Translations under genes and position numbers: made by a program
IMG/VR virus record: IMGVR_UViG_3300049020_000042
Span: 1 to 53,968 of that record
From: a virus
Lineage: Duplodnaviria > Caudoviricetes
Direction: 5' to 3' (one strand)
Length of the DNA: 53,968 nucleotides
Notes under the pieces: model-generated
What the model was told of the DNA's origin: nothing
Databases searched by the model: none
Seen by the model: the letters and a program-made list of their open reading frames with translations, nothing else
Shown: piece by piece, positions 1 to 53,968 of the stretch
Position numbering within the stretch: position 1 is the stretch's first letter
How the letters are laid out: every line of letters begins with the position of its first letter

Positions 1-1
1 G

Positions 2-139
2 TTCTTGACAGTATTCATCCTAAATTGGAGAAAGCCTGGGGAGGACGAGCTTGATAAGCTTCAGGAAAGATTATCTGATTATGACTTCGTGAATTACAAT
101 GGCCACATTCCTGTTTTCGAGAAGAAAAAGGGTATTTGA
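2..139 (+). CDS. 3' end of hypothetical protein (truncated by window)
   Basis: Open frame from base 2 to TGA at 137-139 (FLTVFILNW...EKKKGI*), same strand as downstream genes. Confidence 0.5.
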   Translation, partial: FLTVFILNWRKPGEDELDKLQERLSDYDFVNYNGHIPVFEKKKGI

Positions 140-185
140 TAAAATAGCTCCTCGCCAGTAAAATATGGCACAAGGAGCTATTTTC

Positions 186-563
186 ATGACAGAGCATTCA
201 ACTATTTTCGTTACCTTCCAGAAAGAAGGTATTCATCGTTATCCAGCAGCAGCGACAGATCCCAAGCTCGCGACTGGTGACGAATATGATGTGAGTTTCC
301 TCGCCCACCCACATCGCCATATGTTTCACTTCCGAGTTACCATGGAAGTTTTCCATGATGATCGTGACGTTGAATTCATTCAATTCAAGAGATGGTTGGA
401 AAAGTTGTACAGTGACAAAACGTTGGTTCTGGATTACAAGAGCTGTGAAATGATGGCTAGAGAATTGTCCACCACGATTTTCGCGAAGTACCCCGACAGA
501 AGTCTGTCTATTGAAGTATCTGAGGATGGAGAAAATGGCGCAACACTCGCATTCACTCGCTGA
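186..563 (+). CDS. dpdL: QueD-like T-fold protein, candidate 7-carboxy-7-deazaguanine decarboxylase (DpdL type)
   Basis: LAHPHRHMF (LxxxHRHxF) in place of QueD CxxxHGH, plus SCE and VSEDGENG; AAGGAG RBS before ATG 186; folE/queE neighbourhood. Confidence 0.7.
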   Translation: MTEHSTIFVTFQKEGIHRYPAAATDPKLATGDEYDVSFLAHPHRHMFHFRVTMEVFHDDRDVEFIQFKRWLEKLYSDKTLVLDYKSCEMMARELSTTIFAKYPDRSLSIEVSEDGENGATLAFTR

Positions 564-834
564 TAAAGCAGCGAGGATATTCCTGATATCTACTGGAGTA
601 GCCAGTCGTGATATCAAGCGGTATCAACGATATAAAGTTCTCAAAGACAATGCTGATCGTTTGATGCATGTTTACGATTCTGTCTCAAACAACGATCTCT
701 TCAAAGCTGAGACGCAGTTGAAGATTGTTCGCGAAGTTAATGGCATCAATGAAGAATGTATTGCTCTCAAATCGAAGTTTGGTAGATTTGCCATCGCGAT
801 GGAACTCCAGGACGAATTGGCAAACAGACCTTGA
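535..834 (+). CDS. hypothetical protein
   Basis: ORF overlapping both neighbours; start moved to ATG 535 after GGAGA. Confidence 0.55.
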   Translation: MAQHSHSLADKAARIFLISTGVASRDIKRYQRYKVLKDNADRLMHVYDSVSNNDLFKAETQLKIVREVNGINEECIALKSKFGRFAIAMELQDELANRP

Positions 835-1262
835 TTCGTTCTTCAGGTGAAAGTAAAATTGGCACTCTAAACAAGGAGTGCCAATTGTTTTTCCAACAGA
901 TTATCGTCAGAGTCAAGCAGTTCTTCTCTGAAGTCGACCGTAGGAAGACTGCATCAGCTCTTAGAAAGATTGCTGAATACGAAAAACAGAATTCTGCAAG
1001 ATTGCAGTCACTGGCTGCAATCAAGGATGATTACAACTTTACATATTACAACGTTCAGATGGCGTTCGTGAAAATGATTTCGACTCAAATTCAACGATAC
1101 GAGATACATCGTCAATGCTCACCAGGAGCATTTGCTGAGGAAATGATTCAGCAAATGAGTTCTGATCTTGAGCAACACGAAAAGGATGCTAAATCGACAT
1201 TTGATAAGCTCAGCCCGCAATATCAAGAACGAGTAATCTTAGAAAAGTTGTCCGAAGATTAA
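831..1262 (+). CDS. hypothetical helical protein
   Basis: 143-aa ORF coupled to upstream stop; start uncertain (TTG). Confidence 0.55.
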   Translation: MIRSSGESKIGTLNKECQLFFQQIIVRVKQFFSEVDRRKTASALRKIAEYEKQNSARLQSLAAIKDDYNFTYYNVQMAFVKMISTQIQRYEIHRQCSPGAFAEEMIQQMSSDLEQHEKDAKSTFDKLSPQYQERVILEKLSED

Positions 1263-1264
1263 TA

Positions 1265-1293
1265 TTGAGCGGCGTTGATGGAAATGCCATAAT
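1265..1293 (+). promoter_or_regulatory. sigma70-type promoter (probably leaderless mRNA)
   Basis: TTGAGC-17-CATAAT with TGn extension; ATG 6 nt after the -10. Confidence 0.6.
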
Positions 1294-1299
1294 AATGGC

Positions 1300-2400
1300 A
1301 TGACTAACACCATCTACATCGTCGATCTCGAAAGCGTCCCCACCCGTTACACTTGTCAATGGAAAGCGGGACTTCCAAACTCACTGCGAGAGTTCGTAAA
1401 ATCTCTTGGTACTGGGCATCAAGTAGTCAACATCAGTGGTGGTGATGTTGAAATGATTGCCACCCCAGGTGCGTTCCTCAACTTCGCAGGGACGAACGTT
1501 TACAAAAGCAATCAAGCCATTGAAATCTCCAAACTGTTCTCCGAGGGGAAAGTTCGTGATGGTGATCGCTTCCTATTCACCGATGCATGGAACCCCGCAA
1601 TCATCATGGTAAAGTACATGGTAGAGCTTCTGGGGATCAAAGCAGAGCTTCACGGAATTTGGCATGCTGGGTCATATGATCCGCAGGATTTCCTCGGTAG
1701 ACTGGTAAAGGACAAGCGTTGGAGCTTGTCAACTGAGAATGCCATCTATCATGCTCTTGACTACAATTACTTTGCAACCAACTTTCATATCAAACTGTTC
1801 CGTGACAATGTCCTCAACACGGTGGGTTTTGGTTCCAACCACGATGAGTCCAAGAAAAAGATGGTCCTCAGCGGCCAGCCACATGAGCATTTGATGTCGC
1901 ATTTGACACCATTCCGTGGTATGAAAAAGCGTGATTTGATCTTGTTCCCTCATAGAGTTGCGCCCGAGAAGCAGCCTGAAATCTTCCGTGATCTGGCCAC
2001 TTACCTGCCAGAATACGAATTCGTGGTTTGCCAAGATAAGCAGCTAACCAAGGATGAATATCACACACTTCTGGGTGAGTGCAAGATGGTGTTCAGCGCT
2101 AACTTGCAAGAGACTCTTGGTATCTCTGCCATGGAAGGCATTTACCTAGATGCCCTTGCTCTAGTTCCAGATCGTTTGTCATACTCTGAAATGTATGGCG
2201 ATCACTGCAAATATCCGTCCTTCTGGACTGAAGATTTCAATACCTACCAATTCCATCGTGATGAACTCGTGGCTCTAATCCGTGAAAAGATGACCAACTA
2301 CGAACGTGACATCAACCTGGTCTGGGAACAGAATGTCAAACTGGTAAGAGATTATCTTACTGGTGAAGTCATGTACAAAAACCTTACGACAGTGAGATAA
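1300..2400 (+). CDS. GT-B (GT4-like) glycosyltransferase
   Basis: FPHRVAPEKQPE and QETLGISAMEG (ExxGxxxxE) donor-binding motifs, VPDRLSYSEM; 366 aa. Confidence 0.85.
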   Translation: MTNTIYIVDLESVPTRYTCQWKAGLPNSLREFVKSLGTGHQVVNISGGDVEMIATPGAFLNFAGTNVYKSNQAIEISKLFSEGKVRDGDRFLFTDAWNPAIIMVKYMVELLGIKAELHGIWHAGSYDPQDFLGRLVKDKRWSLSTENAIYHALDYNYFATNFHIKLFRDNVLNTVGFGSNHDESKKKMVLSGQPHEHLMSHLTPFRGMKKRDLILFPHRVAPEKQPEIFRDLATYLPEYEFVVCQDKQLTKDEYHTLLGECKMVFSANLQETLGISAMEGIYLDALALVPDRLSYSEMYGDHCKYPSFWTEDFNTYQFHRDELVALIREKMTNYERDINLVWEQNVKLVRDYLTGEVMYKNLTTVR

Positions 2401-2402
2401 GC

Positions 2403-2885
2403 ATGCATCGGAACAATTTCATAGGTACCTTTAGCTCCGTCATGGGGAAACTCAAGGGTTGGGATGAATCATTCATTGATTCTTATCTTTACAAGATTAG
2501 CGAGATCAAGATCAATCCCAAGCAACAAACTGAGGTCACTCTGACGTTCACCGAAGATTTCGAATCGAAGGTTTTGGAGAGGCTTTTTGATTTGTCCAAT
2601 GAGATGACCGCCAACAGTGAGATTCATTTCAAGTTGGCATTTAGGGCGAAGAACGGGAAAAAGATTGTCCGTCAAATAATTATACCAGTTGAGGATATTG
2701 ATGTCACTCTAAATGAATTTGATTACAATTGTCGTGACAACCGGAATAGCCAGATTGTAGTCAAACTCAAATACTCGGAAACAAAAGTTGAAGTATTCAA
2801 AGTCGAGGAAGCCAATGAAGATGGTGATGTTTATGCAGACGAAGATGACTTTGATTATGAAGATGATGACGATTCTGATTATTGA
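2403..2885 (+). CDS. divergent tail-tube-fold protein with acidic tail
   Basis: VTLTFTEDFESKVLERL, VTLNEFDY and IVVKLKY align by eye to the tail tube at 32049-32642. Confidence 0.5.
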   Translation: MHRNNFIGTFSSVMGKLKGWDESFIDSYLYKISEIKINPKQQTEVTLTFTEDFESKVLERLFDLSNEMTANSEIHFKLAFRAKNGKKIVRQIIIPVEDIDVTLNEFDYNCRDNRNSQIVVKLKYSETKVEVFKVEEANEDGDVYADEDDFDYEDDDDSDY

Positions 2886-2900
2886 GATACGGTTGAAATT

Positions 2901-3302
2901 ATGATTCCACAACCATTCATTGTTTCGAATTTTAGAGTGCGATTCATGTCGATGATTGGTGTGCTCACAGATGATTTCAAAACGATGTCATCGCAAGTTA
3001 CTGGAGTGGATCAATTTGATCTGGCCGTTGAACAGGGTGGCGATTTGATGGTCAACATCAGACAAGATGACAAGGGTGTTGTTTTTCGTGAACTGACTAG
3101 ATTCATGGCTTCTGCAAAGGGAGATTCTGATTGTTGCATCATCATCGAACAACTTGATACAAAAAGTGATGACATTCGAGTGAAACTGAAATTCAGTAAT
3201 TTGAATTGCAAACTGACGTACCAGAAATTGAGATATGCAGTCCTAGATGCTCATCAACTTAATTTGATGATTGCTTACAAATCATGGGAATTGGTAAATT
3301 AG
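2901..3302 (+). CDS. divergent tail-tube-fold protein
   Basis: NFRVRF, SSQVTG, VNIRQDD, IIIEQLDTKSDDI and LNLMIAY collinear with tube KFRVRV, SQQVMT, IELRDD, YLETLDGGNDTI and ISLEVRY. Confidence 0.6.
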   Translation: MIPQPFIVSNFRVRFMSMIGVLTDDFKTMSSQVTGVDQFDLAVEQGGDLMVNIRQDDKGVVFRELTRFMASAKGDSDCCIIIEQLDTKSDDIRVKLKFSNLNCKLTYQKLRYAVLDAHQLNLMIAYKSWELVN

Positions 3303-3314
3303 AAGATAAATAAT

Positions 3315-3436
3315 ATTGTAAGCATCACGAGGATGCTTACAATGGTGATAGTTGATTTAACTAGGGTGGCATCGCAATGATACGTCCTTCCATAACATGA
3401 GGTTATGGTAAATTTTCGCAATATGAGGTTGCAAAA
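3315..3436 (+). promoter_or_regulatory. structured folE 5' leader (three AYGAG-loop hairpins)
   Basis: Stems 3315-3343, 3390-3408 and 3413-3436 with loops ACGAG/ATGAG/ATGAG; the last holds the SD; TAAATA at 3307. Confidence 0.6.
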
Positions 3437-3437
3437 C

Positions 3438-4115
3438 ATGAGCTACAATAAGAATAAATGTGATCCAGAGTTGGGCAAAGCAGTCCAAGCACACTTGGAA
3501 AAGTTGGGTCTCCACACCCCCATGTCCACCAATACCCTGAATGCAAAGCAAAAGATCGCCAAGATCGAAAAGCACATGCAGGGTATCATGCAAACTTTGG
3601 GACTGGATCTCACTGACGACTCCTTGATTGAAACGCCTATTCGCGTTGCCAAGATGTACGTCAACGAGGTATTCTGGGGTCTTGATCCAGAAGCATTCCC
3701 CAAATGCACCGCAGTAGACAACAAGATTTCCTATGATGAAATGGTAGTTGAAGAAGACATTACTGTGATGTCAAACTGCGAACACCACTTCGTAACCATC
3801 GACGGCTTTGCCACCGTAGCCTACTTGCCCAACAAGAAGGTCTTGGGTCTGAGCAAGATGAATCGCATCGTGGAATACTTCAGCAAGCGCCCACAGATTC
3901 AAGAACGTCTAACCGTTCAGATCGCCGAAGCACTCAAGTTTATTCTTGACACTGAGCATGTGGCCGTTCTCATTAACGCATCACATTATTGCGTGAAGAG
4001 TCGTGGTGTTGAGGATACAAACTCCCACACTATTACTAGCCACCTGAGCGGCAAGTTCAGGGAAGACGCTTTGGTTCGTGGTGAATTCATGGCACTGGCC
4101 ACCAGACGCAAGTAA
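3438..4115 (+). CDS. folE: GTP cyclohydrolase I
   Basis: ETPIRVAKMY, CEHH, GLSK, RPQIQERLT and HYCVKSRG; start at ATG 3438 after GAGG. Confidence 0.97.
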   Translation: MSYNKNKCDPELGKAVQAHLEKLGLHTPMSTNTLNAKQKIAKIEKHMQGIMQTLGLDLTDDSLIETPIRVAKMYVNEVFWGLDPEAFPKCTAVDNKISYDEMVVEEDITVMSNCEHHFVTIDGFATVAYLPNKKVLGLSKMNRIVEYFSKRPQIQERLTVQIAEALKFILDTEHVAVLINASHYCVKSRGVEDTNSHTITSHLSGKFREDALVRGEFMALATRRK

Positions 4116-4135
4116 GTAGTCATTTAAGACTCCTA

Positions 4136-4172
4136 GCCCTCAGATAAATATTCCTTTATCTGGGGGCATTTT
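4136..4172 (+). promoter_or_regulatory. hairpin containing late promoter TAAATA and sequestering the RBS; possible folE terminator
   Basis: 13-bp stem 4136-4148/4155-4167; TAAATA 4145-4150; GGGGG in 3' arm; ATG at 4174. Confidence 0.65.
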
Positions 4173-4173
4173 C

Positions 4174-4668
4174 ATGGCTGTACTACAGGGCAGGAGTCCT
4201 AAAACAACATTTGCCAATCTTCTTACTGTAGAGGGAGGATTGACCGTATCTTTGACGCCGGTAGAGAGTGGTGGGGGAAAAACAACCCCATTGAAGCTTT
4301 CAACCACTTCGATTTCAATTCACGATTTAACTTTTCCATCCACAGGCGTAGCCGCTGGTAAGGTACTGACTATCTCTGCTGATGGTCTATCCATGGAATG
4401 GAAAACACCTGCGGCAAGTTCAGGTGGCGGGGGTGGTGGAACAGTTCTGGAGACCGAAGCCGACGCGATCTATTACGAATACAACGATGATGAAGTCGTG
4501 AGTGTGATGACTGAGCATTTTGGTTCTGAGACCAGAGTAACCACCTATAGCTACAGCGTAACTGGCAAGGTGGACACTATCACAATCGAATATTTGGGTC
4601 AAACTCGAATCGAAACTTACACATACATCAACGGCAAAGTGACCTCTATGGTTGCTTCTTCTCTTTAA
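4174..4668 (+). CDS. tail-fibre-associated structural protein
   Basis: GKVLTISADG..EWK fibre-type motif, Gly linker, YD-like repeats; late promoter. Confidence 0.6.
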   Translation: MAVLQGRSPKTTFANLLTVEGGLTVSLTPVESGGGKTTPLKLSTTSISIHDLTFPSTGVAAGKVLTISADGLSMEWKTPAASSGGGGGGTVLETEADAIYYEYNDDEVVSVMTEHFGSETRVTTYSYSVTGKVDTITIEYLGQTRIETYTYINGKVTSMVASSL

Positions 4669-4680
4669 AGGTTTTCCAAA

Positions 4681-6924
4681 ATGGCATTTGATCCAATCAC
4701 ATACAACGAAGTTCTTTCAGGCAAGAATCCAGTTGGTACGCTTCTCCGAGTGGTTAGCGACTTCCAAGACCCCAAATATATCGACTCTGGTGCAAGCTTC
4801 AGCTCAGATCTCTACCCAGATCTGGCTACAAAAGTTCCTGGTGGCTTCCAGGGTGACTACGTGAAAGAAATCCCCATCGCCAGTCTGCCATCAAGTTTCA
4901 GTTCTTCATCTGCTGCCTTGGGTTCATACCTTATTGGTTTCGTGTCCGATGGTAAGATGAATTTCCTCTTCGCTAGCAGTGGTGTTATCACACGCTACAC
5001 GTCAGTATCAAGCAATATGGCTGATGGTATCGTATTCAATGGTTACTTCGTAGTTCCTGGTGGTACAGGCTCTGACACCGTGACTCCGGAAATGTCAGTC
5101 AACAACGATGGTACGTTCATGTACGCGTCGCTGGCTGATAGGCATTATCGCTTCGATTTGTCAGATCCCACACTGGCCACCTACAAGAGATTCACCCTCC
5201 CGACTTCCACCAACAGATACAAGTTTGCTGATGGTAATGGTTTAATCATGGCAGCGGCAGGCAACATCAGCGTGTCTGGGAATATCCACTATTCGTCAAA
5301 TGGCGGTGATAGCTGGACGGTTGGTGGCATCGCGACTAACACCGCTGGTAGTAGCCCACAAGGTCTGAGTTATGGCGCAGGTGTATTTGTTATGGTCACT
5401 GCCGCATCAACCAACAATATCACTAGATCAGCTGATGGTGTTACTTGGACTACCCAGACCGCTGGTTCGATTGGCCACAACGCCGTTAAATTCAATCCAG
5501 TGTTGAGTTTGTTTGTAACCACTCCATTCAATACTGGCGCAGCGTATTCATCCCCCACGGGTGTGACCTGGACTGCTAGAACGTCCATCAATGGTCAACA
5601 ACGAGTCATCAGTATTTCATCCCTGACCGGTGACATGATTTGTTCACCTACTTCAAACTCCAGTGGTGCAAACAGTGGTTTCTGGAGGAGCTCAAATGGC
5701 ACTTCATGGGCAAACAGACAAACCACTACTCCGTTCAGCACCACAACCAACAACGCCTACCGGGCTATCTACGCCGTGGACAGTTTTCCAGGGTTTGCAA
5801 TTGCGTTCACGGGTCCGGCAAACACAACTGGTTACGGTCCAATGTTGTATTCATTCAGCACGGATAGCGGGGCGACATGGAGTTCTGTCAGAAACGTACC
5901 ACCCACCAATGCAACCACCAAAGCATTCCGTCCACCAGTCATGAGTAGCTCTGGTGATAAGATTGTGTTGATGGAAACCCTCGCCAGTGGTAACGATCAA
6001 GTGTCAAATACTTGGAATGGTATTCTGTCAACTGACGGTGGTGATAATTGGCAAGCATTTGCTATTTCAGCCGGTACTGAAATGGTTTATTGGAAGGAAG
6101 TGATTCCAACGTTTGATAACAAGTTGATTGCTTGGGGTCAAGCATCCAATGATACCGCAACCGCTAGAGCAATGTGCACCGCAGTAACGAGCGATGGTGC
6201 CTCTTGGCAATATACGTCATATACCGCATTGCCTGTTGGTTTGCAGTCTATCACGCCCTCAACCGTAGCTATTGGTAACGATAATCGCTTATATTTTGGA
6301 AATAACTCCACGAGTACTGGTGCGATGTCAGCTGATTATGGTGCTACTTGGACTCAGAAAGCTCTTCCATTCACTGGTGGTAAATTGGTATCATTCAAGA
6401 GTAGGATCATGATCTTGGTGAACGGTCAGGTACCACGTTATACCGTTGACGGAGCGACTAACTGGCTTACTGGTCAATTGTCATCTCTGCCCGCCACCAC
6501 TCCTATTGGATTTGCCGCAAATGATAGAGTTGCCGTTGCCGTGATTGCCAACTCAGCTTCATTCTACTACACATATGATGGTGTGATTTGGATGCTGGGT
6601 ACTTTGCCGGCATCAATGCCCGGTTCAGTGGGTATTATCAATGATTGGATCATGTTCCCAACTGGTGCTGGTTCAATCTACAGAACCAAGGATTTCACAA
6701 ATTGGGATCTGGTGGTTATTGGTGATGACAACAAATATTCCACTATGGCTCTGAGTTCGATCTCCTCTAACCCGGCAGGTTCTGAAGGTTTCTTCCACGG
6801 AGTTGCCGCGAACAATACGGCTGGTTATCTGTTGAAGGCTGATACGGAAGTCACAGATCGTAGACGATTGCCAGTGATTGCCTCTGATCTCCCACACACC
6901 AAGTGGGTTGTATTGGCAAAATAA
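4681..6924 (+). CDS. Asp-box (BNR) beta-propeller tail fibre / receptor-binding protein
   Basis: About 11 SxDG(x)xW repeats (SSNGGDSW, SADGVTW, STDSGATW, STDGGDNW, SADYGATW); Ser/Thr/Gly-rich. Confidence 0.75.
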   Translation: MAFDPITYNEVLSGKNPVGTLLRVVSDFQDPKYIDSGASFSSDLYPDLATKVPGGFQGDYVKEIPIASLPSSFSSSSAALGSYLIGFVSDGKMNFLFASSGVITRYTSVSSNMADGIVFNGYFVVPGGTGSDTVTPEMSVNNDGTFMYASLADRHYRFDLSDPTLATYKRFTLPTSTNRYKFADGNGLIMAAAGNISVSGNIHYSSNGGDSWTVGGIATNTAGSSPQGLSYGAGVFVMVTAASTNNITRSADGVTWTTQTAGSIGHNAVKFNPVLSLFVTTPFNTGAAYSSPTGVTWTARTSINGQQRVISISSLTGDMICSPTSNSSGANSGFWRSSNGTSWANRQTTTPFSTTTNNAYRAIYAVDSFPGFAIAFTGPANTTGYGPMLYSFSTDSGATWSSVRNVPPTNATTKAFRPPVMSSSGDKIVLMETLASGNDQVSNTWNGILSTDGGDNWQAFAISAGTEMVYWKEVIPTFDNKLIAWGQASNDTATARAMCTAVTSDGASWQYTSYTALPVGLQSITPSTVAIGNDNRLYFGNNSTSTGAMSADYGATWTQKALPFTGGKLVSFKSRIMILVNGQVPRYTVDGATNWLTGQLSSLPATTPIGFAANDRVAVAVIANSASFYYTYDGVIWMLGTLPASMPGSVGIINDWIMFPTGAGSIYRTKDFTNWDLVVIGDDNKYSTMALSSISSNPAGSEGFFHGVAANNTAGYLLKADTEVTDRRRLPVIASDLPHTKWVVLAK

Positions 6925-6937
6925 TAGCCAATGAATG

Positions 6938-6968
6938 AATGATGGTCGGTTCTTCCGACCATCATTTT
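6938..6968 (+). terminator. intrinsic terminator
   Basis: 12-bp stem AATGATGGTCGG/CCGACCATCATT followed by Ts. Confidence 0.75.
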
Positions 6969-7000
6969 GAGTAAATGAAGACAGGCTTTATACTTTGGTG

Positions 7001-7363
7001 ATGGCCTTTCTCAATAAAGACGACATTCCAAAATCCAACTGGACACAAGCCAGAAAGAACGGATATTCGTTCACCAACGATAAAACCATCCTGCTCGATG
7101 GTTGGTATGCGTTAGCGTTGCGAGCTCATCTCATGCGAGAACAATCCACAGAAGGCCTGGGTGTGAATTGGTATAAGGCTCTGAACATTGCCAAATCAGA
7201 CAATGCTGGAACTGTCAAACGAAACAATCCGGAATTTCAATGGCCGAATGCGCCATGGGAGGTCGAGCCCATGAAGAGAGGTGATCCTGATCGGGTTACT
7301 TTCTTCTTAATCGAATTTGAGAACCCAGAAGATTTGATTACTTTCAGATTGAAGTATTTGTAA
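7001..7363 (+). CDS. hypothetical protein, C-terminal FExxxDxxxFKL-motif family
   Basis: Ends FLIEFENPEDLITFRLKYL; TATACT 6 nt before ATG 7001. Confidence 0.7.
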   Translation: MAFLNKDDIPKSNWTQARKNGYSFTNDKTILLDGWYALALRAHLMREQSTEGLGVNWYKALNIAKSDNAGTVKRNNPEFQWPNAPWEVEPMKRGDPDRVTFFLIEFENPEDLITFRLKYL

Positions 7364-7399
7364 ATTGGCTTTTGGTGTTGATCCAAGTAAAATACTCGG

Positions 7400-7867
7400 A
7401 TGACAATTCCAAAACTTATCTACACTCACGACAGCATGGCTCGTGATTTACATTCCATGTACCGCACAATGCACCTCGAGGGCTTTAAGCCTGATGTGGT
7501 GGTTGGTATCACTCGTGGTGGACTCATCCCCAGCGTTTACGTCAGCCATTACTTTGATGTTGATTTGGTAACAATCAACGTGAGCTTTCGAGACACGAAG
7601 GTTCTTGAGCCAACGACTGAAATCGAGGAACTGCTCAAAGCTGGCAGAACCATCTTGCTGGTTGACGACATTTGTGACAGCGGTGAAACCCTTGAATTCA
7701 TCTATAACCAGCTGCAACAAACGGTGCCTGATCGTCTTGATACACAAATGAAGACCGCGGTACTTATTCATAACGAAGGCTGCCAAACCTTCACGCCTGA
7801 GTATTCCGGTACTACAATCAATAAATCGGAACAAGACGTTTGGGTGTGCTTTCCTTGGGAACAGTAA
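7400..7867 (+). CDS. purine phosphoribosyltransferase (Gpt-like, type I PRTase)
   Basis: VGITRGGLIP, LLVDDICDSGET PRPP loop, WVCFPWE; TTGGCT-17-TAAAAT upstream. Confidence 0.9.
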   Translation: MTIPKLIYTHDSMARDLHSMYRTMHLEGFKPDVVVGITRGGLIPSVYVSHYFDVDLVTINVSFRDTKVLEPTTEIEELLKAGRTILLVDDICDSGETLEFIYNQLQQTVPDRLDTQMKTAVLIHNEGCQTFTPEYSGTTINKSEQDVWVCFPWEQ

Positions 7868-7875
7868 TCTACACA

Positions 7876-8517
7876 ATGTATCAGATACGAAACTTGATCA
7901 ATGACAAGCTCTATATCGGTTATACGAAACAAGAGCCCATCAGCTATATCAGGAATCATTTCCGAAGAGCAAGGCTTGGTGAAGATCCCAACAAGTTGCT
8001 CTTCAAAGCCATTTTGAAATATGGTGAAGATGCGTTTGAGGTGACTTTGATTGCACAAACCACTGAAAAGGCAAACGCAACGTATCTTGAGAGATTCTTT
8101 ATTGGTGATCGTAATAGCCATGCAGTGTCAGGACATGGGTACAATTTGACACTGGGTGGTGATGGCGGAGATACTAGTCAATCGCCGAACTATAAAGCTG
8201 GTATAGCTAAAAGAGATCTTCGAGGTGAAAAGAATGGCAACTGGGGTGGATTCTCTGAGGATCACAAGAAAAACCTGAGTGCCGCAAAAAGAGGAAAGAG
8301 ACCCAAGAGTTGTGATGTTTGGTCAAAAGCTGCTACTGGCAAAATTTACCTTCACGATGCAATAAAAATGATTGAGAAAAGAGTTCACCCTGATGAAGCC
8401 ACCCAATTCAAGAATAATGGCTTCGTTCTTGGGAGACTGAAGTTAGAATGTAAAATCTGTGGCAAATATGCTGACGTTTCGAACCTGAAGCGCCACCATA
8501 GACACGATGAACAATAA
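7876..8517 (+). mobile_element. free-standing GIY-YIG homing endonuclease
   Basis: YQIRNLINDKLYIGYT, GYNLTLGGDG and NUMOD3-like SEDHKKNLSAAKRGK. Confidence 0.85.
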
Positions 8518-8523
8518 GGATCA

Positions 8524-9552
8524 ATGATGGCAGAAAAACAATATCAATATTCCGAAATTTTCGGAAACACAATTCAGGGTGAAGGCCAATATACCGGTGT
8601 ACCAACCGTTTGGGTTCGCTTCTGGGGCTGTAACCTAAATTGCAACGGCTTCGGACAGACTGACCCCACCGACCCAAGCTCATGGATCTTGGATTATCAA
8701 ACGATTGATATTTCGTCCATCACCAAGATGGAAGATCTGCCAGTATTCAATCGCGGTTGTGATTCATCCTACAGCTGGTCGAAGAACTATGCTCACTTGG
8801 CCCACAAAGCCACTGCGGCCGAAATCTGCGATAAGCTGGAAGCGTTCATGAAGAACGAACACAATCCAGAAGGAAAGTTTCTCCACCCCAAGAGTAAGCA
8901 GTGGCAACACATGGCTTTTACTGGCGGTGAGCCCATGATGTCCCAAAATGCCATCGTGGACATCATGTTGGAATTCGCCAAGAGAAACAACGTCCCCAAG
9001 TATGTGACAGTTGAAACAAACGGCACCCAGAAAGCTCGTGACAAAATCAGTGACTACATCAGAGGTTACCCGGTAACTGATGATGCTCAAGTCGAATTGT
9101 TCAATCAAGATTTTGACTATGAGAAAAGCTTCTACATGGCTGGTAAGATTTGGATGAATTCAGAATCACTGATCGGTTTAACTCCTGAGCTGGAAGCTCT
9201 CAAGGGTGTTGAATGGTTCTGGTCAGTCAGTCCCAAGTTGTTCCTGAGTGGCGAAACATGGGAAGACGCAATCAAACCAGAAATCGTGGCATCATATAAA
9301 GAGCTCAGCAATGCTGGTCAACTCAAGTATGTGAGTGATGGTTCACAGCGTTCATGGGATGAAATCGAGAAAGCGACGGCATTGTTCCGTGAAGCTGGGG
9401 TGAACTGGAAAGTATGGGTGATGCCGGTCGGTGCCACTGTAGATGGTCAGAATTTGGTTGCAGCGAAGGTGACTGAAGAAGCGGTTGCTCGCGGTTATAA
9501 TGTTGCGGCAAGAGTTCACGCTTACATCTTCCAAAATATCATTGGCCGTTGA
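8524..9552 (+). CDS. queE: 7-carboxy-7-deazaguanine synthase (radical SAM)
   Basis: SEIFGNTIQGEG, RFWGCNLNC, GCDS, FTGGEP, VETNGT, SVSPKL and RVHAYIF. Confidence 0.93.
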   Translation: MMAEKQYQYSEIFGNTIQGEGQYTGVPTVWVRFWGCNLNCNGFGQTDPTDPSSWILDYQTIDISSITKMEDLPVFNRGCDSSYSWSKNYAHLAHKATAAEICDKLEAFMKNEHNPEGKFLHPKSKQWQHMAFTGGEPMMSQNAIVDIMLEFAKRNNVPKYVTVETNGTQKARDKISDYIRGYPVTDDAQVELFNQDFDYEKSFYMAGKIWMNSESLIGLTPELEALKGVEWFWSVSPKLFLSGETWEDAIKPEIVASYKELSNAGQLKYVSDGSQRSWDEIEKATALFREAGVNWKVWVMPVGATVDGQNLVAAKVTEEAVARGYNVAARVHAYIFQNIIGR

Positions 9553-9639
9553 TTTGTAAATCAATGTTCCCACTGTGAAATAACAGTGTAACCCTGGCTT
9601 CGTAATTTTTCTTCGACGACCACGTTCAAGGGCCCTAGA

Positions 9640-9828
9640 TTGAATTGGTCGAACAAAGTGATCATTCGAGTGCCTCATAAATTCTGCCAGAAAACACAAT
9701 ATTTTGATTGGTGGCGACTCTATCACACGTTGAAAGAGTTGAATCCTAACATTGTATATGGTGATGACATCATCATGGCATTCGATACCGAAATCGAAGC
9801 CGTGGAATTCAAATTGAAATATCTATGA
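9640..9828 (+). CDS. small protein, FExxxDxxxFKL-motif family
   Basis: Ends IMAFDTEIEAVEFKLKYL; start uncertain. Confidence 0.65.
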   Translation: MNWSNKVIIRVPHKFCQKTQYFDWWRLYHTLKELNPNIVYGDDIIMAFDTEIEAVEFKLKYL

Positions 9829-10109
9829 TTCATACCATCACAGACTCCAGATACTTAAAGTCACTGATCCATTTCAGATCGACCAATAACAAGATTTGGG
9901 TCGATCGGAGTGCTTATCATTTACAAGATGAAATCTTGTTGTGGGTGACGACTACTATCCCTGATGATTATCAGAGAATGTTTGCTTTTGGGTGTCAATC
10001 ATGGGAATTCAGCAGTCACGAAATTGCCATGGATTTCTATTTGCAATGTTTGCGTATATTCCATAAGAATGGCCTATTGGATCTTAGAAAGATGCGAATA
10101 TGCGGATAA
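9825..10109 (+). CDS. small protein, FExxxDxxxFKL-motif family
   Basis: WEFSSHEIAMDFYL; ATGA overlap. Confidence 0.65.
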   Translation: MIHTITDSRYLKSLIHFRSTNNKIWVDRSAYHLQDEILLWVTTTIPDDYQRMFAFGCQSWEFSSHEIAMDFYLQCLRIFHKNGLLDLRKMRICG

Positions 10110-10381
10110 AGGCAACAGTTGAGAACATGATTTTCGTCTCCAACTATCCCGGGAATTGGTTCACAGAACGATTTGTAACTAGTGATTCTATGTATGAATT
10201 CTTGGACGCAATTGAAATGATACCATCAGATATTGGTAAAGATTATCTGATGGGATACAACGGTAGAATCTGTGAGGGAACATTGCATGCGGTTAGTCCC
10301 TATGGTGAAGGTGTCTGGTTAGATTTTGAAACCAAGGGCGACATGATGCTGTTCGTGTTGAGTCATAGTGAACCCAGATAA
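10100..10381 (+). CDS. small protein, FExxxDxxxFKL-motif family
   Basis: VWLDFETKGDMMLFVL. Confidence 0.65.
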   Translation: MRIKATVENMIFVSNYPGNWFTERFVTSDSMYEFLDAIEMIPSDIGKDYLMGYNGRICEGTLHAVSPYGEGVWLDFETKGDMMLFVLSHSEPR

Positions 10382-10712
10382 CAGTATCGTCATCAGTTCC
10401 GAACATTTCAAGCTGAGTAGTTCAGTGTTGCGAATGCATTACGATAGAATAATTCCGCTAAAGGGTTTTATATCGAAATCAGGATCGTTTTGCTCAATGG
10501 ATGAATATCCGGCAAATCAAATCGTCATATCTATGGACCCCCAAGCCCAAGAAAGCCTACATGAAGAATTGATATCAGACCGGATTGTTGGTATCTTCTT
10601 GCAAGAGAACACCGGGATAGTGGTTGAATATGAGACCGAATCACAAGCATGTATGGCCGCATTGGAATTCAAGGAATATTTGAGAAATGAAAAAGAAACC
10701 AATCCTAAGTGA
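10368..10712 (+). CDS. small protein, divergent FExxxDxxxFKL-motif family
   Basis: IVVEYETESQACMAAL. Confidence 0.6.
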   Translation: MNPDNSIVISSEHFKLSSSVLRMHYDRIIPLKGFISKSGSFCSMDEYPANQIVISMDPQAQESLHEELISDRIVGIFLQENTGIVVEYETESQACMAALEFKEYLRNEKETNPK

Positions 10713-11073
10713 CAAACCACCCAGTCACGAATTTCTGAGTGTGGTTCGTGGTGGTGGAGGACCATCCATTGACTGTTCAATGTGTGGTCGAGTTCATTAT
10801 TCCATTGACTCGCCTTATTACGAGGAAGGTGAATTGGCTAGTTATCAGGAACTCAGAGCTGAAGATCCCGACGGATATATAGAAACAGAGGGTGAGTGCG
10901 TGCACTATTCAGCCATTCAAGGACAAACGGTCCCAGATGGTTGCCCCTGTAATGGATTGCGAAAGTATGAGGATTTCATGTGGTCACATCGTGATTTGTG
11001 GTGTTCGTACTTGATGGCAAGAAAGCTTTCTGCTCAAAAGGAAGCTGACTCGATTTTTATTCCCAACATATGA
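10687..11073 (+). CDS. hypothetical Zn-binding protein
   Basis: CSMCGRVH and CPC motifs. Confidence 0.65.
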   Translation: MKKKPILSDKPPSHEFLSVVRGGGGPSIDCSMCGRVHYSIDSPYYEEGELASYQELRAEDPDGYIETEGECVHYSAIQGQTVPDGCPCNGLRKYEDFMWSHRDLWCSYLMARKLSAQKEADSIFIPNI

Positions 11074-11504
11074 CACTTCGTATTGGCATCGTGGGTTATT
11101 CCACCACTGAGTTTGATGAAGAAAGAGCAAAGTTTATCCTAGATGCCGCGATAGCGTATGTTCGGATAGAACGAGACGTTGAACAAATTGAAATTGTCTC
11201 AGGACTGACCAACATCGGTATACCAAAATTGGCATACGAATTGGCTGAAAAGTATGGATACCCTACTCGTGGTATTGCTTGTTCCAAAGCTACCGATTAT
11301 GCCTGTTTCCCATGCGATCACGTACATATCGTTGGACAAGAGTGGGGCGAAGAAAGCACGATGTTTCTAACATCGATTGATTTCCTCATACGAATTGGTG
11401 GCGGAGTTCAATCACATGCCGAGACAGTAGAAGCTATCAGACTTGGGATTCCCATCCTGGAGTTTGATTTAGATGAAGAAGATGAAGGAAACACAGATGA
11501 CTAA
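11070..11504 (+). CDS. SLOG-superfamily nucleotide-binding protein
   Basis: RIGIVGYS, IVSGLTNIG, WGEES and IRIGGG motifs. Confidence 0.65.
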   Translation: MTLRIGIVGYSTTEFDEERAKFILDAAIAYVRIERDVEQIEIVSGLTNIGIPKLAYELAEKYGYPTRGIACSKATDYACFPCDHVHIVGQEWGEESTMFLTSIDFLIRIGGGVQSHAETVEAIRLGIPILEFDLDEEDEGNTDD

Positions 11505-12114
11505 GCCATGGATACCATTTAAATTGATGCCCGCCAGTTGGGGATTGAAGGGTATGAGCCGAGAGATTGCTCAAATTGAATATGAGTGCCAGGATTCGTA
11601 TGAGAAGCAAACGCGCATTGCCAAGGTAAAGTATGCTGATGATCTACCTAAACTGAAAAGAGTTCTCCTAGACATCGAAGCCAATCATGGCAAGATTGGC
11701 GATTACGAATACGACAAAGCCAGAGTTGATTTGGAATATGAAGCCAATTCCGAAGCTTTCAAGTTGGCAATGAACGAAGTTGAATTCCATCACGACAAGA
11801 TTTCAGAGAACGACAGAGACAAGAATGCGGCCACCATCAAGGGTGAACCATACGTAAAGGTTATCAATTCGTCCTTTGATCCTGGTAAGGGTGTTGATGG
11901 TGTCTATTTTGAACTTGATTGGAATCAAGCATGGATCGACTTGCTGCGAGAGAATGGATACGTGGGCGCCGTCGATGAACTCTTGGTGGATCAATGGTTT
12001 GAAGACGTGTGTAAATCGTCAGCCAACGAAAAGTTCAATAACGAGCCAGTTCCATTCAACAGTCGACGTGCCAACAGTCGACCAGTTGATGGCAAGAGAA
12101 CCGATTATTTCTAA
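11497..12114 (+). CDS. conserved jumbo-phage hypothetical protein
   Basis: GEPYVKV...YFELDWN...VDQWF block; start at ATG 11497 after GAAGGA. Confidence 0.7.
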   Translation: MTKPWIPFKLMPASWGLKGMSREIAQIEYECQDSYEKQTRIAKVKYADDLPKLKRVLLDIEANHGKIGDYEYDKARVDLEYEANSEAFKLAMNEVEFHHDKISENDRDKNAATIKGEPYVKVINSSFDPGKGVDGVYFELDWNQAWIDLLRENGYVGAVDELLVDQWFEDVCKSSANEKFNNEPVPFNSRRANSRPVDGKRTDYF

Positions 12115-12165
12115 ATTGCTCAATGAGTACGAGCCATTGTAAAATGGCTCCTTTAGGAGAAGATT

Positions 12166-13194
12166 TTGAGCAGATACATCGTCGTTGACACTTACAACCT
12201 GTTCTTCCGTTGTCTCCACAACGGAATGATGGGTGATGCATATTCAAAGGCTGGATTGAGCCTGCATATCGTTTTGCGTTCAATCAGAAAGCTGTGGCGA
12301 GAACTCAAGGCCGATCATGTGGTATTTGTTCTTGAAGGTGGTAGTTGGAGATACGACGTATATCCCGATTACAAGAAAAGCCGCCAAGTTGCAAAAGCGC
12401 TTGCATCCCCACAAGATCAAGAAGATCAACAGGTTTTCATAGAGACTCTGGGTGAGCTGGTTACTTTCCTGACCGAGAAGAGTAACTGCACGGTACTCAA
12501 AACCAAACGGGTTGAAGGGGATGATTTCATTGCTCGGTGGGTTCAAAACCACCCAGATGATGAACATGTGATTGTCAGCGGTGATACTGACTTCATCCAA
12601 TTGCTATCCGACAAGGTCTCGATCTATGATGGCGTCAGGGAAGTAATCATCAAGCCGGATGGTGTTTTCAATTCGGACGGCCAACCAATGGATTTTGGTC
12701 TTCGTAGTAACGGCCACCTTCGAGTAGGTAATGAACTTGATTTGCTTACAAGCGATTTCAAGATTGAACCAGAGTGGTGGAGATATGCAATGTTCCTGAA
12801 GTGTATCAGAGGCGATTCCGGTGACGGCATCTTTTCCGCATACCCAAAGGTTCGTGAGAACAAAATCAAAGCCGCTTGGAACGATCGCAAGGATCAGGGC
12901 TACGATTGGAACAATCTCATGCTGCAGAGCTTTACCTTGGGTAAGGGTGAAGATGCTGTCACGAAGGAAGTCAGGAAGGAATATGACTTCAATTTGTCCC
13001 TGATTGATCTTACCAAACAACCAGAAGACATCAAGGACTTGATGGACCAAGCTATCATCGAAGCTGTCACCAAGCCCAAGGTTAGTTCAGTTGGTATCCA
13101 CTTCATGCGCTTCTGTGACCAGAATGGATTGATTAACATCGGCAAAGAAGCAGCCGATCATGCCGTATATCTCAACGCACCGTACGTAAAATAA
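12166..13194 (+). CDS. rnh: T4 RNase H-like 5'-3' exonuclease
   Basis: VVDTYNLFFR, YPDYKKSR, EGDD, SGDTDFIQL and RGDSGDGI; AGGAGA RBS before TTG. Confidence 0.92.
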   Translation: MSRYIVVDTYNLFFRCLHNGMMGDAYSKAGLSLHIVLRSIRKLWRELKADHVVFVLEGGSWRYDVYPDYKKSRQVAKALASPQDQEDQQVFIETLGELVTFLTEKSNCTVLKTKRVEGDDFIARWVQNHPDDEHVIVSGDTDFIQLLSDKVSIYDGVREVIIKPDGVFNSDGQPMDFGLRSNGHLRVGNELDLLTSDFKIEPEWWRYAMFLKCIRGDSGDGIFSAYPKVRENKIKAAWNDRKDQGYDWNNLMLQSFTLGKGEDAVTKEVRKEYDFNLSLIDLTKQPEDIKDLMDQAIIEAVTKPKVSSVGIHFMRFCDQNGLINIGKEAADHAVYLNAPYVK

Positions 13195-13739
13195 TGGCAA
13201 TCGAAAACGAACGAAAATACATCCTTGATATCACCGCTCCGGTGAAATACATGAAGATGTTGAAACAACAACCTGGTGTTGTTTCATACAACATCGAGCA
13301 ATCATACTTGGATGATCGGGCTCGTATCAGGATGCGAGAAAACCAAGCCACAGGTGAGTCGGAATTCTTTTTCACTTACAAGGTGAAAACCCAAAACGGA
13401 TTGGTTGAAATCGAGAAGGAAATCGACGAACGGGAATGGAAGATGCTGAATCCATCCTGTAAGACCACCATCAGGAAGACTCGCGTCTGTGTTCCCGTTG
13501 GCGACTTGGTCTGGGAAGTTGATTTCTTCATCCACGATACCATTGAAGGGCCATATTTGGTTATGGCCGAGGTTGAACTGGCTGAAGATGCTGAACTCCC
13601 GGATTCAGAGCCAGCGTTCATCTCTGATTACAAATTGCATTTGGTCGAACGTGATGATCGTAGATTCGACAATGCAAAACTAGTCAGACCACTGACTATC
13701 AAAATACTCATTGAGAAAATGAAAAATGGCCAACTATAA
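13194..13739 (+). CDS. CYTH / triphosphate tunnel metalloenzyme
   Basis: IENERKY (ExExK), RIR, EIEKEI, KTR, WEVDFF and AEVEL. Confidence 0.85.
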   Translation: MAIENERKYILDITAPVKYMKMLKQQPGVVSYNIEQSYLDDRARIRMRENQATGESEFFFTYKVKTQNGLVEIEKEIDEREWKMLNPSCKTTIRKTRVCVPVGDLVWEVDFFIHDTIEGPYLVMAEVELAEDAELPDSEPAFISDYKLHLVERDDRRFDNAKLVRPLTIKILIEKMKNGQL

Positions 13740-14193
13740 TTTGAAGAAGATCACCGAGAATAGCTGGTTGGCAACAACGAACGGTTCTCCGTTGGCAGTA
13801 GTTCATCGCTCTGAGCTGGGTTTTGAATACATGACTCCCGAGTCCATTCAGAAATTCGATACCCTGACCGCCATCAAGGAATATCTGGGTGGTAATGTCC
13901 AAGAGCAGATGATCGAAGCCACCACTGGTCTTGATACCACTGCCACGGAAACAATTGATGGCTTCCCCGTCAAGCATACCGGGATTTCCGTGGAACAAGC
14001 TGGCGAACGCCCCGTTTACGTGCGTGGCAAGACGCAACACGTTGCGGGGTACTGGTGTATCAAATTCAGTAAAAGGTGGGTTCCCAGCTATTGTCCACTT
14101 CTCCGAACCGTTGAGCAGTACCAGAGCACTGGTCCGTTCAAGGATCGGATGGGAATGATGGCTGAGCTTGGAGTGCTGAATAGACAAGTATGA
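13726..14193 (+). CDS. conserved hypothetical protein
   Basis: AGYWCIKF..W..SYCP..GPFK motif; coupled ORF. Confidence 0.7.
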   Translation: MANYNLKKITENSWLATTNGSPLAVVHRSELGFEYMTPESIQKFDTLTAIKEYLGGNVQEQMIEATTGLDTTATETIDGFPVKHTGISVEQAGERPVYVRGKTQHVAGYWCIKFSKRWVPSYCPLLRTVEQYQSTGPFKDRMGMMAELGVLNRQV

Positions 14194-14411
14194 GCTACAG
14201 AATCCGACCACCAGAGTCCTGGCTTGTTCGGTTCTTCAACTCAAGAACGTTTGAAGTTTCGACTAGAGTATCCCTCCCCAAAGAGATCGACACCAGAGAA
14301 TTACCGTATCTTCGGATAATCGAAATCATTGACTCCCGGGATGCGTGGTTGGAATTTGATAATGAAGAGCAAGCGATGATGTTCAAACTGGAACATTTCG
14401 ATCGCTCATAA
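14190..14411 (+). CDS. small protein, FExxxDxxxFKL-motif family
   Basis: AWLEFDNEEQAMMFKLEHF. Confidence 0.7.
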   Translation: MSYRIRPPESWLVRFFNSRTFEVSTRVSLPKEIDTRELPYLRIIEIIDSRDAWLEFDNEEQAMMFKLEHFDRS

Positions 14412-14476
14412 ACTAATGGGTTAAATGAAAACCCCAGTGAGGTAAATACTCACCCGAAATTAACAAGGAATGAAAA

Positions 14477-14740
14477 ATGGAAGTGATTGTTTACTCAAAG
14501 ACCGTGTGCCCGTATTGCACACAAGCCAAGGCCTTTCTGAAGAAGAATGAGATTGAGTTCCAGGAAGTAAACCTGGATGATGATCTTGAAAGAGCTAAGT
14601 TCTATGAAAAGGTCGGCGCCGGTGTTCGTTCAGTACCCCAGATTTTCCTAGATGGTGAACGTATTGGTGGTTATACGGAATTGATGAAGTCTGATATTCT
14701 GGATCGCAAGCAAGCGACATCTTTTAACGAAGATTTCTAA
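14477..14740 (+). CDS. glutaredoxin
   Basis: CPYC, SVPQIF and IGGY; TAAATA at 14443. Confidence 0.95.
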   Translation: MEVIVYSKTVCPYCTQAKAFLKKNEIEFQEVNLDDDLERAKFYEKVGAGVRSVPQIFLDGERIGGYTELMKSDILDRKQATSFNEDF

Positions 14741-14763
14741 ATTCAGATATTATTGGCATTTGC

Positions 14764-14853
14764 GGTGCTACAATAGCGACAAGCCACAAAAGGCCCGATA
14801 AACTTCCCAAAAAATAATAAAGCGAAACACCCCTTGGGGTGTTTCGTTCATTT
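14764..14853 (+). ncRNA. candidate ~70-nt small RNA (extended -10 promoter to terminator)
   Basis: GGTGCTACAAT 14764-14774; no ORF; stem CGAAACACCCC/GGGGTGTTTCG 14823-14846. Confidence 0.35.
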
Positions 14854-14918
14854 GAGCGTTACGCCAGAAGCTGCATTTAGCATAAATATTTGACTAAATT
14901 GCAATTTCGAGGTATCCA

Positions 14919-15230
14919 ATGTCAAGACCCAAACCAGTAGTGATCCTGAATCATACTGACAACAAGACATATAAGAGTGAGCAGATCCTGGCCTCAGACG
15001 CCATCTATGCGGTGTTTTACGACAACAAACCCATCAATCTGCGTTCTCTCAATAGCTTGGTGAATTACCCAGGACCAAAATATAAGAAAGTCAGCTTCTC
15101 GAATCCAGGCCACGCTTTTAACCTAGCGGAAAAGTTGAACAAACTTTTCAAAACTGATAAGTTTGATGTGTACAAACTCACCGTAGGTGAGAAAGTCCTC
15201 GAATACACGGATAACGGTCAGGGCGAATAA
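14919..15230 (+). CDS. conserved jumbo-phage hypothetical protein
   Basis: MSRPKP...GPKYKKVSFSNPGHAFNLA; GAGGT RBS; TAAATA at 14883. Confidence 0.8.
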   Translation: MSRPKPVVILNHTDNKTYKSEQILASDAIYAVFYDNKPINLRSLNSLVNYPGPKYKKVSFSNPGHAFNLAEKLNKLFKTDKFDVYKLTVGEKVLEYTDNGQGE

Positions 15231-15250
15231 TCCTGTTCTACTTGGGTCAG

Positions 15251-15292
15251 TTGAACGCACTTTTCATAAATTGAGAGTGCGTTCAATTTTTT
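15251..15292 (+). terminator. intrinsic terminator
   Basis: TTGAACGCACT/AGTGCGTTCAA stem plus T6. Confidence 0.75.
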
Positions 15293-15322
15293 GGATATTC
15301 AACTTGGGCAAATGTAACAATT

Positions 15323-15745
15323 ATGAGTGTACATCATAAGATCGCCGCTCTCATCATAGAGCTGGCAGAAAAACAACAACATCCTCTTAGGACTCTGATC
15401 ACAGGTGAAACACCCAGTGATGCGTGTCATCAGATCTTCTCCAGCTATAGAGGGGGAGCTACTTCAGGAAAAGGCCTTCGTCTGTCAGATGTTGGTCTGC
15501 AACTCATGAAGACCTTCTTTAAGTGTTATGAGATACCACTGCCTGGAGGGTACAAGATCACCGCGCCGCACCTCATATATCTAGACAGAATCGCTGAGAT
15601 GCCATATTGGTTGAACCATCAATACATTTCAGTCTTCGACTCTGATCTCGCGATGATGCTCCGATTGATGGATGGCAACCTGCAAAGTCTAGTAGACTCC
15701 CGGTACCGTCTAGATACTTCTGACGATTCAGCTATTACTAGATAG
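15323..15745 (+). CDS. conserved hypothetical protein
   Basis: GLRLSDVG, YLDR...PYW; C-terminal VFDSDLAMMLRL resembles the repeated motif family. Confidence 0.7.
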   Translation: MSVHHKIAALIIELAEKQQHPLRTLITGETPSDACHQIFSSYRGGATSGKGLRLSDVGLQLMKTFFKCYEIPLPGGYKITAPHLIYLDRIAEMPYWLNHQYISVFDSDLAMMLRLMDGNLQSLVDSRYRLDTSDDSAITR

Positions 15746-15951
15746 AGCGAGTCAAGGCACTTTACGCCGCGGAATTGAAAGTGTTTGTTTTCTGCTATTC
15801 GCCAACTGGTAGTCATTGTTACAATTTTTTTTCACACTTTTCTGAACAATACGCCAAATTTCAGTTATAGTACACCCTGTGAGCAGATAGAGAGTTCAAC
15901 AAGCTGCTAACAACAAACCGCCCGTAATTGAAATATTCAAGGAGTGAATAC

Positions 15952-17094
15952 ATGTCGACTAAGAAGAATACCGCACGCATCGAAACTCTGGTCATGAAGC
16001 CCAGTGAAGTTTCCAAGGTCATCCAGCATTTTGCCTCCATGCAAAAGCAACGTTCCCTGTTCATCTGGGGTCCCCCAGGTATCTCGAAGTCCAGCGTGAT
16101 CGCACAAGTAGCCAAGGAACTGGGTTACGACTTCGTTGACGTCCGCCTGTCCCAAATGGACCCAACCGACCTGCGCGGTATTCCTCACCCTGTGAAGGAA
16201 ATCGACGAGAAGACCGGCAAGGAAGTTTCCGGCATGCGTTGGTCCGCTCCCCTGGTTCTCCCACGTGATCCCAAGGCTAAGGCATTCATCCTGCTTGATG
16301 AATTCAACTCGGCCGCCCCAAGCGTGCAAGCTGGTGCGTATCAGCTGATCCTGGACCGCAAGCTGGGCGAGTACACGGTTCCAGAAGGTTGCGTGATCAT
16401 CGCAGCTGGTAACCGTGAAAACGACAAGGGCATCACGTTCCGTATGCCCACTCCAATCGCAAACCGCTTCGTTCACATCGAAATGAAGCACGACTTCGAC
16501 GACTGGCAGCGTTGGGCTCTGAACGCGAACGTTGACCAATATGTGGTTGGTTTCCTGAGCGCTTTCAAGCACGAACTGTTCAACTTCGACGCAAACTCCG
16601 CAAGCCGTGGCTTCCAAACGCCCCGCACTTGGGAATTCGTTAGCGACATTCTGCCCGGCTCTGAAAAGCTTCCAGAACTGGTCCTGATGGGTCTGGTCGC
16701 TGGTTGTGTGGGTGATGCTGCTGCTGCCCAATTCATGGAATACCGCAAGAATGCTGCTGATCTGCCAGCAAGCTCGGACATCCTGAACGGCAAGGTTACC
16801 AAGCTGAAGCGCAACGACGTCAGCCTGTGCTACGCTCTGACGACCGCACTGTGCTACGAACTGCGTGACAACTACGTTGAAGTGGAACGCAACGGCAAGA
16901 AGGCCGCTGACCACGAAAACTGGCTCAAGCAAGCGAACAACTTCATCGGCTTCATGCTGGAAAACTTCAACCCCGAAGTTTGCATCATGGGCGCAAAGAC
17001 CGCGCTGAGCGTGTTCCGTCTGCGCTTTGAAGCCAAGAAGATGCCCAACTTCGACACTTTCACGAAGCAGTACAAAGACCTCATCATGAACTGA
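15952..17094 (+). CDS. MoxR-family AAA+ ATPase
   Basis: Walker A GPPGISKS, Walker B ILLDE, AAGN, NRF and TPRTW; AAGGAG RBS before ATG 15952. Confidence 0.92.
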   Translation: MSTKKNTARIETLVMKPSEVSKVIQHFASMQKQRSLFIWGPPGISKSSVIAQVAKELGYDFVDVRLSQMDPTDLRGIPHPVKEIDEKTGKEVSGMRWSAPLVLPRDPKAKAFILLDEFNSAAPSVQAGAYQLILDRKLGEYTVPEGCVIIAAGNRENDKGITFRMPTPIANRFVHIEMKHDFDDWQRWALNANVDQYVVGFLSAFKHELFNFDANSASRGFQTPRTWEFVSDILPGSEKLPELVLMGLVAGCVGDAAAAQFMEYRKNAADLPASSDILNGKVTKLKRNDVSLCYALTTALCYELRDNYVEVERNGKKAADHENWLKQANNFIGFMLENFNPEVCIMGAKTALSVFRLRFEAKKMPNFDTFTKQYKDLIMN

Positions 17095-17149
17095 TGAGGC
17101 GGTGGGGACAAGTTCCCCACCCCAAGTTTTGCACGGGCGGTCTCGTGCT

Positions 17150-17181
17150 AGGTGAGGCTGAGCAATTAGCCTCACCTTTTT
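17150..17181 (+). terminator. intrinsic terminator (third of three tandem hairpins)
   Basis: AGGTGAGGCT/AGCCTCACCT plus T-run. Confidence 0.75.
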
Positions 17182-17195
17182 ACCAAGGAAACTTT

Positions 17196-17363
17196 ATGAA
17201 GATCAAAGATTTAATCGAAATCCTCTCAACTCAAGATCCTGAACAAGAGATCGCAATTGTTGATAACGGCAGTATTCTGAAGTCTAGTTCTGTTGAGGCT
17301 ATGATTGAATACAATCAGGACAACGATACTGGTGAATATTTCATTCCCACAGAGGAATATTGA
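17196..17363 (+). CDS. small hypothetical protein
   Basis: MKIKDLIEILSTQDPEQEI, a common phage N-terminus; AAGGA RBS. Confidence 0.65.
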   Translation: MKIKDLIEILSTQDPEQEIAIVDNGSILKSSSVEAMIEYNQDNDTGEYFIPTEEY

Positions 17364-17511
17364 ATGACGCCCAAGCTGATCACAGAATACGGTGGTGGGC
17401 CACGGGTGTTCTTTCTGATTTGCTTTTCATAATCAAATATTTTTGTGCCATATCAACAATTGGCATCACCATGACTATATAATGGTTGTGTCTTAAACGA
17501 ACGAGGTATAC

Positions 17512-18798
17512 ATGTCCACCCTTAGCTCCCCATCCAATCTGAACCTCAATGATGAAGTGGTTCATGCCATCGTGGCAGCTCGCGTCAAGCTGCTCCTGGA
17601 AAAGCCGTTCTTCGGTAACTTGGCAACTCGCCTGATCCTCAAAGAGGCGGATGGTTGGTGCAAAACCGCAGCAACTGATGGCCGTCACCTGTATTACAAC
17701 CGAGAATTCATCAAGGGTCTGACGCAAGCTCAACTCCTGTTCCTGGTTGGTCACGAAGTGCTGCATTGCGTGTACGATCACTTGGGCCGCCGTGGTCAAC
17801 GTGACCCCAAGATCTGGAACATGGCGAATGACTACATCGTCAATGACACGCTGGTGAAGGAAGGCGTGGGCAAGATGCCTGAAGGCGGTTTGCTGGACAA
17901 CAAATACAACGACACGATGACTTCTGAAGAAGTCTACGAAATCCTGAAGAAGAACAGCGTCACGATCAAGATGCCTCTCGACCAGCATTTGGATGCGGCC
18001 GGTGACAGCAAGGGTGATGATGACGGTGATGGTAGTGGTGACGGTGACGGTGGCCAGCCCAAGAAAATGGGCAGCGGCAGCGGCGGCAAAACTGTTGATG
18101 TCACGGTCATGGGCAAGGACGGCCCACCCAAGCTGACTGAAGACGATCTGAACAAGATTCGTACTGAAATTCGCACCGCAACGATCCAGGCAGCACAAAC
18201 TGTTGGCGCTGGTAAGGTCCCCGCAGGCGTGCGTCGCATGATCGAAGAGCTGACCAGCCCCAAGATGGACTGGCGCACTCTCCTGGACTCGCACATCAAG
18301 AGCTCCATCAAGGACGACTACACGTTTGCCAAGGTGAACCGTCGTAGCTGGTCTCTGGGTGCATTCCTCCCCGGCCAGGATTACCTGGAAACCGTGGAAG
18401 TTGCTGTGGCGGTTGATACGTCGGGCTCCATGACTGACGAAATGCTGCGTGATATCCTGGGTGAAGTAAAGGGCATCATGGAAACTTTCCAGGACTTCAA
18501 GCTGACCTTGTGGACGTTTGACACCCAGGTGTACAACCCCAAGGAATTCACCAGTCACAACCTGGATGAACTTCTGCAGTACGATCCCAAGGGTGGTGGT
18601 GGTACGGACTTTGACGTCAACTTCGAGTTCATGAAGGAAAACGGTCTGGAGCCACATCGCTTTGTGATGTTCACTGACGGTTACCCATGTGGTAGCTGGG
18701 GTGATGAAAACTACACTGACACGTTGTTCGTGATTCACGGCAACACCAGCATCGTGGCTCCGTTTGGTATCACGGCATACTACGACGACGCCAAGTAA
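17512..18798 (+). CDS. zincin-like metallopeptidase + vWA protein (DUF2201-type MoxR partner)
   Basis: TAATDG, HEVLH (HExxH), Gly/Asp linker, MIDAS DTSGS, GGGTDF and FTDG. Confidence 0.92.
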   Translation: MSTLSSPSNLNLNDEVVHAIVAARVKLLLEKPFFGNLATRLILKEADGWCKTAATDGRHLYYNREFIKGLTQAQLLFLVGHEVLHCVYDHLGRRGQRDPKIWNMANDYIVNDTLVKEGVGKMPEGGLLDNKYNDTMTSEEVYEILKKNSVTIKMPLDQHLDAAGDSKGDDDGDGSGDGDGGQPKKMGSGSGGKTVDVTVMGKDGPPKLTEDDLNKIRTEIRTATIQAAQTVGAGKVPAGVRRMIEELTSPKMDWRTLLDSHIKSSIKDDYTFAKVNRRSWSLGAFLPGQDYLETVEVAVAVDTSGSMTDEMLRDILGEVKGIMETFQDFKLTLWTFDTQVYNPKEFTSHNLDELLQYDPKGGGGTDFDVNFEFMKENGLEPHRFVMFTDGYPCGSWGDENYTDTLFVIHGNTSIVAPFGITAYYDDAK

Positions 18799-18843
18799 TC
18801 AGAGGGGAATGCGCAGACATTCCTCTTACTGAGTAGACGCTTG

Positions 18844-18873
18844 TAGGGGTACCAGGACGTCCTGGTACCCCTA
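18844..18873. repeat. perfect 30-bp palindrome
   Basis: TAGGGGTACCAGGAC|GTCCTGGTACCCCTA with no spacer. Confidence 0.9.
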
Positions 18874-18888
18874 ACCATTGAGGGATAC

Positions 18889-19125
18889 ATGAATAAAGAA
18901 CGACAAAAGTTCTACGCCATTCGAGAACTTAAGGTGATGGCCGTAGTATTGGCTGTATATGGAGCATGCGCTTTTGGCATATCGACGGGGAAGAGCATAG
19001 TTCAGAACAAGTGTCGAACCGATCACATGATTCAGATAGAGGAAGAACCCCTTGATGGTAAGGGCGTGTCACGTACCGTGAACTATCTCTGCTTGCCAAC
19101 TTCTTATCCGGTGATTGATAAATGA
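18889..19125 (+). CDS. small membrane protein
   Basis: One N-proximal hydrophobic helix; GAGGGA RBS. Confidence 0.65.
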   Translation: MNKERQKFYAIRELKVMAVVLAVYGACAFGISTGKSIVQNKCRTDHMIQIEEEPLDGKGVSRTVNYLCLPTSYPVIDK

Positions 19126-19298
19126 TTGATATGAGAACAATCATTACCGCAATCATCATTGCATCAACTTTACTTCTGTCTGGCTGCATAGTTACGCTCG
19201 CTCCTGGCTATTATCAGGGAACCGTTTATGTTCACCAGCCAGCGGGATATTATCATCATGGCCATTACCATCGTCATGGTGGATGGCACAAGAGATAA
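19122..19298 (+). CDS. small His-rich lipoprotein (absent from ORF track)
   Basis: (MID)MRTIITAIIIASTLLLSG-C lipobox; tail YYHHGHYHRHGGWHKR; ATGA overlap. Confidence 0.75.
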   Translation: MIDMRTIITAIIIASTLLLSGCIVTLAPGYYQGTVYVHQPAGYYHHGHYHRHGGWHKR

Positions 19299-19368
19299 TT
19301 TTGAAATAATCAAAGTTTCATTAAATTCGCATACCATTTCAGTATAATGGTGACAAGGACGGATAATA

Positions 19369-19716
19369 ATGATTCATCAAACAGTTAGATTCACTGGCTT
19401 GACAGTGAGATCAGAACTTCTGTGCTCCAAGCTGGGCAACAGAAAATCCCAAGGACCAATACCAGCATCTTGGTGTCGCATTTCAATCCCGGATGCGCCC
19501 CAAGATGGTGCATCCATGGATCGCCTAGATCGATGGGTAACGGAAACAATGCAAGGAAGATGGGGAGTTTACCAGCCAGAATACGGCGCGGTGATCTTCG
19601 GAGCTTCCGGAAAAATCGTCATAGCATTTGAAAATGACGACGACGCACTCATGTTCAAGCTGATGGACGGTGGGGCGATTTGGAAAGACATGGCAGACAC
19701 AAAAGAAGGATATTGA
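19369..19716 (+). CDS. small protein, FExxxDxxxFKL-motif family
   Basis: [10 protein letters not shown]...[16 protein letters not shown]. Confidence 0.75.
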
Positions 19717-19718
19717 AA

Positions 19719-20297
19719 ATGATGGTTCCGATGATTCTCGAAAACACTGGTCGCGGTGAACGTGCGATGGATCTCTACAGCAAGATGCTGATGGAGCGCG
19801 TCATCTTCCTAAACGGTCCAGTGGAAGACAACATGGCAAATCTTATTTGCGCACAGCTCCTGTATCTGGAGTCCGTGGACCCAAGTAAGGATATCTCGAT
19901 GTACATCAACTCACCAGGTGGTTCAGTTAACGCTGGTCTGGCTATTCGTGATACGATGAACTTCATCAAATGCGACGTTTCTACTGTCTGCATGGGCATG
20001 GCCGCTTCCATGGGGGCCTTGCTGCTGAGTTCAGGCACCAAGGGCAAGCGGTTTGCGCTCCCAGACGCTAGAATCATGATCCACCAAGTGTCATCCGGTA
20101 CTCGTGGTACCGTTATGGATCAGGAAATTCAACTGAAAGAAAGCGTTACATTGAATGATCGCCTGCATCATATCATGACCGAAGCTTGCGGTCAGTCCTT
20201 TGAAAAGGTCAAGAACGATTGCTCGCGTGACTATTTTATGTCGGCAGCTGAAACTGTCACTTACGGTCTCATTGACCGCGTTATTGACAAGCGTTGA
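19719..20297 (+). CDS. clpP: ATP-dependent Clp protease proteolytic subunit
   Basis: YINSPGG, AASMG (Ser), IMIHQ (His), RDYFM (Asp) and YGLID. Confidence 0.96.
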
Positions 20298-20320
20298 AAG
20301 TTCTTACCAACTAAGGAAAG

Positions 20321-20563
20321 ATGAATCAAATTGAGTATAGGGCTGGAAGTGAAACACCCATGCCCCATATTATCAGAGTCTCACTGAAGGGCTCGGATCA
20401 AACTCGTTCTGATTTAATCACTAGGTGGATAGAATTCTGGTGTCAAACCAACTGCGAAGCTGGTTGGCACCTTCGTGAATACGAGACCCACGTGGAAATA
20501 GGATTCGAGGACTTGAGTGAACTAGTTCACTTCAAGTTGAGCCCCGAATGTGATTCAAATTGA
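20321..20563 (+). CDS. small protein, FExxxDxxxFKL-motif family
   Basis: WCQTNCEAGW...VEIGFEDLSELVHFKL. Confidence 0.75.
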   Translation: MNQIEYRAGSETPMPHIIRVSLKGSDQTRSDLITRWIEFWCQTNCEAGWHLREYETHVEIGFEDLSELVHFKLSPECDSN

Positions 20564-21067
20564 TCCCTTGGGATCAATGTCTTCCTTGTACCAACGAACA
20601 CATCTGATAATCGCAGGATTCAAAGAATAGGCATTCTCATAGGATGCCTTTTCTATATCCGTCAAATGATCACTGTTCATGACCTGTTGATATCTTTCCA
20701 TCTGGGTTTTGAAGGCGTTTGACTTAGCTTCTTGGACATTCTTCCATTTGAGATTGTCCATACCAGCTTGTGACATATTCTTCTTTTTAAAGTATTCATT
20801 GAATACTTTAAAGTTCGCTGCCATCTTATCCTGATAATCAGAGAGTTCGACTAGTTTTTCCGGTGGGATAACTATCTTTAAGGCAGTCATCTTTGCATAA
20901 GCCTGCTCCGTTAGGTGATGGGCAGCGATGAACGTAGCTTGGCATCCACCGATGAATCCAGCTTCGTTCTCATGAAAAGATTTGATTTTGATAATTGAGT
21001 CCTGATTGAACGCTGAAGAACTCAGCGTCAGGAGCATTATGGCGATAATGGCTTTTTTAATTGGCAT
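20555..21067 (-). CDS. putative secreted/periplasmic protein
   Basis: MPIKKAIIAIMLLTLSSSA signal-peptide-like N-terminus; two Cys. Confidence 0.6.
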   Translation of the reverse strand: MPIKKAIIAIMLLTLSSSAFNQDSIIKIKSFHENEAGFIGGCQATFIAAHHLTEQAYAKMTALKIVIPPEKLVELSDYQDKMAANFKVFNEYFKKKNMSQAGMDNLKWKNVQEAKSNAFKTQMERYQQVMNSDHLTDIEKASYENAYSLNPAIIRCVRWYKEDIDPKGSI

Positions 21068-21137
21068 AGTAATCGTAATGTTTTTGCTGCCAGTGTACAT
21101 TGACGCCATACGAAATAGGTTGTAAACTTGGTGCAAC

Positions 21138-22307
21138 ATGAAAAAGATTTCCCTTAACAGCTTGGTGTTCTTGATCGATGTAACAACTCAACAGGTTGAA
21201 GATCGATTCCGTCACCACGAATTTATCTCCTACGATTCAGTCAGTGCGGCACTCTTTGGAAGCTCCACTAGGCCTGATATGCGTGATGCCGTACATGCGG
21301 AAATTGAACGTCAAATCAGCCTGCGATTGTCTCTGGGTCAACGAGTGGTTGTTGAAGCTCCCGATTTGAAGCGTGATGTGCGAGTCAGTATTGCCATGCA
21401 TGTCAATTCTATTGGCTATAACGTCTACTATTTGGTGGATGAACACGGTGCCAAGCGCGATACCGTGCGCAACGATCGTGGTGTCGAGGTAATCGATGTG
21501 AACAATACCCAGGTACAAGTCGTAAACAAAACTTCTGATTCGATGTTTATTCAACATCTGAAGTCTTTGGACTATGACGGTATCACGGTTGTAGGGGATG
21601 TCCACGGAATGATGAATCAACTCCAGAACGCCGTGAGTTGGGCAAAACGTAGAAACCACTTCCTCCTGTTTTTGGGCGATGTGCTTGATTACGGTAATGA
21701 AACCCTCGAGGTGACTGACGCGGTGTACCAATTGGTAATTCGTGGGGAAGCGGATGCACTTTTGGGAAATCACGAACGTAAGATTTTCCGGTATCTGTCT
21801 CCGAAGAACAAAAACGTAAATCATATGCGTTTGAGTTCCGGCAACAAGGTAACGATTGATCGAGTCGAATCACTGAATTCCTTTGACAAGGAACGTTGGG
21901 TAAACCGTTTCAACTCTTTGGTTCACCTAATGAGAAACCATAGAACTTTTGACAATTTCATCTTTGCTCATGGTGCGGTTTCCCCGGAGTTGTGGAATAA
22001 CAACGATCATAGATTGCGTGGTGCGCTGGAAGAAATTACTCTGTTCGGAGAAGTAGACGATTCGATTAAAAGATCTGACAACTTCCCCAATAGAGTCTAC
22101 AATTGGGTAGACCAATTGCTCCCGGGTCAGACTGCCATTGTTGGTCACGACATCAGAAGCAATTATGAACCTTTTTCTCATATTGGCATCAAGGGTGGAA
22201 AAGCTATTTTCCTTGATACTGGTTGTGGCAAAGGCGGGCATTTGAGTACTCTGGATATCAGATTCTCAAATGATGGTCCCCGTATAGAAAACACCAACAT
22301 TCATTGA
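21138..22307 (+). CDS. Pnkp-like protein: degenerate kinase domain + metallophosphoesterase
   Basis: GDVHG, LGDVLDYG, GNHE, AHGA, VGH and LDTGCGKGG; TTGACG-17-TAAACT upstream. Confidence 0.85.
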   Translation: MKKISLNSLVFLIDVTTQQVEDRFRHHEFISYDSVSAALFGSSTRPDMRDAVHAEIERQISLRLSLGQRVVVEAPDLKRDVRVSIAMHVNSIGYNVYYLVDEHGAKRDTVRNDRGVEVIDVNNTQVQVVNKTSDSMFIQHLKSLDYDGITVVGDVHGMMNQLQNAVSWAKRRNHFLLFLGDVLDYGNETLEVTDAVYQLVIRGEADALLGNHERKIFRYLSPKNKNVNHMRLSSGNKVTIDRVESLNSFDKERWVNRFNSLVHLMRNHRTFDNFIFAHGAVSPELWNNNDHRLRGALEEITLFGEVDDSIKRSDNFPNRVYNWVDQLLPGQTAIVGHDIRSNYEPFSHIGIKGGKAIFLDTGCGKGGHLSTLDIRFSNDGPRIENTNIH

Positions 22308-22308
22308 T

Positions 22309-22515
22309 ATGTTCGCAGAAATTTATGGAAGTGAATACTCCGGCTGCGATGGATGGCATTCATGGTTGAAAACAACTCTGGAAGTCATTCCTCGCGAAGG
22401 GGAAACGGTAGCTCAGTGCAAGGTGCGAGCTGAAAAGGAAATTGACGAAAAGTATTCAAGTACCTACGTCAGAACGACAGTTAAGTGGTTGGAATCGCTA
22501 CCTCAGTTGGAGTAG
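22309..22515 (+). CDS. hypothetical protein
   Basis: 68-aa ORF abutting upstream stop. Confidence 0.55.
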   Translation: MFAEIYGSEYSGCDGWHSWLKTTLEVIPREGETVAQCKVRAEKEIDEKYSSTYVRTTVKWLESLPQLE

Positions 22516-22532
22516 CGGGATAAATATCAAAA

Positions 22533-23108
22533 ATGGAGGTTGCTATGGATTTGAGTATTCATGTTGGAGGAGACACACTGGTTTTGAACAGTGATGGTCT
22601 GCCTTTGGATATCATTCCCATTAGCACCGTGAGCTGGCGTGATGCCATTAAGGCTCAATACCAGGGCAATATCGACGTCTTGCATCACTATAGTGATTGG
22701 GTTGTTCGCAGCCCCAGTGTGGAGCTTCAGGTGCCATCGGTCATCATGATGCGTCAATGGGTTAAAATGGGTAGGAGAGTAAAGTTCTCCAGACGAAACG
22801 TGTACATTCGTGACCGTTTCACATGTCAGTATTGCAATGAGGTTTTCCCTCATGATGAACTGACTATGGATCACGTCGTGCCACGACTGGAAGGTGGTAA
22901 GACCGTCTGGAATAACATCGCTTCTGCTTGCAGCCCATGCAATCATGAAAAGAGTCACTTCAGCAAGATGAAGCCCAGGAATGCACCACGTAAGCCATCG
23001 TATGGTGAAATGTTGGCAATCCTGCGTACGAGCAAAATCACCATCCGTGATCCAGCTTGGAACTTCTACTTGGGATGGCCTGAACATTTAGTCACCATTC
23101 AACGATAA
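22533..23108 (+). CDS. HNH endonuclease (McrA-like)
   Basis: RDRFTCQYC, TMDHVVP and WNNIASACSPCN; TAAATA at 22521; true start may be 22545. Confidence 0.9.
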   Translation: MEVAMDLSIHVGGDTLVLNSDGLPLDIIPISTVSWRDAIKAQYQGNIDVLHHYSDWVVRSPSVELQVPSVIMMRQWVKMGRRVKFSRRNVYIRDRFTCQYCNEVFPHDELTMDHVVPRLEGGKTVWNNIASACSPCNHEKSHFSKMKPRNAPRKPSYGEMLAILRTSKITIRDPAWNFYLGWPEHLVTIQR

Positions 23109-23137
23109 AATAATCCCCTTAATTGGGGATTATTTTT
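23107..23137 (+). terminator. intrinsic terminator
   Basis: AAAATAATCCCC/GGGGATTATTTT. Confidence 0.7.
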
Positions 23138-23164
23138 GACTGGCACGCTCGTCATATGTAAAAT
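23136..23164 (+). promoter_or_regulatory. sigma70 promoter
   Basis: TTGACT-17-TAAAAT. Confidence 0.75.
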
Positions 23165-23193
23165 CACCTTTGTCAAAGAACAAGGAGAATTAA

Positions 23194-23502
23194 ATGACGA
23201 CTGAAAACACTACCGCAGGTGCTGCACCTGAAGCCGCTCAGCCAAACATCAACATCAACGATCTGCAAGCCGCAGTTCAGATTATTGATTACGCTGCCGA
23301 TCAAGGTGCGTTCAAGGGTTGGGGCGTTATCGAACAAGTGAAGGTCATCCGTGATCGTCTCAATGCGTTCGTAGTCGCCACCGTGCCTAAGAAGGCAGAA
23401 CCAGCTCCACAAGCTGCAAAGGCAACTCCCAAGAAGATCACCAAGGCTCCAGCTGGTGCAAAGAAGTCTGCTTCGGTTGCAAAGACTGCTGCTAAGAAGT
23501 AA
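23194..23502 (+). CDS. hypothetical protein with Lys/Ala/Pro-rich tail
   Basis: ININDL..IID...GAF core; histone-like KA tail; AAGGAG RBS. Confidence 0.8.
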   Translation: MTTENTTAGAAPEAAQPNININDLQAAVQIIDYAADQGAFKGWGVIEQVKVIRDRLNAFVVATVPKKAEPAPQAAKATPKKITKAPAGAKKSASVAKTAAKK

Positions 23503-23541
23503 TACAGAAGGGCATCAGCCCTTCTAATTTGAGGATCAAAT

Positions 23542-24168
23542 ATGTCAGATATTAAGAAACACGTCGGTAGAGTAAAGTCCACCGACCAACGTTGCGTGGT
23601 AGTATTCATGCAACTCCCTGACGATAAGGAAAAGGCCCTGATCGTTAATGTTGAGACTTTGCCAGAACGCCTTGAGCAACTGGTAATGGAAATTCTCAAC
23701 TCCCCAGAAGGCCAACAAGCTGGTGATTTGGCTGATACCCTGGGTCGCAGAATGGTACCAGAACAACGAGTTACGGTTCTGACTGAGTTGCATAATCGTG
23801 GTTATCTGCGAGCAGAAACTATCGATAACATCATCATGTTCCCTCGTCCAAATTCACCATTCCCACTGCGTGATTTGTTGGCTGCAATGGGCAAGCTGGA
23901 TGGTGTAACTGCTGCGACTGCTGATACTGGTGATTCGGATGGCAAGTACAACCAACACGTTCAAAACAAGAATGTGGCAGTCACGGAAGAAAAGATGGCA
24001 ACGGCCATGAATATCCTTGCAGAAGCCGAGATGCTCCAACTGGAAGCAAATCGCAAGCGCGAACAAGCCTACAAGATTGCACCTGGTCTCCGTCCAGAAC
24101 AAACCGCAATCAAGGAAGTTGCAGCCGTAACTTCCAAGGATCAGAAGGCTGAGGCGAAAGCAAAATGA
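23542..24168 (+). CDS. conserved jumbo-phage hypothetical protein
   Basis: KHVGR...VVVF...C-terminal coiled coil; GAGGA RBS. Confidence 0.8.
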   Translation: MSDIKKHVGRVKSTDQRCVVVFMQLPDDKEKALIVNVETLPERLEQLVMEILNSPEGQQAGDLADTLGRRMVPEQRVTVLTELHNRGYLRAETIDNIIMFPRPNSPFPLRDLLAAMGKLDGVTAATADTGDSDGKYNQHVQNKNVAVTEEKMATAMNILAEAEMLQLEANRKREQAYKIAPGLRPEQTAIKEVAAVTSKDQKAEAKAK

Positions 24169-24455
24169 CCACTTCATCGAGAGATTCCTTTCTGCATCTC
24201 ATCGAAGCGGAGAGGGCTCGTCAGAGCGATCTCCCGGGATCAGAATTTGACCTCAACAATTCAGTCAATGACTGGATTGCCATTGCAACTCATTATTTGA
24301 GTGAACCTGCGAAGCGTCCTGCTTCAAAGCAGATGGGTCGTGGTCTTCGGATTACACAAAGCGAATTTGAGGATTCTCTCGTTAAGGCAGCCGCAGTTAT
24401 TTTGGCAGCTTTGGAGCATTCGGATTCTCTAAAGAAAAAGGACCATCTCCTTTGA
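24165..24455 (+). CDS. MazG-like all-alpha NTP pyrophosphohydrolase-fold protein
   Basis: EAERARQ, NDW and EDSLVKAAAVILAALE pattern. Confidence 0.5.
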   Translation: MTTSSRDSFLHLIEAERARQSDLPGSEFDLNNSVNDWIAIATHYLSEPAKRPASKQMGRGLRITQSEFEDSLVKAAAVILAALEHSDSLKKKDHLL

Positions 24456-24456
24456 T

Positions 24457-24486
24457 AAAGAAGCTCTTTTTAAGAGCTTCTTTTTT
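24457..24486 (+). terminator. intrinsic terminator
   Basis: AAAGAAGCTCTT/AAGAGCTTCTTT plus T-run. Confidence 0.7.
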
Positions 24487-24546
24487 ATGGCAAAATTTAA
24501 GTTAGACTGGCTTTTGGTACAGCCACATCAATAAACAAAGTAAATA

Positions 24547-24828
24547 ATGGACAAACAGCAAGAGGTACCAAGCATGGACTGCACTGACATGATCAACGAC
24601 ATGATTGACACATTGGAGCCAGAATTAGTTCCATCCGATTTCATCGTGTGTGCGCAACTTTCCATGAATGACGGATCTGAGATTATGGTGAACGGCTCCG
24701 AAATGGCCGAAGCTCTCAGACTCAGACGTTCCAATCTAGTGAAGTACAAAGTGGTGCTCAATTCCAAATTGATCCACGATCGAATCAATATCCAGACCGC
24801 ATTTATTCTTGCGGCAGTTTTCGGATAA
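24547..24828 (+). CDS. hypothetical protein
   Basis: 93-aa ORF in operon orientation. Confidence 0.65.
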   Translation: MDKQQEVPSMDCTDMINDMIDTLEPELVPSDFIVCAQLSMNDGSEIMVNGSEMAEALRLRRSNLVKYKVVLNSKLIHDRINIQTAFILAAVFG

Positions 24829-24835
24829 TTGAAAA

Positions 24836-24875
24836 TTGACGATTACTGAATATCACAGCATAATTCAGTAATCGT
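24836..24875 (+). promoter_or_regulatory. sigma70 promoter overlapped by 13-bp inverted repeat
   Basis: TTGACG-17-CATAAT; ACGATTACTGAAT/ATTCAGTAATCGT. Confidence 0.7.
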
Positions 24876-24954
24876 TCTAACCCCATGCAATGTGGGGCAC
24901 TAGCTCGATAATGTCGGGCTTGTGATATCTTTGTCCAAGCCATAAAGGAATATT

Positions 24955-25215
24955 ATGGTAGAATATGGGGACGAATCATACATAACGGCTGAAGGGCGAA
25001 TGGTCGCCAAACAAGCCCAGATTATCACAAACCTCAACGATCAAATCCGTCGACTCAAGGCTGACTTGGTTGATCTTGAAAAACTCGCAAATGAATCTAG
25101 ACCAAACCATCTAATGTATTTGGCTATCATGAAGGCTGTTCAAGAGCACCCACACCTTCAAGGTATCTGGGATGAACTTGTGACTGCCATGAGATTGTTG
25201 GAGGTGAAATTCTAA
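24955..25215 (+). CDS. hypothetical coiled-coil protein
   Basis: AAGGA RBS; coupled to DHFR. Confidence 0.65.
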   Translation: MVEYGDESYITAEGRMVAKQAQIITNLNDQIRRLKADLVDLEKLANESRPNHLMYLAIMKAVQEHPHLQGIWDELVTAMRLLEVKF

Positions 25216-25709
25216 TGTTGGAAATGATTCTAGCCACCGCAATTGGCGGAGCGATGGGAAACAAAAATGGTCTTCCTTGGCCAAACATTCCAGAAGACAT
25301 GAAATGGTTCAGGGAGAAAACCAGAGACAAAGTGGTAGTCATGGGGTCAAATACTTGGTTCTCACTTCCTGAACAATTCAGACCACTTCCCTTCAGAACC
25401 AACGTTGTTATATCCACCAAAGATATTGATGGTCCTGATATGGTTCTGAGTGGGACGCCGGATTCAATCAATGATTTGCTGCTTGATGCATATCCAAAGA
25501 AAGAAATCATTCTGATTGGTGGTAAGAAAATCTACGAAGATTTCTTTCCCCACGTCAACCGTGTGTTCCACACGCTCATCAACAAACATGTTGAACATGA
25601 CACTCAGATAGATATTGGTACCATGTTGTGGACCAATGGTTTCCACAGAGAAAATTTTGAAAATAACAAGGACAAGGGACTCTTGTTCGAAGAATGGGTT
25701 AAGAAATGA
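25215..25709 (+). CDS. folA: dihydrofolate reductase
   Basis: MGNKNGLPW, EDMKWF, VVMGSNTW, RPLPFRTN and IGG. Confidence 0.95.
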   Translation: MLEMILATAIGGAMGNKNGLPWPNIPEDMKWFREKTRDKVVVMGSNTWFSLPEQFRPLPFRTNVVISTKDIDGPDMVLSGTPDSINDLLLDAYPKKEIILIGGKKIYEDFFPHVNRVFHTLINKHVEHDTQIDIGTMLWTNGFHRENFENNKDKGLLFEEWVKK

Positions 25710-26653
25710 AACAGTATCACGACGCAATGCAAAAGATTATGGATCAGGGGGTTGATCGCCCTGATCGCACCGGAACTGGGACTCGCTCCTTGTTTGGTAT
25801 GCAGATGAGATTCGATCTTCAACAAGGATTTCCGGCGGTTACTACCAAGAAGCTGGCATGGAAATCAGTAGTCAGTGAACTGTTGTGGTTCCTGGAGGGT
25901 TCTGGTGATGAGAACCGCCTCCGTGAGATTCTTTACGGAGAAGAAGATAGCACCAAGACTACGATCTGGACTCAAAATGCCAATGCGGATTATTGGAAAC
26001 CAAAAGCCAAGTATGTTGGCGATCTCGGTAGAGTGTATGGTGTTCAATGGCGTCATTGGCAAAAGCCCGCAGCTCCAGGCTTTATGGGTTGGTTGAAGTC
26101 TCTGGTGGGTATGGTTGACACCGTGGACCAAATCGCAGAATTGATGGAAGGTTTGAAGAATGATTCCTATGGCCGACGCCACGTATTGACAGCATGGAAC
26201 CCAGGTGAACTGGATCAAATGGCGTTGCCACCATGTCATATGTTTGCTCAGTTCTACGTGGAGCCTATGTCCATTGATGAGATGAAGCATTTGAGCCTAA
26301 TGAATCAAGATGCGAGTGTTCCAACGCAAAAGCTCAGCTGTCAACTATATCAACGTTCGTGTGATATGTTTCTGGGAGTTCCATTCAATATCGCCAGCTA
26401 TTCATTGATGACTCACATGATGGCCCAATGCTTGGGTATGGCGGTGGGTGACTTTGTTTGGACTGGTGGTGATTGTCACATCTATAACAATCACTTCGAT
26501 GCTGTGAAGGTTCAATTGGAAAGAACTGAATTCCCATTGCCACAATTGAAACTTAATCAAGACATCATGACCATTGATGGATTTACCATGGCTGATATCG
26601 AGATGATTGGGTATGAATCTCACGGTACCATCAAAGCACAAATGGCAGTTTAA
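25706..26653 (+). CDS. thyA: thymidylate synthase
   Basis: DRTGTGT, TTKK, YGVQWR, LPPCH, YQRSCDMFLGVPFNIASY and HIY. Confidence 0.97.
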   Translation: MKQYHDAMQKIMDQGVDRPDRTGTGTRSLFGMQMRFDLQQGFPAVTTKKLAWKSVVSELLWFLEGSGDENRLREILYGEEDSTKTTIWTQNANADYWKPKAKYVGDLGRVYGVQWRHWQKPAAPGFMGWLKSLVGMVDTVDQIAELMEGLKNDSYGRRHVLTAWNPGELDQMALPPCHMFAQFYVEPMSIDEMKHLSLMNQDASVPTQKLSCQLYQRSCDMFLGVPFNIASYSLMTHMMAQCLGMAVGDFVWTGGDCHIYNNHFDAVKVQLERTEFPLPQLKLNQDIMTIDGFTMADIEMIGYESHGTIKAQMAV

Positions 26654-26673
26654 AAGCCTCACCAAGGCATACA

Positions 26674-26693
26674 GAAGGGCCCTAGGGCCCTTC
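26674..26693. terminator. 20-bp palindrome at a convergence point (likely bidirectional terminator)
   Basis: GAAGGGCCCT|AGGGCCCTTC between convergent genes. Confidence 0.55.
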
Positions 26694-26999
26694 ATTCATG
26701 GTGATTGACGTGGTGTGTTGATGCAATTCGTAATAGCGTTTGCGATCCTGGTAGTTGTCAGGATTTGCTTTCTTGAACTCACTAACCATCAGATCAAGTT
26801 CAACTCTACTCAGTAGAGTAAACGTTCGCACCATCGTATGTCCATCATCACTGATTTGAGAATGATTGGACAACAGAATGCCTTCCTCCAACATTCGTTT
26901 CTTCACGTGAGTGATGGTACCTTCGTGAGCTTCCGGCAATTCAAACCAGAATGGAACGCTGACATCTGGCCTGTAGATAGTTTCAGTTACCGTTAGCAT
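26682..26999 (-). CDS. hypothetical protein
   Basis: RPDVSVPFWF motif; GAGGA RBS. Confidence 0.65.
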   Translation of the reverse strand: MLTVTETIYRPDVSVPFWFELPEAHEGTITHVKKRMLEEGILLSNHSQISDDGHTMVRTFTLLSRVELDLMVSEFKKANPDNYQDRKRYYELHQHTTSITMNEGP

Positions 27000-27660
27000 A
27001 GGTTTCCTCGTACCGAACTCTTAACCAATTCCAATCATTTATTGGTGATATATCAGGTGACAGGGTGGCAAAATCCCTGCCATCTTTTGCTCCCTTGATT
27101 GCGCATTTCCCATTCAGAACTTCTGCCCCGACGGTAGTCCACACCTGGAGTCTGTGATCATTCTCTACTGAGTTTTGATTCTTGAATTTACCGTGAGTGA
27201 GTTTGGCACCCTCGCGGAACCCACTACGCCATGCTTCAAAAGGGGTGGAGTTAAAGTGGGTGATACTGACCGTTTCCTGGATAATCTTCAACTCAAACCC
27301 CGTAGTCATATCAAAGCCCATGGAAGACGCGGCAAGGACCTCTCTTTTGGGGAAGAGCTTAAGGCCTCCCCAACCATACTCCAGACGGTTTACGGGGTTT
27401 CTGGCGTACCACAGATGCACGTATTGACGATCATGTTCTCCCACCTTAAAGGCAGGATTGAAATTGGGCAACAGTTCATTGTCTGCATCCACGACAAAGA
27501 AATGTGAGGTCAAGCTCCTCCTCGCACATTCCTGATGTGCGGCAAGAATACCCGTTACACCATCCACTCGTTTTGCATGGGAGAATCGTTCTTTGAACGT
27601 CGCCCATTTCTGGTCGGCATCTGGTTCTTGAAAGGACAGAAAGAATAAGTCGTAAGCCAT
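26983..27660 (-). CDS. GT-A-fold glycosyltransferase-like protein
   Basis: YDLFFLSF, GILAAH, FFVVDAD (DxD) and AWRSGFREGAKL. Confidence 0.7.
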   Translation of the reverse strand: MAYDLFFLSFQEPDADQKWATFKERFSHAKRVDGVTGILAAHQECARRSLTSHFFVVDADNELLPNFNPAFKVGEHDRQYVHLWYARNPVNRLEYGWGGLKLFPKREVLAASSMGFDMTTGFELKIIQETVSITHFNSTPFEAWRSGFREGAKLTHGKFKNQNSVENDHRLQVWTTVGAEVLNGKCAIKGAKDGRDFATLSPDISPINDWNWLRVRYEETYANGN

Positions 27661-27673
27661 AATTGTATTTTAT

Positions 27674-27775
27674 CGAATTCCTCAAAATCTACCTGGAGTT
27701 TACGACATCAAAGCAATGTTTCCGCTACATCTAAACTATGCTTAAGACATTATTCCGAAAGAATTCGTGAAGAAT
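27674..27775. repeat. dispersed ~100-bp element, copy 1
   Basis: TTCCTCAAAATCTACCTGGAGTTT-ACGACATCA shared with 46802; phased (G/T)ACAT boxes; ATTC-N5-GAAT twice. Confidence 0.85.
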
Positions 27776-28280
27776 TGGTCACCAGATAGTCATCAAACTC
27801 GATGGGGGAAATGTCATAACCAACAGTTCTGTAGCGATAACGAATACCCAGATTCCGTTGATCATGTCTGGGGTCGTCAAGCTCTGAGTCACTGAAAGGA
27901 ACTTCACCAATTGCTTCCAGCCTTGTAATCAGTTCCTGATACCACCCAGAAAACCATTCCTCATACTCTTGACGATACGCTGAATCGTATATTGGTTCCA
28001 GGAATGTAACGTTGTCGACATAATTTTTGGAGTTCTCCACAAAGGACTTACTGTTATCAGGGGTGTAATTTACTTCCTTCTTTCTTGGTTCCTGATGAAA
28101 ACCCCTATATGCTCGTATCCACTGGTATATGGTGTCAACCAATGCATCAAGTCTTTGAGATTTCGCCCAAAGATCATCCGCATATTCCTTCGCTTTTATC
28201 GGACATTTGAATGCGCGAATTGGTTTTGTGAATATGTCAGTCCCAGCGATGTTTTGCTGGACTATAAACAAGGTTTGCAT
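27750..28280 (-). CDS. hypothetical protein
   Basis: MQTLFIVQQ start; KPIRAF motif. Confidence 0.6.
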   Translation of the reverse strand: MQTLFIVQQNIAGTDIFTKPIRAFKCPIKAKEYADDLWAKSQRLDALVDTIYQWIRAYRGFHQEPRKKEVNYTPDNSKSFVENSKNYVDNVTFLEPIYDSAYRQEYEEWFSGWYQELITRLEAIGEVPFSDSELDDPRHDQRNLGIRYRYRTVGYDISPIEFDDYLVTNSSRILSE

Positions 28281-28284
28281 AGCC

Positions 28285-28524
28285 TTACAGCCAAGCAACA
28301 GTTGCGATTACGTTCTGGCCATCACGCTTCCAGGAAAGCAGACGCACGCCCTTCTGGCGACAATCAATCCGCAGAGAATATTCAGCGAATTCCACGCCAT
28401 CATAATGGGGACGGCGATCGGCCCATGCCCCGAGATCGCCTTGTCCACGTTGCAATACCAGAACACCATCCTTAGTGATCATCTTGAAATAAGGATCGCT
28501 TTGAGCTTTAGTGTTTTTAGCCAC
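28285..28524 (-). CDS. hypothetical protein
   Basis: Probable GTG start at 28524 overlapping the upstream stop. Confidence 0.5.
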   Translation of the reverse strand: MAKNTKAQSDPYFKMITKDGVLVLQRGQGDLGAWADRRPHYDGVEFAEYSLRIDCRQKGVRLLSWKRDGQNVIATVAWL

Positions 28525-28846
28525 GACGTTTCGCCTTCTCGATAGTAAGATGTACTTGATACCAGATTTTACCCTGTGGTCCAACTTCGTGATTGGCTCT
28601 GGCGTGAATAGTTTGGGAATTAAAATTCCCACCTTTGTCTTGCCACCGCATCATTTCGCGGCAGATCCAACCAATGTCTGATTGCGTGTCACAAGCCATT
28701 TCATCCAAGATATCTCCTGTTTGGTTCAGGAGTCTGGCGTGCCAACGATCATTGATCTTGGTGACCTTCACATCCATGCCTGGTGGCAGATCTACCAATG
28801 GTTTGGTATTCTTCGCGCTGTTGTGTTGAATGTGGGTCATCGTCAT
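28517..28846 (-). CDS. hypothetical protein
   Basis: AAGGAG RBS; 109 aa. Confidence 0.65.
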   Translation of the reverse strand: MTMTHIQHNSAKNTKPLVDLPPGMDVKVTKINDRWHARLLNQTGDILDEMACDTQSDIGWICREMMRWQDKGGNFNSQTIHARANHEVGPQGKIWYQVHLTIEKAKRRG

Positions 28847-28889
28847 CTCCTTGCTATTAAATCAAGTATATGACGAATGTTCATTTGAG

Positions 28890-29420
28890 TCAAGTGTTCT
28901 TTTGGCTCTGTTGCAATCTCATTTGTTTGATGAGTTCGTTTCTGTCTTCCACGATTGTGGTTTGGCCGTCAACCACTTCTCCAGCACCACCGGCACCAGC
29001 CTTAGTTTGACGTTCCACGATGTCGACCTTACGCTCCTCCAGCTTTAGCTTCTGAAGTTTCATTTGTGCATCTCTCTTGGAGTTCTTTGCATCAAGAGCG
29101 ATCTTCAACATGTTGGCTGCGGTTTCAAACATTCTTCCTGAAGATCTAGTGTCAACGTTATAACCCAGATCCATCAAGTCCTGGGAATGTTTGATGGCTT
29201 CTTTGTGAATGGCATCCATGGAACTTTCATGATCCCTTTCCTTCCTTTCATCAGCCATCTCTGGGGTTATCAGATTGTTTTCCAGATTTTCGATCAGCTC
29301 ATGGTTATCAGCCATCTCGTCAGTGATTTCAGGTTCGACTTCGCCTTCCTGATTGCTACTCGCTCTGAGTAGATCTTCTAGCACTGGCAAATCCAATGCG
29401 TCTTGGATGCTCTTACTCAT
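28890..29420 (-). CDS. possible terminase small subunit
   Basis: Acidic N-terminus, central helices (RMFETAANMLKIALDAK), DRNELIK tail; in late operon; inferred. Confidence 0.45.
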   Translation of the reverse strand: MSKSIQDALDLPVLEDLLRASSNQEGEVEPEITDEMADNHELIENLENNLITPEMADERKERDHESSMDAIHKEAIKHSQDLMDLGYNVDTRSSGRMFETAANMLKIALDAKNSKRDAQMKLQKLKLEERKVDIVERQTKAGAGGAGEVVDGQTTIVEDRNELIKQMRLQQSQKNT

Positions 29421-29848
29421 TGTTCTTTCCTTTTGATATGAAACGTCACGAAGTCCGGATCCGTGAGATTGGAATCTAATTCTCGTTCATAATTTGGTGG
29501 CATGTATCTGCTCACCATACGGTGATATACCTTGACTCTGCTGTCTTCACTCTTACTGGCAGAAAATACTATTTCCTTGGGTTGGTATTTTTCAATGAAT
29601 ATGTCCATGATTTTCTTCACGGTTGACATCACATCAAACTCACCACCATCATTTGTCATGTCATATACTTGATTCGCATCTCCAGAACCAAGTTGATAGA
29701 ACGACATATGCCAAATTCCTGTACTGTTGCTATCACCTCTAAAGATAATAGTTCTGTCACCCACATGAAAAGCGGCTTTGAACAGATATAAGCCTGTATT
29801 CATAATGTTGATTTCGGCTGGACGATTGAACAGTTCAAATAATTTCAT
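29417..29848 (-). CDS. putative head-internal protein (paralogue of 29845-30264)
   Basis: MKLFELF leader; YDMTNDG..F.VMSTV...FSAS...VY.RM. Confidence 0.6.
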   Translation of the reverse strand: MKLFELFNRPAEINIMNTGLYLFKAAFHVGDRTIIFRGDSNSTGIWHMSFYQLGSGDANQVYDMTNDGGEFDVMSTVKKIMDIFIEKYQPKEIVFSASKSEDSRVKVYHRMVSRYMPPNYERELDSNLTDPDFVTFHIKRKEQ

Positions 29849-30264
29849 TGCTTGTCCCTAGTTAGTGAAAAGATTCGATCAGAACTGTTGAGTGAATCTC
29901 TAGATGACTTGGTATAACCTGGAACTTCCAAGGAATTCATCATTCGACCGTAGAGTTTGGCATGGCCACTGTGTTGAGATCCTGAGAATTGAACTCTTTC
30001 TGGTTTCTTTTCTGCCATGAACTTCTTCAGGATTTCCAAGATTGTGGCCATACTCTTGAATGCATCACCGGAACCCGTCACATCGTAAGTTCTTTCGTTC
30101 TCGCTACCACCGCTGAACATAACTTCCCAATCATTCTCATATCCACTGGCTTTGAATCGAATCAAATTTCCATCCTGAGTGGTAAATTCTGCCCACCAGG
30201 AAAGGTCCGATGAAGACTTTACTTCATATTGATAAGTCTTGTCGAATAATTCTGTCAAAATCAT
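29845..30264 (-). CDS. putative head-internal protein (paralogue of 29417-29848)
   Basis: MILTELF leader; YDVTGSG..F.SMATI...FSGS...LY.RM. Confidence 0.6.
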   Translation of the reverse strand: MILTELFDKTYQYEVKSSSDLSWWAEFTTQDGNLIRFKASGYENDWEVMFSGGSENERTYDVTGSGDAFKSMATILEILKKFMAEKKPERVQFSGSQHSGHAKLYGRMMNSLEVPGYTKSSRDSLNSSDRIFSLTRDKQ

Positions 30265-30698
30265 TTCTTCCCACCTTTGTGGAACATCTGATCTTCAGTT
30301 AATACGCGGAAGGTCAGACCGTTCTTATGACACCAAGCCATCGCGGCTTGCCATTTAGCCTTATTTACCGCCAGGACCAACTTGTCTTTTTTACTTTTGG
30401 CTCTGTCATCATATGCTTCCTTGGCTGGCTTTACTTCGATGATCTCCGCACGTTTGTTTCCGTGTTTATCAACAAAAACAATCATGAAATCTGGGATATA
30501 GAAGGTCCACTTGCCAGTCAGTGGATGCATATAGGGAATTGACAAAGATTCACTAGCCCATTGAGTCACACTTGGATGTTGATCCAACACTCGCATTAGA
30601 CTCAATTCCCAGGATGAACGATATGTAATCGGACTCTTGCCGATATATTTTCCTGGGTTCTTGGGCTCGAAAAAACCCTGGCTGTATTTTGTGCTCAT
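30261..30698 (-). CDS. head completion nuclease (T4 gp4-like, TnsA-like)
   Basis: PKNPGKY, YRSSWE, WASE, YIPDF, EVKP, NKAKW and LTE. Confidence 0.9.
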   Translation of the reverse strand: MSTKYSQGFFEPKNPGKYIGKSPITYRSSWELSLMRVLDQHPSVTQWASESLSIPYMHPLTGKWTFYIPDFMIVFVDKHGNKRAEIIEVKPAKEAYDDRAKSKKDKLVLAVNKAKWQAAMAWCHKNGLTFRVLTEDQMFHKGGKK

Positions 30699-32047
30699 TA
30701 GAAATCGTTAGGATCAAAGTTGTCAAGAGGATTTGCCAGCTTTGATGACCTGAACCCCACTTGAGCTGTTGGATTTCTTGAGCTATTGAGAACACTCAAG
30801 ATATTGGAACCCGTGGAGCCACTCTGCATGAATGATGCAGCCATGCCCAGTTGTGGGATTCCCGAACCACTACTTGCACCAGCGGCACCTAGAGCTACAT
30901 CCAGGAGTTGACCGTTGATGGATTTTTGTGGGTTTGTGAAATAGTTGACCATGCTACTGGCGTTGCCAATTGCACCTTGTCCCAGAGAGATAACATCACC
31001 GTTGATGATCTGACCGATGGCATTGTTTCCAGTAACGACGTTACCGAAGTTCATGTTGCCCAAACTACCCAAGGCACCACCAGGTTTCAAAATACCACCC
31101 ACTGCACCACTGATGACGTTGCCCAGCTTGTCTCTGGCTTGTCCCAAAAGGTTACCAGTACCAAACATTTGATTCTGATTCAATGGGCTATTGTTGAACA
31201 GACTACCGGTGTTACCATATGAAGTTGATGGCACGTTGGGGTAATTTGGCGCACCAGGATCTGGCAGCGCGTATGCATCACCATCAACACCTGCCGCAAC
31301 CAAGACGTTCTTCACATCTTCTGATTGTGCGATATCTTGTGGAATTGCCTTGTTGTGAGTTATGATTGTCTCAAACTCCATACTCATACGAATGGTATTG
31401 GAATTGGGAGATTCATAATCCATTTCATCCGGATTGAAAGATGTGATCTTTGGATGAATCAAATCGAATTGAACGAACTTTCCACCAAACAGTTGATAGA
31501 CTTCAACTTTCTTGAAGAAGAAACTAGAGCTTAACGCTGATGCTTCGTTGGGTGAATCCGGGAGGGTGAAACCAAACCCTTCACCAGAGTTTAGGAACCC
31601 ATTGGGTCCAGACACAACATCATATGTCCAATCTGAATCCGTGGTATGACGTTGATCACCAAAATAGTAAGATGAGTATTCATTCCACATGCTGTGGACT
31701 ACCGAGTCCGTGGTATCGTGGAAGTCGATGTTAATCGCACCGTACTTGATTCCGGTTTGAATCAATCGCTTTTTGTTGTATTGGTTCAGCTCCTGGACAA
31801 TGGGGCTGATTGTAGGTCTATCGATTTTTCTTACTGCGATAGAAAGACCATCACTCCATGCTTGCCCGCCTTCACCCACATTACGGATGAAACGCACGAC
31901 AAACAGGAATTTTGGGCGTGGCACGGTAGTGGTAGCGCCTGTTGCGCTACCATTGAAAGATGCCTGATCTAATCCAAAATTCTTAGAAGCCTGTCTGGGG
32001 CTTCTAAGAATAAGCGGACGACCATTCTCGTCCGTAGTTTGAGCCAT
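30698..32047 (-). CDS. tube-fold baseplate/tail-tube junction protein
   Basis: IDRP, NQYNKKR, INIDFHD and MDY in the N-domain; Gly/Asn-rich C-terminus. Confidence 0.7.
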   Translation of the reverse strand: MAQTTDENGRPLILRSPRQASKNFGLDQASFNGSATGATTTVPRPKFLFVVRFIRNVGEGGQAWSDGLSIAVRKIDRPTISPIVQELNQYNKKRLIQTGIKYGAINIDFHDTTDSVVHSMWNEYSSYYFGDQRHTTDSDWTYDVVSGPNGFLNSGEGFGFTLPDSPNEASALSSSFFFKKVEVYQLFGGKFVQFDLIHPKITSFNPDEMDYESPNSNTIRMSMEFETIITHNKAIPQDIAQSEDVKNVLVAAGVDGDAYALPDPGAPNYPNVPSTSYGNTGSLFNNSPLNQNQMFGTGNLLGQARDKLGNVISGAVGGILKPGGALGSLGNMNFGNVVTGNNAIGQIINGDVISLGQGAIGNASSMVNYFTNPQKSINGQLLDVALGAAGASSGSGIPQLGMAASFMQSGSTGSNILSVLNSSRNPTAQVGFRSSKLANPLDNFDPNDF

Positions 32048-32048
32048 T

Positions 32049-32642
32049 TTAGATACCGATCATTGGGTTGCCTGGCAGAGTGATCTGTGGCACCAATGGC
32101 ATCAAATCGCCAGATTGTGTTGCGTTATCGTAACGAACTTCCAAGCTGATCGTCATCGGATCGCTGGAAGAGTAATCAAACGAACTGTAGTTCACGGAAG
32201 AAAGGAAACAACCTTCCAAGTACCATTGCTCGATGATGGTGTCGTTACCACCGTCCAAAGTCTCCAGGTAGGTGTTGAACTTGTAATTCACACCAGCCAA
32301 TGGGCTAGTTTGTTCGAAGTGGTTGGTTTGCTTTTGAACCTGGTGACCAACAAGGCGGGACACTGAGTTAGAAACATCGTCTCTGAGCTCAATGGAGATA
32401 CCTTGCCATTCATGCTTCGAGGCATAGTATGCCGTTGAAACATAGCTGTGAACTGTGACTGGACCTTGATTCAGAGAAGGACGGCTGGCCGTCATAACCT
32501 GTTGTGAGAGTTCCAGACCGCCTTGGACTGGTCCGAAGTTGATTACTCGGACACGAAATTTATGCTTGACCTTTGGTTGGAGAATACCGCCTCTACCGGT
32601 ACCACCACCCATTGGAACGCCGAACCGGCTTAACGTTGTCAT
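32049..32642 (-). CDS. tail tube protein (T4 gp19-like)
   Basis: QPKVKHKFRV, KHEW, LRDD, WYLEGCF, FDY and VRYD; GGGGA RBS; TAAATA at 32676-32671. Confidence 0.9.
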   Translation of the reverse strand: MTTLSRFGVPMGGGTGRGGILQPKVKHKFRVRVINFGPVQGGLELSQQVMTASRPSLNQGPVTVHSYVSTAYYASKHEWQGISIELRDDVSNSVSRLVGHQVQKQTNHFEQTSPLAGVNYKFNTYLETLDGGNDTIIEQWYLEGCFLSSVNYSSFDYSSSDPMTISLEVRYDNATQSGDLMPLVPQITLPGNPMIGI

Positions 32643-32718
32643 ATTGACTATCCCCCTAAGAGTGTTCTTGTATTTATGAAAAAATGACAAAAAATAAAGA
32701 GCACTTTTAGAAGTCAAT

Positions 32719-32750
32719 AAAAAGAGCGGATACCTTTCGATATCCGCTCT
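32719..32750 (-). terminator. intrinsic terminator
   Basis: AGAGCGGATA/TATCCGCTCT 10-bp stem followed by Ts on the - strand. Confidence 0.75.
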
Positions 32751-32995
32751 AGTAACAACAAATATGCCGCATCACGTTTACGCGGCATAATGGTTTCAGC
32801 CACCCCCAAGATCAGAGATATTGTTGTCGTTGATCTAATGATCGTCCTGCGCGTGAATTCGCGCTCTCGTATCTGAAACCCAGTAACCACACTGGGACAT
32901 TTCTTTACATGGATGGCAACCACACCCTAGTCGCCCCCAGATACGCTTATAGGTTCAGGAGAACAAACTCCGGATGACCACACATTACTGATGTG
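32719..32995 (-). ncRNA. candidate structured ncRNA (~275 nt)
   Basis: TATAAT at 33004-32999; at least 7 stems incl. long-range CGTATCTG/CAGATACG; GUGUGGUY three times; terminal terminator. Confidence 0.55.
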
Positions 32996-32999
32996 GCTA

Positions 33000-33371
33000 T
33001 TATACGTCTTTTCTTTTTCTAGTTCTAGAAAAATGCAGGTTTATAACCCTCAGAACTATAGTAGTTGCATTGGTAACCGGTAGGGTTTTCATTTGACTAG
33101 CTTCGTTCGTGTGGAAATATTGAATCATCTCATTTTCCTTAATCTGTCCGTTTGCCACATAGTCCAAAATGTCTCGTTTCGAGCTTGGATATTTGTGATT
33201 TCCTATTTGGCTTCTTCCCCAATAATAGCCAAATTTCAATAGCTTGGGGGCGATCACGTCTCGAATGAACAAATTTCTGGGTCCTGTGTAGGAATGGAAT
33301 TCGATGTTCTTCTTAAAGGGCGCATTCTCAAAGACTACCTTGAGGTTTCTGTACTTCTTATTCTTGGGCAT
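33000..33371 (-). CDS. basic hypothetical protein
   Basis: Lys/Arg-rich; TGATATAAT 6 nt before ATG. Confidence 0.6.
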   Translation of the reverse strand: MPKNKKYRNLKVVFENAPFKKNIEFHSYTGPRNLFIRDVIAPKLLKFGYYWGRSQIGNHKYPSSKRDILDYVANGQIKENEMIQYFHTNEASQMKTLPVTNATTIVLRVINLHFSRTRKRKDV

Positions 33372-33416
33372 GGTGCCATTATATCACACAACCACACAGA
33401 TTCATAATGAAAGGCA

Positions 33417-33445
33417 TTGATGTGATATTCATTTGGTGTTACCAT
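33417..33445 (+). promoter_or_regulatory. sigma70/extended -10 promoter
   Basis: TTGATG-17-TACCAT; GGTGYTA box also at 14764, 43560, 43824, 44118 and 51993. Confidence 0.6.
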
Positions 33446-33466
33446 CAAGTAAACAGGAGAGTCCAT

Positions 33467-33652
33467 ATGTCTGATGAAGCTAACGAATTTGTGAAAACTT
33501 ACGGCAAAACGGTTGAACGAGTCGAAGTTCAAACTTCTCATCATGGTGATGTCAATGGTTTTACCATGTACTTCACTGATGGGACGGTGTTGGATGTGAG
33601 CAGTAAAGGCCATTACGATTGCTCATCGAGCATATCAGTAGATGTAGACTGA
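33467..33652 (+). CDS. small hypothetical protein
   Basis: GKTVERVE...FTDG motif; AGGAG RBS. Confidence 0.7.
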   Translation: MSDEANEFVKTYGKTVERVEVQTSHHGDVNGFTMYFTDGTVLDVSSKGHYDCSSSISVDVD

Positions 33653-33653
33653 A

Positions 33654-33683
33654 AGAAAAGGGGAGCAATTGCTCCCCTTTTCT
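33654..33683. terminator. bidirectional terminator (perfect 30-bp palindrome)
   Basis: AGAAAAGGGGAGCAA|TTGCTCCCCTTTTCT between convergent genes. Confidence 0.85.
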
Positions 33684-33695
33684 ACCTAAATTACT

Positions 33696-36599
33696 TTATA
33701 CCAGGTCCAAGCTGTCTCCGGAGTTGCGGATACGGATTGGAATGTAGATGAATTCAATTGCCTTGATAGGCTTGATCATCAAATCCGCCCACAATTCGTT
33801 GCGGTCACGTCTTTCTGCTGTGTTGTTGGATTCGTCACAAACCACAGCAAAGTCTTCCAGAGCTCTGAGACCAACCAAACCATTCAAGAAACGCTCAATC
33901 GTGATACGGAATGCGTCACGTGTCAGCATGTCGTTCTGTTCGAACAGGAACGGCTTAGCCAGAATATCCAAGTGATAACGCATGTAGTTGGTCAAACGAG
34001 CAACGTTCACGCGATCCATCGCGGAGCTGATTGGGCTCATGGTCTTTTGACCATATACCACCAGACCACGGTTTGGAATGTAGGCAATTGGGTTGATGTT
34101 GTTCAAATACAGAACATCGCGTTGACCTTGATTCAAGATCACTGGTTGATATTCGTTTTCTGATGTCAAGTAACCAACTGACGCTGCATTGCTAACCAGA
34201 CCACGAGTGTAACCCGCTGGGGCAAACCAAGGATAAGCCACCAAGTCGTTGTAAGCCAGAGTGCGGAGTGCCATTGTTGATGGTGGGACCATGATTTCCA
34301 TGCCGTCAACGTTTGTGCTGAGACCCCATGGGTAGTAGACGCCCAAGTAGTGGTTTCTAGTCGTGAGAGCCAGATCACCATTGCTTGGTGCATTTCTTAC
34401 GTTTGAAGCCCATGCGCTAACTGAAGTTGCATCTGGAGACAAACGTGCTGGTGTATCACCAACGATAAACGCAACTTCCTTCTGATCCACGTTCAATGTT
34501 ACCATTTCGTCGATGAGTTCAGGATAGCCTGGAACTGCCATCAAGTTGAAGTAAACCAGTTCAGAACGGATATCTTCGTTTGCTGCGATGATGGATTGCA
34601 GTTGACGAACGATCATCTGGCGTTGTGCCTTACGACCCATGAATGGGGCGCCATCAACTTGGTTACCAGAAGCAGTCACCCAACGGCCACGCTTGATAAC
34701 AGGTTCAAAGATCACTTGATCGAAACCAACAGTGTATTGTTCGTAGAAGTAATCAGTGTTTTCGTCAAAGTCACCATTGTCGAACAGATTTGGTTCCCAC
34801 TTCTTCACGTTGTATGTGGAGAAACGTGTGTTGAACAACAGAGTACCAGCGCTGTATGTGCGTGGATCTGGTGCATCTGGGTCAACATAGTTGCTCAGTG
34901 CCAAGTCCTGCTCTCTGATAGAATAACGGGTGTAGTCATTGCTGGCATTTGTGTATTCACCACCACTGTCTTCACGAGCATCGGCAAACACAATACCGAA
35001 CGGAGTTGTTTGGTCTGAATTGTCGATTACGGCCCACTTACGGGTGGAAGCCGTGTAGCGATAGATTCGTGGATAGTTCTCCAGATCCGAAGTGTCGATC
35101 CACAGATCGTTGTCAACCAAAGGAGTGTCGTCACTTTGGAACAATGGAGGAGCGGAACCCAGATGTGGACCAATCGGATCAGTAGCTGGATATGCACGGC
35201 GATAGCCAATCCACTGGTTACCGTCAAAGTCACAAACCATCAGGTCGACTTGGAAGTTGGTGTTGTACCACAGAGCGCCAGCTTCTGGGGGAGTAGTTGG
35301 AGCCTCGAAGTCTTCTTCGTAAGCCAATGAAGACCAAGCATTACCACCCCAACGCATCAATTCTGCACCACCAAGGGGATCAGATGACGTTCCTTCAGTG
35401 TTGTAACGGACGTAGAGGGTGCCAGTAGCTGGACGTGAGCCCAGAGCGGCATTTGCCTTAACGTCATTTTCGTAGAATGGAGTGTCCATTGTTACAAACG
35501 AACCAGTCGTTGCGCTGTAGAACTTCACAACATACTTGCTGCCGTTATTCAGATCGGTAGTCTTGATCCAGACGTCACCGGCGATTGAACGGTTGCTTGA
35601 GCTTGTTGGTGGGCGATTGTGTGGGGCATACGTGAGCTTGACGCTCTTGTATGTACCAGCAGCGAAACGCATTGCTGTCAGAGGAGTTCCTGATACGTTT
35701 TCGATAACCAGTGACTGGGATGGATCTGTGGAGTCGAACGCAAAGTTGAACTTCAGGCGACCTTGACTGTCGTGAGCCATCACAACCTTGTCTTCCAGAG
35801 CAGTACCAACCATTTGTGCGTTAACATCAGCAACCAGATCAGATACGGAAGTGCTGTTGATAACAAATGTGATGTTGTTCAAGCTGAAGCTGTTACCCAC
35901 AGTGACGGTGCCCATAGCGGAGCTACCATTCAGTTGGTTACGAGCAAATTTCCAAGCTGTAGAACCAACGTGCAACCAGTTACCAGCGACCTTTTCAAAC
36001 ACGCGGTTTGTGGCTTCCACAGTTACCACAGCAAAGTCACCTTCTTCACCAACGGCCTGCTTTGGCTTACCAGTCATGGTATCCAATTCAGTTTCACGAT
36101 AGATCAGAATTGCGTTCTGCTTGAGGAAAGGATCCAGGGAAGGATTACCTGTGGATTGGAAAATACCAAAACGGGATTCGCTCAGATCAAACCAGTAGGT
36201 GCCGTTGATTGGCTCGCCCATTGGAGGGTTAACTGACGGCTCCAATTGACTTGTATCAATATTGGCACGCATAACGTAAGCGCGATTGCTGATACCCAGA
36301 TATTGATATGCAGCGTGCAGACCGTATTCGTTCAGTTCGTCACCATGGATAGGTGTACCTTGAACAGTCTTGAAAATTGGGTTACCGAACGTTTGGATCA
36401 ATTCACGTTGGCTGGTCATCAAGTACAGCTTGTTGGCCTGACTTTCGACAGTACCAGGAGCGATACCAACGCCAGTGGGGGATGGTTTGTTGCTTGCAGT
36501 TGCAAACACGATCAGGGGAACAGTGCCCGGACCAGCGTTACCATAAAACGACTCGTCGATTACCGATACTTGTACGCCTGGGCTTACTAGATTACTCAT
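33696..36599 (-). CDS. tail sheath protein (gp18-like) with large insertion
   Basis: LVSPGVQV, FGNP, YYPW, PWFAPAG..RG, INPI, YGQKT, DRVNVARL, CDESNN and IKPIKAIEFI; TAAATA at 36636-36631. Confidence 0.96.
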   Translation of the reverse strand: MSNLVSPGVQVSVIDESFYGNAGPGTVPLIVFATASNKPSPTGVGIAPGTVESQANKLYLMTSQRELIQTFGNPIFKTVQGTPIHGDELNEYGLHAAYQYLGISNRAYVMRANIDTSQLEPSVNPPMGEPINGTYWFDLSESRFGIFQSTGNPSLDPFLKQNAILIYRETELDTMTGKPKQAVGEEGDFAVVTVEATNRVFEKVAGNWLHVGSTAWKFARNQLNGSSAMGTVTVGNSFSLNNITFVINSTSVSDLVADVNAQMVGTALEDKVVMAHDSQGRLKFNFAFDSTDPSQSLVIENVSGTPLTAMRFAAGTYKSVKLTYAPHNRPPTSSSNRSIAGDVWIKTTDLNNGSKYVVKFYSATTGSFVTMDTPFYENDVKANAALGSRPATGTLYVRYNTEGTSSDPLGGAELMRWGGNAWSSLAYEEDFEAPTTPPEAGALWYNTNFQVDLMVCDFDGNQWIGYRRAYPATDPIGPHLGSAPPLFQSDDTPLVDNDLWIDTSDLENYPRIYRYTASTRKWAVIDNSDQTTPFGIVFADAREDSGGEYTNASNDYTRYSIREQDLALSNYVDPDAPDPRTYSAGTLLFNTRFSTYNVKKWEPNLFDNGDFDENTDYFYEQYTVGFDQVIFEPVIKRGRWVTASGNQVDGAPFMGRKAQRQMIVRQLQSIIAANEDIRSELVYFNLMAVPGYPELIDEMVTLNVDQKEVAFIVGDTPARLSPDATSVSAWASNVRNAPSNGDLALTTRNHYLGVYYPWGLSTNVDGMEIMVPPSTMALRTLAYNDLVAYPWFAPAGYTRGLVSNAASVGYLTSENEYQPVILNQGQRDVLYLNNINPIAYIPNRGLVVYGQKTMSPISSAMDRVNVARLTNYMRYHLDILAKPFLFEQNDMLTRDAFRITIERFLNGLVGLRALEDFAVVCDESNNTAERRDRNELWADLMIKPIKAIEFIYIPIRIRNSGDSLDLV

Positions 36600-36690
36600 T
36601 ACCTTTTCTCCTACTGAGGAATTATCAAGTTATTTATCTGGAGGAGCGGTTTTTCAGCACCAACCAGACGATAACCTGAGTGTTAATTCT

Positions 36691-37266
36691 TCAGTTGGCG
36701 GTAGAGTATCCCATCAACTTTCTAATCGCATTTTTGCCACAAGGCAACAGATCTCTAGTACCAACTCCAGCCCAGAGACCCTTTGGTTGAACTGGGTCTG
36801 CGAAATCCCATTGCTTTTCCTGATAGTCCCATTGGAACCAATTTTCCGTGGGTTGATCGTAGAAGTAACAAGGCAGAACAGTTGCTCTATTCAAAAACAT
36901 CTGAACCGCCCATGCCGTACCACCACTAGGTTTACCGGTATCCATGAGTTGGCCCACGGCATATAGCGAATCGCTCCAGGCTACCTGATAGTGATTCCTG
37001 CGCAATAGATTCAGAATGTAGGAATTCTTTGGCAGATTGCGTTGCAAATCTACCTTGGCAATTTGAAGGAATGGATCAGCGGCTTTCAATTGTTCGTCGT
37101 CGAGCCTAACAACTTCACAATCTGGTGCGTATGTGGTATGGCCTTGAAAACTCCAATGAATAACGTTGTGACCCAAACTACCGGCACACATCCCCCATTG
37201 CAAATCTGCACCCTCAGCGCCACCACTCAAACATAGATTTTCTGAATACAGGCTTCTTAGATCCAT
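36691..37266 (-). CDS. SLOG-superfamily protein
   Basis: SGGAEGAD, LLRRN, GGTAWAV and AGVGTR. Confidence 0.65.
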   Translation of the reverse strand: MDLRSLYSENLCLSGGAEGADLQWGMCAGSLGHNVIHWSFQGHTTYAPDCEVVRLDDEQLKAADPFLQIAKVDLQRNLPKNSYILNLLRRNHYQVAWSDSLYAVGQLMDTGKPSGGTAWAVQMFLNRATVLPCYFYDQPTENWFQWDYQEKQWDFADPVQPKGLWAGVGTRDLLPCGKNAIRKLMGYSTAN

Positions 37267-37931
37267 GATCGATCCCCCGCTACTGATATCACCTTGTTAT
37301 GGAGATTCTCAATAGTGGAATTGTTTTCAATCGTCACTGCCGAAGAGTTGGCGAAAGAATTCCATTCCCATTCACTTGGGTGAATCTGAGGGTAATTCTG
37401 TTCCATGTAATCCCTCTTGAGATCAAGAGAATACATGAAGTCTGGGGTGCTGGTAACGCCCCAATGATTTGGAAGAGAACCCTTCTTAACATGAATGAAC
37501 AATGGGCCCTTGCCATTGATAGTCCCGATATCGGTGGCGAATTTTATTTCATGTCGATGTCTGATATCAGACAACACGATTCGGTCACCGCCCCGAAGCA
37601 GCATCTTTCTATAGAGAGAATTTAACCATATATCATCATGGATATACCTTCTCATTATATCAGTACCCAGATACGTCATTGCTACTCGTGGTGTAAAATT
37701 TGGAATACCCAACTTTTCCGACCACCAGACATCGACTGTTTCTCGCCACTGTCGGCTTTCAACCGTATTGCCTTCCATCAAGTCACGTTCCCATACAAAT
37801 ATCGAGGAAACCATGTCCTTGATACTGTCGGCAAACGCCATCTTGGTGAAACCAGAGTCTAGAAGTGGTTGAGCACCACTGTCTTTACCCGCGCCCTTGA
37901 ATCCAAAAAAACCAACTATTTTCATACTCAT
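37257..37931 (-). CDS. deoxynucleoside monophosphate kinase (T4 gp1-like)
   Basis: GFKGAGKD P-loop, FADSIK, TPR, GTD, SDIR, HPSE and IENNST. Confidence 0.92.
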   Translation of the reverse strand: MSMKIVGFFGFKGAGKDSGAQPLLDSGFTKMAFADSIKDMVSSIFVWERDLMEGNTVESRQWRETVDVWWSEKLGIPNFTPRVAMTYLGTDIMRRYIHDDIWLNSLYRKMLLRGGDRIVLSDIRHRHEIKFATDIGTINGKGPLFIHVKKGSLPNHWGVTSTPDFMYSLDLKRDYMEQNYPQIHPSEWEWNSFANSSAVTIENNSTIENLHNKVISVAGDRSWI

Positions 37932-37933
37932 AG

Positions 37934-38509
37934 TTATGAAATCTGCCAGTTGGTAGATACCGGTATAAGTGCATTCAGGGCTTTTTCTTCATCAGCGATT
38001 GGTACGATTTTTTCGTCAAAGCTCAGTAGCTTGATTCTAGCCACAACTTCTGGATCACGCACCCAGATCCATTCATCAACTTTCTTGTAATGTCTTGAGC
38101 TGTAGCCCAACCCCTTCAAGGATTCTCTGAATTCTGGGAAGACTGAGTTCTTGATGTTGACGGCGTAGTTGTATGGCTCGGTGATTGATTTGTCACTCTT
38201 TATCTTCTTATAGCTTCTGAGGAATTGAACACCGTATTGTTTGCCTAGATATTCATGGAACCGGTAAACCATCACGCAATGTTTTGCCGTTTGGGTTTCC
38301 TTTTCCTGAATTATGATTTCGTATTCAACGACCTCGGCTGTTTTAATCCAGTCACTGACGTCATATTTCATCTTGAATTGCGAATCAATTCGCAATCCCG
38401 CGTCCTCGTAAGAGGAAAATACTGTTCCGGATTCAGAGAAGCTGGAACTATAACCGTTCCAGAATAGACCAGTTGCTGTGTTTTTTATTTTGAATTGTTT
38501 TTGTCTCAT
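37934..38509 (-). CDS. hypothetical protein, divergent motif-family C-terminus
   Basis: WIWVRDPEVVARIKLL. Confidence 0.65.
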   Translation of the reverse strand: MRQKQFKIKNTATGLFWNGYSSSFSESGTVFSSYEDAGLRIDSQFKMKYDVSDWIKTAEVVEYEIIIQEKETQTAKHCVMVYRFHEYLGKQYGVQFLRSYKKIKSDKSITEPYNYAVNIKNSVFPEFRESLKGLGYSSRHYKKVDEWIWVRDPEVVARIKLLSFDEKIVPIADEEKALNALIPVSTNWQIS

Positions 38510-38754
38510 GCGTCATCTGAACCACCCGAGAACGGGTCTCCATATAACCACATGCGAAACATAATCAATTCAGATTCTAGTTCAAACGTTACTAGAAACT
38601 CCTTGATTTCGACTTCCACGTAAGACCAACCAGACGTATTGGTCTCCAGCCACTTTGTGATAATTTGGAGGCATTCCGAGTCACCGGCACTAAATTTGCA
38701 CCAGTAAAAGGTTCCCTTTACCTGCCTCCATTGTGCGTAACTCAAGCATGCCAT
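38506..38754 (-). CDS. small protein, FExxxDxxxFKL-motif family
   Basis: WLETNTSGW...FLVTFELESELIMFRM. Confidence 0.7.
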   Translation of the reverse strand: MACLSYAQWRQVKGTFYWCKFSAGDSECLQIITKWLETNTSGWSYVEVEIKEFLVTFELESELIMFRMWLYGDPFSGGSDDA

Positions 38755-38755
38755 G

Positions 38756-39118
38756 TCAAATACCTGACATCAGTTCTGTGATCTGTTTCAGCTTTTGATT
38801 GACGCGTTCACCATCTTCGGTATTCAACATTCCCATTGAATAGAAGATCGGATATCCGTTGATGTTCATGTTCACGGCTTCAGAATAAAGGCCGTAAAAA
38901 TGCACGATACCATCACGGATGAATTCTTTTCTCGTGATTTCATCGATGAACACAAGGGGCATGAAGATGTTGGGGAGCAGGTTGATATCGTGCGCAGCGA
39001 TCATCCAACTGGTAAAGATTTCACCACGGAAAAGTTGCATGGCTAGATCCTTGATCTCAGCATCAGTCTTTGCCGTATATTGCGACTCTTCCTTAAACTC
39101 GCCAGACCTGAATTCCAT
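38756..39118 (-). CDS. hypothetical protein
   Basis: IFMPL, INGYPIF motifs; own promoter upstream. Confidence 0.7.
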   Translation of the reverse strand: MEFRSGEFKEESQYTAKTDAEIKDLAMQLFRGEIFTSWMIAAHDINLLPNIFMPLVFIDEITRKEFIRDGIVHFYGLYSEAVNMNINGYPIFYSMGMLNTEDGERVNQKLKQITELMSGI

Positions 39119-39119
39119 G

Positions 39120-39174
39120 ATTATGAGCTCCGTTGTTAGGAGCTCATAATATTTTCATTTGATGCCTAAGTCAA
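39120..39174 (-). promoter_or_regulatory. sigma70 promoter with RBS-sequestering hairpin
   Basis: TTGACT-17-TATTAT (39174-39146); 12-bp stem 39120-39150 contains GGAG. Confidence 0.65.
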
Positions 39175-39175
39175 C

Positions 39176-40603
39176 TCAGAGACGAAGACGCCAAAATCCT
39201 GGATGGTATTCACCGTCAATAGCCATAATCCAAGTTCCATCAGTGAACTTCAGTTGCTTTCCGCTTCTAAGGTTCACCAAATAATGAACTGTCGTTGTTG
39301 TGCTGGCATCAAAGTCTATCGACCATCTGCCATTCCTGAACTCGATGATATCCCCTGCTTGGGCTGAGAATGGTGCACCGTTGGAATCCTGAATGTCACC
39401 CAACTTGTTTGACAGAGTTCCCCAAGCGATGGTTCTTCCCAAGTCTTCCAAGAGCATGTAACGTTGTCCTTCGGCTTCTGCTGGTAGAACCCCTTCACGA
39501 TTGCCATTCAGATCACTCAATGGAAAGTGCTTCATAGGATCAATGATTGCATCTACGGGGGCTTGTGTGTTACCCGGGAGTGTGTCTGGATCAACTTGCC
39601 AATGAATGACGTTGGGTCTTGATGGATCCAAGTTCAGAGTTCCAATGATGTCAAGGTCGATGTCTTGTTCAATATCAGCTCTCAGTCTCAACTGACTTTC
39701 ACCAGCACGGAATGGACCGTACGGCTTCAAGAGATCTTCCCAACTCATTAAATTACCATTGATATCGGTCTCAAGTCCTTTCACAGCAAGTAACGTGATC
39801 TCATCACCAGATATCCTGATTCGAGCATTCTTCGGAGTAACTATAACCCTAGACATTAAGGCACTTGAATCCATTTGGATCTCGTTGTCACCCAATCTAT
39901 CAGGCTTGCCCTCAAACTCACCCTCAAGAATATTGGTGACGATTTGATGGATAAGCTTCTGTTGTTTGACCTTTGCCGGAGGGGTAATCCAAACTGGCAA
40001 TTTGAAAACAAAACTGGCTACGTCGATTTCTTCATTCGTCCCTACTGGAATGTTCCTTGATGACCATGTCGTGGATTCAAGTTCAACCCTAGTAAGAGCA
40101 GTCCAGTCAATGGGGTTCTCACTGCTTTGAATATCAAAGCCGATATTGAACGCCATGTAGACTTGCTCCCACAATTGATGCTTCTGGTGTTCGTTGGAGG
40201 TCCAGAGATCAACCTGAAGTGTGATATCAAGTGGGTGTGGCATTTGTCTTTCGACTGTGTATCCGTTGCCACGTTCACCGGTATAGTTACCATTAGAATC
40301 GATTGCTCTCTCAGTCACCTGTACGGTTGATACGTGGCTGGGGTTCTGCGTTCTATTTCTGTTGGGTGACATTTCTTTCACCCATATGGTGAACATAGGA
40401 ACACTCAGAATTGAGTTCTCACTGTTGTTCTTCATAATGTGTGCGACTTGTCTATTCTGATTTGCCATCCTACATGGTACGGTACGAAGAGTTGGCGGTC
40501 CACCATCTCTCCCACCAACCATGTATTGGAAACCAGTAAAGGCTCGAACGAACTGCGTCAGAAATCTTCTGATTTGTGAATCATAAAAATAGTCATAGGA
40601 CAT
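39176..40603 (-). CDS. tail terminator / sheath stabiliser (gp15-like) with C-terminal extension
   Basis: YFYD.QIRR, VP, PHP, QKHQL.EQ...FN and WITPPAKVK. Confidence 0.75.
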   Translation of the reverse strand: MSYDYFYDSQIRRFLTQFVRAFTGFQYMVGGRDGGPPTLRTVPCRMANQNRQVAHIMKNNSENSILSVPMFTIWVKEMSPNRNRTQNPSHVSTVQVTERAIDSNGNYTGERGNGYTVERQMPHPLDITLQVDLWTSNEHQKHQLWEQVYMAFNIGFDIQSSENPIDWTALTRVELESTTWSSRNIPVGTNEEIDVASFVFKLPVWITPPAKVKQQKLIHQIVTNILEGEFEGKPDRLGDNEIQMDSSALMSRVIVTPKNARIRISGDEITLLAVKGLETDINGNLMSWEDLLKPYGPFRAGESQLRLRADIEQDIDLDIIGTLNLDPSRPNVIHWQVDPDTLPGNTQAPVDAIIDPMKHFPLSDLNGNREGVLPAEAEGQRYMLLEDLGRTIAWGTLSNKLGDIQDSNGAPFSAQAGDIIEFRNGRWSIDFDASTTTTVHYLVNLRSGKQLKFTDGTWIMAIDGEYHPGFWRLRL

Positions 40604-41198
40604 CTGGTTTCTTTTTCCGGTTAGTGTTGCCTTTTAATTTATCAGCAATCTTCTGTTTTGTTTCTTCTGTCCGAACCCAACTAGACATTTTGGATTTCGC
40701 TTCATCTGAACGAGTCTGGCCTTTTAACTTTTCAACTCTTTTTGCAATCCATTCAGGGTCCTGCTTTTTCCCTAACATATGATTACTTTTTCCTCTTAAG
40801 TGTTCGTGAAGCTTAGTCATAGCTTCCTTTTTTCGCTCACTTTTCTTTAAAGATTCTATTAAATTCGCTATATGCTCAGGAGTTTTTGCCTGTCCTTTCA
40901 GTCTAGACGAGATATATTTGGCATGTTCTTTTCTGAGCCATTCATAAGTTTTGCCATTTATTCGAACATCCGCCTTGTTCGTCATGAACCAAAATGCATG
41001 AATCATCGGGCCACCATGTATCCTAGCCAACAACCAATGAGCTATAAAGTGTTCTCGTGCAGTCAAATCAACCAAGTTATTAGCATCATCACTTCCGCCC
41101 ATTGAGCGAGGGACTATGTGATGTGATTCTTTATACGAAGTGAGAATTCGATCTTTGGCTTTTTCAATAAGCCTTGAATAATGATTTTCGTAATTCAT
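40593..41198 (-). mobile_element. free-standing HNH homing endonuclease with NUMOD3-like repeats
   Basis: ESHHIVPRSMGG, NLVDLTAREHFIAHWLL; SDEAKSKMS and TEETKQKI. Confidence 0.9.
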
Positions 41199-41230
41199 GG
41201 TTGTTCGTCATAAAAGTAATCATAAGACAT
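41195..41230 (-). pseudogene. remnant 5' end of the gp15-like gene (MSYDYFYDEQP*)
   Basis: First 8 codons encode the same residues as 40603-40580; TAATG overlap with endolysin stop. Confidence 0.75.
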
Positions 41231-41649
41231 TATTGAATCTTTTTCCCTGCACGGAGATCAGCAAGAGTCAACCCACCCGTGTATTGGCAATGTGCCAGTT
41301 CTTTAAATGATCTCCAATTGCCAGCCCATTCGAGACCACAGAGATCTACCGCCAGTTTGCCACATTTGGTGAATGTAGCGGTGTCGTTCCAATCGATCCT
41401 GCCATTTTTCACAGGGGCGAAATCAAAGGCACATCGGAAATTATGCCAGCTTTCACCAGCTCTTGCGTTTGTTACGATAGCTCCAGGCTTGGTTCTACCC
41501 TGAGCGTAGAGTGCATTTTGTGATTCATTGTCACGATAGGTCGAAGTGATAATCACTTCAATTCCTTCCAGCAGACAAGCTGCAATAAAAGCCTTGCATT
41601 TGTCTCGTACTATCGGATTCAAATCATCGATATTTCTAGAATTGATCAT
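41230..41649 (-). CDS. endolysin, M15 L-Ala-D-Glu peptidase family
   Basis: TYR...Q..LYAQGR, SWHNFRCAFD and WAGNW..FKELAH. Confidence 0.9.
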   Translation of the reverse strand: MINSRNIDDLNPIVRDKCKAFIAACLLEGIEVIITSTYRDNESQNALYAQGRTKPGAIVTNARAGESWHNFRCAFDFAPVKNGRIDWNDTATFTKCGKLAVDLCGLEWAGNWRSFKELAHCQYTGGLTLADLRAGKKIQ

Positions 41650-41658
41650 TGTTGTCCC

Positions 41659-42729
41659 TCAAAAATCTGATTTAGGCAAAATTGCCTTTGAAAGTGGAGT
41701 CTTCTCTGGAAGAATCGTACCGTCGTCGTGAACGCTCGTTGCTCGGTTATTGATGAAGGATTTCAACAACCTATGAGCCATACTCCATTCGCCTTGACGA
41801 TAGTCAACTTCACGTCTTGCCCATTTGTTGCCATCCTTTTGGTAAAGGATGTAGGGCTCGTAATCGGTTCTCAAAAAGTAGTCACCCTGAACTGCATCGT
41901 TGGGGAATCTAGTTCCCGACCTCGTGAGTTCAGCACCATTTGGTGGTTCACCGTCACCAGCAAACACCCAAGGAAATTGCATTCCCATATCATCACCCGG
42001 AACCACATAAAACTGGCGAGTTTCAAAGTTCCGCTGCATGACATGTTCTCTTGCTTCATCCAATACAGCATCATTGATCTCAAATTCTCGATTGATGTTG
42101 CTCATTAGGTTTCGCAGATTGTCATCCATGGACAAACCAAACGGATCATCAGCTGTCTTATCCAAGACATCGATATATTCCTGACTGTCGGTTATTGGTT
42201 CACACTTCACTCTCCAAATATGAGGAAACCAAGTCTGTGAATAACCATCGCTGGCTCGCATAGCGTCGACTACCACGTAGAACTTGTTGATAGCTTTTGC
42301 ATCTGGATCTAACAATGCATCATCACGCAAATGTGGCAGTTCCAATACGTCACCATTCATCAATTTCCTACCCAGATCCGCAATCATATCGCTCAGGTGG
42401 AATTCAATGAATATCGAATCGTTACTCAAGAACAAACCGAATTGCTTCAGATCGAATTCACTGTCTTGAATGTTGTAGATTGCTCGCAGTTCTATGATGT
42501 CCTTGGCGTATCGACGATCACGATTTTCCATGAACAACATGTCTTGAATCTTCAGAACACCCTTGGGATCATCCGGATCCGTTGGGTTTCCTTGGGCATC
42601 GTGGACTCCCAAGTATTTGTGAATATAGGCGGCAGTCCCACCAATGCTGAAGTATTCAGAGATCGTTCGATCAATGAATCTGTAGTCATTTGACTTTCGT
42701 CCGCTGTTCCATATCGAGAGCTTTGGCAT
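41659..42729 (-). CDS. neck / head-closure protein (gp14-like)
   Basis: QDMLFMENRDR, LKQFGLF, GDVLELP; start at ATG 42729; TATAAATA at 42759-42752. Confidence 0.7.
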   Translation of the reverse strand: MPKLSIWNSGRKSNDYRFIDRTISEYFSIGGTAAYIHKYLGVHDAQGNPTDPDDPKGVLKIQDMLFMENRDRRYAKDIIELRAIYNIQDSEFDLKQFGLFLSNDSIFIEFHLSDMIADLGRKLMNGDVLELPHLRDDALLDPDAKAINKFYVVVDAMRASDGYSQTWFPHIWRVKCEPITDSQEYIDVLDKTADDPFGLSMDDNLRNLMSNINREFEINDAVLDEAREHVMQRNFETRQFYVVPGDDMGMQFPWVFAGDGEPPNGAELTRSGTRFPNDAVQGDYFLRTDYEPYILYQKDGNKWARREVDYRQGEWSMAHRLLKSFINNRATSVHDDGTILPEKTPLSKAILPKSDF

Positions 42730-42751
42730 GAACCCATCCTGATGTTTCAAG

Positions 42752-42771
42752 TATTTATATGTCAATAAATA
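42752..42771. promoter_or_regulatory. divergent T4-type late promoters
   Basis: TATAAATA on - (42759-42752) and TAAATA on + (42766-42771) between the neck genes. Confidence 0.7.
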
Positions 42772-42793
42772 ACTGATAACGGAGTAGAAATTC

Positions 42794-43558
42794 ATGACCC
42801 CTAGACAAAGACTCATCAAGGAAATCCAAATCAGATTGGGTGGAGGTATGATTGACCTAGAAGCGGACCCGGTTCATTACGATCTGGCGGTCACTATGGC
42901 GCTTGACCGCTATCGTCAAAGATCTGGCAATAGCATGGAGGAAAGTTTCATCTTCGTTGATACTACTCCAGGCCAGGACACGTACACTCTTCCAAATGAA
43001 ATCCAATTGGTTCGATACGCTTATCGCCGTGGTATTGGTTCAAACGGTGGTACCGGAGCTATCGATCCGTTCAGCTTGGCATTCACCAACAACCTGTACC
43101 TTCTGAGCGGTAGCGGTGGTGGCGGCGGGACTAGCTCTGGTGGTACGGGTTCCCTCGCCACCTATGACCTCGCTATGGGATTCCAGGAATTGGCTGGTAG
43201 ATTGTTTGGTAGAGAAGTCATATTCTCTTTCAGCCAAACCTCCCACACAATTCAATTCCATAGAAAGTTTGGTGGTATTGAGACCATATTGCTTCACGCC
43301 TACATGTCCAGACCAGAGGGGGCCATTATTGATGGTATCTACTCCAAGCCATGGATCAGAGATTGCGCGGTTGCCCATTCAAAGATCATCATTGGTGAAG
43401 CTCGAAGCAAGTTCAGCCAGATCGCAGGCCCACAAGGTGGTTCAACGTTGAACGGTGAAGCGATGAAACAAGAAGGCTTGGCCGAACTCGAAAGATTGGA
43501 AAACGAAATTAACCTTCAGATTGATGGAAATGAAGGATATGGAATGACCATTGGTTAA
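42794..43558 (+). CDS. neck protein (gp13-like)
   Basis: RLGGGMIDLE, WIRD, GEARSKF and GPQGG.TLNG. Confidence 0.8.
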   Translation: MTPRQRLIKEIQIRLGGGMIDLEADPVHYDLAVTMALDRYRQRSGNSMEESFIFVDTTPGQDTYTLPNEIQLVRYAYRRGIGSNGGTGAIDPFSLAFTNNLYLLSGSGGGGGTSSGGTGSLATYDLAMGFQELAGRLFGREVIFSFSQTSHTIQFHRKFGGIETILLHAYMSRPEGAIIDGIYSKPWIRDCAVAHSKIIIGEARSKFSQIAGPQGGSTLNGEAMKQEGLAELERLENEINLQIDGNEGYGMTIG

Positions 43559-43578
43559 TGGTGCTAGACTTATAGAGT

Positions 43579-43812
43579 ATGGCAATCAAACAAATCAGCG
43601 AACACGTTCTTCGAATAACTGAGAAGGATTGGGATCGGATTCGTTTTGCGTTCAATCAGCAACAAACCATCAAGCAGGTCAAACCACCTAGTGGTGATCT
43701 TTCCAAATTCTTAGATGTTGACGATGCCGAAATCCTGTTTGGTTCGATACTCGAAGTGTACATCGAGGATCCAGTCAGGATGTTGCAATTTAAATTTGAT
43801 TGGTCGGCATAG
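43579..43812 (+). CDS. small protein, FExxxDxxxFKL-motif family
   Basis: VYIEDPVRMLQFKFDW. Confidence 0.65.
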   Translation: MAIKQISEHVLRITEKDWDRIRFAFNQQQTIKQVKPPSGDLSKFLDVDDAEILFGSILEVYIEDPVRMLQFKFDWSA

Positions 43813-43856
43813 ATTGTTCATTTGGTGTTATAATTCCTCCATCAACAGGAGGTCTT

Positions 43857-44111
43857 ATGTCGTTAGTTCGCTTCATTATTCAATATCAGAACACTGACGG
43901 GTATACGTTCTTCTGTACCGAGACTCGTCCGGTGGAATATTCGTCAATCCCAGAATTCCTGAACGACTTTGAGTTGGCTGCGATCAAAGCCTATACTCAA
44001 GACCTCGATACCATTTCCGTAGGTCGGTATACCTTCCCGATCAACGCCGGGATAGAAGATGGTGAATACTACGCACCACAAACCATCACCCTTGACGAGT
44101 GGTTCCGATAG
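43857..44111 (+). CDS. hypothetical protein
   Basis: AGGAGG RBS; PVEYSS, TLDEWF; extended -10 at 43824. Confidence 0.75.
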   Translation: MSLVRFIIQYQNTDGYTFFCTETRPVEYSSIPEFLNDFELAAIKAYTQDLDTISVGRYTFPINAGIEDGEYYAPQTITLDEWFR

Positions 44112-44156
44112 CCAAAAGGTGTTATAGTACAGACCATATTCAATAAGAAAGAAATT

Positions 44157-44684
44157 ATGAGTCTGTATAGCGTTGATGTTGAAGCTGATGGCCCTTGTTC
44201 TGGCCTCTACAGTATGGTTCAGGTTGGGGCTATCAAGGTACAACCAGCTCTGGATCAGACATTCTTTTCCACATTGAAGCCAATCACTGACAACTGGATT
44301 GATGAAGCTCTTGCTTCTTGCAATCTCACTCGTGAAGTAACGTTGGCGTACGACGACCCGCAGACGGCTATGATCGCCTTCCGGGACTACGTGTTGAACA
44401 CCACGGTTGGGAAACCAGTATTCATCAGTGATAATCCAGGTTTCGACTGGCAATTTGTCAACTACTACTTCCACTATTATCTGGGTGACAATCCCTTCGG
44501 ATTCAGTTCACGTCGTATCGGTGATGTTTTTAGTGGTTTGACTAACAATTGGCGTGGTGCCTCGAGATTCAAGAAGTTCAGAACGTTCCCCCATACCCAC
44601 AATGCATTGGATGACGCGAAGGGGAATGCGTCAGCAATCCTGGGGTTTGCTGAAAAATACAAACTTGAAATTGATTATGCCTGA
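44157..44684 (+). CDS. DEDDh 3'-5' exonuclease
   Basis: SVDVEADG, DNPGFDW and HTHNALDDA. Confidence 0.9.
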   Translation: MSLYSVDVEADGPCSGLYSMVQVGAIKVQPALDQTFFSTLKPITDNWIDEALASCNLTREVTLAYDDPQTAMIAFRDYVLNTTVGKPVFISDNPGFDWQFVNYYFHYYLGDNPFGFSSRRIGDVFSGLTNNWRGASRFKKFRTFPHTHNALDDAKGNASAILGFAEKYKLEIDYA

Positions 44685-45000
44685 CTTTCCGGACATGATA
44701 CAATTCAACAATGACTTGTATATCAGTGCCAGCAACGTGCAAAACTTCATTGACGCGTATTATGGCGTTGATGTGATTCCCAAGGCATCATCGGAAACAA
44801 TGAGTGTTTTGGTGACACCTGAGATCAGATTTCATCTATATACCGTATGGAACAACCCAAAAATAAAAAGAGGTTCCACTACTGAAATCTGTCGGTTAGA
44901 GTTCCTTAACCCCAGCAACCTAATTATCCTCAAGCTGGCACAATCTGATTATATCAAAGATTACGATAATTTACCAGATCACTTCATAGGCCCAGAATGA
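44677..45000 (+). CDS. small protein, motif family
   Basis: RLEFLNPSNLIILKL; start at ATG 44677. Confidence 0.6.
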   Translation: MPDFPDMIQFNNDLYISASNVQNFIDAYYGVDVIPKASSETMSVLVTPEIRFHLYTVWNNPKIKRGSTTEICRLEFLNPSNLIILKLAQSDYIKDYDNLPDHFIGPE

Positions 45001-45221
45001 AATTCAAAGTAATGGAAGGCGAGTCTATCGTCATGACTAAGGATTTCTTTCTGGAGTTGCTCTCTGAATTTGACACAGACAGTCAACACAATGGCGCCGT
45101 ACAGGAATTCAAAAATCGATACGGTGCGAAAAAGGTAACAGTGGCTACATGTTTGGTGTTACTGGAATTCAATTCTCCGGAAGAAGCTGTTCAATTTAGA
45201 TTGGGTTTACCAAATGGATGA
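44997..45221 (+). CDS. small protein, FExxxDxxxFKL-motif family
   Basis: VLLEFNSPEEAVQFRL. Confidence 0.7.
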   Translation: MKFKVMEGESIVMTKDFFLELLSEFDTDSQHNGAVQEFKNRYGAKKVTVATCLVLLEFNSPEEAVQFRLGLPNG

Positions 45222-45531
45222 TTTAGAAATCGAAGAACACATTCAGAGGTGTTTGGTACATAGTCGATGGACTGGTAGAGGAAGTTTGATTGCACCATCT
45301 GGTCTTTTGGATTTCATGATCTATAAACAGACTCGTGGATTCCCCAAACATTCACCGGTCCTTGAGTTCAGGGAAATTTTTGGTCTTAGGGCATCTCGCT
45401 GGGTGGACAATTCAATTCCATGTGTGATCATTAATCTTTCATCAGATGATGAAGCTATGTTATTCTTCCTGGCAACGGGAGCTAGAAAACCAAATGCGAA
45501 AAAAGATCGAAGATCCAAGCAAACCTCATAA
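45214..45531 (+). CDS. small protein, motif family
   Basis: IINLSSDDEAMLFFL. Confidence 0.6.
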   Translation: MDDLEIEEHIQRCLVHSRWTGRGSLIAPSGLLDFMIYKQTRGFPKHSPVLEFREIFGLRASRWVDNSIPCVIINLSSDDEAMLFFLATGARKPNAKKDRRSKQTS

Positions 45532-45892
45532 AAATTGGGTTCATGCCGCCCAATCCGGCCTTCCAATCAAAATGACGGTTCGGGTTGCATTAGATCTCAC
45601 CCAATTGAAAGAGATTGGCCTCGATGATCTGGTAGTTGCTAAAAATTGGATTTTTGCCCATCAGATAAAATCGAAAATCACCGACATCGTGTACAAAGAA
45701 CTCAATGAGTTTGTGGGAGAGCGAAAGGTTGCGTGGAGGACACTAGCAAACCGACCAGAAAACAACGAAGTTGATTATTTGACTATTTTCATGGCAGATG
45801 ATGATTGGATGGTCACAGCCAAACTCAATGGTGCTATAGTGGCTTCATTACCAAGAACTTTTGAAAAGCTGGAAATCCAAAATGACCAATAA
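45494..45892 (+). CDS. hypothetical protein, DDW subtype of motif family
   Basis: LTIFMADDDWMVTAKLNG. Confidence 0.6.
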   Translation: MRKKIEDPSKPHKNWVHAAQSGLPIKMTVRVALDLTQLKEIGLDDLVVAKNWIFAHQIKSKITDIVYKELNEFVGERKVAWRTLANRPENNEVDYLTIFMADDDWMVTAKLNGAIVASLPRTFEKLEIQNDQ

Positions 45893-46298
45893 GACGCCAA
45901 TTCTGTATATCCTGATGCGTACTGATATGGCCAGTATGAACCCCGGTAAAGCGGTGGCACAGGGATCGCATGCTGCAAACCAGATGCAAACCAGAGTTGC
46001 ATCTGCCACCCAATATATCCAAGACTGTTTCAATGAATGGCAAAACCAAGGTGCTTCTGGGTTCGGTACTGCCATCTGTCTGAGCGTAGACGATAGAATG
46101 ATGCGTCGCGTTATGGACGGTCTCGCGATTTCGGTCATGGCTCCTGACTTTGCTCTGGGTGGAATTGTCCGCGATCCCACTTACCCATTACGCGATGGTG
46201 AAGTAACCCACCTCATCCCAGTTGATACCTGTGCCTACTTGTTTGGGTATAAGGAAGACATTGGGTACCTTGTATCAACTCTGAGCTTGATGTCATGA
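45882..46298 (+). CDS. peptidyl-tRNA hydrolase 2-like protein
   Basis: LYILMRTD..MNPGKAVAQGSHAA, VRDPT and TC. Confidence 0.7.
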   Translation: MTNKTPILYILMRTDMASMNPGKAVAQGSHAANQMQTRVASATQYIQDCFNEWQNQGASGFGTAICLSVDDRMMRRVMDGLAISVMAPDFALGGIVRDPTYPLRDGEVTHLIPVDTCAYLFGYKEDIGYLVSTLSLMS

Positions 46299-46792
46299 GT
46301 GAAATCAAAAGCGCCGTCCGCAAGGTTCGATCTTTCAAAGATCTGATCTATTGGTACCTGGCTCCATCGACAGCCAAGGTCAAGACTCGAATCAGCGATG
46401 GTGAGTCTGCGTTCAGTAACTCTGCGGCTTACATCATGCGGCGCATTTGGTGGGCATACGCGGATCCAAAATACCAAGTTGCATTCATCATCCCCACCAA
46501 CGACTTAATTCTTTCCTTCTTCTCCAAGTCCGCTCCCATGCGGGATGTTCCTGAAGAGATAAAGAAGTCCCTTGTGGACATTATCGACCACATGGGTACT
46601 CGTGGTGAGGACTGGGAAATTATTGATTTTGGTGATCCATTCTTCCATGCATTGGTGACCACATCGGATGATTGGTTGGTAATGGCCCGACTGAGTGGGT
46701 CAAATATGAATATTATCAGAACGTTGTTTAACAACTACATCGAGTACAAACCAGGTTCTGAAATTGCGAAGAGTCGAAAGTCACGCAAATGA
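46295..46792 (+). CDS. hypothetical protein, DDW subtype of motif family
   Basis: ALVTTSDDWLVMARLSG. Confidence 0.65.
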   Translation: MSEIKSAVRKVRSFKDLIYWYLAPSTAKVKTRISDGESAFSNSAAYIMRRIWWAYADPKYQVAFIIPTNDLILSFFSKSAPMRDVPEEIKKSLVDIIDHMGTRGEDWEIIDFGDPFFHALVTTSDDWLVMARLSGSNMNIIRTLFNNYIEYKPGSEIAKSRKSRK

Positions 46793-46801
46793 TGTTTGAG
46801 G

Positions 46802-46926
46802 CGAGTTCCTCAAAATCTACCTGGAGTTTTACGACATCACTTCATCGTTTTTACTACATCGCCTCACCTTTTACGACATATTCGTGAAGAATAGGTAAAG
46901 ATACGTGTGAAAGATTCGTGAAGAAT
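46802..46926. repeat. dispersed element, copy 2
   Basis: Same 24-bp core as 27678-27701; ATTCGTGAAGAAT at 46880 and 46914. Confidence 0.85.
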
Positions 46927-46933
46927 TACCCTA

Positions 46934-47266
46934 ATGTCAAATACACCTAACACCAAAAGATCTCAAAGAATAGGTACATTCACATTAGAGAAATACGATC
47001 TACGTAGAGTAACGGAACTGTTTGACGAACCTCTACCAGAATACGTATGGGAGACTGCACTAGCTAAGACACCAGAACTCGTGGAGTGGTTGGAGACCTA
47101 TGCTTCCAGTAGGTACCACTTCACAACCAGAGGAATAGGCAGTGTTGCTATTATACTCCGTGGACCAAAGCCAATTTACTTACAAATGGAATCAGAGCAG
47201 GATGTACTTCTTCTACATCTCACCATGGGTGATTCCTTGATTCCAAAAGAATGGATTAATCGATGA
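46934..47266 (+). CDS. small protein, motif family
   Basis: WLETYASSRY...IYLQMESEQDVLLLHL. Confidence 0.65.
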   Translation: MSNTPNTKRSQRIGTFTLEKYDLRRVTELFDEPLPEYVWETALAKTPELVEWLETYASSRYHFTTRGIGSVAIILRGPKPIYLQMESEQDVLLLHLTMGDSLIPKEWINR

Positions 47267-47481
47267 TCTTACCTAGTGATATAGGTTCAATTGTCTGGTA
47301 CACGGGTACTGACGATAAACCACATGTTGAAGTCCCCCTCCAATTGATAAGTATCGTGGGGGATGCGGCGTTTCTAGTAGACGAACATGGTGTTGTCTAC
47401 GGGGTTTCCACCTTTAGATGTGCACCCAACAGACCAGGACTAACCCTGGAGCCAATGGACAAACGTCCCCGTTATTGGTAA
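47263..47481 (+). CDS. hypothetical protein
   Basis: ATGA-coupled 72-aa ORF. Confidence 0.55.
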   Translation: MILPSDIGSIVWYTGTDDKPHVEVPLQLISIVGDAAFLVDEHGVVYGVSTFRCAPNRPGLTLEPMDKRPRYW

Positions 47482-47486
47482 CATTC

Positions 47487-47708
47487 ATGAAAACTTATTC
47501 ACTCGACTTGCCGGAAATTCGTACCGGACTCATCACTTCTGTTTCTTTGTCAGATCGCACCGCTATCGTTGATATAGACGGCTGTTCTTACAACATCCCC
47601 ACCACAGTGTGGGAAGCGGGGCCAGGCGCTCTGCAATCTGGTTTTGAGGTCCGGGTATTACTTGCTTATTCCACTGCTACCATCCTGGCTATTTCTGAGA
47701 TCTTGTGA
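47487..47708 (+). CDS. hypothetical protein
   Basis: Start at ATG 47487; beta-rich. Confidence 0.5.
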   Translation: MKTYSLDLPEIRTGLITSVSLSDRTAIVDIDGCSYNIPTTVWEAGPGALQSGFEVRVLLAYSTATILAISEIL

Positions 47709-48488
47709 TCCTGAGGTTCTGCTGGCAGTCTTACCACCTTCTCTCCTGTCCTTGGGTCTGAAGGCAAACTTCAGAAACTCATTGTTCAATGCCACGTCTT
47801 TGTTGTTTGCAATCGGGTCGAGAATCACCAGTTGACCATCGGCTCGTTTCATAACATTCCCCGCATGTAGGTCCAGGTGGTTATCGCCCAGTTCCATGAT
47901 ATCCATGATAGTGTTAACCAATAGAGTCAACACTGGATCAAAGTTCGTCGGATTGTAGGTAAAGTTGGCACCACGATTGTTTTGCATCGCGTGTGTGAAA
48001 CCATTCAGATCTTTGAACAGTGCCTTCTCACAAAGCTGCACTACGTTTTCAAAGTTCACATAACGGTAACTCCCCCATTCATCCTCTTCTTCCTCATCCT
48101 GGAATTCTGGGTGGACTTCCCAACTGTTGCCCGTTAGATGACCCACTGGGATCAACTTTTCCATCTTCACGTATTTGACCACGTCGGGTGCATTACTGGA
48201 TCTAAGGAAGAATGCAGGCATGGTTTTGATTCCACCATGGAACTTTGGTAGGAATTGATTCCCCTGATTCGCCATGCAATATCGGGCGAAAGCTTCATAT
48301 GCCGAATCAACTAACCAGAATTTGTAAACTTCTTCGCCAATCTGAAGAGCCATAGCATGCATCCCCACACCCAGAAGTTTCACAGAATTGAAATTGCCAC
48401 CAAAGAACTTTTCTATATCGGCAGACGTCATGTTTTGAAACTTCTTCACACCGACCATTTCCTCGATTTCACTGTATCGCATTGCCAT
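47658..48488 (-). CDS. protein-kinase-like (PKL/APH fold) enzyme
   Basis: LLGVGMHA Gly loop, VYK, MEKL, HLDLHAGNVM and VILDP; TAAATA at 48509-48504. Confidence 0.8.
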   Translation of the reverse strand: MAMRYSEIEEMVGVKKFQNMTSADIEKFFGGNFNSVKLLGVGMHAMALQIGEEVYKFWLVDSAYEAFARYCMANQGNQFLPKFHGGIKTMPAFFLRSSNAPDVVKYVKMEKLIPVGHLTGNSWEVHPEFQDEEEEDEWGSYRYVNFENVVQLCEKALFKDLNGFTHAMQNNRGANFTYNPTNFDPVLTLLVNTIMDIMELGDNHLDLHAGNVMKRADGQLVILDPIANNKDVALNNEFLKFAFRPKDRREGGKTASRTSGSQDLRNSQDGSSGISK

Positions 48489-48556
48489 TCCCTCACTTTG
48501 TTCTATTTAGACGGAATGGCACGTTCAAACTATAATCACATTCATAAAGGATCAAT

Positions 48557-49057
48557 ATGAACCAACCAATCAACTACAAATTTGTATCCACGAAAGAATA
48601 CGTGGATGCCTATCCTGTCGCCTATCGCCAGTGGCGTGCTGACAGTCATTGCAATCTCATCCATGGATATTCCTTCTCAATGAAGTTTTATTTCGGGACC
48701 AACGACCTCGATGTTCGTAACTGGGCAGCCGACTATGGCGGCCTCAAGGAACTCAAAGGCATCCTGAACGACATGTTTGATCACCGCCTACTGGTTGCTG
48801 AGGATGATCCTGAGCTGGCCTTCTACAAGGAAATGGAAGCTCGCAAGCTGGCAAAGCTGACGATCTTGCCACGACTGGGTTGCGAGGGTCTGGCCGATAT
48901 GCTGTACCGTTATGTGAACTCGGTATACATTCCAGATATGTGGGGCCAAGCTGAAGCAGATCGTCTGTGGTGCTTCCGTGTTGAAGTAAGGGAAACCCAA
49001 GCCAACATGGCCTATCGTGAAGGCCATCGTGAATGGAATGAGGACTTGATTGGATGA
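48557..49057 (+). CDS. queD: 6-carboxy-5,6,7,8-tetrahydropterin synthase
   Basis: SHCNLIHGY, DYGGLK, FDHRLL, GCE and VEVRET. Confidence 0.9.
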   Translation: MNQPINYKFVSTKEYVDAYPVAYRQWRADSHCNLIHGYSFSMKFYFGTNDLDVRNWAADYGGLKELKGILNDMFDHRLLVAEDDPELAFYKEMEARKLAKLTILPRLGCEGLADMLYRYVNSVYIPDMWGQAEADRLWCFRVEVRETQANMAYREGHREWNEDLIG

Positions 49058-49239
49058 AAGATATCAAGGAGAAACTCACCTATGAGGAATGGCGGGCCAC
49101 CATCAAAGTCGATGCATCAGACGAGTACGTGAATGACGTGTTCGCCCTGCATGGAATAGACTTTGAAGCCCAGGTTGAACAATCCCTCAAGGGTGAATAC
49201 CTGATCTATTGTCGGGAATTTGAAGACTTCGACATGTAA
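49054..49239 (+). CDS. small acidic hypothetical protein
   Basis: ATGA-coupled to queD; GAGGA RBS. Confidence 0.6.
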   Translation: MKDIKEKLTYEEWRATIKVDASDEYVNDVFALHGIDFEAQVEQSLKGEYLIYCREFEDFDM

Positions 49240-49248
49240 CCCCAATCT

Positions 49249-49656
49249 TCATTTCTTTTCCGCTCTTCTCTTTTCCGCCCTGGCACCAGCCTCCAGGGCG
49301 GTTTTTGCCTTATGGCATGGAACGCATAACGTTTGGAGATTGGGTAATTGCCAAAACGTTAGATCACCCTGAGCTTCAATCAATGGCTGGATGTGATCCA
49401 GATGCCAACCGTGATTCCGTCTCTCACATTGAGTTCCGCAGGAACGACAGACTCCCTTATCTCTTTTCCACACAACCTTTCTGGCCTCACTGGGCCAGAA
49501 CATAAGTTGATATTCCTTAACGCAAGCTGGATGCCATCTTGCTCTTGATTCCTTGCCAGTCCTAGTAAGACCAATGGCTTGATTGCACCAACGGCATGTT
49601 CCAACCGGAGTGCAATCAAAGTGAGGGGGAAGTGGTGGTTTTCTATGAGCGCTCAT
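49249..49656 (-). CDS. HNH endonuclease with N-terminal Zn finger
   Basis: CRWC, RDKGVCRSCG, LDHIQP and NLQTLCVPCHKAKT. Confidence 0.88.
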   Translation of the reverse strand: MSAHRKPPLPPHFDCTPVGTCRWCNQAIGLTRTGKESRARWHPACVKEYQLMFWPSEARKVVWKRDKGVCRSCGTQCERRNHGWHLDHIQPLIEAQGDLTFWQLPNLQTLCVPCHKAKTALEAGARAEKRRAEKK

Positions 49657-49676
49657 TGGGGATATTTATCCCCAAT
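49655..49676 (-). promoter_or_regulatory. hairpin with late promoter TAAATA, covering the start codon
   Basis: ATTGGGGATAAATATCCCCAAT(G) on - strand. Confidence 0.6.
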
Positions 49677-49679
49677 TTA

Positions 49680-49970
49680 TCACATGAAATCTTTAGGATC
49701 AAGTCCGCTACTGCGCCACACAATTTCAGCAGCGAATTGCCCTTGATGTGTAGCTCGACGAAGTCGTTCCTGGAACGTAATAGGTGGTGAACCTTTGGGA
49801 TCCTGATAGGCTTCCATCGAACCAAGCAGAATCCTATCATGGAATGCACGGCCTTTCTGATCTTCTGCTTTTCGACGGATTCTGGCTTTGTCCACTGCAT
49901 TAAGTGGCGGTAGCCCGAGATCATTTCTATTAGCTTCTACGAAGCGTTGGAGTTGAAGTTTGGGGTGCAT
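49680..49970 (-). CDS. hypothetical protein
   Basis: AAGGA RBS; 96 aa. Confidence 0.55.
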   Translation of the reverse strand: MHPKLQLQRFVEANRNDLGLPPLNAVDKARIRRKAEDQKGRAFHDRILLGSMEAYQDPKGSPPITFQERLRRATHQGQFAAEIVWRSSGLDPKDFM

Positions 49971-50005
49971 AATTCATCCTTTCTAGATGAATGATAGCAT
50001 GAAAT

Positions 50006-50362
50006 TCATTTAACCAAATCAGATTTCATAATCTTCTTTATGATGCCTCGATACTGATGCGGATGTTCGCCACTAAGACTCAAGAACATCTCCCAGTTGT
50101 CATTGGTAGTCCAGAGGTTCATGAACTTTTCACCGTTCATGTCAATCACATATTCATTGGGATCATAGATTGATCCCAAGTATGCCAAGAACTTCAGCAT
50201 GAACATTTGGGGAATCTTAGGAAATGCTGCTGGTGACGTTCTATTCTTGGAGTCACGATAGAACGGGGTTGAATCCACTCCATCACTGCATCGAGTCCTG
50301 GCGATCTGAAAGTAGAAATTCATACCAGGACGGTCAACAAACGGGTTATCACTGATTCTCAT
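50006..50362 (-). CDS. hypothetical protein, DDW subtype of motif family
   Basis: NLWTTNDNWEMFLSLSG. Confidence 0.6.
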   Translation of the reverse strand: MRISDNPFVDRPGMNFYFQIARTRCSDGVDSTPFYRDSKNRTSPAAFPKIPQMFMLKFLAYLGSIYDPNEYVIDMNGEKFMNLWTTNDNWEMFLSLSGEHPHQYRGIIKKIMKSDLVK

Positions 50363-50402
50363 AATACTGAATGAAGTTGATGCGTGCCAGTATACTGCTA
50401 AA

Positions 50403-50810
50403 TCAAATTCTTTTCAATCCCAAGTGAAGATTGTCTGCCAATATTGGGGCATGTTTGAACCTATCATTCACTGACTCAACGGATAGACGAGAATCGATAA
50501 TCTCAAAGAGTTTGTCGTCGTAGACGGTCATCACGTCAACCTTCACACTCAGGTCTGAGATCGAAATCGTTCTCAAATCCTCAATAAGAGCGCCGATCAT
50601 TTTGGAGCATCCAACGGTCCATATACCATCTGGTATATAATCGACAAAGTTTTTCCTTAGTTCGGTAATCGCCACCCCTCTCCGCAGAACTTCTGCGAAC
50701 AAGTTATCTCTGAACTTATCCACACTGGCAGTCATGAAGAATTTGGTATTGAACACCATATGTTCATGTTCGTCATCGTAGGTGCCGTAAGATATAATTG
50801 CTTGTTCCAT
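50403..50810 (-). CDS. hypothetical protein
   Basis: 135-aa ORF. Confidence 0.6.
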   Translation of the reverse strand: MEQAIISYGTYDDEHEHMVFNTKFFMTASVDKFRDNLFAEVLRRGVAITELRKNFVDYIPDGIWTVGCSKMIGALIEDLRTISISDLSVKVDVMTVYDDKLFEIIDSRLSVESVNDRFKHAPILADNLHLGLKRI

Positions 50811-50824
50811 AAAGATGAGAAATG

Positions 50825-50856
50825 ATAATGGCAGGTAGAATTCTACCTGCCATTAT
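50825..50856. repeat. perfect 32-bp palindrome
   Basis: ATAATGGCAGGTAGAA|TTCTACCTGCCATTAT. Confidence 0.9.
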
Positions 50857-50872
50857 ACGACTGAATGATGAA

Positions 50873-51421
50873 TCAATGACTCACTGTTACGTCGATCCAA
50901 TTCTTTTCACTGGTACTTGCTTGGATTTTTAAATGAGGGTACTTGGCCTTGGCAACCTGGATTCGACTATCTAAGATCTTACTCGATTCTCTGGATAGAA
51001 TTTCCCAGTCGTAATCACCGTCATCTTCTTCACCCGGAGGCATCTCCCAAATCCCCCAATGACGCAAACCAAATGTAGCCACCGTGTTATTGCTGTGGAA
51101 GTCTTCCTCCAGTTCTGGTTCACGAACATCCATCCATCTGTCATGTGGATAATTCATCAAGTCATTATGAATTTCATTGGCCACATCTAGGAGAATTTTT
51201 GTATTCTTGTGACTGGGTGGAACAACACTATAGAGACCACGACCGACTTTCTGCCCCGCAATATAACCTGGAACTTGCAATCCATGTTCTGCGGCTACAC
51301 TGAGAATTTCTTCCCTCGTCAGTGAACCAACCCTGCTACCAAACTTCATCTTGGCAAGATCGTGAAATCCTTCTGGAGTTGCTCGCTTCTTGGAAGCTTC
51401 TACGATTTGGCTGTATCTCAT
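50873..51421 (-). CDS. putative head-internal protein
   Basis: MRYSQIVEA leader; TAAATA at 51459-51454; AAGGA RBS. Confidence 0.65.
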   Translation of the reverse strand: MRYSQIVEASKKRATPEGFHDLAKMKFGSRVGSLTREEILSVAAEHGLQVPGYIAGQKVGRGLYSVVPPSHKNTKILLDVANEIHNDLMNYPHDRWMDVREPELEEDFHSNNTVATFGLRHWGIWEMPPGEEDDGDYDWEILSRESSKILDSRIQVAKAKYPHLKIQASTSEKNWIDVTVSH

Positions 51422-51511
51422 GCTATTCCTTACAATGAAAATTGTCTATTGTCTATTTACAATTCGTTTAGGACGTACTTTCATTGTACAATGAATTGAA
51501 AGGAACAAAAC

Positions 51512-51979
51512 ATGAGTGCTCAAATTTTTAAGCCACCGAGATCGGAATATTTGTTGAACAACAGCCCCTCAGTATTTCTAGCTGGGTCGATTGACAATGG
51601 AAAATCCGGAGATTGGGCCAAAACACTCACGGACTCTCTTTCTGATCTGAATATCAACATTCTGAATCCCAGGCGTGATGATTGGAATCCTAACATCACC
51701 CAGTCTATTGATGACCCTACGTTCAATGAACAAGTCCATTGGGAATTGAGGGGCATGGAAGTAAGTAAAACGATTGCGATGTATTTTGAACCAGAATCGG
51801 TATCGCCTATTACCTTGCTGGAATTCGGTCTGTGGGTTCGCTCTGGAAAACTCGTCGTTGCTTGCCCACCTGGGTTCTGGAGAAGGGGAAATCTGGAGGT
51901 CACGGGTGATCGATATGATGTTCCTATCCTGAATTCATTGTCTGAGCTTTCACAAGAAATTAGACGCAGACACTCTTGA
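51512..51979 (+). CDS. nucleoside 2-deoxyribosyltransferase-like protein
   Basis: VFLAGSI, NPRRDDW, QVHWE, SPITLLEFG and FWRRGN. Confidence 0.85.
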   Translation: MSAQIFKPPRSEYLLNNSPSVFLAGSIDNGKSGDWAKTLTDSLSDLNINILNPRRDDWNPNITQSIDDPTFNEQVHWELRGMEVSKTIAMYFEPESVSPITLLEFGLWVRSGKLVVACPPGFWRRGNLEVTGDRYDVPILNSLSELSQEIRRRHS

Positions 51980-52009
51980 TGTGCTGAATAACGGTGTTAG
52001 ATTAGTCAA

Positions 52010-52492
52010 ATGACTAAAAAGCCCGTCTCACCGTTATTTCCATCCAAGAGCGCAAAAGCGAGAGTCAAGGACGCTTTACCCGTACCTACTACCTGTCATC
52101 TGTGTAATGGTCGGGTGGAAATGATCTGCAACTCAAAGATCTATGGTCAGATGTACGGTATATGGCCTTGGGCTTATCGGTGCACTGAATGTAAGGCCTA
52201 TGTGGGTATTCATGAATACACGGATATTCCCCTAGGTACCCTCGCCAATTACGAGATGAGGGAAGCCAGAAAGCACGCTAAGAAGTTATTCAATCCCTTG
52301 TGGCAAGGGGGTGAAATGACTAGAAGCGAGGCATATCAATGGTTGGCGGAACAACTACAAATACCAGCTAGTGAATGTCATATTGCGATGTTTGATGTTG
52401 ATCGTTGTAATGCTGCGATCCATTGCATCGTAAATCGCAAAGAGAAAACCTACACACTTGATGACTTAGCGGCAAAATTTTCCCGTAGATGA
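52010..52492 (+). CDS. zinc-finger protein (DUF3268-like)
   Basis: CHLC, CTECKAYVGIH, PLGTLA, AYQWLA and CHIAMFD. Confidence 0.85.
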   Translation: MTKKPVSPLFPSKSAKARVKDALPVPTTCHLCNGRVEMICNSKIYGQMYGIWPWAYRCTECKAYVGIHEYTDIPLGTLANYEMREARKHAKKLFNPLWQGGEMTRSEAYQWLAEQLQIPASECHIAMFDVDRCNAAIHCIVNRKEKTYTLDDLAAKFSRR

Positions 52493-52493
52493 G

Positions 52494-52522
52494 TTGACCT
52501 TTTCGTTCATTTGGTGTATAAT
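52494..52522 (+). promoter_or_regulatory. sigma70 promoter
   Basis: TTGACC-17-TATAAT. Confidence 0.8.
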
Positions 52523-52551
52523 ATCAACATCAACGGAACAAGGAGAACAAC

Positions 52552-52839
52552 ATGTCGCAAGGAAAATACAGCCCAGTACTCGTCGTTAAGCCCCGCAATT
52601 TCAATTGCTACGGCAAGGTTCCAGCTCCTTGGTCCTTGGAATTGGAGAAGGCTGGCGTGGTTTATGACGAAAAGACTATGTTCGCCGATTTCGATGATGA
52701 AGGATATGATTCCTACGGTTATTCCAGCTTTGACTCAGGGGGTAATTTTGTGGGGTTTGGTCAAGGCGTCGATCGCCAAGGTTACACGGAACTGGATTAT
52801 CTGCGCATGAGCCCAGAAGAGTTCCATGACTGCTACTAA
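52552..52839 (+). CDS. hypothetical protein
   Basis: MSQGKYSP, FDDEGYDSYGY; AAGGAG RBS. Confidence 0.75.
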   Translation: MSQGKYSPVLVVKPRNFNCYGKVPAPWSLELEKAGVVYDEKTMFADFDDEGYDSYGYSSFDSGGNFVGFGQGVDRQGYTELDYLRMSPEEFHDCY

Positions 52840-53065
52840 ATTGCCTGGAACAATTATGACACTCGAACGCAAGATCAAGATCGAAATGGAAATCTGGTGT
52901 TCAACACCACTGGAATTCCATAACCTAATGGCAGACCTGCAAAGTGCTGATCTTTGCCATTATGTCAATGGCAAAGATGGTGGTTATGGCTTTGAAGTCA
53001 AGACCGAACAGTTTGATGAAACCACGATTCGCAAGGCACTCGGGTTTAAGAAGTCTCAGGTTTGA
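52826..53065 (+). CDS. hypothetical protein
   Basis: Overlapping coupled ORF. Confidence 0.55.
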   Translation: MTATKLPGTIMTLERKIKIEMEIWCSTPLEFHNLMADLQSADLCHYVNGKDGGYGFEVKTEQFDETTIRKALGFKKSQV

Positions 53066-53666
53066 CCTGGTACGATTGTTCCAACTGAGTCAACAAGGTA
53101 TCAAGAATTATAATCGCCAGCTCTTCGTTGTTAATACCTCTGTTGCTTTGAGATTTAAACCAGATCTGCTCACCGAAATTATTTTTGGTCATCCTCAGGG
53201 AGTTTGAACTTGGCCAACCTTGAAAAGGATTGTAGTTTTCCTTTTCAAGGTTTTCATCATTGAACACCTTGTATTCTTCCCAAGGAATATAGGTGATCGA
53301 CTGCATCTCAAGAAAAGGTTCAACCTTTGCATGTCTCGTTGATTGATCGTCACTCATGATTGTGTACATGATGTGAGTATTTTTTAGAGATGGGAACTTG
53401 ATATAGAACGCATTCTGAATGTCAATCAGATGTTCGAATGGCACATCCACGTAATCAAGATCTCGATACTTGCCAATTTGAATCAATGATTGAAGCTCCG
53501 GATCCAGGCATTCCACCTCTTTGGTTATGATATCGAAAATCACACCCAAGGCAATATCACCATCGTGAATTCTATCCTCGATGGGCTTCAGGTTGTAGGC
53601 CAAGATGGCGTCATCGAGTTTCTTTTTATTTGAGACAGCTTTTAACCGTTCGTTGAAGGTGCGCAT
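53046..53666 (-). CDS. hypothetical protein
   Basis: 206-aa ORF with promoter in the upstream palindrome. Confidence 0.65.
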   Translation of the reverse strand: MRTFNERLKAVSNKKKLDDAILAYNLKPIEDRIHDGDIALGVIFDIITKEVECLDPELQSLIQIGKYRDLDYVDVPFEHLIDIQNAFYIKFPSLKNTHIMYTIMSDDQSTRHAKVEPFLEMQSITYIPWEEYKVFNDENLEKENYNPFQGWPSSNSLRMTKNNFGEQIWFKSQSNRGINNEELAIIILDTLLTQLEQSYQVKPETS

Positions 53667-53670
53667 TGCT

Positions 53671-53733
53671 TTGACTTTATTTCATTTGATGCCATAATGG
53701 TACCATTATGGCATCTTCCCCGAAAGAGAACAA
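53671..53733. promoter_or_regulatory. symmetric bidirectional promoter built on a 28-bp perfect palindrome
   Basis: GATGCCATAATGGT|ACCATTATGGCATC; TTGACT-16-CATAAT (+) and TTGTTC-17-CATAAT (-). Confidence 0.6.
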
Positions 53734-53735
53734 CA

Positions 53736-53968
53736 ATGACAGATTCAGATTTGGTGGAAATAAAGCTCACACAAGCAATTACGAAGGAATTTGCTATTGC
53801 CTTTCTGGAGGTTTTCTTCATCCTGAATCCCTTAATCAGAACCAAAACTTCCTTGCAAATGCGAGCAGCCCGTGACAGAGATATGGACCGGCTTGTTAAA
53901 TGGGACATTGACAACTGGTTTACTGACGAAGAAATGAAAGGTTTGAGTTTGGTTGGAGTGACGGAAAA
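53736..53968 (+). CDS. 5' part of hypothetical protein (runs off window)
   Basis: ATG 53736 opens a stop-free frame (MTDSDLVEIK...) to the window end. Confidence 0.6.
   Translation, partial: MTDSDLVEIKLTQAITKEFAIAFLEVFFILNPLIRTKTSLQMRAARDRDMDRLVKWDIDNWFTDEEMKGLSLVGVTE

Follow-up and report, generated by a model that had tools for sequence, protein, structure and literature searches.

Does a bacteriophage that carries genes for 7-deazaguanine synthesis together with a glycosyltransferase (GT) gene place a sugar-bearing deazaguanine in its own DNA? The question is raised by IMG/VR record IMGVR_UViG_3300049020_000042 (Caudoviricetes), all 53,968 nucleotides of which were analyzed and are referred to here as the window. 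An initial annotation, made from the letters alone, had named folE, queE, queD, a second T-fold gene resembling dpdL, and a GT gene, and had proposed that the GT adds a sugar to 7-deazaguanine (DG) or to 7-carboxy-7-deazaguanine (CDG) in DNA, for example at C7. The window is linear, derives from a T4-like jumbo phage, and is only a fragment of that genome (12% complete according to CheckV), and the dpdL start lies 164 nt from its 5' end; for these reasons, the absence of a gene within the window says little about the whole phage.

Results

Gene content of the window

All of the genes named initially were recovered where they had been placed (Table 1). The module is scattered, being interrupted by unrelated genes and a homing endonuclease gene, with queD distant from the rest. 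The ORF annotated as encoding FolE scored 316.9 bits against NCBIfam NF006824 (cutoff, 202), and the predicted QueD shared 51% identity with QueD of Acidovorax phage ACP17. The queE assignment was upheld in part: the ORF matched a PHROG family labeled QueE-like and holds the QueE position in synteny, but it scored only about 42 bits, over its N-terminal part, against NCBIfam QueE equivalogs with cutoffs of 200 or more, and the name QueE-like was therefore adopted. No QueC, QueF, or TGT/DpdA-like gene was found in searches of the window, in agreement with the initial annotation; the sole sub-threshold QueF match was located within folE. The two small ORFs between dpdL and the GT gene had no homolog in 160 related loci at E values of 1e-5 or 1e-4, and the two ORFs that follow the GT gene were likewise without homologs in the related loci searched.

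Table 1. Predicted features of the deazaguanine module and intervening ORFs in the window
Feature	Position	Strand	Evidence or comment
DpdL-type T-fold protein, QueD paralog, proposed CDG decarboxylase	186..563	+	Motif, homology; alternative ATG at 165
Two small ORFs between dpdL and GT gene (511-834, 831-1262)	511..1262	+	No Pfam match
GT-B (GT4-like) glycosyltransferase, subfamily a, 366 aa	1300..2400	+	AlphaFold model, Foldseek
Two ORFs (2403-2885, with acidic tail; 2901-3302)	2403..3302	+	No Pfam or PHROG match
FolE, GTP cyclohydrolase I	3405..4115	+	PF01227, E = 3.6e-61; NCBIfam NF006824
6-Oxopurine-type phosphoribosyltransferase	7400..7867	+	PF00156, E = 2e-17
GIY-YIG homing endonuclease, between PRTase and QueE	7840..8517	+	PF01541, E = 9.4e-7
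QueE-like radical SAM enzyme (CDG synthase), long divergent form	8524..9552	+	phrog_2076 (QueE-like), E = 6.2e-51; Fer4_12, E = 1.9e-5
QueD, 6-carboxytetrahydropterin synthase	48557..49057	+	PF01242, E = 7.5e-12, above cutoff; 39 kb from rest

Two further genes in the window, for a purine phosphoribosyltransferase (PRTase) and a GIY-YIG homing endonuclease, were absent from the initial annotation. The predicted PRTase matched the purine PRTase 1vdm in the PDB (E = 6.6e-13), and its best NCBIfam match, xanthine PRTase, fell under the cutoff (E = 9.7e-14). A PRTase was present in 52 of the 80 GT loci examined (the best 80 of about 600 matches), and the copy in Pseudomonas phage PA5oct (Wroclawvirus) is EST35_0321. 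The homing endonuclease is a mobile insert outside the pathway; only 2 of 80 DpdL loci (again the best 80 of about 600) have one.

Identity of the putative DpdL

The second T-fold ORF contains, as had been noted initially, an exact LxxxHRHxF motif (L46-AHP-H50-R-H52-M-F54). This motif is given as the DpdL signature, in place of CxxxHGH in QueD, by Cui, Hutinet et al. (NAR 2023, PMC10516641). L46, H50, H52, and F54 were invariant in 28 DpdL sequences, and R51 was nearly so (F in PA5oct). The predicted protein was 30.6% identical over 124 aa to DpdL of Cellulophaga phage phiST (CGPG_00067; blastp, E = 1.7e-13) and matched phrog_17812 (E = 1.5e-34). The window DpdL had no direct Pfam PTPS match; an alignment of DpdL sequences matched one of phage QueD sequences with a probability of 68% (hhalign, E = 4.8e-5, 102 columns), and an HHpred probability of 99.9% is reported for phiST DpdL by Cui et al. 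(PMC10516641). At least 595 DpdL relatives were detected in IMG/VR. FolE, QueD, and QueE accompany DpdL in the window, and QueC and DpdA were not found there, the DpdA side being the contig end.

Identity of the glycosyltransferase

The third ORF downstream of dpdL had been annotated as a GT-B glycosyltransferase, and structure prediction bore this out. The AlphaFold2 model (pLDDT, 91.5; pTM, 0.90) yielded 484 PDB matches at E ≤ 0.001 in Foldseek, with GT4/GT5 enzymes on top, including glycogen synthase 3l01 (E = 7.6e-10), BshA, PglA, HepE, PimB', and MshA. On the basis of this model, the 366-aa protein is confidently predicted to be a GT-B/GT4 glycosyltransferase with two Rossmann-like domains. 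The hallmark of this class is an E-x7-E motif together with basic residues for the phosphates of the nucleotide sugar. The motif is intact in the window GT (E271-x7-E279), and E11, R16, Y17, D127, R219, E223, K224, Q225, Q270, and E279 were invariant in 31 GT sequences from both subfamilies (a and b), with E271 conservatively replaced by D in subfamily b.

The window GT matched no Pfam family even at E ≤ 10 and did not reach the gathering score of PF00534 (Glycos_transf_1). Among 50 GT family members, 6 matched Glycos_transf_1 at E ≤ 0.01 (best, 1.9e-5), and the GTs of ACP17, PA5oct, and subfamily b were sub-threshold. The T4 alpha- and beta-glucosyltransferases were not among the listed PDB fold matches (ranks up to 49) or the BFVD top 50, and QTMAN_N (PF12038) was not matched at E ≤ 10 by any of seven family members, including the window GT. 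The family comprises at least 8,000 clusters at 90% identity and at least 2,600 at 50% identity.

Linkage of the GT to dpdL

Two sets of loci were compiled from the best 80 of about 600 matches each to DpdL and to the GT; some contigs are common to both. In these sets, whose counts are consequently biased toward close relatives and not independent, 50 of the 54 DpdL loci that extend 3 kb or more downstream also encode a GT (19 type a and 31 type b), and all 72 type-a GT loci that extend 1.5 kb or more upstream encode DpdL on that side (79 of 80 overall). Co-occurrence of dpdL and the GT across phages, suggested initially as a check, was thus observed from both sides. In most relatives, the two genes are about 250 nt apart.

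Among cultured phages, 18 of 28 DpdL-bearing records encode the GT. It adjoins dpdL in PA5oct-like phages (11 records), ACP17 (2 records), Phosso, and BUCT-ZZ01; lies 1.6 to 2.8 kb from dpdL in X1, BUDD, and BCSR5; and in ACP17 is situated inside the gene run QueD-FolE-x-x-GT-DpdL-QueE. The GT-DpdL pair was also found in a chromosome-sized contig of Alphaproteobacteria. Xanthomonas phage PhiXhv-12, in which no DpdL was found, encodes more distant relatives of the GT (27% identity); they are 114 kb from FolE/QueE-like genes and adjoin genes for GlmS and a deacetylase. The PRTase is missing in most type-b GT loci and is therefore a non-obligatory partner of the GT.

Transglycosylase and QueC in relatives

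A transglycosylase had been expected for the pathway, and in relatives of the window a TGT-fold protein of 480 to 555 aa is encoded just upstream of dpdL (60 of the 65 loci with enough upstream sequence, drawn from the best 80 of about 600). Because the window contig starts 164 nt before dpdL, its lack of dpdA is probably a truncation artifact. The model of one such protein (550 aa, locus L002; pLDDT, 85.5) returned only tRNA-guanine transglycosylases among its top 50 PDB matches (best E = 1.7e-7). At the sequence level, no match to PF01702 (five records) or to phiST DpdA3 was obtained at E ≤ 1, and the profile of the long protein had no PDB sequence match.

All four GT-less DpdL loci in IMG/VR encode a DpdA3-like protein directly after dpdL, and such a protein was found in none of the GT-bearing loci (0 of 76, 0 of 80, and 0 of 11). 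The type of transglycosylase switches together with GT presence. QueC was not found in the complete genomes of Phosso, ACP17, and PA5oct.

Comparison with known systems

The phiST system for 2'-deoxy-7-deazaguanosine (dDG) consists of FolE, QueD, QueE, DpdL, and DpdA3 according to Cui, Hutinet et al. (PMC10516641). The window shares with it FolE, QueD, QueE, a DpdL with the same motif, and, as far as the fragment extends, the lack of QueC, and in relatives of the window, as in phiST, the transglycosylase gene adjoins dpdL. It differs in that phiST has neither GT nor PRTase and in that its DpdA3 is short (259 aa), without detectable sequence similarity to the long TGT-fold protein of GT-linked loci. 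PA5oct and ACP17 have the same module as the window, with a long TGT-like protein, GT, DpdL, and QueE, and in PA5oct also the PRTase; their proteins are 42% and 36% (GT) and 57% and 59% (DpdL) identical, respectively, to those of the window. Unlike the window, both are cultured phages with complete genomes and compact operons, and they offer material for testing the prediction, not an example already solved.

The T4 alpha- and beta-glucosyltransferases are GT-B enzymes that add sugar to the hydroxyl of hydroxymethylcytosine (hmC) in phage DNA after replication. The window GT has the fold in common with them and may work alike, but their acceptor is a pyrimidine hydroxyl and their sequence family is a different one. 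In tRNA, QTMAN/GTDC1 and QTGAL produce mannosyl- and galactosyl-queuosine, respectively, with the sugar on the cyclopentenediol of queuosine. There, too, a GT4-type enzyme glycosylates a 7-deazaguanine derivative in nucleic acid, but the cyclopentenediol could not be made by the QueC-less pathway of the window, and PF12038 is unmatched in the seven GTs searched. HuiG, of huimycin synthesis, uses UDP-GlcNAc and a 7-deazapurine supplied by FolE/QueD/QueE-type enzymes (bioRxiv 10.64898/2026.04.15.718813). HuiG differs in that its acceptor is the free base, its setting is the secondary metabolism of actinomycetes, and no DNA insertion enzyme takes part; its comparison with the window GT is made here at the level of the GT-B fold.

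Discussion

The preferred reading, to which we assign a probability of roughly 0.5, is that the module is a QueC-less, DpdL-type 7-deazaguanine DNA modification system of a GT-linked variety that yields sugar-bearing 7-deazaguanine in virion DNA. FolE, QueD, and QueE would convert GTP to CDG, as is established for these families, and the DpdL paralog would convert CDG to 7-deazaguanine, by homology to phiST, in which dDG replaces all G. The long TGT-fold protein encoded upstream of dpdL in relatives would, judging from its fold and synteny, be the transglycosylase. The GT4-type enzyme would then use a nucleotide sugar to glycosylate the deazaguanine, whether as a free base before insertion or in DNA after it, leaving sugar-bearing 7-deazaguanine in virion DNA; the basis for this step is the fold, the conserved catalytic motif, and gene linkage. 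The PRTase would most likely recycle the guanine freed by base exchange to GMP and on to GTP, or may instead activate the deazapurine itself. The modification would serve to shield phage DNA from restriction. PA5oct DNA is resistant to five restriction enzymes whose sites contain G, and the authors of that study conclude that its G is modified (PMC12191111). Expression of ACP17 dpdL and dpdA in Escherichia coli gave no dDG, and other enzymes are perhaps required, as suggested by Cui et al. (PMC10516641).

The initial interpretation stands in its in silico parts (linkage, transglycosylase, and lack of QueC); its chemistry is a prediction, of which the C7 site is the weakest part. C-glycosylation at C7 is doubtful in view of the GT4 fold with E-x7-E, since such enzymes are of the retaining type and glycosylate O or N atoms; the C-glycosyltransferases known to us are GT1 type. 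It also counts against the preferred reading that 7-deazaguanine lacks a hydroxyl, the usual targets of GT4-type enzymes being O (sometimes N) atoms, which leaves no obvious acceptor atom; the product of DpdL here may be other than plain DG. Further points against it are the lack of any Pfam match for the window GT at E ≤ 10, the absence of the T4 DNA glucosyltransferases from the fold matches listed, the scattered arrangement of the genes in the window, and the DpdL-less setting of the GT relatives in PhiXhv-12. Given the precedent of HuiG on a free 7-deazapurine base, glycosylation may also precede insertion instead of taking place on DNA. No description of glycosylated 7-deazaguanine in DNA was found in the literature searched, consistent with the initial view that such a modification is not known to have been characterized.

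It is unlikely that the DNA contains plain dDG, as in phiST, and that the GT glycosylates a soluble, non-DNA molecule, which could be a free deazapurine (a huimycin/dapiramicin-type N-glycoside) or a pterin intermediate (compare the cyanobacterial tetrahydrobiopterin [BH4] glucosyltransferase), for detoxification, storage, or production of a bioactive small molecule. FolE and PTPS-type enzymes also supply pterin pathways, and the BH4 glucosyltransferases 9v0l and 5zer were among the PDB fold matches of the GT, but at ranks 20 and 48 among generic GT4 matches and hence non-specifically. With a median pI of 5.6, members of the GT family are acidic, which would suit a soluble acceptor but is uninformative because the DpdA-like protein is equally acidic. 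A precedent is HuiG, which attaches GlcNAc to a 7-deazapurine in free-base form (bioRxiv 10.64898/2026.04.15.718813). If the GT made a soluble by-product, however, it would be difficult to see why, in the loci examined, it accompanies and switches with a gene for a DNA transglycosylase-like protein.

It is also improbable that the GT works outside the deazaguanine pathway, on another modified DNA base, on a protein of the phage or its host, or on the host envelope, in which case its proximity to dpdL would reflect shared early-gene organization. Acceptors of GT4 enzymes are very diverse, and the distant PhiXhv-type relatives are far from deazaguanine genes and occur with amino-sugar enzymes, but PhiXhv-12 still has FolE and a QueE homolog. 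Unassigned ORFs separate the window GT from its neighbors, but in ACP17 the GT lies inside a compact operon. The co-occurrence (72 of 72 and 50 of 54 loci, in the best-80-of-about-600 sets) spans very different phages and the Alphaproteobacteria contig, and it is precisely the loci with DpdA3 in place of the long transglycosylase that lack the GT. The resistance of PA5oct DNA maps to sites that contain G (PMC12191111).

A very unlikely alternative is that the GT-fold protein glycosylates no base, acting instead as a structural partner of the transglycosylase or, with the PRTase, as a ribosyl- or nucleotide-stage enzyme in a pre-replicative route (DG to nucleotide, then incorporation by polymerase): nucleotide-sugar-binding and E-x7-E residues are conserved in both subfamilies, which favors ordinary glycosyl transfer, and most type-b loci lack the PRTase. 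It would draw on the co-occurrence of a PRTase with the GT of type a (52 loci among the best 80 of about 600) and on 7-deaza-dGTP being a good polymerase substrate. It would also fit the failure of heterologous DpdL and DpdA to give dDG (Cui et al., PMC10516641).

Returning to the preferred reading, its broader form, to which we give slightly less than an even chance, is that in many large, mostly uncultured phages the virion guanine is replaced by a sugar-bearing 7-deazaguanine, through a dedicated GT4 and long TGT-fold pair that would have replaced the DpdA3 of the plain-dDG system, with the PRTase closing a guanine-to-GTP loop. To our knowledge, sugars on DNA bases are confined to pyrimidines (glucosyl-hmC, arabinosyl-hmC, and base J), and the known phage 7-deazaguanines bear only small groups. 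If the reading is true, DNA would have its first example of a glycosylated purine, and with it a new class of hypermodification; should the free base be what is glycosylated, the long transglycosylase would be without known precedent as an enzyme that inserts a preglycosylated base into DNA. The reading would account for the failed ACP17 reconstitution from dpdL and dpdA alone (Cui et al., PMC10516641). The prediction is readily testable, as the module is present in cultured PA5oct, ACP17, Phosso, and BUCT-ZZ01. If true, it would have consequences for how phages evade restriction and CRISPR, for the sequencing of environmental phage DNA, and for modification-dependent defense nucleases, such as the END nucleases already targeting PA5oct.

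Gene content of the module

The window, which spans the entire 53,968-base IMG/VR virus record and has no end repeats (CheckV completeness, 12%), carries genes for a tail sheath and a T4-type tail sheath stabiliser (gp15) and is thus part of the genome of a large T4-like myovirus. No near-identical DNA was present among 50,697 GenBank phage records, and a tRNA scan of the window found no tRNA genes. All genes named in the initial annotation (folE, queE, queD, a second T-fold protein, and a glycosyltransferase [GT]) were recovered, and, as also stated there, QueC, QueF, and a DpdA-like tRNA-guanine transglycosylase (TGT) were not detected in the window.

Features of the deazaguanine module in the window (all on the plus strand)
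Feature	Position	Evidence or remark
DpdL-type T-fold protein	186-563	Reads L-AHP-HRH-M-F
Glycosyltransferase candidate	1300-2400	Third ORF after dpdL
folE	3405-4115	PF01227 E 3.6e-61; NCBIfam FolE 316.9 bits, above cut-off
Purine phosphoribosyltransferase (PRTase)	7400-7867	PF00156 E 2e-17; PDB 1vdm E 6.6e-13; absent from initial annotation
GIY-YIG homing endonuclease	7840-8517	Absent from initial annotation
QueE-like radical SAM protein	8524-9552	PHROG 2076 'QueE-like radical SAM domain' E 6.2e-51
queD	48557-49057	PF01242 E 7.5e-12

The LxxxHRHxF motif reported for the second T-fold protein was confirmed and is the exact signature given for DpdL, a QueD paralogue proposed to decarboxylate CDG (Cui, Hutinet et al., PMC10516641). 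The window DpdL was 30.6% identical to that of Cellulophaga phage phiST (E 1.7e-13), and profile-profile alignment of the DpdL family with phage QueD gave a probability of 68% (E 4.8e-5). NCBIfam QueE equivalogs matched only the N-terminal part of the radical SAM protein, far below the cut-off, and this protein is therefore named only "QueE-like." The top NCBIfam match of the PRTase was xanthine PRTase.

Related loci were collected from IMG/VR as a DpdL-centred set (the best 80 of at least 595 loci) and a GT-centred set (the best 80 of at least 593 loci with the window-like GT subfamily, type a); both are biased to close relatives and have some contigs in common, and they are not independent samples. 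The GIY-YIG endonuclease gene, which overlaps the 3' end of the PRTase gene by 28 nt and immediately precedes that of QueE, was found in just 2 of the 80 DpdL loci and is thus likely to have entered the modification cluster recently as a mobile element. The module is loose in the window, with lineage-specific ORFs, a 747-aa BNR-repeat protein, and the homing endonuclease intervening and with queD 39 kb off. The gap between folE and the PRTase gene (4174-6924) holds a 164-aa ORF and the 747-aa protein, the latter with weak BNR/sortilin-type repeats (PF15902, E 2.7e-8; PF13088, E 9e-6). Homologues of these two were found in none of 160 related loci, and the segment looks like a lineage-specific insertion, possibly structural or adhesin.

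A protein matching a "virion structural protein" PHROG (phrog_13349, E 1.4e-33) and, after it, an RNase H/FEN-type exonuclease (phrog_107) are encoded at positions 11473-13194, and this pair also follows QueE in Pseudomonas phage PA5oct, Sinorhizobium phage Phosso, and 47 of the 80 GT loci. In an alignment of phage QueD sequences, 14 of 14, including that of phiST, carried the zinc motif as C-x3-H-G-Y. The motif is quoted as CxxxHGH by Cui et al. (PMC10516641), and this conserved phage variant evidently still supports synthesis of dDG, the DNA nucleoside of 7-deazaguanine (DG), in phiST.

Co-occurrence of the glycosyltransferase and DpdL

The initial annotation had proposed that the GT may sugar-coat DG or CDG in DNA and had set co-conservation with dpdL as a check on this reading; the two genes were found to be co-conserved. 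By an initial tblastn search, just 28 of the 80 DpdL loci had a GT of the window type, and seemingly GT-less loci carried a second, divergent GT subfamily (type b) that was about 22% identical, had weak Glyco_trans_1 matches, and matched the window GT and that of Acidovorax phage ACP17 by blastp (E 1e-10 and 4e-19, respectively). With HMMs for both types, a GT was located within 2.6 kb of dpdL in 50 of the 54 DpdL loci with at least 3 kb downstream (19 type a and 31 type b), the exceptions being L012, L022, L032, and L040. Conversely, DpdL was present in 79 of 80 type-a GT loci and in all 72 of those with at least 1.5 kb upstream, usually at a spacing of about 250 nt.

GenBank phage records with a DpdL homologue numbered 28, and those with a GT homologue numbered 22. 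The GT adjoins dpdL in Phosso, the PA5oct group (11 records), ACP17 (2 records; gene order QueD, FolE, two unknowns, GT, DpdL, and QueE), and, as type b, Synechococcus phage BUCT-ZZ01, and the spacing is 1.6 to 2.8 kb in Xanthomonas phages X1 and BUDD and Burkholderia phage BCSR5. The GT gene of PA5oct is EST35_0317, and that of ACP17 is located at 84803-85831. A prokaryote genome collection yielded 11 matches with the same neighbourhood, including a 3.18-Mb Alphaproteobacteria MAG contig with genes for the GT, a DpdA-like protein, DpdL, and QueE.

More distant homologues of the GT, aligning over 73% of the query at 27% identity, occurred in Xanthomonas phages PhiXhv-12, PhiXhv-15, and PhiXhv-16 and phages Ep026 and Ep032, none of which had a DpdL match. 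In PhiXhv-12, one of the five inspected, the relative lies beside GlmS and a PIG-L-type deacetylase, 114 kb from FolE and QueE homologues; this phage thus retains deazapurine genes despite lacking a DpdL match. The wider GT family therefore includes members that are not linked to DpdL. Within the PhiXhv-12 locus (L187:6750-9984), the relative is placed between GlmS and a GlcNAc-malate-deacetylase-like gene, surroundings that resemble the BshA/BshB logic of GlcNAc transfer followed by deacetylation. By this analogy, there are hints that the sugar in this lineage may be an amino sugar, glucosamine.

Alternative transglycosylase partners of DpdL

No GT was found within 8 kb of dpdL in phages RHph_I1_18, Bakedbeans, D479, Ahp1, and phiST. 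In Vibrio phage D479, Aeromonas phage Ahp1, and the GT-less IMG/VR locus L012, dpdL is directly followed by a gene for a 285- to 291-aa protein that matched the short DpdA3 of phiST by BLAST (E 3.5e-11, 1.1e-4, and 2.3e-5, respectively); a Pfam scan of the proteins after dpdL in GT-less phages returned nothing. DpdA3-like proteins were present in exactly the four GT-less IMG/VR DpdL loci and were absent from the remaining 76 DpdL loci, the 80 GT loci, and the 11 genome loci. The DpdL of L012 was 70% identical to the window DpdL, compared to 66 to 78% for GT-bearing loci, and, being as close as these, indicates that the same DpdL pairs with either of two partners.

The other partner is a protein of 480 to 555 aa (PA5oct EST35_0316, for example) encoded upstream of dpdL in 69 of the 80 DpdL loci and detected by HMM in 60 of 65 loci whose sequence extends 4.5 kb or more upstream of dpdL. 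This protein had no Pfam or PDB sequence match, including in a search of its profile against PDB sequences. Its alignment contains invariant Asp-containing motifs reminiscent of TGT, and the top 50 PDB matches of its AlphaFold model (pLDDT, 85.5; pTM, 0.83) were all tRNA-guanine transglycosylases (best E 1.7e-7; probability, 1.0), this fold search being the sole source of its identification as a TGT-fold protein. With dpdL beginning 164 nt from the end of the contig, the window would not reach such a gene, and none was found in it. The Phosso copy is about 170 kb away from the cluster, and adjacency to dpdL is thus not required. Pfam TGT and phiST DpdA3 had no match in Phosso, ACP17, PA5oct, or two IMG/VR contigs of about 300 kb, which reflects divergence and not absence. 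A 424-aa protein of ACP17 matched the long TGT-like family weakly by BLAST (E 0.002 to 0.004), and its Pfam scan was empty.

DpdL is therefore partnered either by DpdA3 alone or by the long TGT-fold enzyme together with a GT. The DpdA3 system of phiST is reported to produce plain dDG, at 302,000 dDG per million nucleotides (PMC10516641). Of the computational evidence, this switch of partners argues most strongly for a role of the GT in the pathway and for a GT product other than plain dDG.

The GT-less, DpdA3-type loci had further genes of their own. A Vut_1/YhhQ-family transporter (PF02592, E 2.7e-21; L012:739-1362), a family that imports queuosine precursors, is encoded between QueD and FolE, and genes for a dNMP kinase and a dCTP-deaminase-like protein follow the DpdA3-like gene. 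In Vibrio phage Bakedbeans, DpdL forms the C-terminal third of a 383-aa protein (gp176; L166:7248-8399) whose N-terminal ~250 aa had no Pfam match; this fusion partner could hint at the actual substrate of DpdL.

Fold and family of the glycosyltransferase

The window GT had no Pfam match even at E ≤ 10, and PDB sequence searches with the GT or DpdL gave nothing meaningful. An AlphaFold model of the GT, built from an alignment of 50 homologues, was confident (pLDDT, 91.5; pTM, 0.90), and Foldseek matched it to GT4/GT5-type GT-B enzymes in the PDB, led by Pyrococcus abyssi glycogen synthase (E 7.6e-10) and followed by BshA, PglA, HepE, PimB', and MshA. The E-x7-E motif (E271 and E279) and R219/K224, which characterise catalysis and nucleotide-sugar binding in such enzymes, are conserved. 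Across a 31-sequence alignment of both GT subfamilies, E11, R16, Y17, D127, R219, E223, K224, Q225, Q270, and E279 were invariant, and E271 was replaced by D in one subfamily. The conserved residues in the N-terminal domain suggest a common acceptor.

The GT family includes at least 8,000 clusters at 90% identity (E ≤ 0.001; all 8,000 scored candidates passed), and representatives at 50% identity numbered 2,600 at E ≤ 0.001 and 581 at E ≤ 1e-30. It is almost wholly viral (Atlas clusters, 95 to 100% viral), and in a viral fold search the nearest model was that of the ACP17 homologue (TM, 0.86). The T4 alpha- and beta-glucosyltransferases were absent among the matches listed in the PDB and viral fold searches. 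Kinship to the queuosine mannosyltransferase QTMAN was also unsupported, as seven family members, the window GT among them, gave no QTMAN_N (PF12038) match at E ≤ 10. Isoelectric point was uninformative as a clue to DNA binding by the GT, which was as acidic as the DpdA-like protein (median pI, 5.6 for each).

Proposed pathway

FolE, QueD, and QueE convert GTP through H2NTP and CPH4 to CDG, and from established knowledge of these families the module would supply CDG in this way. QueC was not found in the complete genomes of Phosso, ACP17, and PA5oct, and the pathway thus ends at CDG or DG. Two IMG/VR contigs had QueC-like matches, but these PP-loop matches were weak, partial, and outside the cluster and were not counted as QueC. 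DpdL would yield DG, judging from its homology to the phiST protein. The gene set, the GT-B fold and its motifs, the TGT fold in relatives, and the linkage statistics come directly from sequence or fold; linkage, in turn, suggests that the GT may add a sugar to the deazaguanine, whose product would enter DNA.

The sugar may be added before insertion, as the switch in transglycosylase type would fit a bulkier, preglycosylated base, and a glycosyltransferase precedent is reported in HuiG, which glycosylates a free 7-deazapurine (bioRxiv 10.64898/2026.04.15.718813). Addition after insertion, as in T4, is equally possible. A GT4-type enzyme would be poorly suited to the C-glycosylation at C7 proposed in the initial annotation. 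DG itself lacks a hydroxyl group; the sugar may be N- or O-linked, or DpdL may release something other than plain DG.

Of the 80 type-a GT loci, 52 contained the PRTase gene, which was also present in PA5oct and was rare with type b. The favoured role of the PRTase would be to return guanine released by base exchange, via GMP, to GTP, the pathway's own substrate; alternatively, it may activate the deazapurine to a nucleotide. A Rossmann protein of about 140 to 170 aa with a partial NAD-dependent epimerase/dehydratase match (PF01370, E 6e-7; PA5oct EST35_0320, L084:11794-12312) is encoded directly after the GT or DpdL, also occurs in 11 type-b GT loci, and has no homologue in the window. It could provide a sugar-nucleotide or reductase step. 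A 303-kb relative encodes, next to QueE, an additional radical SAM protein that has a SPASM domain (L079:14424-15521; PF04055, E 1.6e-10; PF13186, E 4.1e-8). Relatives of this protein were found by tblastn in 4 of the 80 DpdL loci, with only the L079 copy beside the cluster, and none was found in the window.

Relation to described systems

The closest described system is the dDG system of phiST, from which the GT-linked module differs in its added GT, its different transglycosylase, and, often, its PRTase. When ACP17 dpdL and its dpdA were expressed in Escherichia coli, Cui et al. (PMC10516641) reported no dDG and noted that other enzymes may be required. For PA5oct, a modified G in GA and/or GG contexts has been inferred, in an account that names QueE and a PTPS homologue and offers no chemistry (PMC12191111), and in their remarks on this phage, Iyer and colleagues (PMC7824862) note only a deazaguanine synthesis/incorporation system. 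A full-text literature search found no published description of glycosylated 7-deazaguanine in DNA. The module in the window genuinely belongs to a GT-linked variant of the DpdL-type deazaguanine system that is widespread and has gone undescribed; as this variant occurs in cultured phages, the predicted sugar would be directly testable there.

What the first reader, a model, noticed from the sequence alone, without database searches (positions are those of the whole stretch)
2403..3302. Two hairpin-less tail-tube paralogues inside the DNA-modification cluster
Seen: both ORFs align motif by motif with the real tail tube (32049-32642). The ~25-aa segment SLNQGPVTVHSYVSTAYYASKHEWQ is cut to under 10 aa, and one copy has a long acidic tail. 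They lie 30 kb from the tail genes, with no TAAATA directly upstream. Known: the extended beta-hairpin of tube/Hcp folds mediates polymerisation. Inference: they may be non-polymerising caps or chaperones, decoys for tube-sensing immunity, or poisons of competing phage tails or host T6SS/tailocins.
Basis: partly seen in the sequence, partly recalled or inferred. Interest (0 to 1): 0.75.

Follow-up and report, generated by a model that had tools for sequence, protein, structure and literature searches.

The report
Trimmed tail-tube copies outside tail genes
An uncultured giant soil phage carries two small, much-diverged copies of its own tail-tube protein that have lost the parts used to stack tube rings and sit among DNA-modification genes, so they probably act as soluble look-alikes of the tube subunit, though their job is untested.

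Summary
ORF A (2403-2885, 160 aa) and ORF B (2901-3302, 133 aa) belong to a rare seven-member family. An HMM built only from members in other genomes finds B (3e-29), A (7e-11) and then the window's real tail tube (2e-4) among 238 window ORFs; the next hit is E 1.3. The family profile aligns end to end with the tube profile (hhalign 88.7%, E 2.6e-6). Missing from the family are 17 residues of the tube's beta2-beta3 long loop, 11 residues after the helix, the 19-residue N-arm and the 22-residue C-tail. A has a 27-residue tail of charge -16.

Neither gene has the ATAAATA late-promoter motif that precedes the tube and sheath genes. A starts two bases after the stop of a conserved 366-aa gene. Both are AT-richer than their neighbours. 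No homologue was found in 5 cultured relatives. Related copies occur in 3 of 16 large uncultured relatives, always in the same nucleotide-modification cluster.

Best reading: accessory, non-stacking tube mimics made before the tail. Function is unknown. The main rivals are a minor tail or assembly part and a role tied to DNA modification. The scan has noted similar trimmed tube copies in other phages.

The parts
2403..2885 (+). ORF A, 160 aa: diverged, trimmed tail-tube paralogue. The core is about residues 1-133. The true start is the ATG at 2403, because the beta1 motif NFIGTF lies upstream of the alternative Met14.
   Evidence: alignment A7. An HMM of the non-window members finds it at E 7.2e-11. 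Leave-one-out gives 1.1e-11. hhalign to the B profile gives 85%.
2802..2882 (+). Acidic C-terminal tail of ORF A (residues 134-160, net charge -16, ending in Tyr). It is absent from the other six family members.
2901..3302 (+). ORF B, 133 aa: trimmed tail-tube paralogue, the member closest to the tube in its motifs (IPQP, FRVRF, SQQVT, IRQDD, IIEQLD). The start at 2901 is supported by conservation of the N-terminus in P0003.
   Evidence: The ESM Atlas model has TM 0.67-0.74 to tube-protein clusters.
1300..2400 (+). Conserved 366-aa gene with no Pfam or PHROG family. Its stop codon lies 2 nt before the ATG of ORF A, which suggests a shared transcript and translational coupling. Homologues sit beside FolE, QueD-like or QueE-like genes in 34 IMG/VR loci and in 7 of 16 lineage relatives.
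3306..3343 (+). ATAAATA late-promoter-like motif (3306-3312) followed by a 12-13-bp perfect hairpin (3315-3343), directly after the stop of ORF B. It marks the end of the A/B transcription unit. The next gene, FolE, starts at 3405.
3405..4115 (+). GTP cyclohydrolase I (FolE), the downstream flank of the A/B insertion in the nucleotide-modification cluster.
   Evidence: PF01227, E 3.6e-61.
32049..32642 (-). The real tail tube protein (197 aa), parent family of A and B. ATAAATA lies 35 nt upstream of its start.
   Evidence: phrog_4542, E 2.3e-56. Relatives include Phosso at 60%, Atu_ph07 at 55% and PA5oct at 50% identity. Motif position.
30698..32047 (-). Second, conserved tube paralogue (449 aa) directly after the tube gene. 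This is the ordinary structural paralogue of the lineage and is MS-detected in PA5oct and fENko-Kae01 virions. It is not part of the A/B family.
   Evidence: phrog_13438 at 8.7e-19 and phrog_4542 at 2.2e-13. Synteny and MS notes.

Best explanation
What it is (shown). A and B are members of a small, fast-evolving family that derives from the gp19-type tail tube protein of this jumbo-phage lineage. The family keeps the tube core: the beta1 strand motif FRVRF, the QQV strand, the RDD-helix junction and the C-terminal strands. It lacks the tube's inter-ring parts: 17 residues of the beta2-beta3 long loop, 11 residues of the loop after the helix, the Gly-rich N-arm and the C-terminal extension.

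How it works (inferred). Without these elements a subunit can at best form or join a ring; it cannot extend a tube. The genes are transcribed with nucleotide-modification genes rather than from the late promoters that drive the tube and sheath genes, and most relatives lack them. I therefore read them as soluble, non-stacking tube-subunit mimics made before or apart from tail assembly. They would bind something that normally recognises a tube subunit: either a host sensor, or the phage's own tube, sheath or assembly partners. They would not serve as stoichiometric tail parts. The acidic tail of A adds a second, charge-based binding surface.
For: Homology to the tube: (shuffle control), and 82. 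In one search the family HMM also hits the real tube genes of 3 of 16 relatives, at E 4.3e-4 to 0.012, with coordinates inside the tube loci. Weak matches point the same way: PF06841 in 2 of 6 members (best E 0.016) and phrog_4542 in 2 of 6 (0.013). For fold, the ESM Atlas model of B has TM 0.67-0.74 to nine clusters, most carrying tube families, and A has TM 0.45-0.56 to ten, most carrying or named as tube families.

Trimmed contacts: with the roles of the long loop, N-terminus and post-helix loop taken from PMC9022992.

Not late: ATAAATA lies 29-38 nt before the tube, sheath, 4174, 14919 and 42794 genes, and 37-58 nt before the tube gene in 4 of 4 relatives examined. There is none upstream of A or B, or of the related Z genes. 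A's ATG is 2 nt after the upstream gene's stop.

Accessory: no homologue at E<=10 in 5 of 5 cultured relatives, two of which have MS-defined virions. Family members occur in only 3 of 16 large uncultured relatives. There is one other homologue among 1.84 billion representatives. GC is 38.9% and 38.6%, against 44.6-46.8% for the neighbours.

Precedent for mimicry: DSAD1 is reported to mimic the tube protein and so trap DSR2 (PMC10973363, abstract and passages).
Against: There is no direct evidence on expression time, virion content or any binding partner. Early or middle timing is inferred only from the absence of a 7-nt motif and from operon layout, and read-through from upstream of the window cannot be excluded. 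Tube-fold proteins described so far are nearly all virion parts (my recall of the field). Jumbo phages scatter structural genes, and a fibre-like gene with a late motif lies 0.9 kb downstream. My own AlphaFold2 models (single sequence) were too poor to confirm the fold (pLDDT 47 and 43). Loss of the hairpin argues against binding hairpin-reading sensors such as Avs16. Family detection is insensitive: the G003 member was missed by the whole-genome search and found only by a local search. 'Absent' in other relatives is therefore soft.
Confidence: 0.45

Rival explanations
1. Minor tail or tail-assembly component. In this reading A and B form a hairpin-less ring that starts, caps or adapts the tube, like a tube initiator or terminator. 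Alternatively they act as a chaperone that holds tube subunits until the baseplate is ready.
For: The tube fold is reused for terminators, initiators and connectors in tailed phages (recalled knowledge). Trimmed stacking loops are what a one-ring cap would have. Structural genes are scattered in this genome, and a late-motif fibre-like gene plus a BNR/Sortilin-repeat protein follow at 4174-6924. The lineage already tolerates extra tube paralogues in the virion.
Against: An essential cap or initiator should be conserved. No homologue was found in 5 of 5 cultured relatives, and the family is in only 3 of 16 large relatives. There is no late motif upstream. The genes are tightly coupled to nucleotide-modification genes in all four genomes. 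GC is lower than in the structural genes.
Confidence: 0.25
2. Accessory of the DNA-modification machinery. In this reading a single, non-stacking tube-type ring, whose channel in real tubes passes double-stranded DNA, or a monomeric adaptor, works with the neighbouring enzymes. It could act as a DNA-encircling platform or recruiter, with A's acidic tail as a docking peptide.
For: Family genes sit inside the same cluster in four genomes at two different positions. A and B lie between the 366-aa gene and FolE in the window. The Z genes lie between an Ogg-type HhH glycosylase-like gene and the phrog_17812 gene in G002, G003 and G004; in G002 and G004 their start and stop codons overlap those of the neighbours.
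Against: The linkage can be explained by common descent of G002, G003 and G004 and by local duplication. 4 of the 7 relatives that have the 366-aa gene show no family member. None of 34 other loci with that gene has one. No DNA-binding or enzyme motif was found. Real tube channels are described as lined with acidic residues (PMC9022992).
Confidence: 0.12
3. The resemblance is chance or the genes are decaying duplicates with no function: A and B would be small beta-rich ORFans unrelated to the tube.
For: BLASTP, Pfam and PHROGs find nothing for A or B themselves. My own structure models are of low confidence, and Foldseek found no match at E<=0.001.
Against: See: full-length collinear profile matches far beyond the shuffles, with the tube as the only other hit in every leave-one-out run. 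Intact ORFs are kept at 43% (B vs P0003) and 58% (Z of G002 vs G004) identity, which argues for selection.
Confidence: 0.05

Closest known systems
The lineage's own tail tube protein (phrog_4542; distant PF06841 Phage_T4_gp19), window 32049-32642, with relatives in Sinorhizobium phage Phosso, Agrobacterium phage Atu_ph07 and Pseudomonas phage PA5oct
   Same: The core is collinear from the I-x-Q-P/FRVRV start to the C-terminal strands. The same PHROG and Pfam families appear as weak hits for 2 of 6 members.
   Different: The family lacks 17 residues of the beta2-beta3 long loop, 11 residues after the helix, the 19-residue N-arm and the 22-residue C-tail. It has no late motif, is not next to the sheath gene, is patchy in the lineage and scores below every curated threshold.
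Second tube protein of this phage group (window 30698-32047; PA5oct gp286, Phosso XYS97558, fENko-Kae01 ENKO_234/235)
   Same: It is also a paralogue of the tube gene within the same genome.
   Different: It is conserved directly after the tube gene in all five cultured relatives examined and is MS-detected in virions. It is larger (449 aa) and is not hit by the A/B family HMM (E 1.1-2.3).
Tail tube terminators and initiators with a tube-like fold (T4 gp3, gp48/gp54; lambda gpU). These names are recalled and come from no call.
   Same: They are small tube-fold proteins that form one ring and do not propagate a tube.
   Different: Those are conserved, essential, late-expressed tail genes. No sequence match to any such family was found here, and the A/B family is dispensable in most relatives.
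DSAD1, the anti-DSR2 protein of SPbeta-like phages
   Same: It works-like only: a small phage protein reported to mimic the tail tube protein, occupy the sensor's tube-binding pocket and block abortive infection (PMC10973363, abstract and passages).
   Different: No sequence relation was tested or claimed. DSAD1 is not described in the passages I read as a tube homologue. Here the mimic would be a true homologue, and no sensor is known.
Hcp/TssD of type VI secretion
   Same: It shares the ring-forming beta-sandwich superfold with the tube (recalled).
   Different: No Hcp family hit appeared in Pfam. Hcp is a bacterial protein, whereas these are phage genes.

Membership tests
gp19-type tail tube proteins (PF06841 / phrog_4542) | Sequence match above the curated family threshold | tested here: not met
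   A and B have no hit. The best among the family members is PF06841 at E 0.016, 15.5 bits, against a cut-off of 28.2, and phrog_4542 at E 0.013. Homology is seen only profile to profile.
gp19-type tail tube proteins (PF06841 / phrog_4542) | Beta-sandwich plus one helix (tube/Hcp fold) | tested here: inconclusive
   ESM Atlas models: B has TM 0.67-0.74 to nine clusters, most with tube families, one of which meets the naming bar. A has TM 0.45-0.56. My own AF2 models have pLDDT 47 and 43 and gave no Foldseek match at E<=0.001.
gp19-type tail tube proteins (PF06841 / phrog_4542) | Extended beta2-beta3 long loop and N-terminal arm that join successive rings | tested here: not met
   There is a 17-residue gap at the tube's long loop: 8 residues of B face the 25-aa tube segment. 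The N-arm (tube residues 1-19) is unmatched, and 11 residues are missing after the helix. The role of these parts is from PMC9022992.
gp19-type tail tube proteins (PF06841 / phrog_4542) | Gene placed after the sheath gene and driven by late signals | tested here: not met
   The genes are about 28 kb from the sheath and tube genes. There is no ATAAATA in 1-3305, whereas the tube and sheath genes have it at -35 and -38.
gp19-type tail tube proteins (PF06841 / phrog_4542) | Polymerises into the virion tube | not testable with these tools
   This needs virion proteomics or in-vitro assembly.
Tail tube terminator / initiator (tail completion) proteins | Conserved in all relatives that share the tail module | tested here: not met
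   0 of 5 cultured relatives have a match at E<=10. Family members are in 3 of 16 large uncultured relatives.
Tail tube terminator / initiator (tail completion) proteins | Match to a described terminator or initiator family | tested here: not met
   No such family appeared in the Pfam or PHROGs scans of the members.
Tube-mimicking anti-defence proteins (DSAD1-like, by mode of action) | Binds an immune sensor's tube-binding site without activating it | not testable with these tools
   No host or sensor is known. PADLOC and anti-defence libraries were not informative for this question and were not run.

The most novel reading that the evidence does not exclude
Tube-derived rings may have been recruited into DNA hypermodification. 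In this reading the trimmed copies form single, non-stacking rings or adaptors that work with the Ogg-like glycosylase, the 366-aa protein and the FolE/QueE-type enzymes encoded beside them in four genomes, for example as a DNA-encircling platform that holds the base-exchange enzymes on phage DNA. A second, less exotic novel reading is that they are true homologous decoys. Made ahead of the tail, they would blunt tube-sensing immunity while being invisible to hairpin-reading sensors. I put that reading at about 0.25.
Probability: 0.12. Interest if true: 0.85.

Novelty: new variant of a known kind. Interest (0 to 1): 0.6.

Why it matters
Tail tube proteins are treated as purely structural, and they are now known targets of bacterial immune sensors (DSR2, Avs16). 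This is a verified, selected family of tube copies that cannot stack, are encoded outside the late genes and are optional within the lineage. It suggests that phages reuse their own structural folds for jobs inside the infected cell.

The same scan has flagged similar trimmed tube copies in unrelated phages (unchecked AI notes). This may therefore be one instance of a wider, undescribed class. The pair here is a convenient test case, with one copy carrying a strongly acidic tail and one without, plus clear orthologues in three relatives. Possible tests include mimicry of tube subunits, effects on tube assembly, and any link to 7-deazaguanine-type DNA modification.

My literature searches found no description of such proteins.

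Tried and rejected
Searches and models that gave nothing:
- Pairwise BLASTP of A, B and the tube was not significant.
- Pfam and PHROGs gave nothing on A or B.
- tblastn of A, B and P0003 against 50,697 phage records gave no match at 1e-3 and only noise at E<=10.
- The word-indexed protein search returned only the window's own proteins.
- The exhaustive phmmer search for B gave one real homologue, P0003. P0004 and P0005 are long repetitive proteins (a coiled coil and a repeat adhesin), and I discarded them as spurious.
- AlphaFold2 on single sequences gave pLDDT 47 and 43. Foldseek of these models against BFVD gave 0 matches at E<=0.001, so it is uninformative.
- Complex prediction, tube plus B: no verdict (score 0.08).
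- PDB sequence searches had no significant hit. A full-length but non-significant alignment to 7aeb_Y (E 0.49) disappeared with the larger profile.
- The search for related loci with the B alignment (viral and metagenome collections) and with the Z alignment found nothing new. One search failed because the alignment had no conserved stretch.

Ideas considered and dropped:
- I suspected that the window's cut ORF 2-139 is the orthologue of the Z genes, but found no support: BLASTP gave none and hhalign gave E 0.41.
- In 34 loci with the 366-aa gene, no ORF matched A or B (best E 0.21 and 1.1 among 1,258 ORFs).

Sequencing runs:
- The phage recurs in a second soil study as identical short contigs.
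- The one RNA-library contig that fits lies in FolE (3459-3675).
- The RNA pieces at 2837-2877 are low-complexity look-alikes of the acidic tail (7 and 5 differences in about 40 nt).
- Nothing can therefore be said about transcription of A or B.

Other:
- The number of ATAAATA motifs (9) is not above chance (mean 5.5). Only their positions are informative.

Full report
**Setting.** The window is an IMG/VR virus contig of 53,968 bp, estimated at 12% of a genome. It is therefore a fragment of a jumbo myovirus of roughly 430-450 kb. Its tube protein (32049-32642, minus strand, 197 aa) matches phrog_4542 'tail tube protein' at 2.3e-56. It is 60%, 55% and 50% identical to the tube proteins of Sinorhizobium phage Phosso, Agrobacterium phage Atu_ph07 and Pseudomonas phage PA5oct. 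It has 536 relatives at E<=1e-5, some on contigs of up to 607 kb. As in other jumbo phages, structural and metabolic genes are interleaved.

**The ORFs.** ORF A is 2403-2885 (160 aa) and ORF B is 2901-3302 (133 aa), both on the plus strand.
- A's ATG lies two bases after the stop of a conserved 366-aa gene (1300-2400). B starts 15 nt after A's stop.
- After B come an ATAAATA motif (3306) and a perfect 12-13-bp hairpin (3315-3343), then FolE (PF01227, 3.6e-61).
- Further on lie a phosphoribosyltransferase and a QueE-like radical-SAM gene.
- The placing 'inside a DNA-modification cluster' is therefore right. That this gene set makes 7-deazaguanine-type bases is my knowledge of such clusters, not a test.

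**Is the tube resemblance real?** Simple methods say no. BLASTP gives E 28 (A vs tube), 0.45 (B vs tube) and 0.076 (A vs B). Pfam and PHROGs give nothing. tblastn against 50,697 phage records gives nothing. The word-indexed search of 5.8 billion proteins returns only the window's own proteins.

The first hint came from the ESM Atlas. Its model of B (pLDDT 0.57) has TM 0.67-0.74 to nine clusters, most carrying Phage_TTP_2 or gp19 families. A's model has TM 0.45-0.56 to ten clusters, most carrying or named as tube families.

**Building the family.**
- An exhaustive phmmer search over 1.84 billion representatives gave one true homologue of B. This is P0003, 133 aa, 43% identical, E 2e-23, from contigs of 1.2-1.5 kb. 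Two further hits were repetitive giants, which I discarded.
- I then collected 16 large relatives by their tube gene (57-71% identity). Three carry family members: G004, G002 and G003.
- I call one gene in each of these three genomes 'Z'. The G003 copy was seen only in a local search.
- G002 carries a second copy, which I call 'X'.
- The seven sequences align over about 130 residues without large gaps (A7).

**Tests of homology.**
- A against the B profile: hhalign 85%, score 38.8, against 130 column shuffles with mean 11.4 and max 18.6.
- Family against the tube profile (35 sequences): 62% with six members and 88.7%, E 2.6e-6, with seven. The six-member score of 35.6 compares with 200 shuffles of mean 12.5, sd 2.6, max 26.6. 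The real alignment spans 128 columns, against at most 63 in any shuffle.
- An HMM built only from the five members of other genomes ranks B (3.1e-29), A (7.2e-11) and the real tube (2.3e-4) first among the window's 238 ORFs of at least 60 aa. The next hit is E 1.3.
- In all 7 leave-one-out runs over 1,608 ORFs, the omitted member is first and the tube second.
- The six-member HMM also hits the genuine tube genes of 3 of 16 relatives (coordinates fall inside the tube loci).
- Weak hits to PF06841 and phrog_4542 are the commonest families among the members, each in 2 of 6.
- A alone against the tube is not significant (E 0.13).

I conclude that A and B are remote paralogues of the lineage's tube.

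**What is missing.** In the alignment, B residues 2-130 cover tube residues 20-175.
- The quoted 25-residue tube segment faces 8 residues of B (15+2 gap columns).
- A further 4+7 residues are missing just after the helix.
- The tube's Gly-rich N-terminal 19 residues and its last 22 residues have no counterpart.
- According to the review PMC9022992 (passages), the loop between beta2 and beta3 contacts the N-terminus of the next ring and carries most inter-ring contact. In contractile tails a loop right after the helix adds to it.
- All of these elements are trimmed. The inference that the copies cannot stack is therefore reasonable, though it rests on an alignment and not on a structure.
- My AlphaFold2 runs used single sequences and failed (pLDDT 47 and 43). 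Foldseek of those models was empty.

**Expression signals.**
- ATAAATA occurs nine times in the window. That number is not above chance (mean 5.5), but all but two overlapping copies (42752/42765, inside the long-ORF call 41659-42819) lie between genes.
- The motif lies 29-38 nt before the tube, sheath, 4174, 14919 and 42794 genes. It also lies 37-58 nt before the tube gene in 4 of 4 relatives examined. It resembles the T4 late promoter TATAAATA (recalled).
- None lies between 1 and 3305, and none precedes the Z genes in G002 or G004.
- Sigma-70-like sites precede the genes at 165 and 1300.
- A and B therefore appear to be made with the modification genes and not with the tail. This is an inference from motifs only.

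**Distribution and context.**
- No homologue of A or B was found in the complete genomes of Phosso, PA5oct, Atu_ph07, SCTP-2 and fENko-Kae01 (E<=10).
- All five keep the order tube, second tube protein, head-completion gene, and four of them show the sheath gene upstream. In two of them these tube proteins were seen by mass spectrometry.
- The window's ordinary structural paralogue is therefore the 449-aa gene at 30698-32047.
- The 366-aa gene occurs in 7 of 16 large relatives and in 34 other IMG/VR loci. None of those 34 loci has an A/B-like ORF.
- Only G002, G003 and G004 carry Z. Their 366-aa genes are the closest to the window's (55-62% identity).
- Z always lies between an Ogg-type HhH glycosylase-like gene (PF22175, 4.5e-9) and the phrog_17812 gene. 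In G002 and G004 its start and stop codons overlap those of the neighbours.
- A and B are inserted at a different point of the same cluster, and only in this phage.
- A and B are AT-richer (38.9% and 38.6% GC) than their neighbours (44.6-46.8%).
- Intact reading frames at 43% and 58% identity between orthologues argue for selection.

**Interpretation.** The firm part is this: a rare, selected family of tube-derived proteins has lost the stacking elements, is optional in the lineage and is encoded in a non-late operon.
- The most likely mode of action is mimicry of a tube subunit inside the cell. The target would be either a host factor that recognises tube proteins or the phage's own assembly partners (confidence 0.45).
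- A precedent for mimicry exists. DSAD1 is reported to mimic the tube protein and trap DSR2 (PMC10973363).
- Avs16 is reported to grip the tube hairpin (PMC13581612). These copies would escape such a sensor rather than soak it up.
- The rivals are a minor tail or assembly part (0.25), a role tied to the modification enzymes (0.12) and chance or decay (0.05).

**Relation to earlier notes.** The scan's index lists several 'hairpin-less tube paralogues' in other phages. These are unchecked AI notes and I did not test them. They suggest that the phenomenon recurs on other DNA.

**Literature.** My searches turned up no paper describing such proteins. Of the papers cited, I read only search listings, abstracts and the passages returned by term searches. 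I opened no supplements.

Noticed in passing
window 3306, 4144, 14882, 22520, 32671-32677(-), 36631-36637(-), 42752-42771 (both strands), 49663-49669(-); also L063, L068, L055, L091: ATAAATA behaves as a late-promoter-like element. It lies 29-38 nt before the tube, sheath, 4174, 14919 and 42794 genes and is conserved before the tube gene of four relatives. At 4136-4167 and 49663-49669 it sits inside a GC-clamped hairpin, which may be a combined terminator and promoter.
   Followed up: partly
window 4174-4668 and 4681-6924 (+): A 164-aa ORF with a late motif at -30 and a 747-aa protein with Sortilin-Vps10/BNR (Asp-box) repeats are inserted between FolE and the phosphoribosyltransferase of the modification cluster. 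They may be a fibre or receptor-binding module, and they are absent at this position in G002 and G004.
   Followed up: partly
window 1300-2400 (+); L003-L036; L144-L150: A conserved 366-aa protein with no Pfam or PHROG family is found next to FolE, QueD-like or QueE-like genes in 34 IMG/VR loci of diverse phages and in 7 of 16 lineage relatives. It is an uncharacterised candidate enzyme of the base-modification pathway.
   Followed up: partly
L141:7414-7980 (G004), L140:6763-7404 (G002), L151:5109-5675 (G003): An Ogg-type HhH DNA-glycosylase-like gene (PF22175, 4.5e-9) lies directly upstream of the Z tube-like gene and the modification cluster. It could be the base-exchange enzyme of the system.
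   Followed up: no
L140 14380-16833, L141 15307-17818, L153 and L154 (several); window 9640-9828: Relatives carry arrays of small paralogous ORFs (about 70-100 aa) ending in a motif like FKLTWL after the QueE-like gene. The window has at least one such ORF, ending in EFKLKYL.
   Followed up: no
window 7840-8517, 22533-23108, 40593-41198, 17512-18798: Four homing-endonuclease-type genes (GIY-YIG, HNH and others) are scattered through the window. One lies between the phosphoribosyltransferase and QueE, and one between the gp15-like gene and the endolysin.
   Followed up: no
window 29417-29848 and 29845-30264 (-): Two adjacent paralogous ORFs both match the C-terminal part of phrog_16075 (unknown function), downstream of the tube module.
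   Followed up: no
window 3459-3675: A 217-nt contig from a soil metatranscriptome library is identical to part of FolE. Identical short DNA contigs of this phage also occur in a second soil study.
   Followed up: partly

Follow-up and report, generated by a model that had tools for sequence, protein, structure and literature searches.

The folE gene of an uncultured T4-like phage is headed by a leader of a conserved and previously undescribed kind, which is found in one group of such phages and which occurs here in an enlarged version with three hairpins. The leader probably governs both the lifetime and the translation of the folE message. The account that we prefer, and to which we give an even chance, is that it belongs to a late transcript, that its 5'-terminal hairpin caps the mRNA, and that its matching loops are sites for one putative trans-acting factor.

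Results

The folE gene and its promoter

The window, i.e., the whole stretch of 53,968 nucleotides that was analysed, is a fragment of a T4-like myovirus and carries the T4-like markers tail sheath, tail tube and a gp15-like sheath stabiliser. An earlier note, made from the letters of this DNA, had described three hairpins with AYGAG loops in front of folE, with stems that differ and loops that match. All three are real, they lie in the folE leader on the 3' side of its most likely promoter, and the Shine-Dalgarno sequence GAGG is placed correctly before the ATG. Their positions are collected in Table 1 with those of the neighbouring features.

Table 1. Features of the folE region, with positions in the window
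Feature	Position	Strand	Description
T4-type late-promoter-like box	3305..3312	+	GATAAATA, directly 5' of hairpin 1
Hairpin 1	3314..3344	+	13-bp stem, loop ACGAG (3327-3331), C-G closure
Linker	3345..3389	+	aligns to gaps in all relatives
Hairpin 2	3390..3408	+	CCAUAAC-AUGAG-GUUAUGG; 7 pairs (3390-3396/3402-3408), loop ATGAG, C-G closure
Hairpin 3	3418..3432	+	GCAAU-AUGAG-GUUGC; 5-pair core (3418-3422/3428-3432), loop ATGAG, U-G closure
folE (GTP cyclohydrolase I)	3438..4115	+	225 aa, start MSYNK; Pfam PF01227, E 3e-61
Terminator-like hairpin after folE	4136..4167	+	13 pairs, then ATTTTC

The FolE protein consists of a single ordinary GTP_cyclohydroI domain (residues 43-220) with no domain added. 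Its start codon, the ATG at 3438-3440, has its counterpart in most related folE genes, which start at matching Met-Ser codons and typically read MS[YFL][NQ], with some exceptions. The window holds a QueD-like gene and QueE, both of deazaguanine type, and the tie of the leader to deazaguanine synthesis that the earlier note proposed is plausible; since genes for DHFR and thymidylate synthase likewise lie within the window, a role of folE in folate synthesis is equally open.

The same DNA is present in a second soil sample, with contigs that span 3321-3471 and show zero differences from the window, while a fourth public run spans 3142-3347 and differs at 3 places, of which one is listed outside the hairpins. 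The sole contig from an RNA library covers 3459-3675 and lies inside folE. In the collections searched, nothing closely related to the window's own leader was found. When the region was compared by blastn with 50,697 phage records, only the coding part of folE was matched (60-80% identity, 78 records), and the closest FolE relatives, from IMG/VR and the metagenome set, are 68-72% identical. The window's ORFs on the 5' side of folE have no homologues among the related loci, so that the upstream gene could not be used for finding relatives.

The 8-bp box of a T4-type late promoter, which lies roughly a helical turn ahead of the start and needs no -35 element beside it, is TATAAATA or a near variant, here GATAAATA. 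In T4 this box occupies positions -13 to -6, and variants at -13 and -12 have been described (excerpts of PMC2988020), while cyanophages use NATAAATA (according to passages of PMC2984593). The relatives of the present leader have NATAAATA or GCTAAATA. That the box has this function in the phage at hand is suggested by its other occurrences: the word ATAAATA is found nine times in the window, each time ahead of an ATG that opens an ORF, and for the eight words other than that of folE the ATG follows 6-31 nt after the box. The genes so headed include late (virion) genes, namely those for the tail sheath (36637, minus strand) and the tail tube (32677, minus strand), as well as a divergent pair at 42752-42771. 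A late sigma factor of the gp55 type (phrog_234) is encoded in one of five related records, the most complete carrier, of 263.7 kb (E 5e-22); no such gene was found in the 54-kb window record, which is estimated to be 12% complete.

With T4 geometry the predicted transcript start is G3318, the sixth nucleotide after the box, and since the box directly precedes hairpin 1, this hairpin begins at about the predicted start. Its stem comprises 12 perfect pairs (3315-3326/3332-3343) and a U-G pair (3314/3344), of which 9 bp remain if the RNA begins at 3318. The situation is similar in the family. In most of 11 leaders that were folded, the +1 position by T4 geometry is the first or second base of the stem, and in about eight leaders, the window included, the pairing runs 1-4 bp to the 5' side of it. 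From this follows either that the start differs from T4 geometry or that the hairpin also matters in read-through RNA. The folE transcript appears to arise from a T4-type late promoter, with a start site that is predicted.

A conserved loop on covarying stems

Hairpin 1 is very stable for its composition (-15.8 kcal/mol, z -8.2, with 0 of 200 shuffled sequences folding as well), and it is the local copy of a 5'-terminal hairpin that runs through the whole family. Homologous 5' hairpins occur in 29 distinct folE leaders, all from uncultured phages and all from one FolE clade, and these leaders have a common design: a TAAATA box is followed after 1-9 nt (median 4) by a hairpin of 5-13 bp, and the motif is 55-120 nt long. 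The stem word TGTAAGCA of hairpin 1 is common to four of them (L161, L169, L171 and L180). The loop, closed by C-G, is ACAAMG in most leaders and ACGAG or AAGAG in five, and the ACGAG loop of the window is shared by L167 only. The prediction that the loops would be conserved in relatives therefore has to be divided: the C-G-closed loop is kept, but AYGAG as such is not the conserved unit, most relatives having ACAAMG.

In the covariation check of related folE leaders that had been proposed, the stems of hairpin 1 display strong covariation. The hexaloop hairpins (24, of which 20 distinct) and the pentaloop hairpins (5) were aligned separately; an initial MAFFT core alignment, with a gap in the 3' arm, was discarded. 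In the hexaloop set pairing extends to 94.2% of cells, changes on both sides are seen at 5 of 6 pairs, and one stem pair occurs in all four Watson-Crick types. The covariation score is 0.596 compared with 0.197 for shuffles (0 of 500 reach the observed value) and at most 0.152 for slid controls. In the pentaloop set (n = 5) the pairing is complete (100% of cells), with covariation at 4 of 6 pairs. The stems tolerate G-U pairs. This evidence concerns the stems of hairpin 1, the window's hairpins 2 and 3 having no close relatives. In the closing pair and loop, positions C6, A7, A9, G12 and G13 do not vary at all, the conservation of C8 and A10 is at least 90%, and over the 29 leaders the loop is more conserved than every position of the stem. 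The rule seen among the three hairpins of the window, different stems under matching loops, is thereby the rule of the family, in which a nearly invariant loop sits on covarying stems.

Over the 34 nt that lead up to the ATG, 13 leaders show 88% identity, compared with 54% at the third codon positions of folE, which points to selection on the leader itself. The leader follows one FolE clade in its inheritance: the smallest clade to contain all 27 strictly scored carriers has 35 of the 114 distinct FolE tips (support 0.93).

A covariance model (R1), built from 7 hexaloop hairpins and searched against 556 kb, proved too sequence-bound: it returned its training sequences or their duplicates (12 matches) and otherwise only L079, at E 6.7, and it missed the window, L078 and L080.

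The pattern of conservation also bears on whether the inverted repeats might act as DNA, either as operators for a dimeric protein at the late promoter or as scars of a mobile promoter cassette. Such a role would suit hairpin 1, a perfect 12-bp palindrome that adjoins the promoter box and inside which sigma-70-like hexamers, TTGTAA-16-TACAAT, can be read on both strands. It would also suit the 9-nt repeats TGGTAAATT and TGCTTACAA, which flank or overlap the element, and the mobility of the unit formed by box, leader and folE, which has moved between genomes, since the genes 5' of the box differ between relatives. We nevertheless regard it as extremely improbable. What the changes in the stem preserve is the pairing and not the sequence of a half-site, the length of the stem varies, and the part that stays fixed is an asymmetric centre, all of which are marks of a hairpin in single-stranded nucleic acid; the sigma-70-like hexamers, furthermore, are absent from the relatives.

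Recurrence of the loop and duplication of the ribosome-site hairpin

In 19 of the 29 leaders a second hairpin, at the ribosome site, repeats the closing pair and loop of the 5' hairpin to within 2 mismatches; the statistical weight of this recurrence comes mainly from one or two lineages and is weak for the 7-mers with 2 mismatches. The recurrence lies at -12 to -20 from the ATG in 18 relatives and at -42 in the window, and the ribosome-site hairpin of the relatives holds part of the Shine-Dalgarno sequence and forms in the predicted ensemble. The loop subtypes change in concert, such that ACAAMG goes with ACAAMG, AAGAG with TGGAG, and ACGAG with ATGAG; L167 is an exception, with an ACGAG loop and an ACAAAG ribosome site. 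In nine leaders (subtypes b and c) no recurrence at this threshold was found anywhere in the leader, and in a tenth (L176) it occurs only at -33, away from the ribosome site. Three such sites are peculiar to the window, the relatives having two.

To see how the third site came about, consider hairpins 2 and 3 together. Hairpin 2 (-6.6 kcal/mol, z -3.6, 0 of 200 shuffles as good) aligns with CCATCACAAAGGAAGGTTAT of subtype a and with ATAAC-TGGAG-GTTAT of L078, L080 and L156; by this alignment it is the homologue of the relatives' ribosome-site hairpin, placed here 30 nt from the start codon, and it is probably either a relic or a second site for the factor. Hairpin 3 is weaker (-4.2 kcal/mol, z -1.96, 10 of 200 shuffles as good) and presents the Shine-Dalgarno sequence: GAGG (3425-3428) falls in the loop and the 3' base that closes it, at a distance of 9 nt from the ATG at 3438. 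Its description as a bulged stem holds for the 5-pair core and the Shine-Dalgarno sequence, while the UUUU/AAAA extension (3413-3436) can be drawn but is absent from the minimum-energy fold. Hairpins 2 and 3 share the 11-nt direct repeat AAYATGAGGTT and are for this reason not independent events. Compared with the stem of hairpin 2, that of hairpin 3 has two double changes, both of which keep the pair, and it reads as a diverged tandem copy that now bears the working Shine-Dalgarno sequence. The three-hairpin pattern of the window arose through duplication of the ribosome-site hairpin, and since hairpins 2 and 3 are tandem copies of one ancestral hairpin, their likeness is one of descent. In the ensemble of a transcript from 3318 to 3475 the three closing pairs form with probabilities of at least 0.90 and the loop bases are unpaired with probabilities of at least 0.96. 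A fourth, weaker stem that had been placed at 3363-3388 dissolves on the same kind of folding: at -3.9 kcal/mol (z +0.16) it is matched by 113 of 200 shuffles.

Likeness by descent invites a simpler explanation, in which there is no factor at all. Hairpin 1 would then be a 5' stabiliser and an ancient copy of the ribosome-site hairpin, hairpins 2 and 3 would merely present the Shine-Dalgarno sequence, hairpin 2 being by now a dead relic, and the loops would match because all descend from one sequence and because all contain purines of Shine-Dalgarno type. The homology of hairpin 2 and the repeat shared with hairpin 3 agree with this, as do the short direct repeats of 9-14 nt that crowd the leader region, the nine leaders in which the loop does not recur and the tenth in which it recurs only away from the ribosome site. 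At least four other genes of the window have small hairpins with the Shine-Dalgarno sequence in the loop (starts at 10687, 23542, 24955 and 49970 on the minus strand), and the rule that all loops begin with A and end with G may have a structural cause, for instance an A-G pair stacked on C-G. On the other hand, a plain stabiliser needs no fixed loop, and here the loop exceeds every stem position in conservation; in three subtypes the loops of both hairpins have changed type together; folE is the only place in the sequence scanned where the motif occurs; and the two double, pair-keeping changes between hairpins 2 and 3 argue that the fold itself is selected. Taken together, an explanation without a factor seems to us a serious but somewhat unlikely one.

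Hairpin 2 has also been flagged as terminator-like, owing to the TAAATTTT that follows it, and together with UAAAUUUU it might be an intrinsic attenuator, such that late transcripts end at this point if no alternative fold or factor intervenes, or such that a leader RNA of about 95 nt is itself the product. A consensus scan does list 3390-3408, which has 7 pairs (3 G-C) and 5 T among the 8 bases that follow. The signal is not significant, since the window contains 4 terminator-like sites where 1.8 are expected; the stem is weak, the U run is interrupted, and no competing anti-terminator fold is predicted. The homologous hairpin of L078, L080 and L156 lies directly against the ATG and so cannot serve as a terminator. 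Attenuation at hairpin 2 is very unlikely. Hairpin 1, which is followed by GGTGATAG, does not combine the G+C-rich stem and direct U run of an intrinsic terminator.

Specificity of the motif

The window shows no enrichment of the sequence YAYGAGG, which occurs 17 times against an expectation of 23.4, and hairpins with an AYGAG loop and at least 5 pairs number six on its two strands, half of them in the folE leader. Triplets of non-overlapping pentaloop hairpins within 125 nt, with loops that differ by at most 1 base, were sought in 1.4 Mb (the window and 153 related loci, both strands), and two were found: that of the window and an A-rich one in L143. Some hairpin follows in 42 of 462 distinct TAAATA contexts; in 11 of these 42 it has a C-G closure and an A...G loop, and every one of the 11 is a folE leader. 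The 263.7-kb relative has five occurrences of CACAAMGG, two of them in its folE leader and the other three with no ORF start following. The loop motif was found in no other leader of this relative or of the window, nor at other ribosome sites in the 3-kb flanks of five relatives, except for CACAAAGG before the gene that follows folE in L005. Within the sequence scanned, the motif of the folE leader is thus confined to folE. Other late leaders of a relative have 5' hairpins too, with other loops, so that a 5' hairpin alone does not set folE apart.

In the Rfam 15 scan that had been suggested, no matching family was found in the window even at E 10; the best overlapping matches score 15-27 bits against gathering thresholds of 45-93, and none is of a relevant family. 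Nothing relevant was found in five relatives, even at E 1. For the subtype-a leader, blastn found no match in the phage collection and none in a cultured phage, and the folE leader of KVP40 has a different layout, with a terminator hairpin and then CAATGAGGAAATAGAATG. A full-text literature search, judged by titles and the starts of abstracts, found no paper on such a leader or on control of phage folE.

Discussion

A model for the leader

In the account that we prefer, hairpin 1 would form at, or a few bases from, the 5' end of the late folE RNA, where it would shield the end from 5'-end-dependent decay. The matching loops would be recognition sites for a single trans-acting factor, most simply a protein, and by holding the 5' hairpin together with the hairpin or hairpins at the ribosome site, this factor would set the translation and the life of the mRNA, in a direction of control that we infer. 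In the window the ribosome-site hairpin has been duplicated, leaving hairpin 2 as the old copy, too far from the start codon to serve, and hairpin 3 as the new one, with its GAGG at the proper place.

A fixed loop over covarying stems that recurs at the ribosome site looks like an operator for a factor that reads the loop. Two features of translational operators are seen: the conserved loop on a variable, covarying stem, and a site that coincides or overlaps with the ribosome site. In the window this second site is found in hairpins 2 and 3; it is absent in the nine leaders mentioned, and in L176 the loop recurs only away from the ribosome site. No RNA-binding family was found among the ORFs of the window that could supply the cognate protein, and RegA (phrog_242) was found neither in the window nor in the 263.7-kb relative, both of which are incomplete records. 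The GGA-in-loop sites of CsrA type, the GGAG of RegB and the GAG repeats of TRAP were considered too and set aside on motif or spacing.

One form of control, which would make these leaders a new class of RNA operator, would be autoregulation. A phage protein, possibly decameric FolE, would bridge the C-G-closed A...G loops at the capped 5' end and at the ribosome site, two sites in most phages and three in the window, and would stop the translation of folE when the supply of enzyme suffices. We hold this to be rather unlikely; if true, it would tie the use of guanine nucleotides, for deazaguanine or folate synthesis, to late DNA packaging. The pathways to modified DNA bases in phages start from GTP via FolE.

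The specific proposal of the earlier note, that oligomeric FolE binds the hairpins as a multivalent operator, represses its own translation and so limits the use of GTP, is improbable in our judgement. It would explain the fixed loop, the second copy at the ribosome site and the restriction to folE, and a factor specific to folE would most economically be FolE itself. Autogenous translational repression through leader RNA also has precedents in T4 gp32, gp43 and RegA (as parts of PMC3014915 describe). Against it stands the FolE protein, an ordinary single domain to which nothing has been added. Furthermore, the clade with the leader does not include 79 of the 114 distinct phage FolE proteins, and among the related folE genes many directly abut the upstream gene and have no leader, so that RNA binding would have to be a clade-specific gain. 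GTP cyclohydrolase I is not known to bind RNA.

With its compact size, covarying stems and fixed loop, the leader is a sharply delimited candidate for a control element of a new kind, RNA-protein or RNA-ribosome, in T4-like phages of the environment.

Comparison with known systems

Among cis-acting leader RNAs before folE or deazapurine genes, as here, are the THF-I, THF-II ('folE motif') and preQ1-I, preQ1-II and preQ1-III riboswitches. In preQ1-I a small hairpin is followed by an A-rich tail and then by the Shine-Dalgarno sequence, a layout that the folE leader recalls. The loops of 5-6 nt in the folE leaders leave no room for the known aptamer folds, and inspection of these leaders revealed no complementarity between loop and tail.

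A hairpin at the start of the mRNA is shared with the ompA and papA leaders of E. coli and the phi10 leader of T7. Stem-loops at the 5' terminus protect RNA from 5'-end-dependent decay of the RNase E type, and to our knowledge the known 5' stabilisers act independently of loop sequence; the folE leader differs from them in that no part of it is as conserved as the loop, which also recurs at the ribosome site. The phi10 RNA begins at +1 with GGGAGACC-ACAAC-GGTTTCCC and has the word CACAACGGTT in common with hairpin 1 of L001, L004 and L144. The promoters differ, that of folE being of the T4 late type, with a start that is predicted and not mapped, and that of phi10 being a T7 promoter. The stabilisation of E. 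coli mRNAs by 5'-terminal stem-loops is the subject of titles cited in PMC3997798.

In the T4 leaders of gene e, soc and I-TevI, a hairpin hides the ribosome site and a late promoter lies inside it (sections of PMC3014915), and the folE leader is similar in having a TAAATA-type box beside a hairpin. In the gene e type the box is in the 5' arm and the Shine-Dalgarno sequence or AUG in the 3' arm. In hairpin 1 the box lies outside, 1 nt to the 5' side of the stem, and the 3' arm contains no Shine-Dalgarno sequence or AUG that is used; a late RNA therefore keeps both arms, and hairpin 1 does not work by the gene e mechanism. A hairpin that does have this layout lies just beyond folE (4136-4167; -19.3 kcal/mol, z -5.4). 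A second GATAAATA box (4143-4150) is contained in its 5' arm, and the next gene, with its ATG at 4174, has its ribosome site GGGGG in the 3' arm; the match to the gene e leader, as given in those sections of PMC3014915, is exact.

The T4 and RB69 operators of gene 43, gene 32 and RegA offer a parallel for the factor that we postulate, since in them a leader hairpin and sequence at the ribosome site are read by one protein, and in the gene 43 hairpin operator the loop bases are both conserved and recognised (PMC3014915, in part). Three differences set the folE leader apart. Its loops are ACAAMG or NNGAG instead of the -UAAC- of the gene 43 operator; it displays the same loop two or three times; and it precedes a metabolic enzyme expressed from a late promoter, whereas the T4 operators belong to early replication genes.

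Hairpins of the folE leader

The stop codon of the upstream ORF (3300-3302) is separated from the folE start, ATG 3438, by 135 nt, and the three hairpins that the earlier note had read from the sequence are all present in this interval (see the table). Matching Met-Ser codons open most related folE genes, with some exceptions. In the predicted ensemble of the RNA 3318-3475, hairpins 1-3 each have a closing pair with a probability of 0.90 or higher and a loop that is unpaired with a probability of 0.96 or higher. It follows that the GAGG at 3425-3428, 9 nt ahead of the ATG, is predicted to be exposed, so that the third hairpin presents the Shine-Dalgarno (SD) sequence, as had been proposed. The same hairpin had been described as a bulged stem; its five-pair core stands, but the bulged extension, which can be drawn, lies outside the minimum-energy fold. 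A weaker fourth stem, placed at 3363-3388, has a z value of +0.16, and 113 of 200 shuffles fold as well. With the exception of this stem, the original observation is confirmed.

Coordinates and properties of features in the window
Feature	Position	Strand	Properties
Hairpin 1	3314-3344	+	12 perfect pairs and a terminal U-G; loop ACGAG; -15.8 kcal/mol; z -8.2
Hairpin 2	3390-3408	+	7 pairs; loop ATGAG; -6.6 kcal/mol; z -3.6
Hairpin 3	core 3418-3432	+	5 pairs; loop ATGAG; U-G closure; -4.2 kcal/mol; z -1.96
folE	3438-4115	+	
Hairpin after folE	4136-4167		13 bp; -19.3 kcal/mol; followed by ATTTTC
Back-to-back boxes	42752-42771	both	two ATAAATA boxes, 6 nt apart, each 22 nt upstream of a virion gene start (42729, -, hand count; 42794, +)
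ATAAATA	49663-49669	-	6 nt upstream of an HNH endonuclease gene, whose ATG is at 49656 (-)
ATAAATA	22520-22526	+	6 nt ahead of the ATG of the ORF at 22533
Homing-endonuclease-type gene	7840-8517		
Homing-endonuclease-type gene	22533-23108		
Homing-endonuclease-type gene	40593-41198		
Homing-endonuclease-type gene	49249-49656		
QueE	8524-9552		
QueD-like ORF	48557-49057		assigned to Pfam PTPS and, in PHROG, to the QueD-like family
ORF	165-563		matches phrog_17812 alone (unknown-function family); QueD-like by sequence inspection only

A predicted late promoter ahead of hairpin 1

The window is a fragment, estimated to be 12% complete, of a T4-like myovirus, with genes for tail sheath, tail tube, a gp15-type sheath stabiliser and a head-closure (connector) protein, and also for thymidylate synthase, DHFR, QueD-like and QueE proteins and several homing endonucleases. 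ATAAATA occurs nine times in it, each time followed by an ORF-opening ATG; the distance from box to ATG is 6-31 nt for eight copies and 92 or 125 nt for folE. The genes preceded in this way include tail sheath, tail tube and the pair flanking the back-to-back boxes, which looks like a divergent late promoter pair. The ATAAATA-containing box matches the late promoter box of the T4 type. The T4 box is given as TATAAATA at -13 to -6, with variants at -13/-12 in relatives, in PMC2988020, and NATAAATA is given for cyanomyoviruses in PMC2984593. With the box GATAAATA at 3305-3312, the predicted start is G3318. The first four bases of the 5' arm of hairpin 1 would then lie upstream of the RNA, at whose very 5' end a 9-bp hairpin (-11.2 kcal/mol) is predicted to remain. 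A gp55-type late sigma gene (E 5e-22) is found in G001, the 263.7-kb relative with the most complete leader-carrying genome.

Two ATAAATA copies stand 6 nt ahead of their ATG, from which follows, with T4 geometry, that these two late RNAs would be leaderless or nearly so. The four homing-endonuclease-type genes in the 54 kb comprise one GIY-YIG and three HNH-type genes; the GIY-YIG gene lies between a phosphoribosyltransferase gene, which it overlaps by 28 nt, and that of QueE. Neither QueC nor DpdA was seen in the 54-kb fragment.

A family of leaders with covarying stems and a fixed loop

No close relative of the window leader was found in the collections searched; an identical copy is present in a second soil sample. 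FolE relatives that are 63-72% identical have leaders of the same design, and 29 distinct leaders were collected after two further scans, seeded with the related loci L078 and L080. In all 29, a TAAATA box is followed after 1-9 nt (median 4) by a hairpin of 5-13 bp with C-G closure, perfect in 27 and with one mismatch in two. The loop of hairpin 1 is a hexaloop (ACAACG in 12 leaders, ACAAAG in 9, AAAACG, ACAGCG and ATAAAG in 1 each) or a pentaloop (AAGAG in 3, ACGAG in the window and L167). When 11 leaders were folded from the +1 predicted by T4 geometry, this was the first or second base of the stem in most. The word TGTAAGCA is shared by the hairpin 1 stem of the window and four other loci (L161, L169, L171, L180), and the window is thus a family member by sequence as well as by layout. 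The leader of subtype a had no match among 50,697 phage records.

The covariation check on related leaders gives stems that covary around a fixed loop. The hexaloop set comprises 24 hairpins, 20 of them distinct; in it, paired cells make up 94.2% of the total, five of six pairs change on both sides (28 cells), and one pair appears as AU, UA, CG and GC. The covariation score is 0.596, compared with 0.197 +/- 0.037 for shuffles, none of 500 of which reach it, and at most 0.152 for slid controls. The five pentaloop hairpins are 100% paired with four of six pairs covarying, and an earlier set of seven hairpins gave the same picture. That the palindromes act at the DNA level fits these data poorly and is extremely improbable. 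The most conserved part is the loop: the closing C and G never vary, nor do A1, A3 and G6 of the hexaloops, and conservation of C2 and A4 is 90% or more.

In 13 subtype-a leaders, the 34 nt ahead of the ATG are 88% identical, compared with 54% for folE third codon positions, and the leader is therefore under strong purifying selection. In a midpoint-rooted tree of 114 distinct FolE proteins, the leader follows one clade (support 0.93): the smallest clade with all 27 strictly scored carriers has 35 tips. Of the eight "non-carriers" among these, two have a hairpin with a single mismatch, and a third, L079, has a 5' hairpin of another kind. The genes ahead of the box vary between contigs, so that the unit kept is box, leader and folE.

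A hairpin of some sort follows 42 of the 462 distinct TAAATA contexts in the window and 153 loci. C-G closure is combined with an A...G loop in 11 of the 42, every one of which is a folE leader. CACAAMGG occurs five times in G001, twice in the folE leader and three times without a following ORF start. At 143722 and 151258 of G001, TAAATA boxes ahead of genes are followed by C-G-closed hairpins with the unrelated loops AGTAG and ATTCG, so that a 5' hairpin as such is not unique to folE. In the sequence scanned, the loop motif, unlike such hairpins, is restricted to folE leaders; late transcripts of these phages may more generally begin with a hairpin.

Recurrence of the loop at the ribosome binding site

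The closing pair and loop of hairpin 1 recur near the ribosome site, with at most two mismatches, in 19 of 29 leaders. In subtypes a and a', hairpin 1 carries CACAAMGG, and CACAAAGG or CACAACGG stands at -17 to -20, where it is the loop of a hairpin AACCAUC-ACAAAG-GAAGGUU, predicted to form, with part of the SD sequence in its 3' arm. In subtype d (L078, L080, L156), the loop of hairpin 1 is AAGAG, and ATAAC-TGGAG-GTTAT lies directly against the ATG. In the window, the loop is ACGAG for hairpin 1 and ATGAG for the other two hairpins, and L167 has an ACGAG loop together with an ACAAAG ribosome site. In L176 the recurrence is found only at -33, in a middle-hairpin loop away from the ribosome site, and in nine of the 29 leaders (subtypes b and c) there is none at this mismatch limit. 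In the flanks that were scanned, the loop motif appears at just one further ribosome site, at 3167-3186 of L005, where CACAAAGG lies 5 nt ahead of the ATG of the gene after folE. Ribosome sites in hairpin loops are recurrent in the window phage: hairpins of 5-7 bp with SD-like AGGA/GGAA in the loop stand directly ahead of the starts 10687, 23542, 24955 and 49970 (-).

In the alignment, hairpin 2 (CCATAAC-ATGAG-GTTATGG) corresponds to CCATCACAAAGGAAGGTTAT of subtype a and to the hairpin of subtype d. It represents the ribosome-site hairpin of the ancestor, which in the window has come to lie 30 nt from the ATG. Reading it as an attenuator is highly improbable, being a poor fit to the data. Its 11-nt core is repeated in hairpin 3 (AACATGAGGTT and AATATGAGGTT, 26 nt apart), from which it follows that hairpins 2 and 3 have a common origin and did not arise independently. 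Between their stems, GCAAT/GTTGC in hairpin 3 and ATAAC/GTTAT in hairpin 2, there are two double changes that keep the pairs and one C-to-U change that leaves a U-G pair. Direct repeats of 9-14 nt crowd the leader region, which is consistent with an origin of hairpin 3 by local duplication. Two exact 9-nt repeats, TGCTTACAA (3272-3280, upstream ORF end, and 3334-3342, 3' arm of hairpin 1) and TGGTAAATT (3292-3300, upstream ORF end, and 3406-3414, just after hairpin 2), may be traces left by the insertions or duplications from which the long window leader arose.

The word YAYGAGG is not enriched in the window (17 found vs 23.4 expected), and of the six AYGAG-loop hairpins with at least five pairs on its two strands, three are within the folE leader. 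When both strands of 1.4 Mb of natural phage sequence (the window and 153 loci) were scanned for three separate pentaloop hairpins within 125 nt, with loops differing by at most one base, only two triplets were found, the window folE leader and an A-rich case in L143, and the three-hairpin pattern is thus unusual.

Proposed mechanism

In E. coli, 5'-terminal stem-loops act against 5'-end-dependent decay. Hairpin 1, at the 5' end of the predicted late RNA, would similarly protect the folE mRNA; papers whose titles concern the stabilisation of E. coli mRNAs by such stem-loops are cited in PMC3997798. A hairpin that only stabilises the message would not require an invariant loop. The best explanation of the matching loops is therefore that they are binding sites of a single putative trans-acting factor, which would couple the 5' end to the ribosome site in the manner of the operators of T4 genes 43 and 32 (PMC3014915). 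The main rival explanation, in which the loops match only through common descent and SD-like composition, accords with the kinship of hairpins 2 and 3; it is rather unlikely.

The earlier note had proposed a multivalent operator for an RNA-binding repressor, possibly FolE itself. At the level of the family the operator is partly supported, by the covarying stems and by the fixed loop that recurs at the ribosome site, but the exact AYGAG loop is confined to few leaders. Repression of folE by FolE, as the candidate binder, would be one particular form of this operator; it is improbable, and 79 of the 114 distinct phage FolE proteins lie outside the leader-bearing clade. No RegA homologue was found in the two records searched, both incomplete, and no RNA-binding family was found among the ORFs of the window. 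The part of the reading that requires no factor is very probable: the hairpin of the late leader is conserved, hairpin 2 is a relic, and hairpin 3 is the working ribosome-site hairpin. The whole statement, in which the conserved hairpin is stabilising and the matching loops are sites of one putative factor, may equally well be right or wrong.

Comparison with known systems

Rfam gave no match for the window leader at E up to 10 or for five relatives at E up to 1, which rules out the THF riboswitch, the preQ1 riboswitch and the folE motif as its identity. The full-text literature search, over titles and abstract openings, found no paper on a folE leader and returned T4 reviews and genome papers. 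Identity of hairpin 1 with the T4 gene e type of hairpin was rejected because the box lies outside hairpin 1. That type is matched by the separate hairpin after folE, whose 5' arm holds a second GATAAATA box (4143-4150) and whose 3' arm holds the GGGGG ribosome site (4162-4166) of the next gene (ATG 4174). In read-through RNA this ribosome site would be hidden, and late RNA starting at about 4156 would lose the hiding arm.

The T7 phi10 leader is built like the folE leader, with a hairpin at the start of the transcript: the phi10 RNA (L154, 22904-22924) opens with GGGAGACC-ACAAC-GGTTTCCC. The 10-nt word CACAACGGTT is common to this hairpin and to hairpin 1 of L001, L004 and L144, which could be convergence or chance.

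Follow-up and report, generated by a model that had tools for sequence, protein, structure and literature searches.

Small proteins with a C-terminal strand-helix motif form a probable uncharacterized, expanded family in a jumbo phage lineage

The 54-kb stretch of DNA analyzed here (53,968 nucleotides; hereafter, the window) is a piece of an Atu_ph07/Phosso-like jumbo myophage and comprises approximately 12% of the genome by the CheckV estimate. A set of small proteins encoded in the window share the strand-helix motif h-x-F-[ED]-x-x-x-D-A-x-x-F-K-L (where h is a hydrophobic residue). On balance, we favor a single composite explanation for this motif, namely that it is the C-terminal third of a predicted ferredoxin-like α+β domain of about 60 residues, that a phage protein family lacking annotation in the libraries searched is built on this domain, and that the family, expanded in a lineage-specific manner, supplies diversified protein binders.

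Identification of family members in the window

The original prediction listed about 19 divergent proteins with this motif. The motif is indeed present in the respective ORFs, 13 of which can be aligned without gaps across 22 residues, but only part of the list withstands scrutiny: six members are firm, three to four are probable, and nine are unproven or unsupported. An HMM derived from the 13 aligned window ORFs (the motif HMM) scored these same ORFs at 20.3-31.1 bits, compared with 3.9 bits for the best of the background, that is, the other 605 six-frame ORFs of at least 40 aa. Because scoring a profile on its own training ORFs is circular, the search was rerun in the leave-one-out mode. 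Eight of the 13 ORFs (6995/7001, 9640, 10100, 14190, 19369, 20321, 38506 and 44997) scored above all 605 background ORFs, at levels that no more than 2 of 4750 shuffles attained. The remaining five (10368, 43579, 44677, 45214 and 46934) failed against the same background, their scores being reached by 53 to 1197 of the 4750 shuffles.

Three additional profiles were employed, with window-level E-values listed below in this order where all three are given: a profile of 143 proteins from outside the window, searched against the 618 window ORFs; a profile built on 35 paralogs that two further phages encode; and this paralog profile after iteration with decoys. In the search with the 143-protein profile, the originally proposed candidates made up 12 of the top 14 ORFs (hypergeometric p 8e-19) and, after removal of the three search-seeding ORFs, 9 of the top 11 (p 2e-14). 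The decoy-controlled iteration took in 71 ORFs of G001, a 415-kb relative, together with 4 window ORFs and none of the 6498 decoys. An antisense ORF that was not among the candidates (1640-1789, minus strand) yielded E 0.015-0.036 in these profile searches.

By these sequence comparisons, the window appears to carry six to ten copies. The subfamily 1 member at 19369..19716 (plus strand, 115 aa; E 1e-29, 2e-13 and 5e-13) belongs to the lineage that occurs immediately downstream of the vWA-metallopeptidase gene. The subfamily 2 member at 20321..20563 (plus strand, 80 aa; E 1.5e-17, 8e-13 and 3e-13) lies directly 3' of the ClpP gene. The 143 outside homologues, all of 60-130 aa, divide by type into 91 of the 19369 type, 51 of the 20321 type and 1 other. 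Both the profiles and the leave-one-out analysis indicate membership for 38506..38754 (minus strand, 82 aa; E 7e-8, 1e-5 and 9e-8; 8.0 bits, with 4.6 for the best background ORF) and for 7001..7363 (plus strand, 120 aa from the ATG, within an ORF that opens with TTG at 6995, and with an N-terminal extension; 17.9 bits; E 1e-3, 8.5e-4 and 7e-5). The ORF at 14190..14411 (plus strand, 73 aa) has the highest leave-one-out score of all, 23.3 bits, with E 0.018, 0.008 and 2.5e-4; a word-based search for its orthologues retrieved only the self-match. The protein encoded at 46934..47266 (plus strand, 110 aa) has a degenerate C-terminal motif, which by itself did not pass the leave-one-out analysis, but is clearly recognizable from α1 (W) to β2, and was recruited by the iterated profile (E 3e-8; E 1e-3 with the paralog profile).

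Probable members include 9640..9828 (plus strand, 62 aa, TTG start; 9.5 bits, with no background ORF above 3.8; E 0.003, 0.04 and 0.27), which opens the array 9640-10712; 10100..10381 (plus strand, 93 aa; 11.1 bits), with E 0.053 for the 143-protein profile but 1.6 and 0.7 for the other two; and 44997..45221 (plus strand, 74 aa; 14.9 bits; E 0.059, 0.57 and 0.69) in the array 44677-47266. None of the 4750 shuffles scored as high as any of these three. A possible member, 9825..10109 (plus strand, 94 aa; E 0.35, 0.024 and 0.027), matches only across the first-helix positions in all cases; it was not part of the motif training set and is not among the best 45 motif-HMM matches. A motif-like stretch in this protein is located 20 aa upstream of the C-terminus.

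Several window candidates are backed only by the 22 residues of the motif, and a strand-turn-helix of this kind could have arisen by convergence. Four plus-strand ORFs appear motif-like yet do not rise above the background: 10368..10712 (114 aa; 1.8 bits in the leave-one-out analysis, 53 of 4750 shuffles as high) and 44677..45000 (107 aa; 0.4 bits), neither of which matched the 143-protein, paralog or iterated profile; 43579..43812 (77 aa; -2.4 bits; E 0.77 with the 143-protein profile); and 45214..45531 (105 aa; 0.8 bits; E 0.24 with the same profile). The ORFs of both tandem arrays do abut one another, but some of them are not supported as members. The proposed DDW subtype consists of 45494..45892 (plus strand), 46295..46792 (plus strand) and 50006..50362 (minus strand), which are weakly alike, the BLASTP matches of 46295 to 45494 and 50006 having E 0.015 and 0.034, respectively. 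The link of this trio to the family is unproven: hhalign against subfamily 1 aligned the motif region with E 0.049 and a probability of 1.1%, the AlphaFold2 model of 45494 reached a pLDDT of only 37.1, and the Atlas model of 46295 (pLDDT 0.34) was poor and gave no usable match.

Two ORFs originally listed as weak members are not supported. The ORF at 15323..15745 (plus strand) scored 2.7 bits with the motif HMM and matched none of the three profiles; a conserved gene in its own right (phrog_15638, E 8.6e-5), it precedes MoxR and has orthologues in two of the related loci (L002 and L003). Its product has a strand-helix end of its own, and the Phosso gene in the equivalent position ends similarly. 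For 37934..38509 (minus strand, 191 aa), the paralog profile gave the best E-value, 0.37, and the other profiles gave no match.

Predicted fold and conserved signature of the domain

The AlphaFold2 model of 19369, produced with 92 homologues, has a pLDDT of 88.1 and a pTM of 0.73, and DSSP assigned strands to residues 36-43, 65-68 and 81-87 and helices to residues 49-60 and 90-98. In this model, the motif corresponds to β3 (81-87) and α2 (90-98, DDDALMFKL) of one compact β1-α1-β2-β3-α2 domain, encoded at 19609..19662 (plus strand; calculated from the start of the ORF), rather than to a separable "constant docking module" as initially proposed. The claim that the N-termini are unrelated is only partly correct: the short proteins consist of one domain over their entire length.

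Across 75 aligned members, the signature starts with E-[IV]-x-x-W-[CL]-x-x-N-x-x-G-x-[WY], spanning α1 into β2, and after a variable loop continues with h-x-F at the end of β3 and x-x-x-x-D-A-x-[LM]-F-K-[LM]-x-W in α2, usually followed immediately by the stop codon. Column conservation is W 100%, F 91%, D 71%, A 79%, F 97%, K 91%, L/M 91% and W/F 91%. A helix further upstream, W-[CLV]-x-x-[NT]...[WY], is likewise real, with W in 100%, N in 68% and W/Y/F in 75% of these members. Within the motif, conservation falls on hydrophobic residues in an alternating pattern (F, F, L/M, W) and on a D-A pair where the helix begins. Judging from the sequence periodicity, these residues would have core and capping roles and thereby maintain the fold, which makes the motif most plausibly a fold signature. 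Searches for sequence relatives of the family in Pfam, PHROG and PDB found none, Foldseek with the 19369 model gave no match at E<=0.001, and the likeness to ACT and RRM domains detected with VIA-align is generic (Z 5.2-6.6). Among the motif-type proteins of the window, 12 of 14 have a pI below 7; the G001 domains are of mixed charge (of 74, 35 are acidic and 27 basic).

Lineage-specific expansion and conserved gene neighborhoods

Among 1.84 billion representative proteins, the family comprises 379 clusters (E<=0.001); of the 150 clusters listed, nearly all have proteins of 78-127 aa. The family is a lineage-specific expansion, with copies scattered in small tandem arrays. In G001, 74 of the 5880 ORFs matched at E<=0.01, amounting to 76 non-overlapping domains that fall into 42 clusters of up to 8 members, and Sinorhizobium phage Phosso has at least 13 copies. 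At E<=1, profile A4 matched G001 36 times and Phosso 23 times, with 25 and 13 of these matches, respectively, at E<=1e-3. Of the control records, searched at E<=0.01, Atu_ph07 has 1 match and PA5oct has 2, and fENko-Kae01, G002 and G003 have none. The original notions of highly diverged yet related small proteins and of a diversified repertoire are both supported, the latter by the 76 copies in G001. The expansion was measured in the relatives, the window itself having only the six to ten copies described above. The array downstream of gene 42794 corresponds in position to an array of 8 clear members downstream of the G001 orthologue.

Two lineages of the family occupy fixed positions, one after a MoxR/vWA-metallopeptidase gene pair and another beside ClpP in four lineages. 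In the window, the pair consists of a MoxR-type AAA+ ATPase (15928..17094, plus strand; Pfam AAA, AAA_5 and bpMoxR) and a metallopeptidase-vWA protein (17512..18798, plus strand; DUF2201_N, E 1.6e-41; DUF2201, E 3.7e-15). A subfamily-1-like ORF follows the vWA gene in 9 of 9 loci (E 1.7e-31 to 0.027) and likewise in Phosso; in Atu_ph07, an unscored 94-aa gene occupies this place. The phage ClpP gene of the window (19680..20297, plus strand; CLP_protease, E 2.2e-75) sits between both fixed-position members. ClpP and subfamily 2 occur together in the window and in loci L001 and L002, where the orthologues of 20321 follow ClpP, and PA5oct gp210 and gp209 are closely downstream of the ClpP homologue gp212, which is 43% identical to the window ClpP. 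A ClpP homologue is encoded in each of the window, G001, Phosso, Atu_ph07 and PA5oct; however, it is far from the fixed-position members in Phosso and Atu_ph07, and no ClpP is found nearby in loci L003-L009, and the link to ClpP thus cannot be generalized.

Proposed role and alternative explanations

The likeliest function appears to be that of a diversified set of protein binders. Given a conserved fold combined with variation in the sheet face, the loops and the N-terminal extensions, where the specificity would reside, these small, mostly acidic proteins could bind different host or phage proteins. Such a repertoire may represent a fast-evolving host-takeover, counter-defence or adaptor set, which probably grew from members working with the phage MoxR-vWA and ClpP proteostasis genes.

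A purely structural signature would leave the conserved polar K and the near-fixed distance to the C-terminus unexplained: among the 65 G001 copies with a recognizable FK[LM], the chain ends 3 or 4 residues further on in 47. Both features would suit docking through the helix end, whereby F-K-[LM]-x-W at or near the carboxyl end attaches every paralogue to one machine. This could be the phage ClpP with an unfoldase, or MoxR with the vWA-metallopeptidase, to which the variable parts deliver host proteins, in the manner of the poxvirus ankyrin/F-box-like proteins. The N-terminal parts do differ in length and sequence, and both the positions of the fixed lineages and the ClpP homologues in all five genomes fit this scheme. 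Nevertheless, we consider it unlikely because the modelled helix packs into the compact domain, with mostly hydrophobic conserved positions, members of 62-82 aa have no separate targeting part, and ClpP is not adjacent in Phosso, Atu_ph07 or L003-L009. About equally unlikely, and confined to the weaker candidates (10368, 43579, 44677, 45214, the DDW trio, 15323 and 37934, perhaps extending to 9640, 10100 and 44997), is convergence of unrelated small phage proteins on a generic strand-turn-helix with an acidic helix start. The pattern F-E-x-x-x-D-A is typical of the RRM β3-α2 junction and so can recur without common descent. The five leave-one-out failures, the profile E-values of 0.2 or worse (or no match) for the weaker candidates, and the assignment of 15323 to a different conserved family agree with such convergence, but as a group these candidates rank far above chance, share arrays with supported members and, past gene 42794, occupy the position of the G001 array.

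The original prediction also envisaged RNA binding, i.e. a cut-down RRM whose paralogues bind different host or phage RNAs, which we consider improbable, even more so than docking. Many RRMs are present among the 50 structural matches listed (Z 5.2-5.9, 64-81 residues aligned), and in fold topology the resemblance to RRMs does hold, but such Z values fall short of those at which true relatives can be told from common arrangements, an ACT domain tops the list (Z 6.6), and Foldseek found nothing at its threshold. Weak Pfam matches were obtained with RRM_Thc1 for 14190 (E 0.16) and with Tap-RNA_bind for one of 92 members (E 0.0078), the latter being close to the chance expectation for 92 scans, and none of the 92 subfamily members matched an RRM family. 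Some neighbors or fusions with a link to translation speak for RNA: a PTH2-like gene within an array, an L002 protein combining an N-terminal motif-like stretch with a GatB/YqeY end, and, from the weak BFVD matches, a "peptidyl-tRNA hydrolase" of a Caulobacter phage. Compared with the RNP1/RNP2 consensus, however, the aromatic motifs are absent and the outward-facing β3 positions 35 and 37 are variable; furthermore, α2 is not followed by β4, and the window members are mostly acidic. Thus, of the original interpretation, the related and diversified repertoire is retained, whereas the docking module and RNA binding are not.

Comparison with known systems

The closest counterparts are PA5oct gp210 and gp209 (family profile E 3e-6 and 1e-5), Phosso CDS 248 and CDS 250 (E 6e-14 and 3e-10) and Atu_ph07 gp258 (E 0.002), which have in common with the family the W...N...W helix, the F...A..FKL end and a MoxR-vWA or ClpP neighborhood. 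They are annotated merely as hypothetical, have no PHROG match at E<=0.001, and vary widely in copy number among genomes. RRM and ACT domains (ferredoxin-like βαββαβ) show the same β1-α1-β2-β3-α2 order, with the helices on one face of the sheet, and the same β3-α2 junction pattern. The top match, the ACT domain of TyrA (5uyy_A), aligns over 68 residues with an rmsd of 2.4, although VIA-align Z values in this range may reflect only a common arrangement. Unlike RRM and ACT, the family domain lacks a fourth strand after α2, RNP motifs and a conserved ligand loop, and the family has no Pfam match or PDB sequence relative.

ClpS is a small α/β protein linked to Clp proteolysis, and we take the strand-N-D-D-helix pattern of the family to be loosely reminiscent of it. 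The Pfam scans gave no match to the ClpS family, and the motif of our family is at the C-terminal end, not at the core start as in ClpS. As mentioned by Iyer et al. (2021, PMC7824862), some jumbo phages encode ClpS-type protease adaptors; the passages of that paper on MoxR-vWA and ClpP contain no reference to a small partner gene. As described there, Bacillus phage G has a lineage-specific expansion of a small zinc ribbon with about 35 copies, likewise a case of one small domain multiplied in a single jumbo-phage lineage, with a function that is merely guessed; by comparison, the present family has an α+β fold without metal ligands and, in G001, about twice as many copies.

A family of small proteins with a shared C-terminal motif

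The original prediction held that about 19 divergent small ORFs of the window (named here by their start positions) share a C-terminal strand-helix motif, which can be summarized as h-x-F-[ED]-x-x-x-D-A-x-x-F-K-L. The motif is visible in the direct translation of the listed ORFs, 13 of which form an ungapped 22-residue alignment. With a profile built from this alignment, the 13 ORFs scored 20.3-31.1 bits, compared with a maximum of 3.9 bits among the other 605 six-frame ORFs; because such self-scoring is circular, the procedure was repeated in the leave-one-out mode. Eight ORFs (7001, 9640, 10100, 14190, 19369, 20321, 38506 and 44997) then scored above all 605 background ORFs, with no more than 2 of 4750 shuffled proteins reaching their scores, and five (10368, 43579, 44677, 45214 and 46934) failed. 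Pairwise BLASTP similarity between the members is weak throughout (best E-value 0.028), the alignments still landing on the motif.

To extend the search beyond the window, an alignment (hereinafter A4) that combines 19369, 20321 and 38506 with orthologs found on two related contigs and a single protein from the database was used as the query against 1.84 billion representative proteins. This search yielded 379 matches at E ≤ 0.001, including 31 at E ≤ 1e-10, and 143 of the 150 matches listed are 60-130 aa long. Two long matched proteins, one a tandem repeat (P0015) and the other containing Ig-like domains (P0139), look off-family. When a profile of 143 outside proteins was compared with the 618 window ORFs, the predicted candidates occupied 12 of the 14 top ranks (chance probability 8e-19, or 2e-14 without the three seed ORFs). 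A second, independent profile, constructed from 35 paralogs solely from two other phages, matched 19369 (E = 2e-13), 20321 (8e-13), 38506 (1e-5), 7001 (8.5e-4), 46934 (1e-3), 14190 (0.008), 9825 (0.024) and 9640 (0.04). Iteration of this profile over the ORFs of the window and of a 415-kb relative (G001), to which as many shuffled decoys had been added, recruited 4 window ORFs, 71 G001 ORFs and none of the 6498 decoys; the window-level E-values after iteration are 7e-5 for 7001 and 2.5e-4 for 14190. The noise level in the profile scans is set by a non-candidate antisense ORF (1640-1789), with E-values of 0.015-0.036. Overall, the outside-only profiles matched 19369, 20321, 38506, 46934, 7001 and 14190 significantly (E-values from 5e-13 to 2.5e-4) and 9825, 9640, 44997 and 10100 at the borderline, with no significant match for 10368, 43579, 44677, 45214, 15323, 37934 or the three ORFs of the DDW subtype (45494, 46295 and 50006). 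A genome search with the A4 profile recovered the three seed ORFs alone from the window's own record, and a word-based homolog search retrieved a single protein for 19369 and nothing except the query itself for 14190.

The full signature, namely W in the first helix, F at the end of the third strand, D-A at the start of the second helix and F-[KR]-[LM] within it, is present in 19369, with D-A replaced by E-L in 20321 and 38506. The C-terminal part of the signature is found in 14190, 7001, 9640 and 44997, and 46934 carries the part located in the first helix, with L-H-L in place of F-K-L. Judging from the sequences, the predicted set of about 19 ORFs contains six firm family members (19369, 20321, 38506, 46934, 7001 and 14190), three probable ones that are assigned on the motif alone (9640, 10100 and 44997) and one partial member (9825). 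Four more ORFs (10368, 43579, 44677 and 45214) are motif-like and remain candidates, and neither the motif nor the profile tests support 15323 and 37934. Kinship of the DDW trio with the family is at most tentative: the hhalign comparison with the 19369-type subfamily gave an E-value of 0.049 and a probability of 1.1%, the AlphaFold2 model of the three sequences is unusable (pLDDT 37.1), and the Atlas model of 46295, which is of similarly low quality, gave no usable structural match.

The ORF 15323, which was considered as a member on account of its ...VFDSDLAMMLRLMDG end, was rejected as part of a different conserved family, phrog_15638. It is the second of two small genes (14919-15230 and 15323-15745) located upstream of the MoxR gene in conserved synteny. 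The product of 14919 is 79% identical to its counterpart in G001 and 60-65% identical to those in seven related loci (L003-L009); orthologs of 15323 were detected in G001 and L003, and the Phosso genes in the two places look alike by eye. The 15323 protein and its counterparts end in a strand-helix pattern of their own, ...[IVL]F[EDK]....[LKV]L..G, with a turn one residue shorter than that of the family motif.

Phage group and gene content of the window

The window is a complete record that covers approximately 12% of the genome by the CheckV estimate. The tail sheath protein (967 aa) is 50% identical to that of Phosso (Sinorhizobium), 49% to that of Atu_ph07 (Agrobacterium) and 40% to that of PA5oct (Pseudomonas), and given these identities, the window can be assigned to a jumbo myophage of this group. 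The Pfam scan additionally identified a T4 gp15-like sheath stabilizer, dihydrofolate reductase, thymidylate synthase and the trio of a MoxR-type ATPase, a metallopeptidase-vWA protein and ClpP. The same scan detected GTP cyclohydrolase I (3405-4115), a radical-SAM (Fer4_12/Radical_SAM) protein (8524-9552), a PTPS/QueD-like protein (48557-49057) and a nucleoside 2-deoxyribosyltransferase-like protein (51512-51979), a combination that we take to suggest a 7-deazaguanine-type base-modification pathway. Four homing-endonuclease-like genes (7840-8517, 22533-23108, 40593-41198 and 49249-49656) encode one GIY-YIG and three HNH proteins, one of the latter with NUMOD3. The structural block also contains, on the minus strand (29417-30698), two adjoining DUF6934 paralogs preceded by a gene whose product has a TnsA-like endonuclease N-terminal domain (E = 1e-20).

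The region of the window that is richest in G + C (0.50-0.52) includes the MoxR and vWA genes and, antisense to them, two long minus-strand ORFs (15937-17175, 412 aa, and 17380-18738, 452 aa). Because the Pfam matches fall on the plus-strand frames, these ORFs are shadow frames, and their apparent conservation in G001 in tblastn searches reflects conservation of the opposite strand.

Conserved positions and expansion in related phages

The 143 outside homologs split into 91 proteins similar to 19369 (subfamily 1), 51 similar to 20321 (subfamily 2) and one similar to 38506. A subfamily 1 ORF directly follows the vWA-metallopeptidase gene in all 9 related loci, with E-values that are as low as 1.7e-31 for close relatives and reach 0.013-0.027 for the most remote loci, and the same arrangement is found in Phosso; in Atu_ph07, this place is occupied by a 94-aa gene that was identified by position. 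Subfamily 2 is encoded directly after ClpP in the window and in two related loci (L001 and L002, the latter in G001). In PA5oct, the members gp210 and gp209 are encoded just downstream of gp212 (L034:1850-2521), a ClpP homolog (43% identity to the window ClpP, E = 3e-58) annotated as 'head maturation protease'; the gp212 entry refers to mass-spectrometry evidence, and those of gp209 and gp210 do not. In Phosso, the gene that separates the two fixed-position members encodes an acetyltransferase instead of ClpP, which is encoded elsewhere in the genome. Between the subfamily 1 gene and ClpP, G001 encodes a protein of 325 aa (L002:12525-13502) in which a P-loop, GEPGTGKT, was discerned by eye; there is no counterpart of this gene at the same place in the window.

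Copy numbers differ widely between the relatives. The A4 profile detected 36 matches at E ≤ 1 (about 25 at E ≤ 1e-3) in G001, 23 (about 13) in Phosso, and, at E ≤ 0.01, two in PA5oct, one in Atu_ph07 and none in fENko-Kae01 or two other related records (G002 and G003); the latter two records hold weak subfamily 1 ORFs that were found in the locus scan and missed by the first-look filter of the genome search. The paralog profile, applied to the whole of G001, retrieved 74 of the 5880 ORFs at E ≤ 0.01, and 76 non-overlapping domains are distributed there over both strands in 42 clusters, the largest with 8. These large numbers were measured in the relatives, the window itself containing 6-10 copies. 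In G001, an array of 8 copies lies downstream of the counterpart of the window gene 42794, and the corresponding place in the window holds 43579 and the array 44677-47266. The family is characterized by a compact small domain, extreme divergence outside the core signature, tandem arrays, a patchy distribution and two conserved places beside proteostasis genes. The window array also encloses, between two DDW-type ORFs, a gene for a peptidyl-tRNA hydrolase 2 (PTH2)-like protein (45861-46298); the neighborhoods of PTH2-like genes in five viral loci contain neither a family member nor an ortholog of the array genes.

A Pfam scan of 26 longer family proteins detected no informative fusion. A stop-to-stop frame on the minus strand of G001 (L049:5035-5610, that is, 252035-252610 of the genome) joins a family domain (residues 46-119) to positions 1-45 of the T4 Gp23 major capsid protein profile (E = 1.1e-17). 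This frame might represent a true fusion or a piece of a capsid gene, or else arise artificially from stop-to-stop reading; in the nearest Pfam-bearing Atlas cluster, Gp23 is found on 13% of the members. Another G001 gene (L002:16620-17696), which just precedes a run of four family members, encodes a 358-aa protein that ends in a GatB/YqeY domain (E = 1.3e-10) and, on visual inspection, resembles the motif around residue 90.

The members have no family match in Pfam, in either the window or the family proteins scanned, and none in PHROGs for the 19 candidates (apart from phrog_15638 for 15323 and weak matches at E ≤ 1) or for the PA5oct, Atu_ph07 and Phosso members; their public names are 'hypothetical protein' or none, and the closest clusters of the Atlas, which are viral, also lack names. 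A word-based search with an alignment of 31 G001 paralogs retrieved 15 proteins, unnamed or 'hypothetical' and devoid of Pfam domains, and a tblastn search of cultured phages with one G001 paralog gave no match. The passages of a jumbo-phage survey (PMC7824862) that describe the MoxR-vWA pair, ClpP and ClpS, as well as a zinc-ribbon expansion of about 35 copies in phage G, name neither a small partner gene nor a family of this kind; the word 'paralog' does not occur in the main text of the report on a Sinorhizobium jumbo phage (PMC11242549). Literature searches with the strings FKLRW, FKMRW, LFKLFW, LFKLRW and FKLxW gave no occurrence in the papers covered, those of MFKL being unrelated, and searches on jumbo-phage MoxR/vWA/ClpP, on jumbo phages of Sinorhizobium including Phosso, and on multigene or paralogous families of jumbo phages yielded nothing on a W-helix/F-K-L family. 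The multiplication of one small domain within a jumbo-phage lineage is a known phenomenon; the family that carries it here is unannotated.

Predicted fold and conserved residues

The AlphaFold2 model of 19369, produced with 92 homologs (pLDDT 88.1, pTM 0.73), is the one confident model among the family members. It consists of β1 (36-43), α1 (49-60), β2 (65-68), β3 (81-87) and α2 (90-98), with a small N-terminal hairpin (strands 5-8 and 11-14), a short helix and a short last helix (101-107). The motif maps to β3 and α2 of the model, and the upstream W-containing helix noticed in the original prediction turns out to be α1, with the W present in 100% of the 75 aligned members. The other conserved columns in these members are N (68%), an aromatic position (W/Y/F, 75%) where β2 begins, the F that closes β3 (91%), the D (71%) and A (79%) that open α2, and then F (97%), K (91%), L/M (91%) and W/F (91%). 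Because the conserved hydrophobic residues alternate in the strand and show helical spacing thereafter, they are likely to form the core, and we infer that the motif is a fold signature. Among the 65 G001 copies with a recognizable FK[LM], 47 stop 3 or 4 residues past it.

A Foldseek search of the PDB with this model produced no match at E ≤ 0.001 (best E-value 0.24), and in the PDB sequence search with A4, no relative was found (best E-value 0.55). The exhaustive structural aligner placed the ACT domain of TyrA first (5uyy_A; Z 6.6 and rmsd 2.4 over 68 residues). Numerous RRMs come next among the 50 matches listed (Z 5.2-5.9, 62-81 aligned residues), with Z-scores that, according to the tool's own note, may mean a common arrangement only. 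The search of BFVD gave nothing at E ≤ 0.001, the best matches (E-values 0.03-0.07) being uncharacterized phage proteins, among them an Atu_ph07 and a PA5oct protein. The topology in the model is of a common α + β type. The ACT domain (βαββαβ, with a ligand-binding loop) is the best structural match; the family has no Pfam ACT match, and the ClpS profile did not match in the Pfam scans of the window and family proteins.

Possible functions of the family

Because the family multiplies and diverges so fast, it is a prime candidate for a role in host takeover or counter-defense. We propose that these proteins are binders, in which the variable sheet face, loops and N-terminal extensions would recognize different host or phage proteins, and that such a set might serve as a host-takeover, counter-defense or adaptor repertoire. 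The original interpretation was a constant docking module with variable specificity parts. The 91% conservation of K and the fixed C-terminal end after FK[LM] are compatible with docking; however, the helix is packed within the model of 19369, members of 62-82 aa lack any extra part, and ClpP is non-adjacent in Phosso and Atu_ph07, so that we regard such a module as rather improbable.

The original prediction also noted a likeness of the motif to RRM and envisaged an adaptor or RNA-binding repertoire. At the level of overall structure, the likeness may reflect a common arrangement only, and it fails in the details. In RRM (βαββαβ), β4 follows α2, whereas the model of 19369 has no strand after β3; the N-terminal hairpin of this model might add strands in subfamily 1. 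RRM contains the motifs RNP1 (in β3) and RNP2 (in β1), the aromatic side chains of which face outward. In the family, β1 belongs to the conserved profile only in the two subfamilies with fixed positions, and no such aromatics are apparent at the corresponding β3 positions, 35 and 37, where no residue exceeds 16% among the 75 aligned members. None of the 96 window proteins matches a Pfam RRM family at E ≤ 0.01 (14190 gave an E-value of 0.16 with RRM_Thc1, below the family cut-off), and none of the 92 subfamily members does so either; Tap-RNA_bind matched one of these 92, at an E-value of 0.0078 that equals the chance expectation. Furthermore, 12 of the 14 motif-type window proteins have a pI below 7. 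Given the variable outward positions of β3, the lack of β4 and of an RRM family match, and the acidic pI, RNA binding seems very unlikely.

Hundreds of jumbo-phage genes have no known function, and a sizeable share of these now falls into one family (74 ORFs in G001 and 6-10 in the window). The family has a fold that is modelled with confidence, a sequence signature that is simple, and two conserved places next to the MoxR-vWA and ClpP genes. Annotators gain a profile that unites many seemingly unique ORFs, and Phosso, a cultured, member-rich phage of Sinorhizobium meliloti, makes the family amenable to bench tests. A more specific scheme, which we consider quite speculative and a long shot, is that the invariant F-K-L/M-x-W helix plugs dozens of paralogs into the phage ClpP-unfoldase or MoxR-vWA machine, with the variable parts capturing different host proteins. 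Should such an adaptor repertoire exist, the phage would reprogram host proteolysis via dozens of paralogs; to our knowledge, reprogramming of proteolysis on such a scale has so far been known only for eukaryotic viruses with F-box-like adaptor families.
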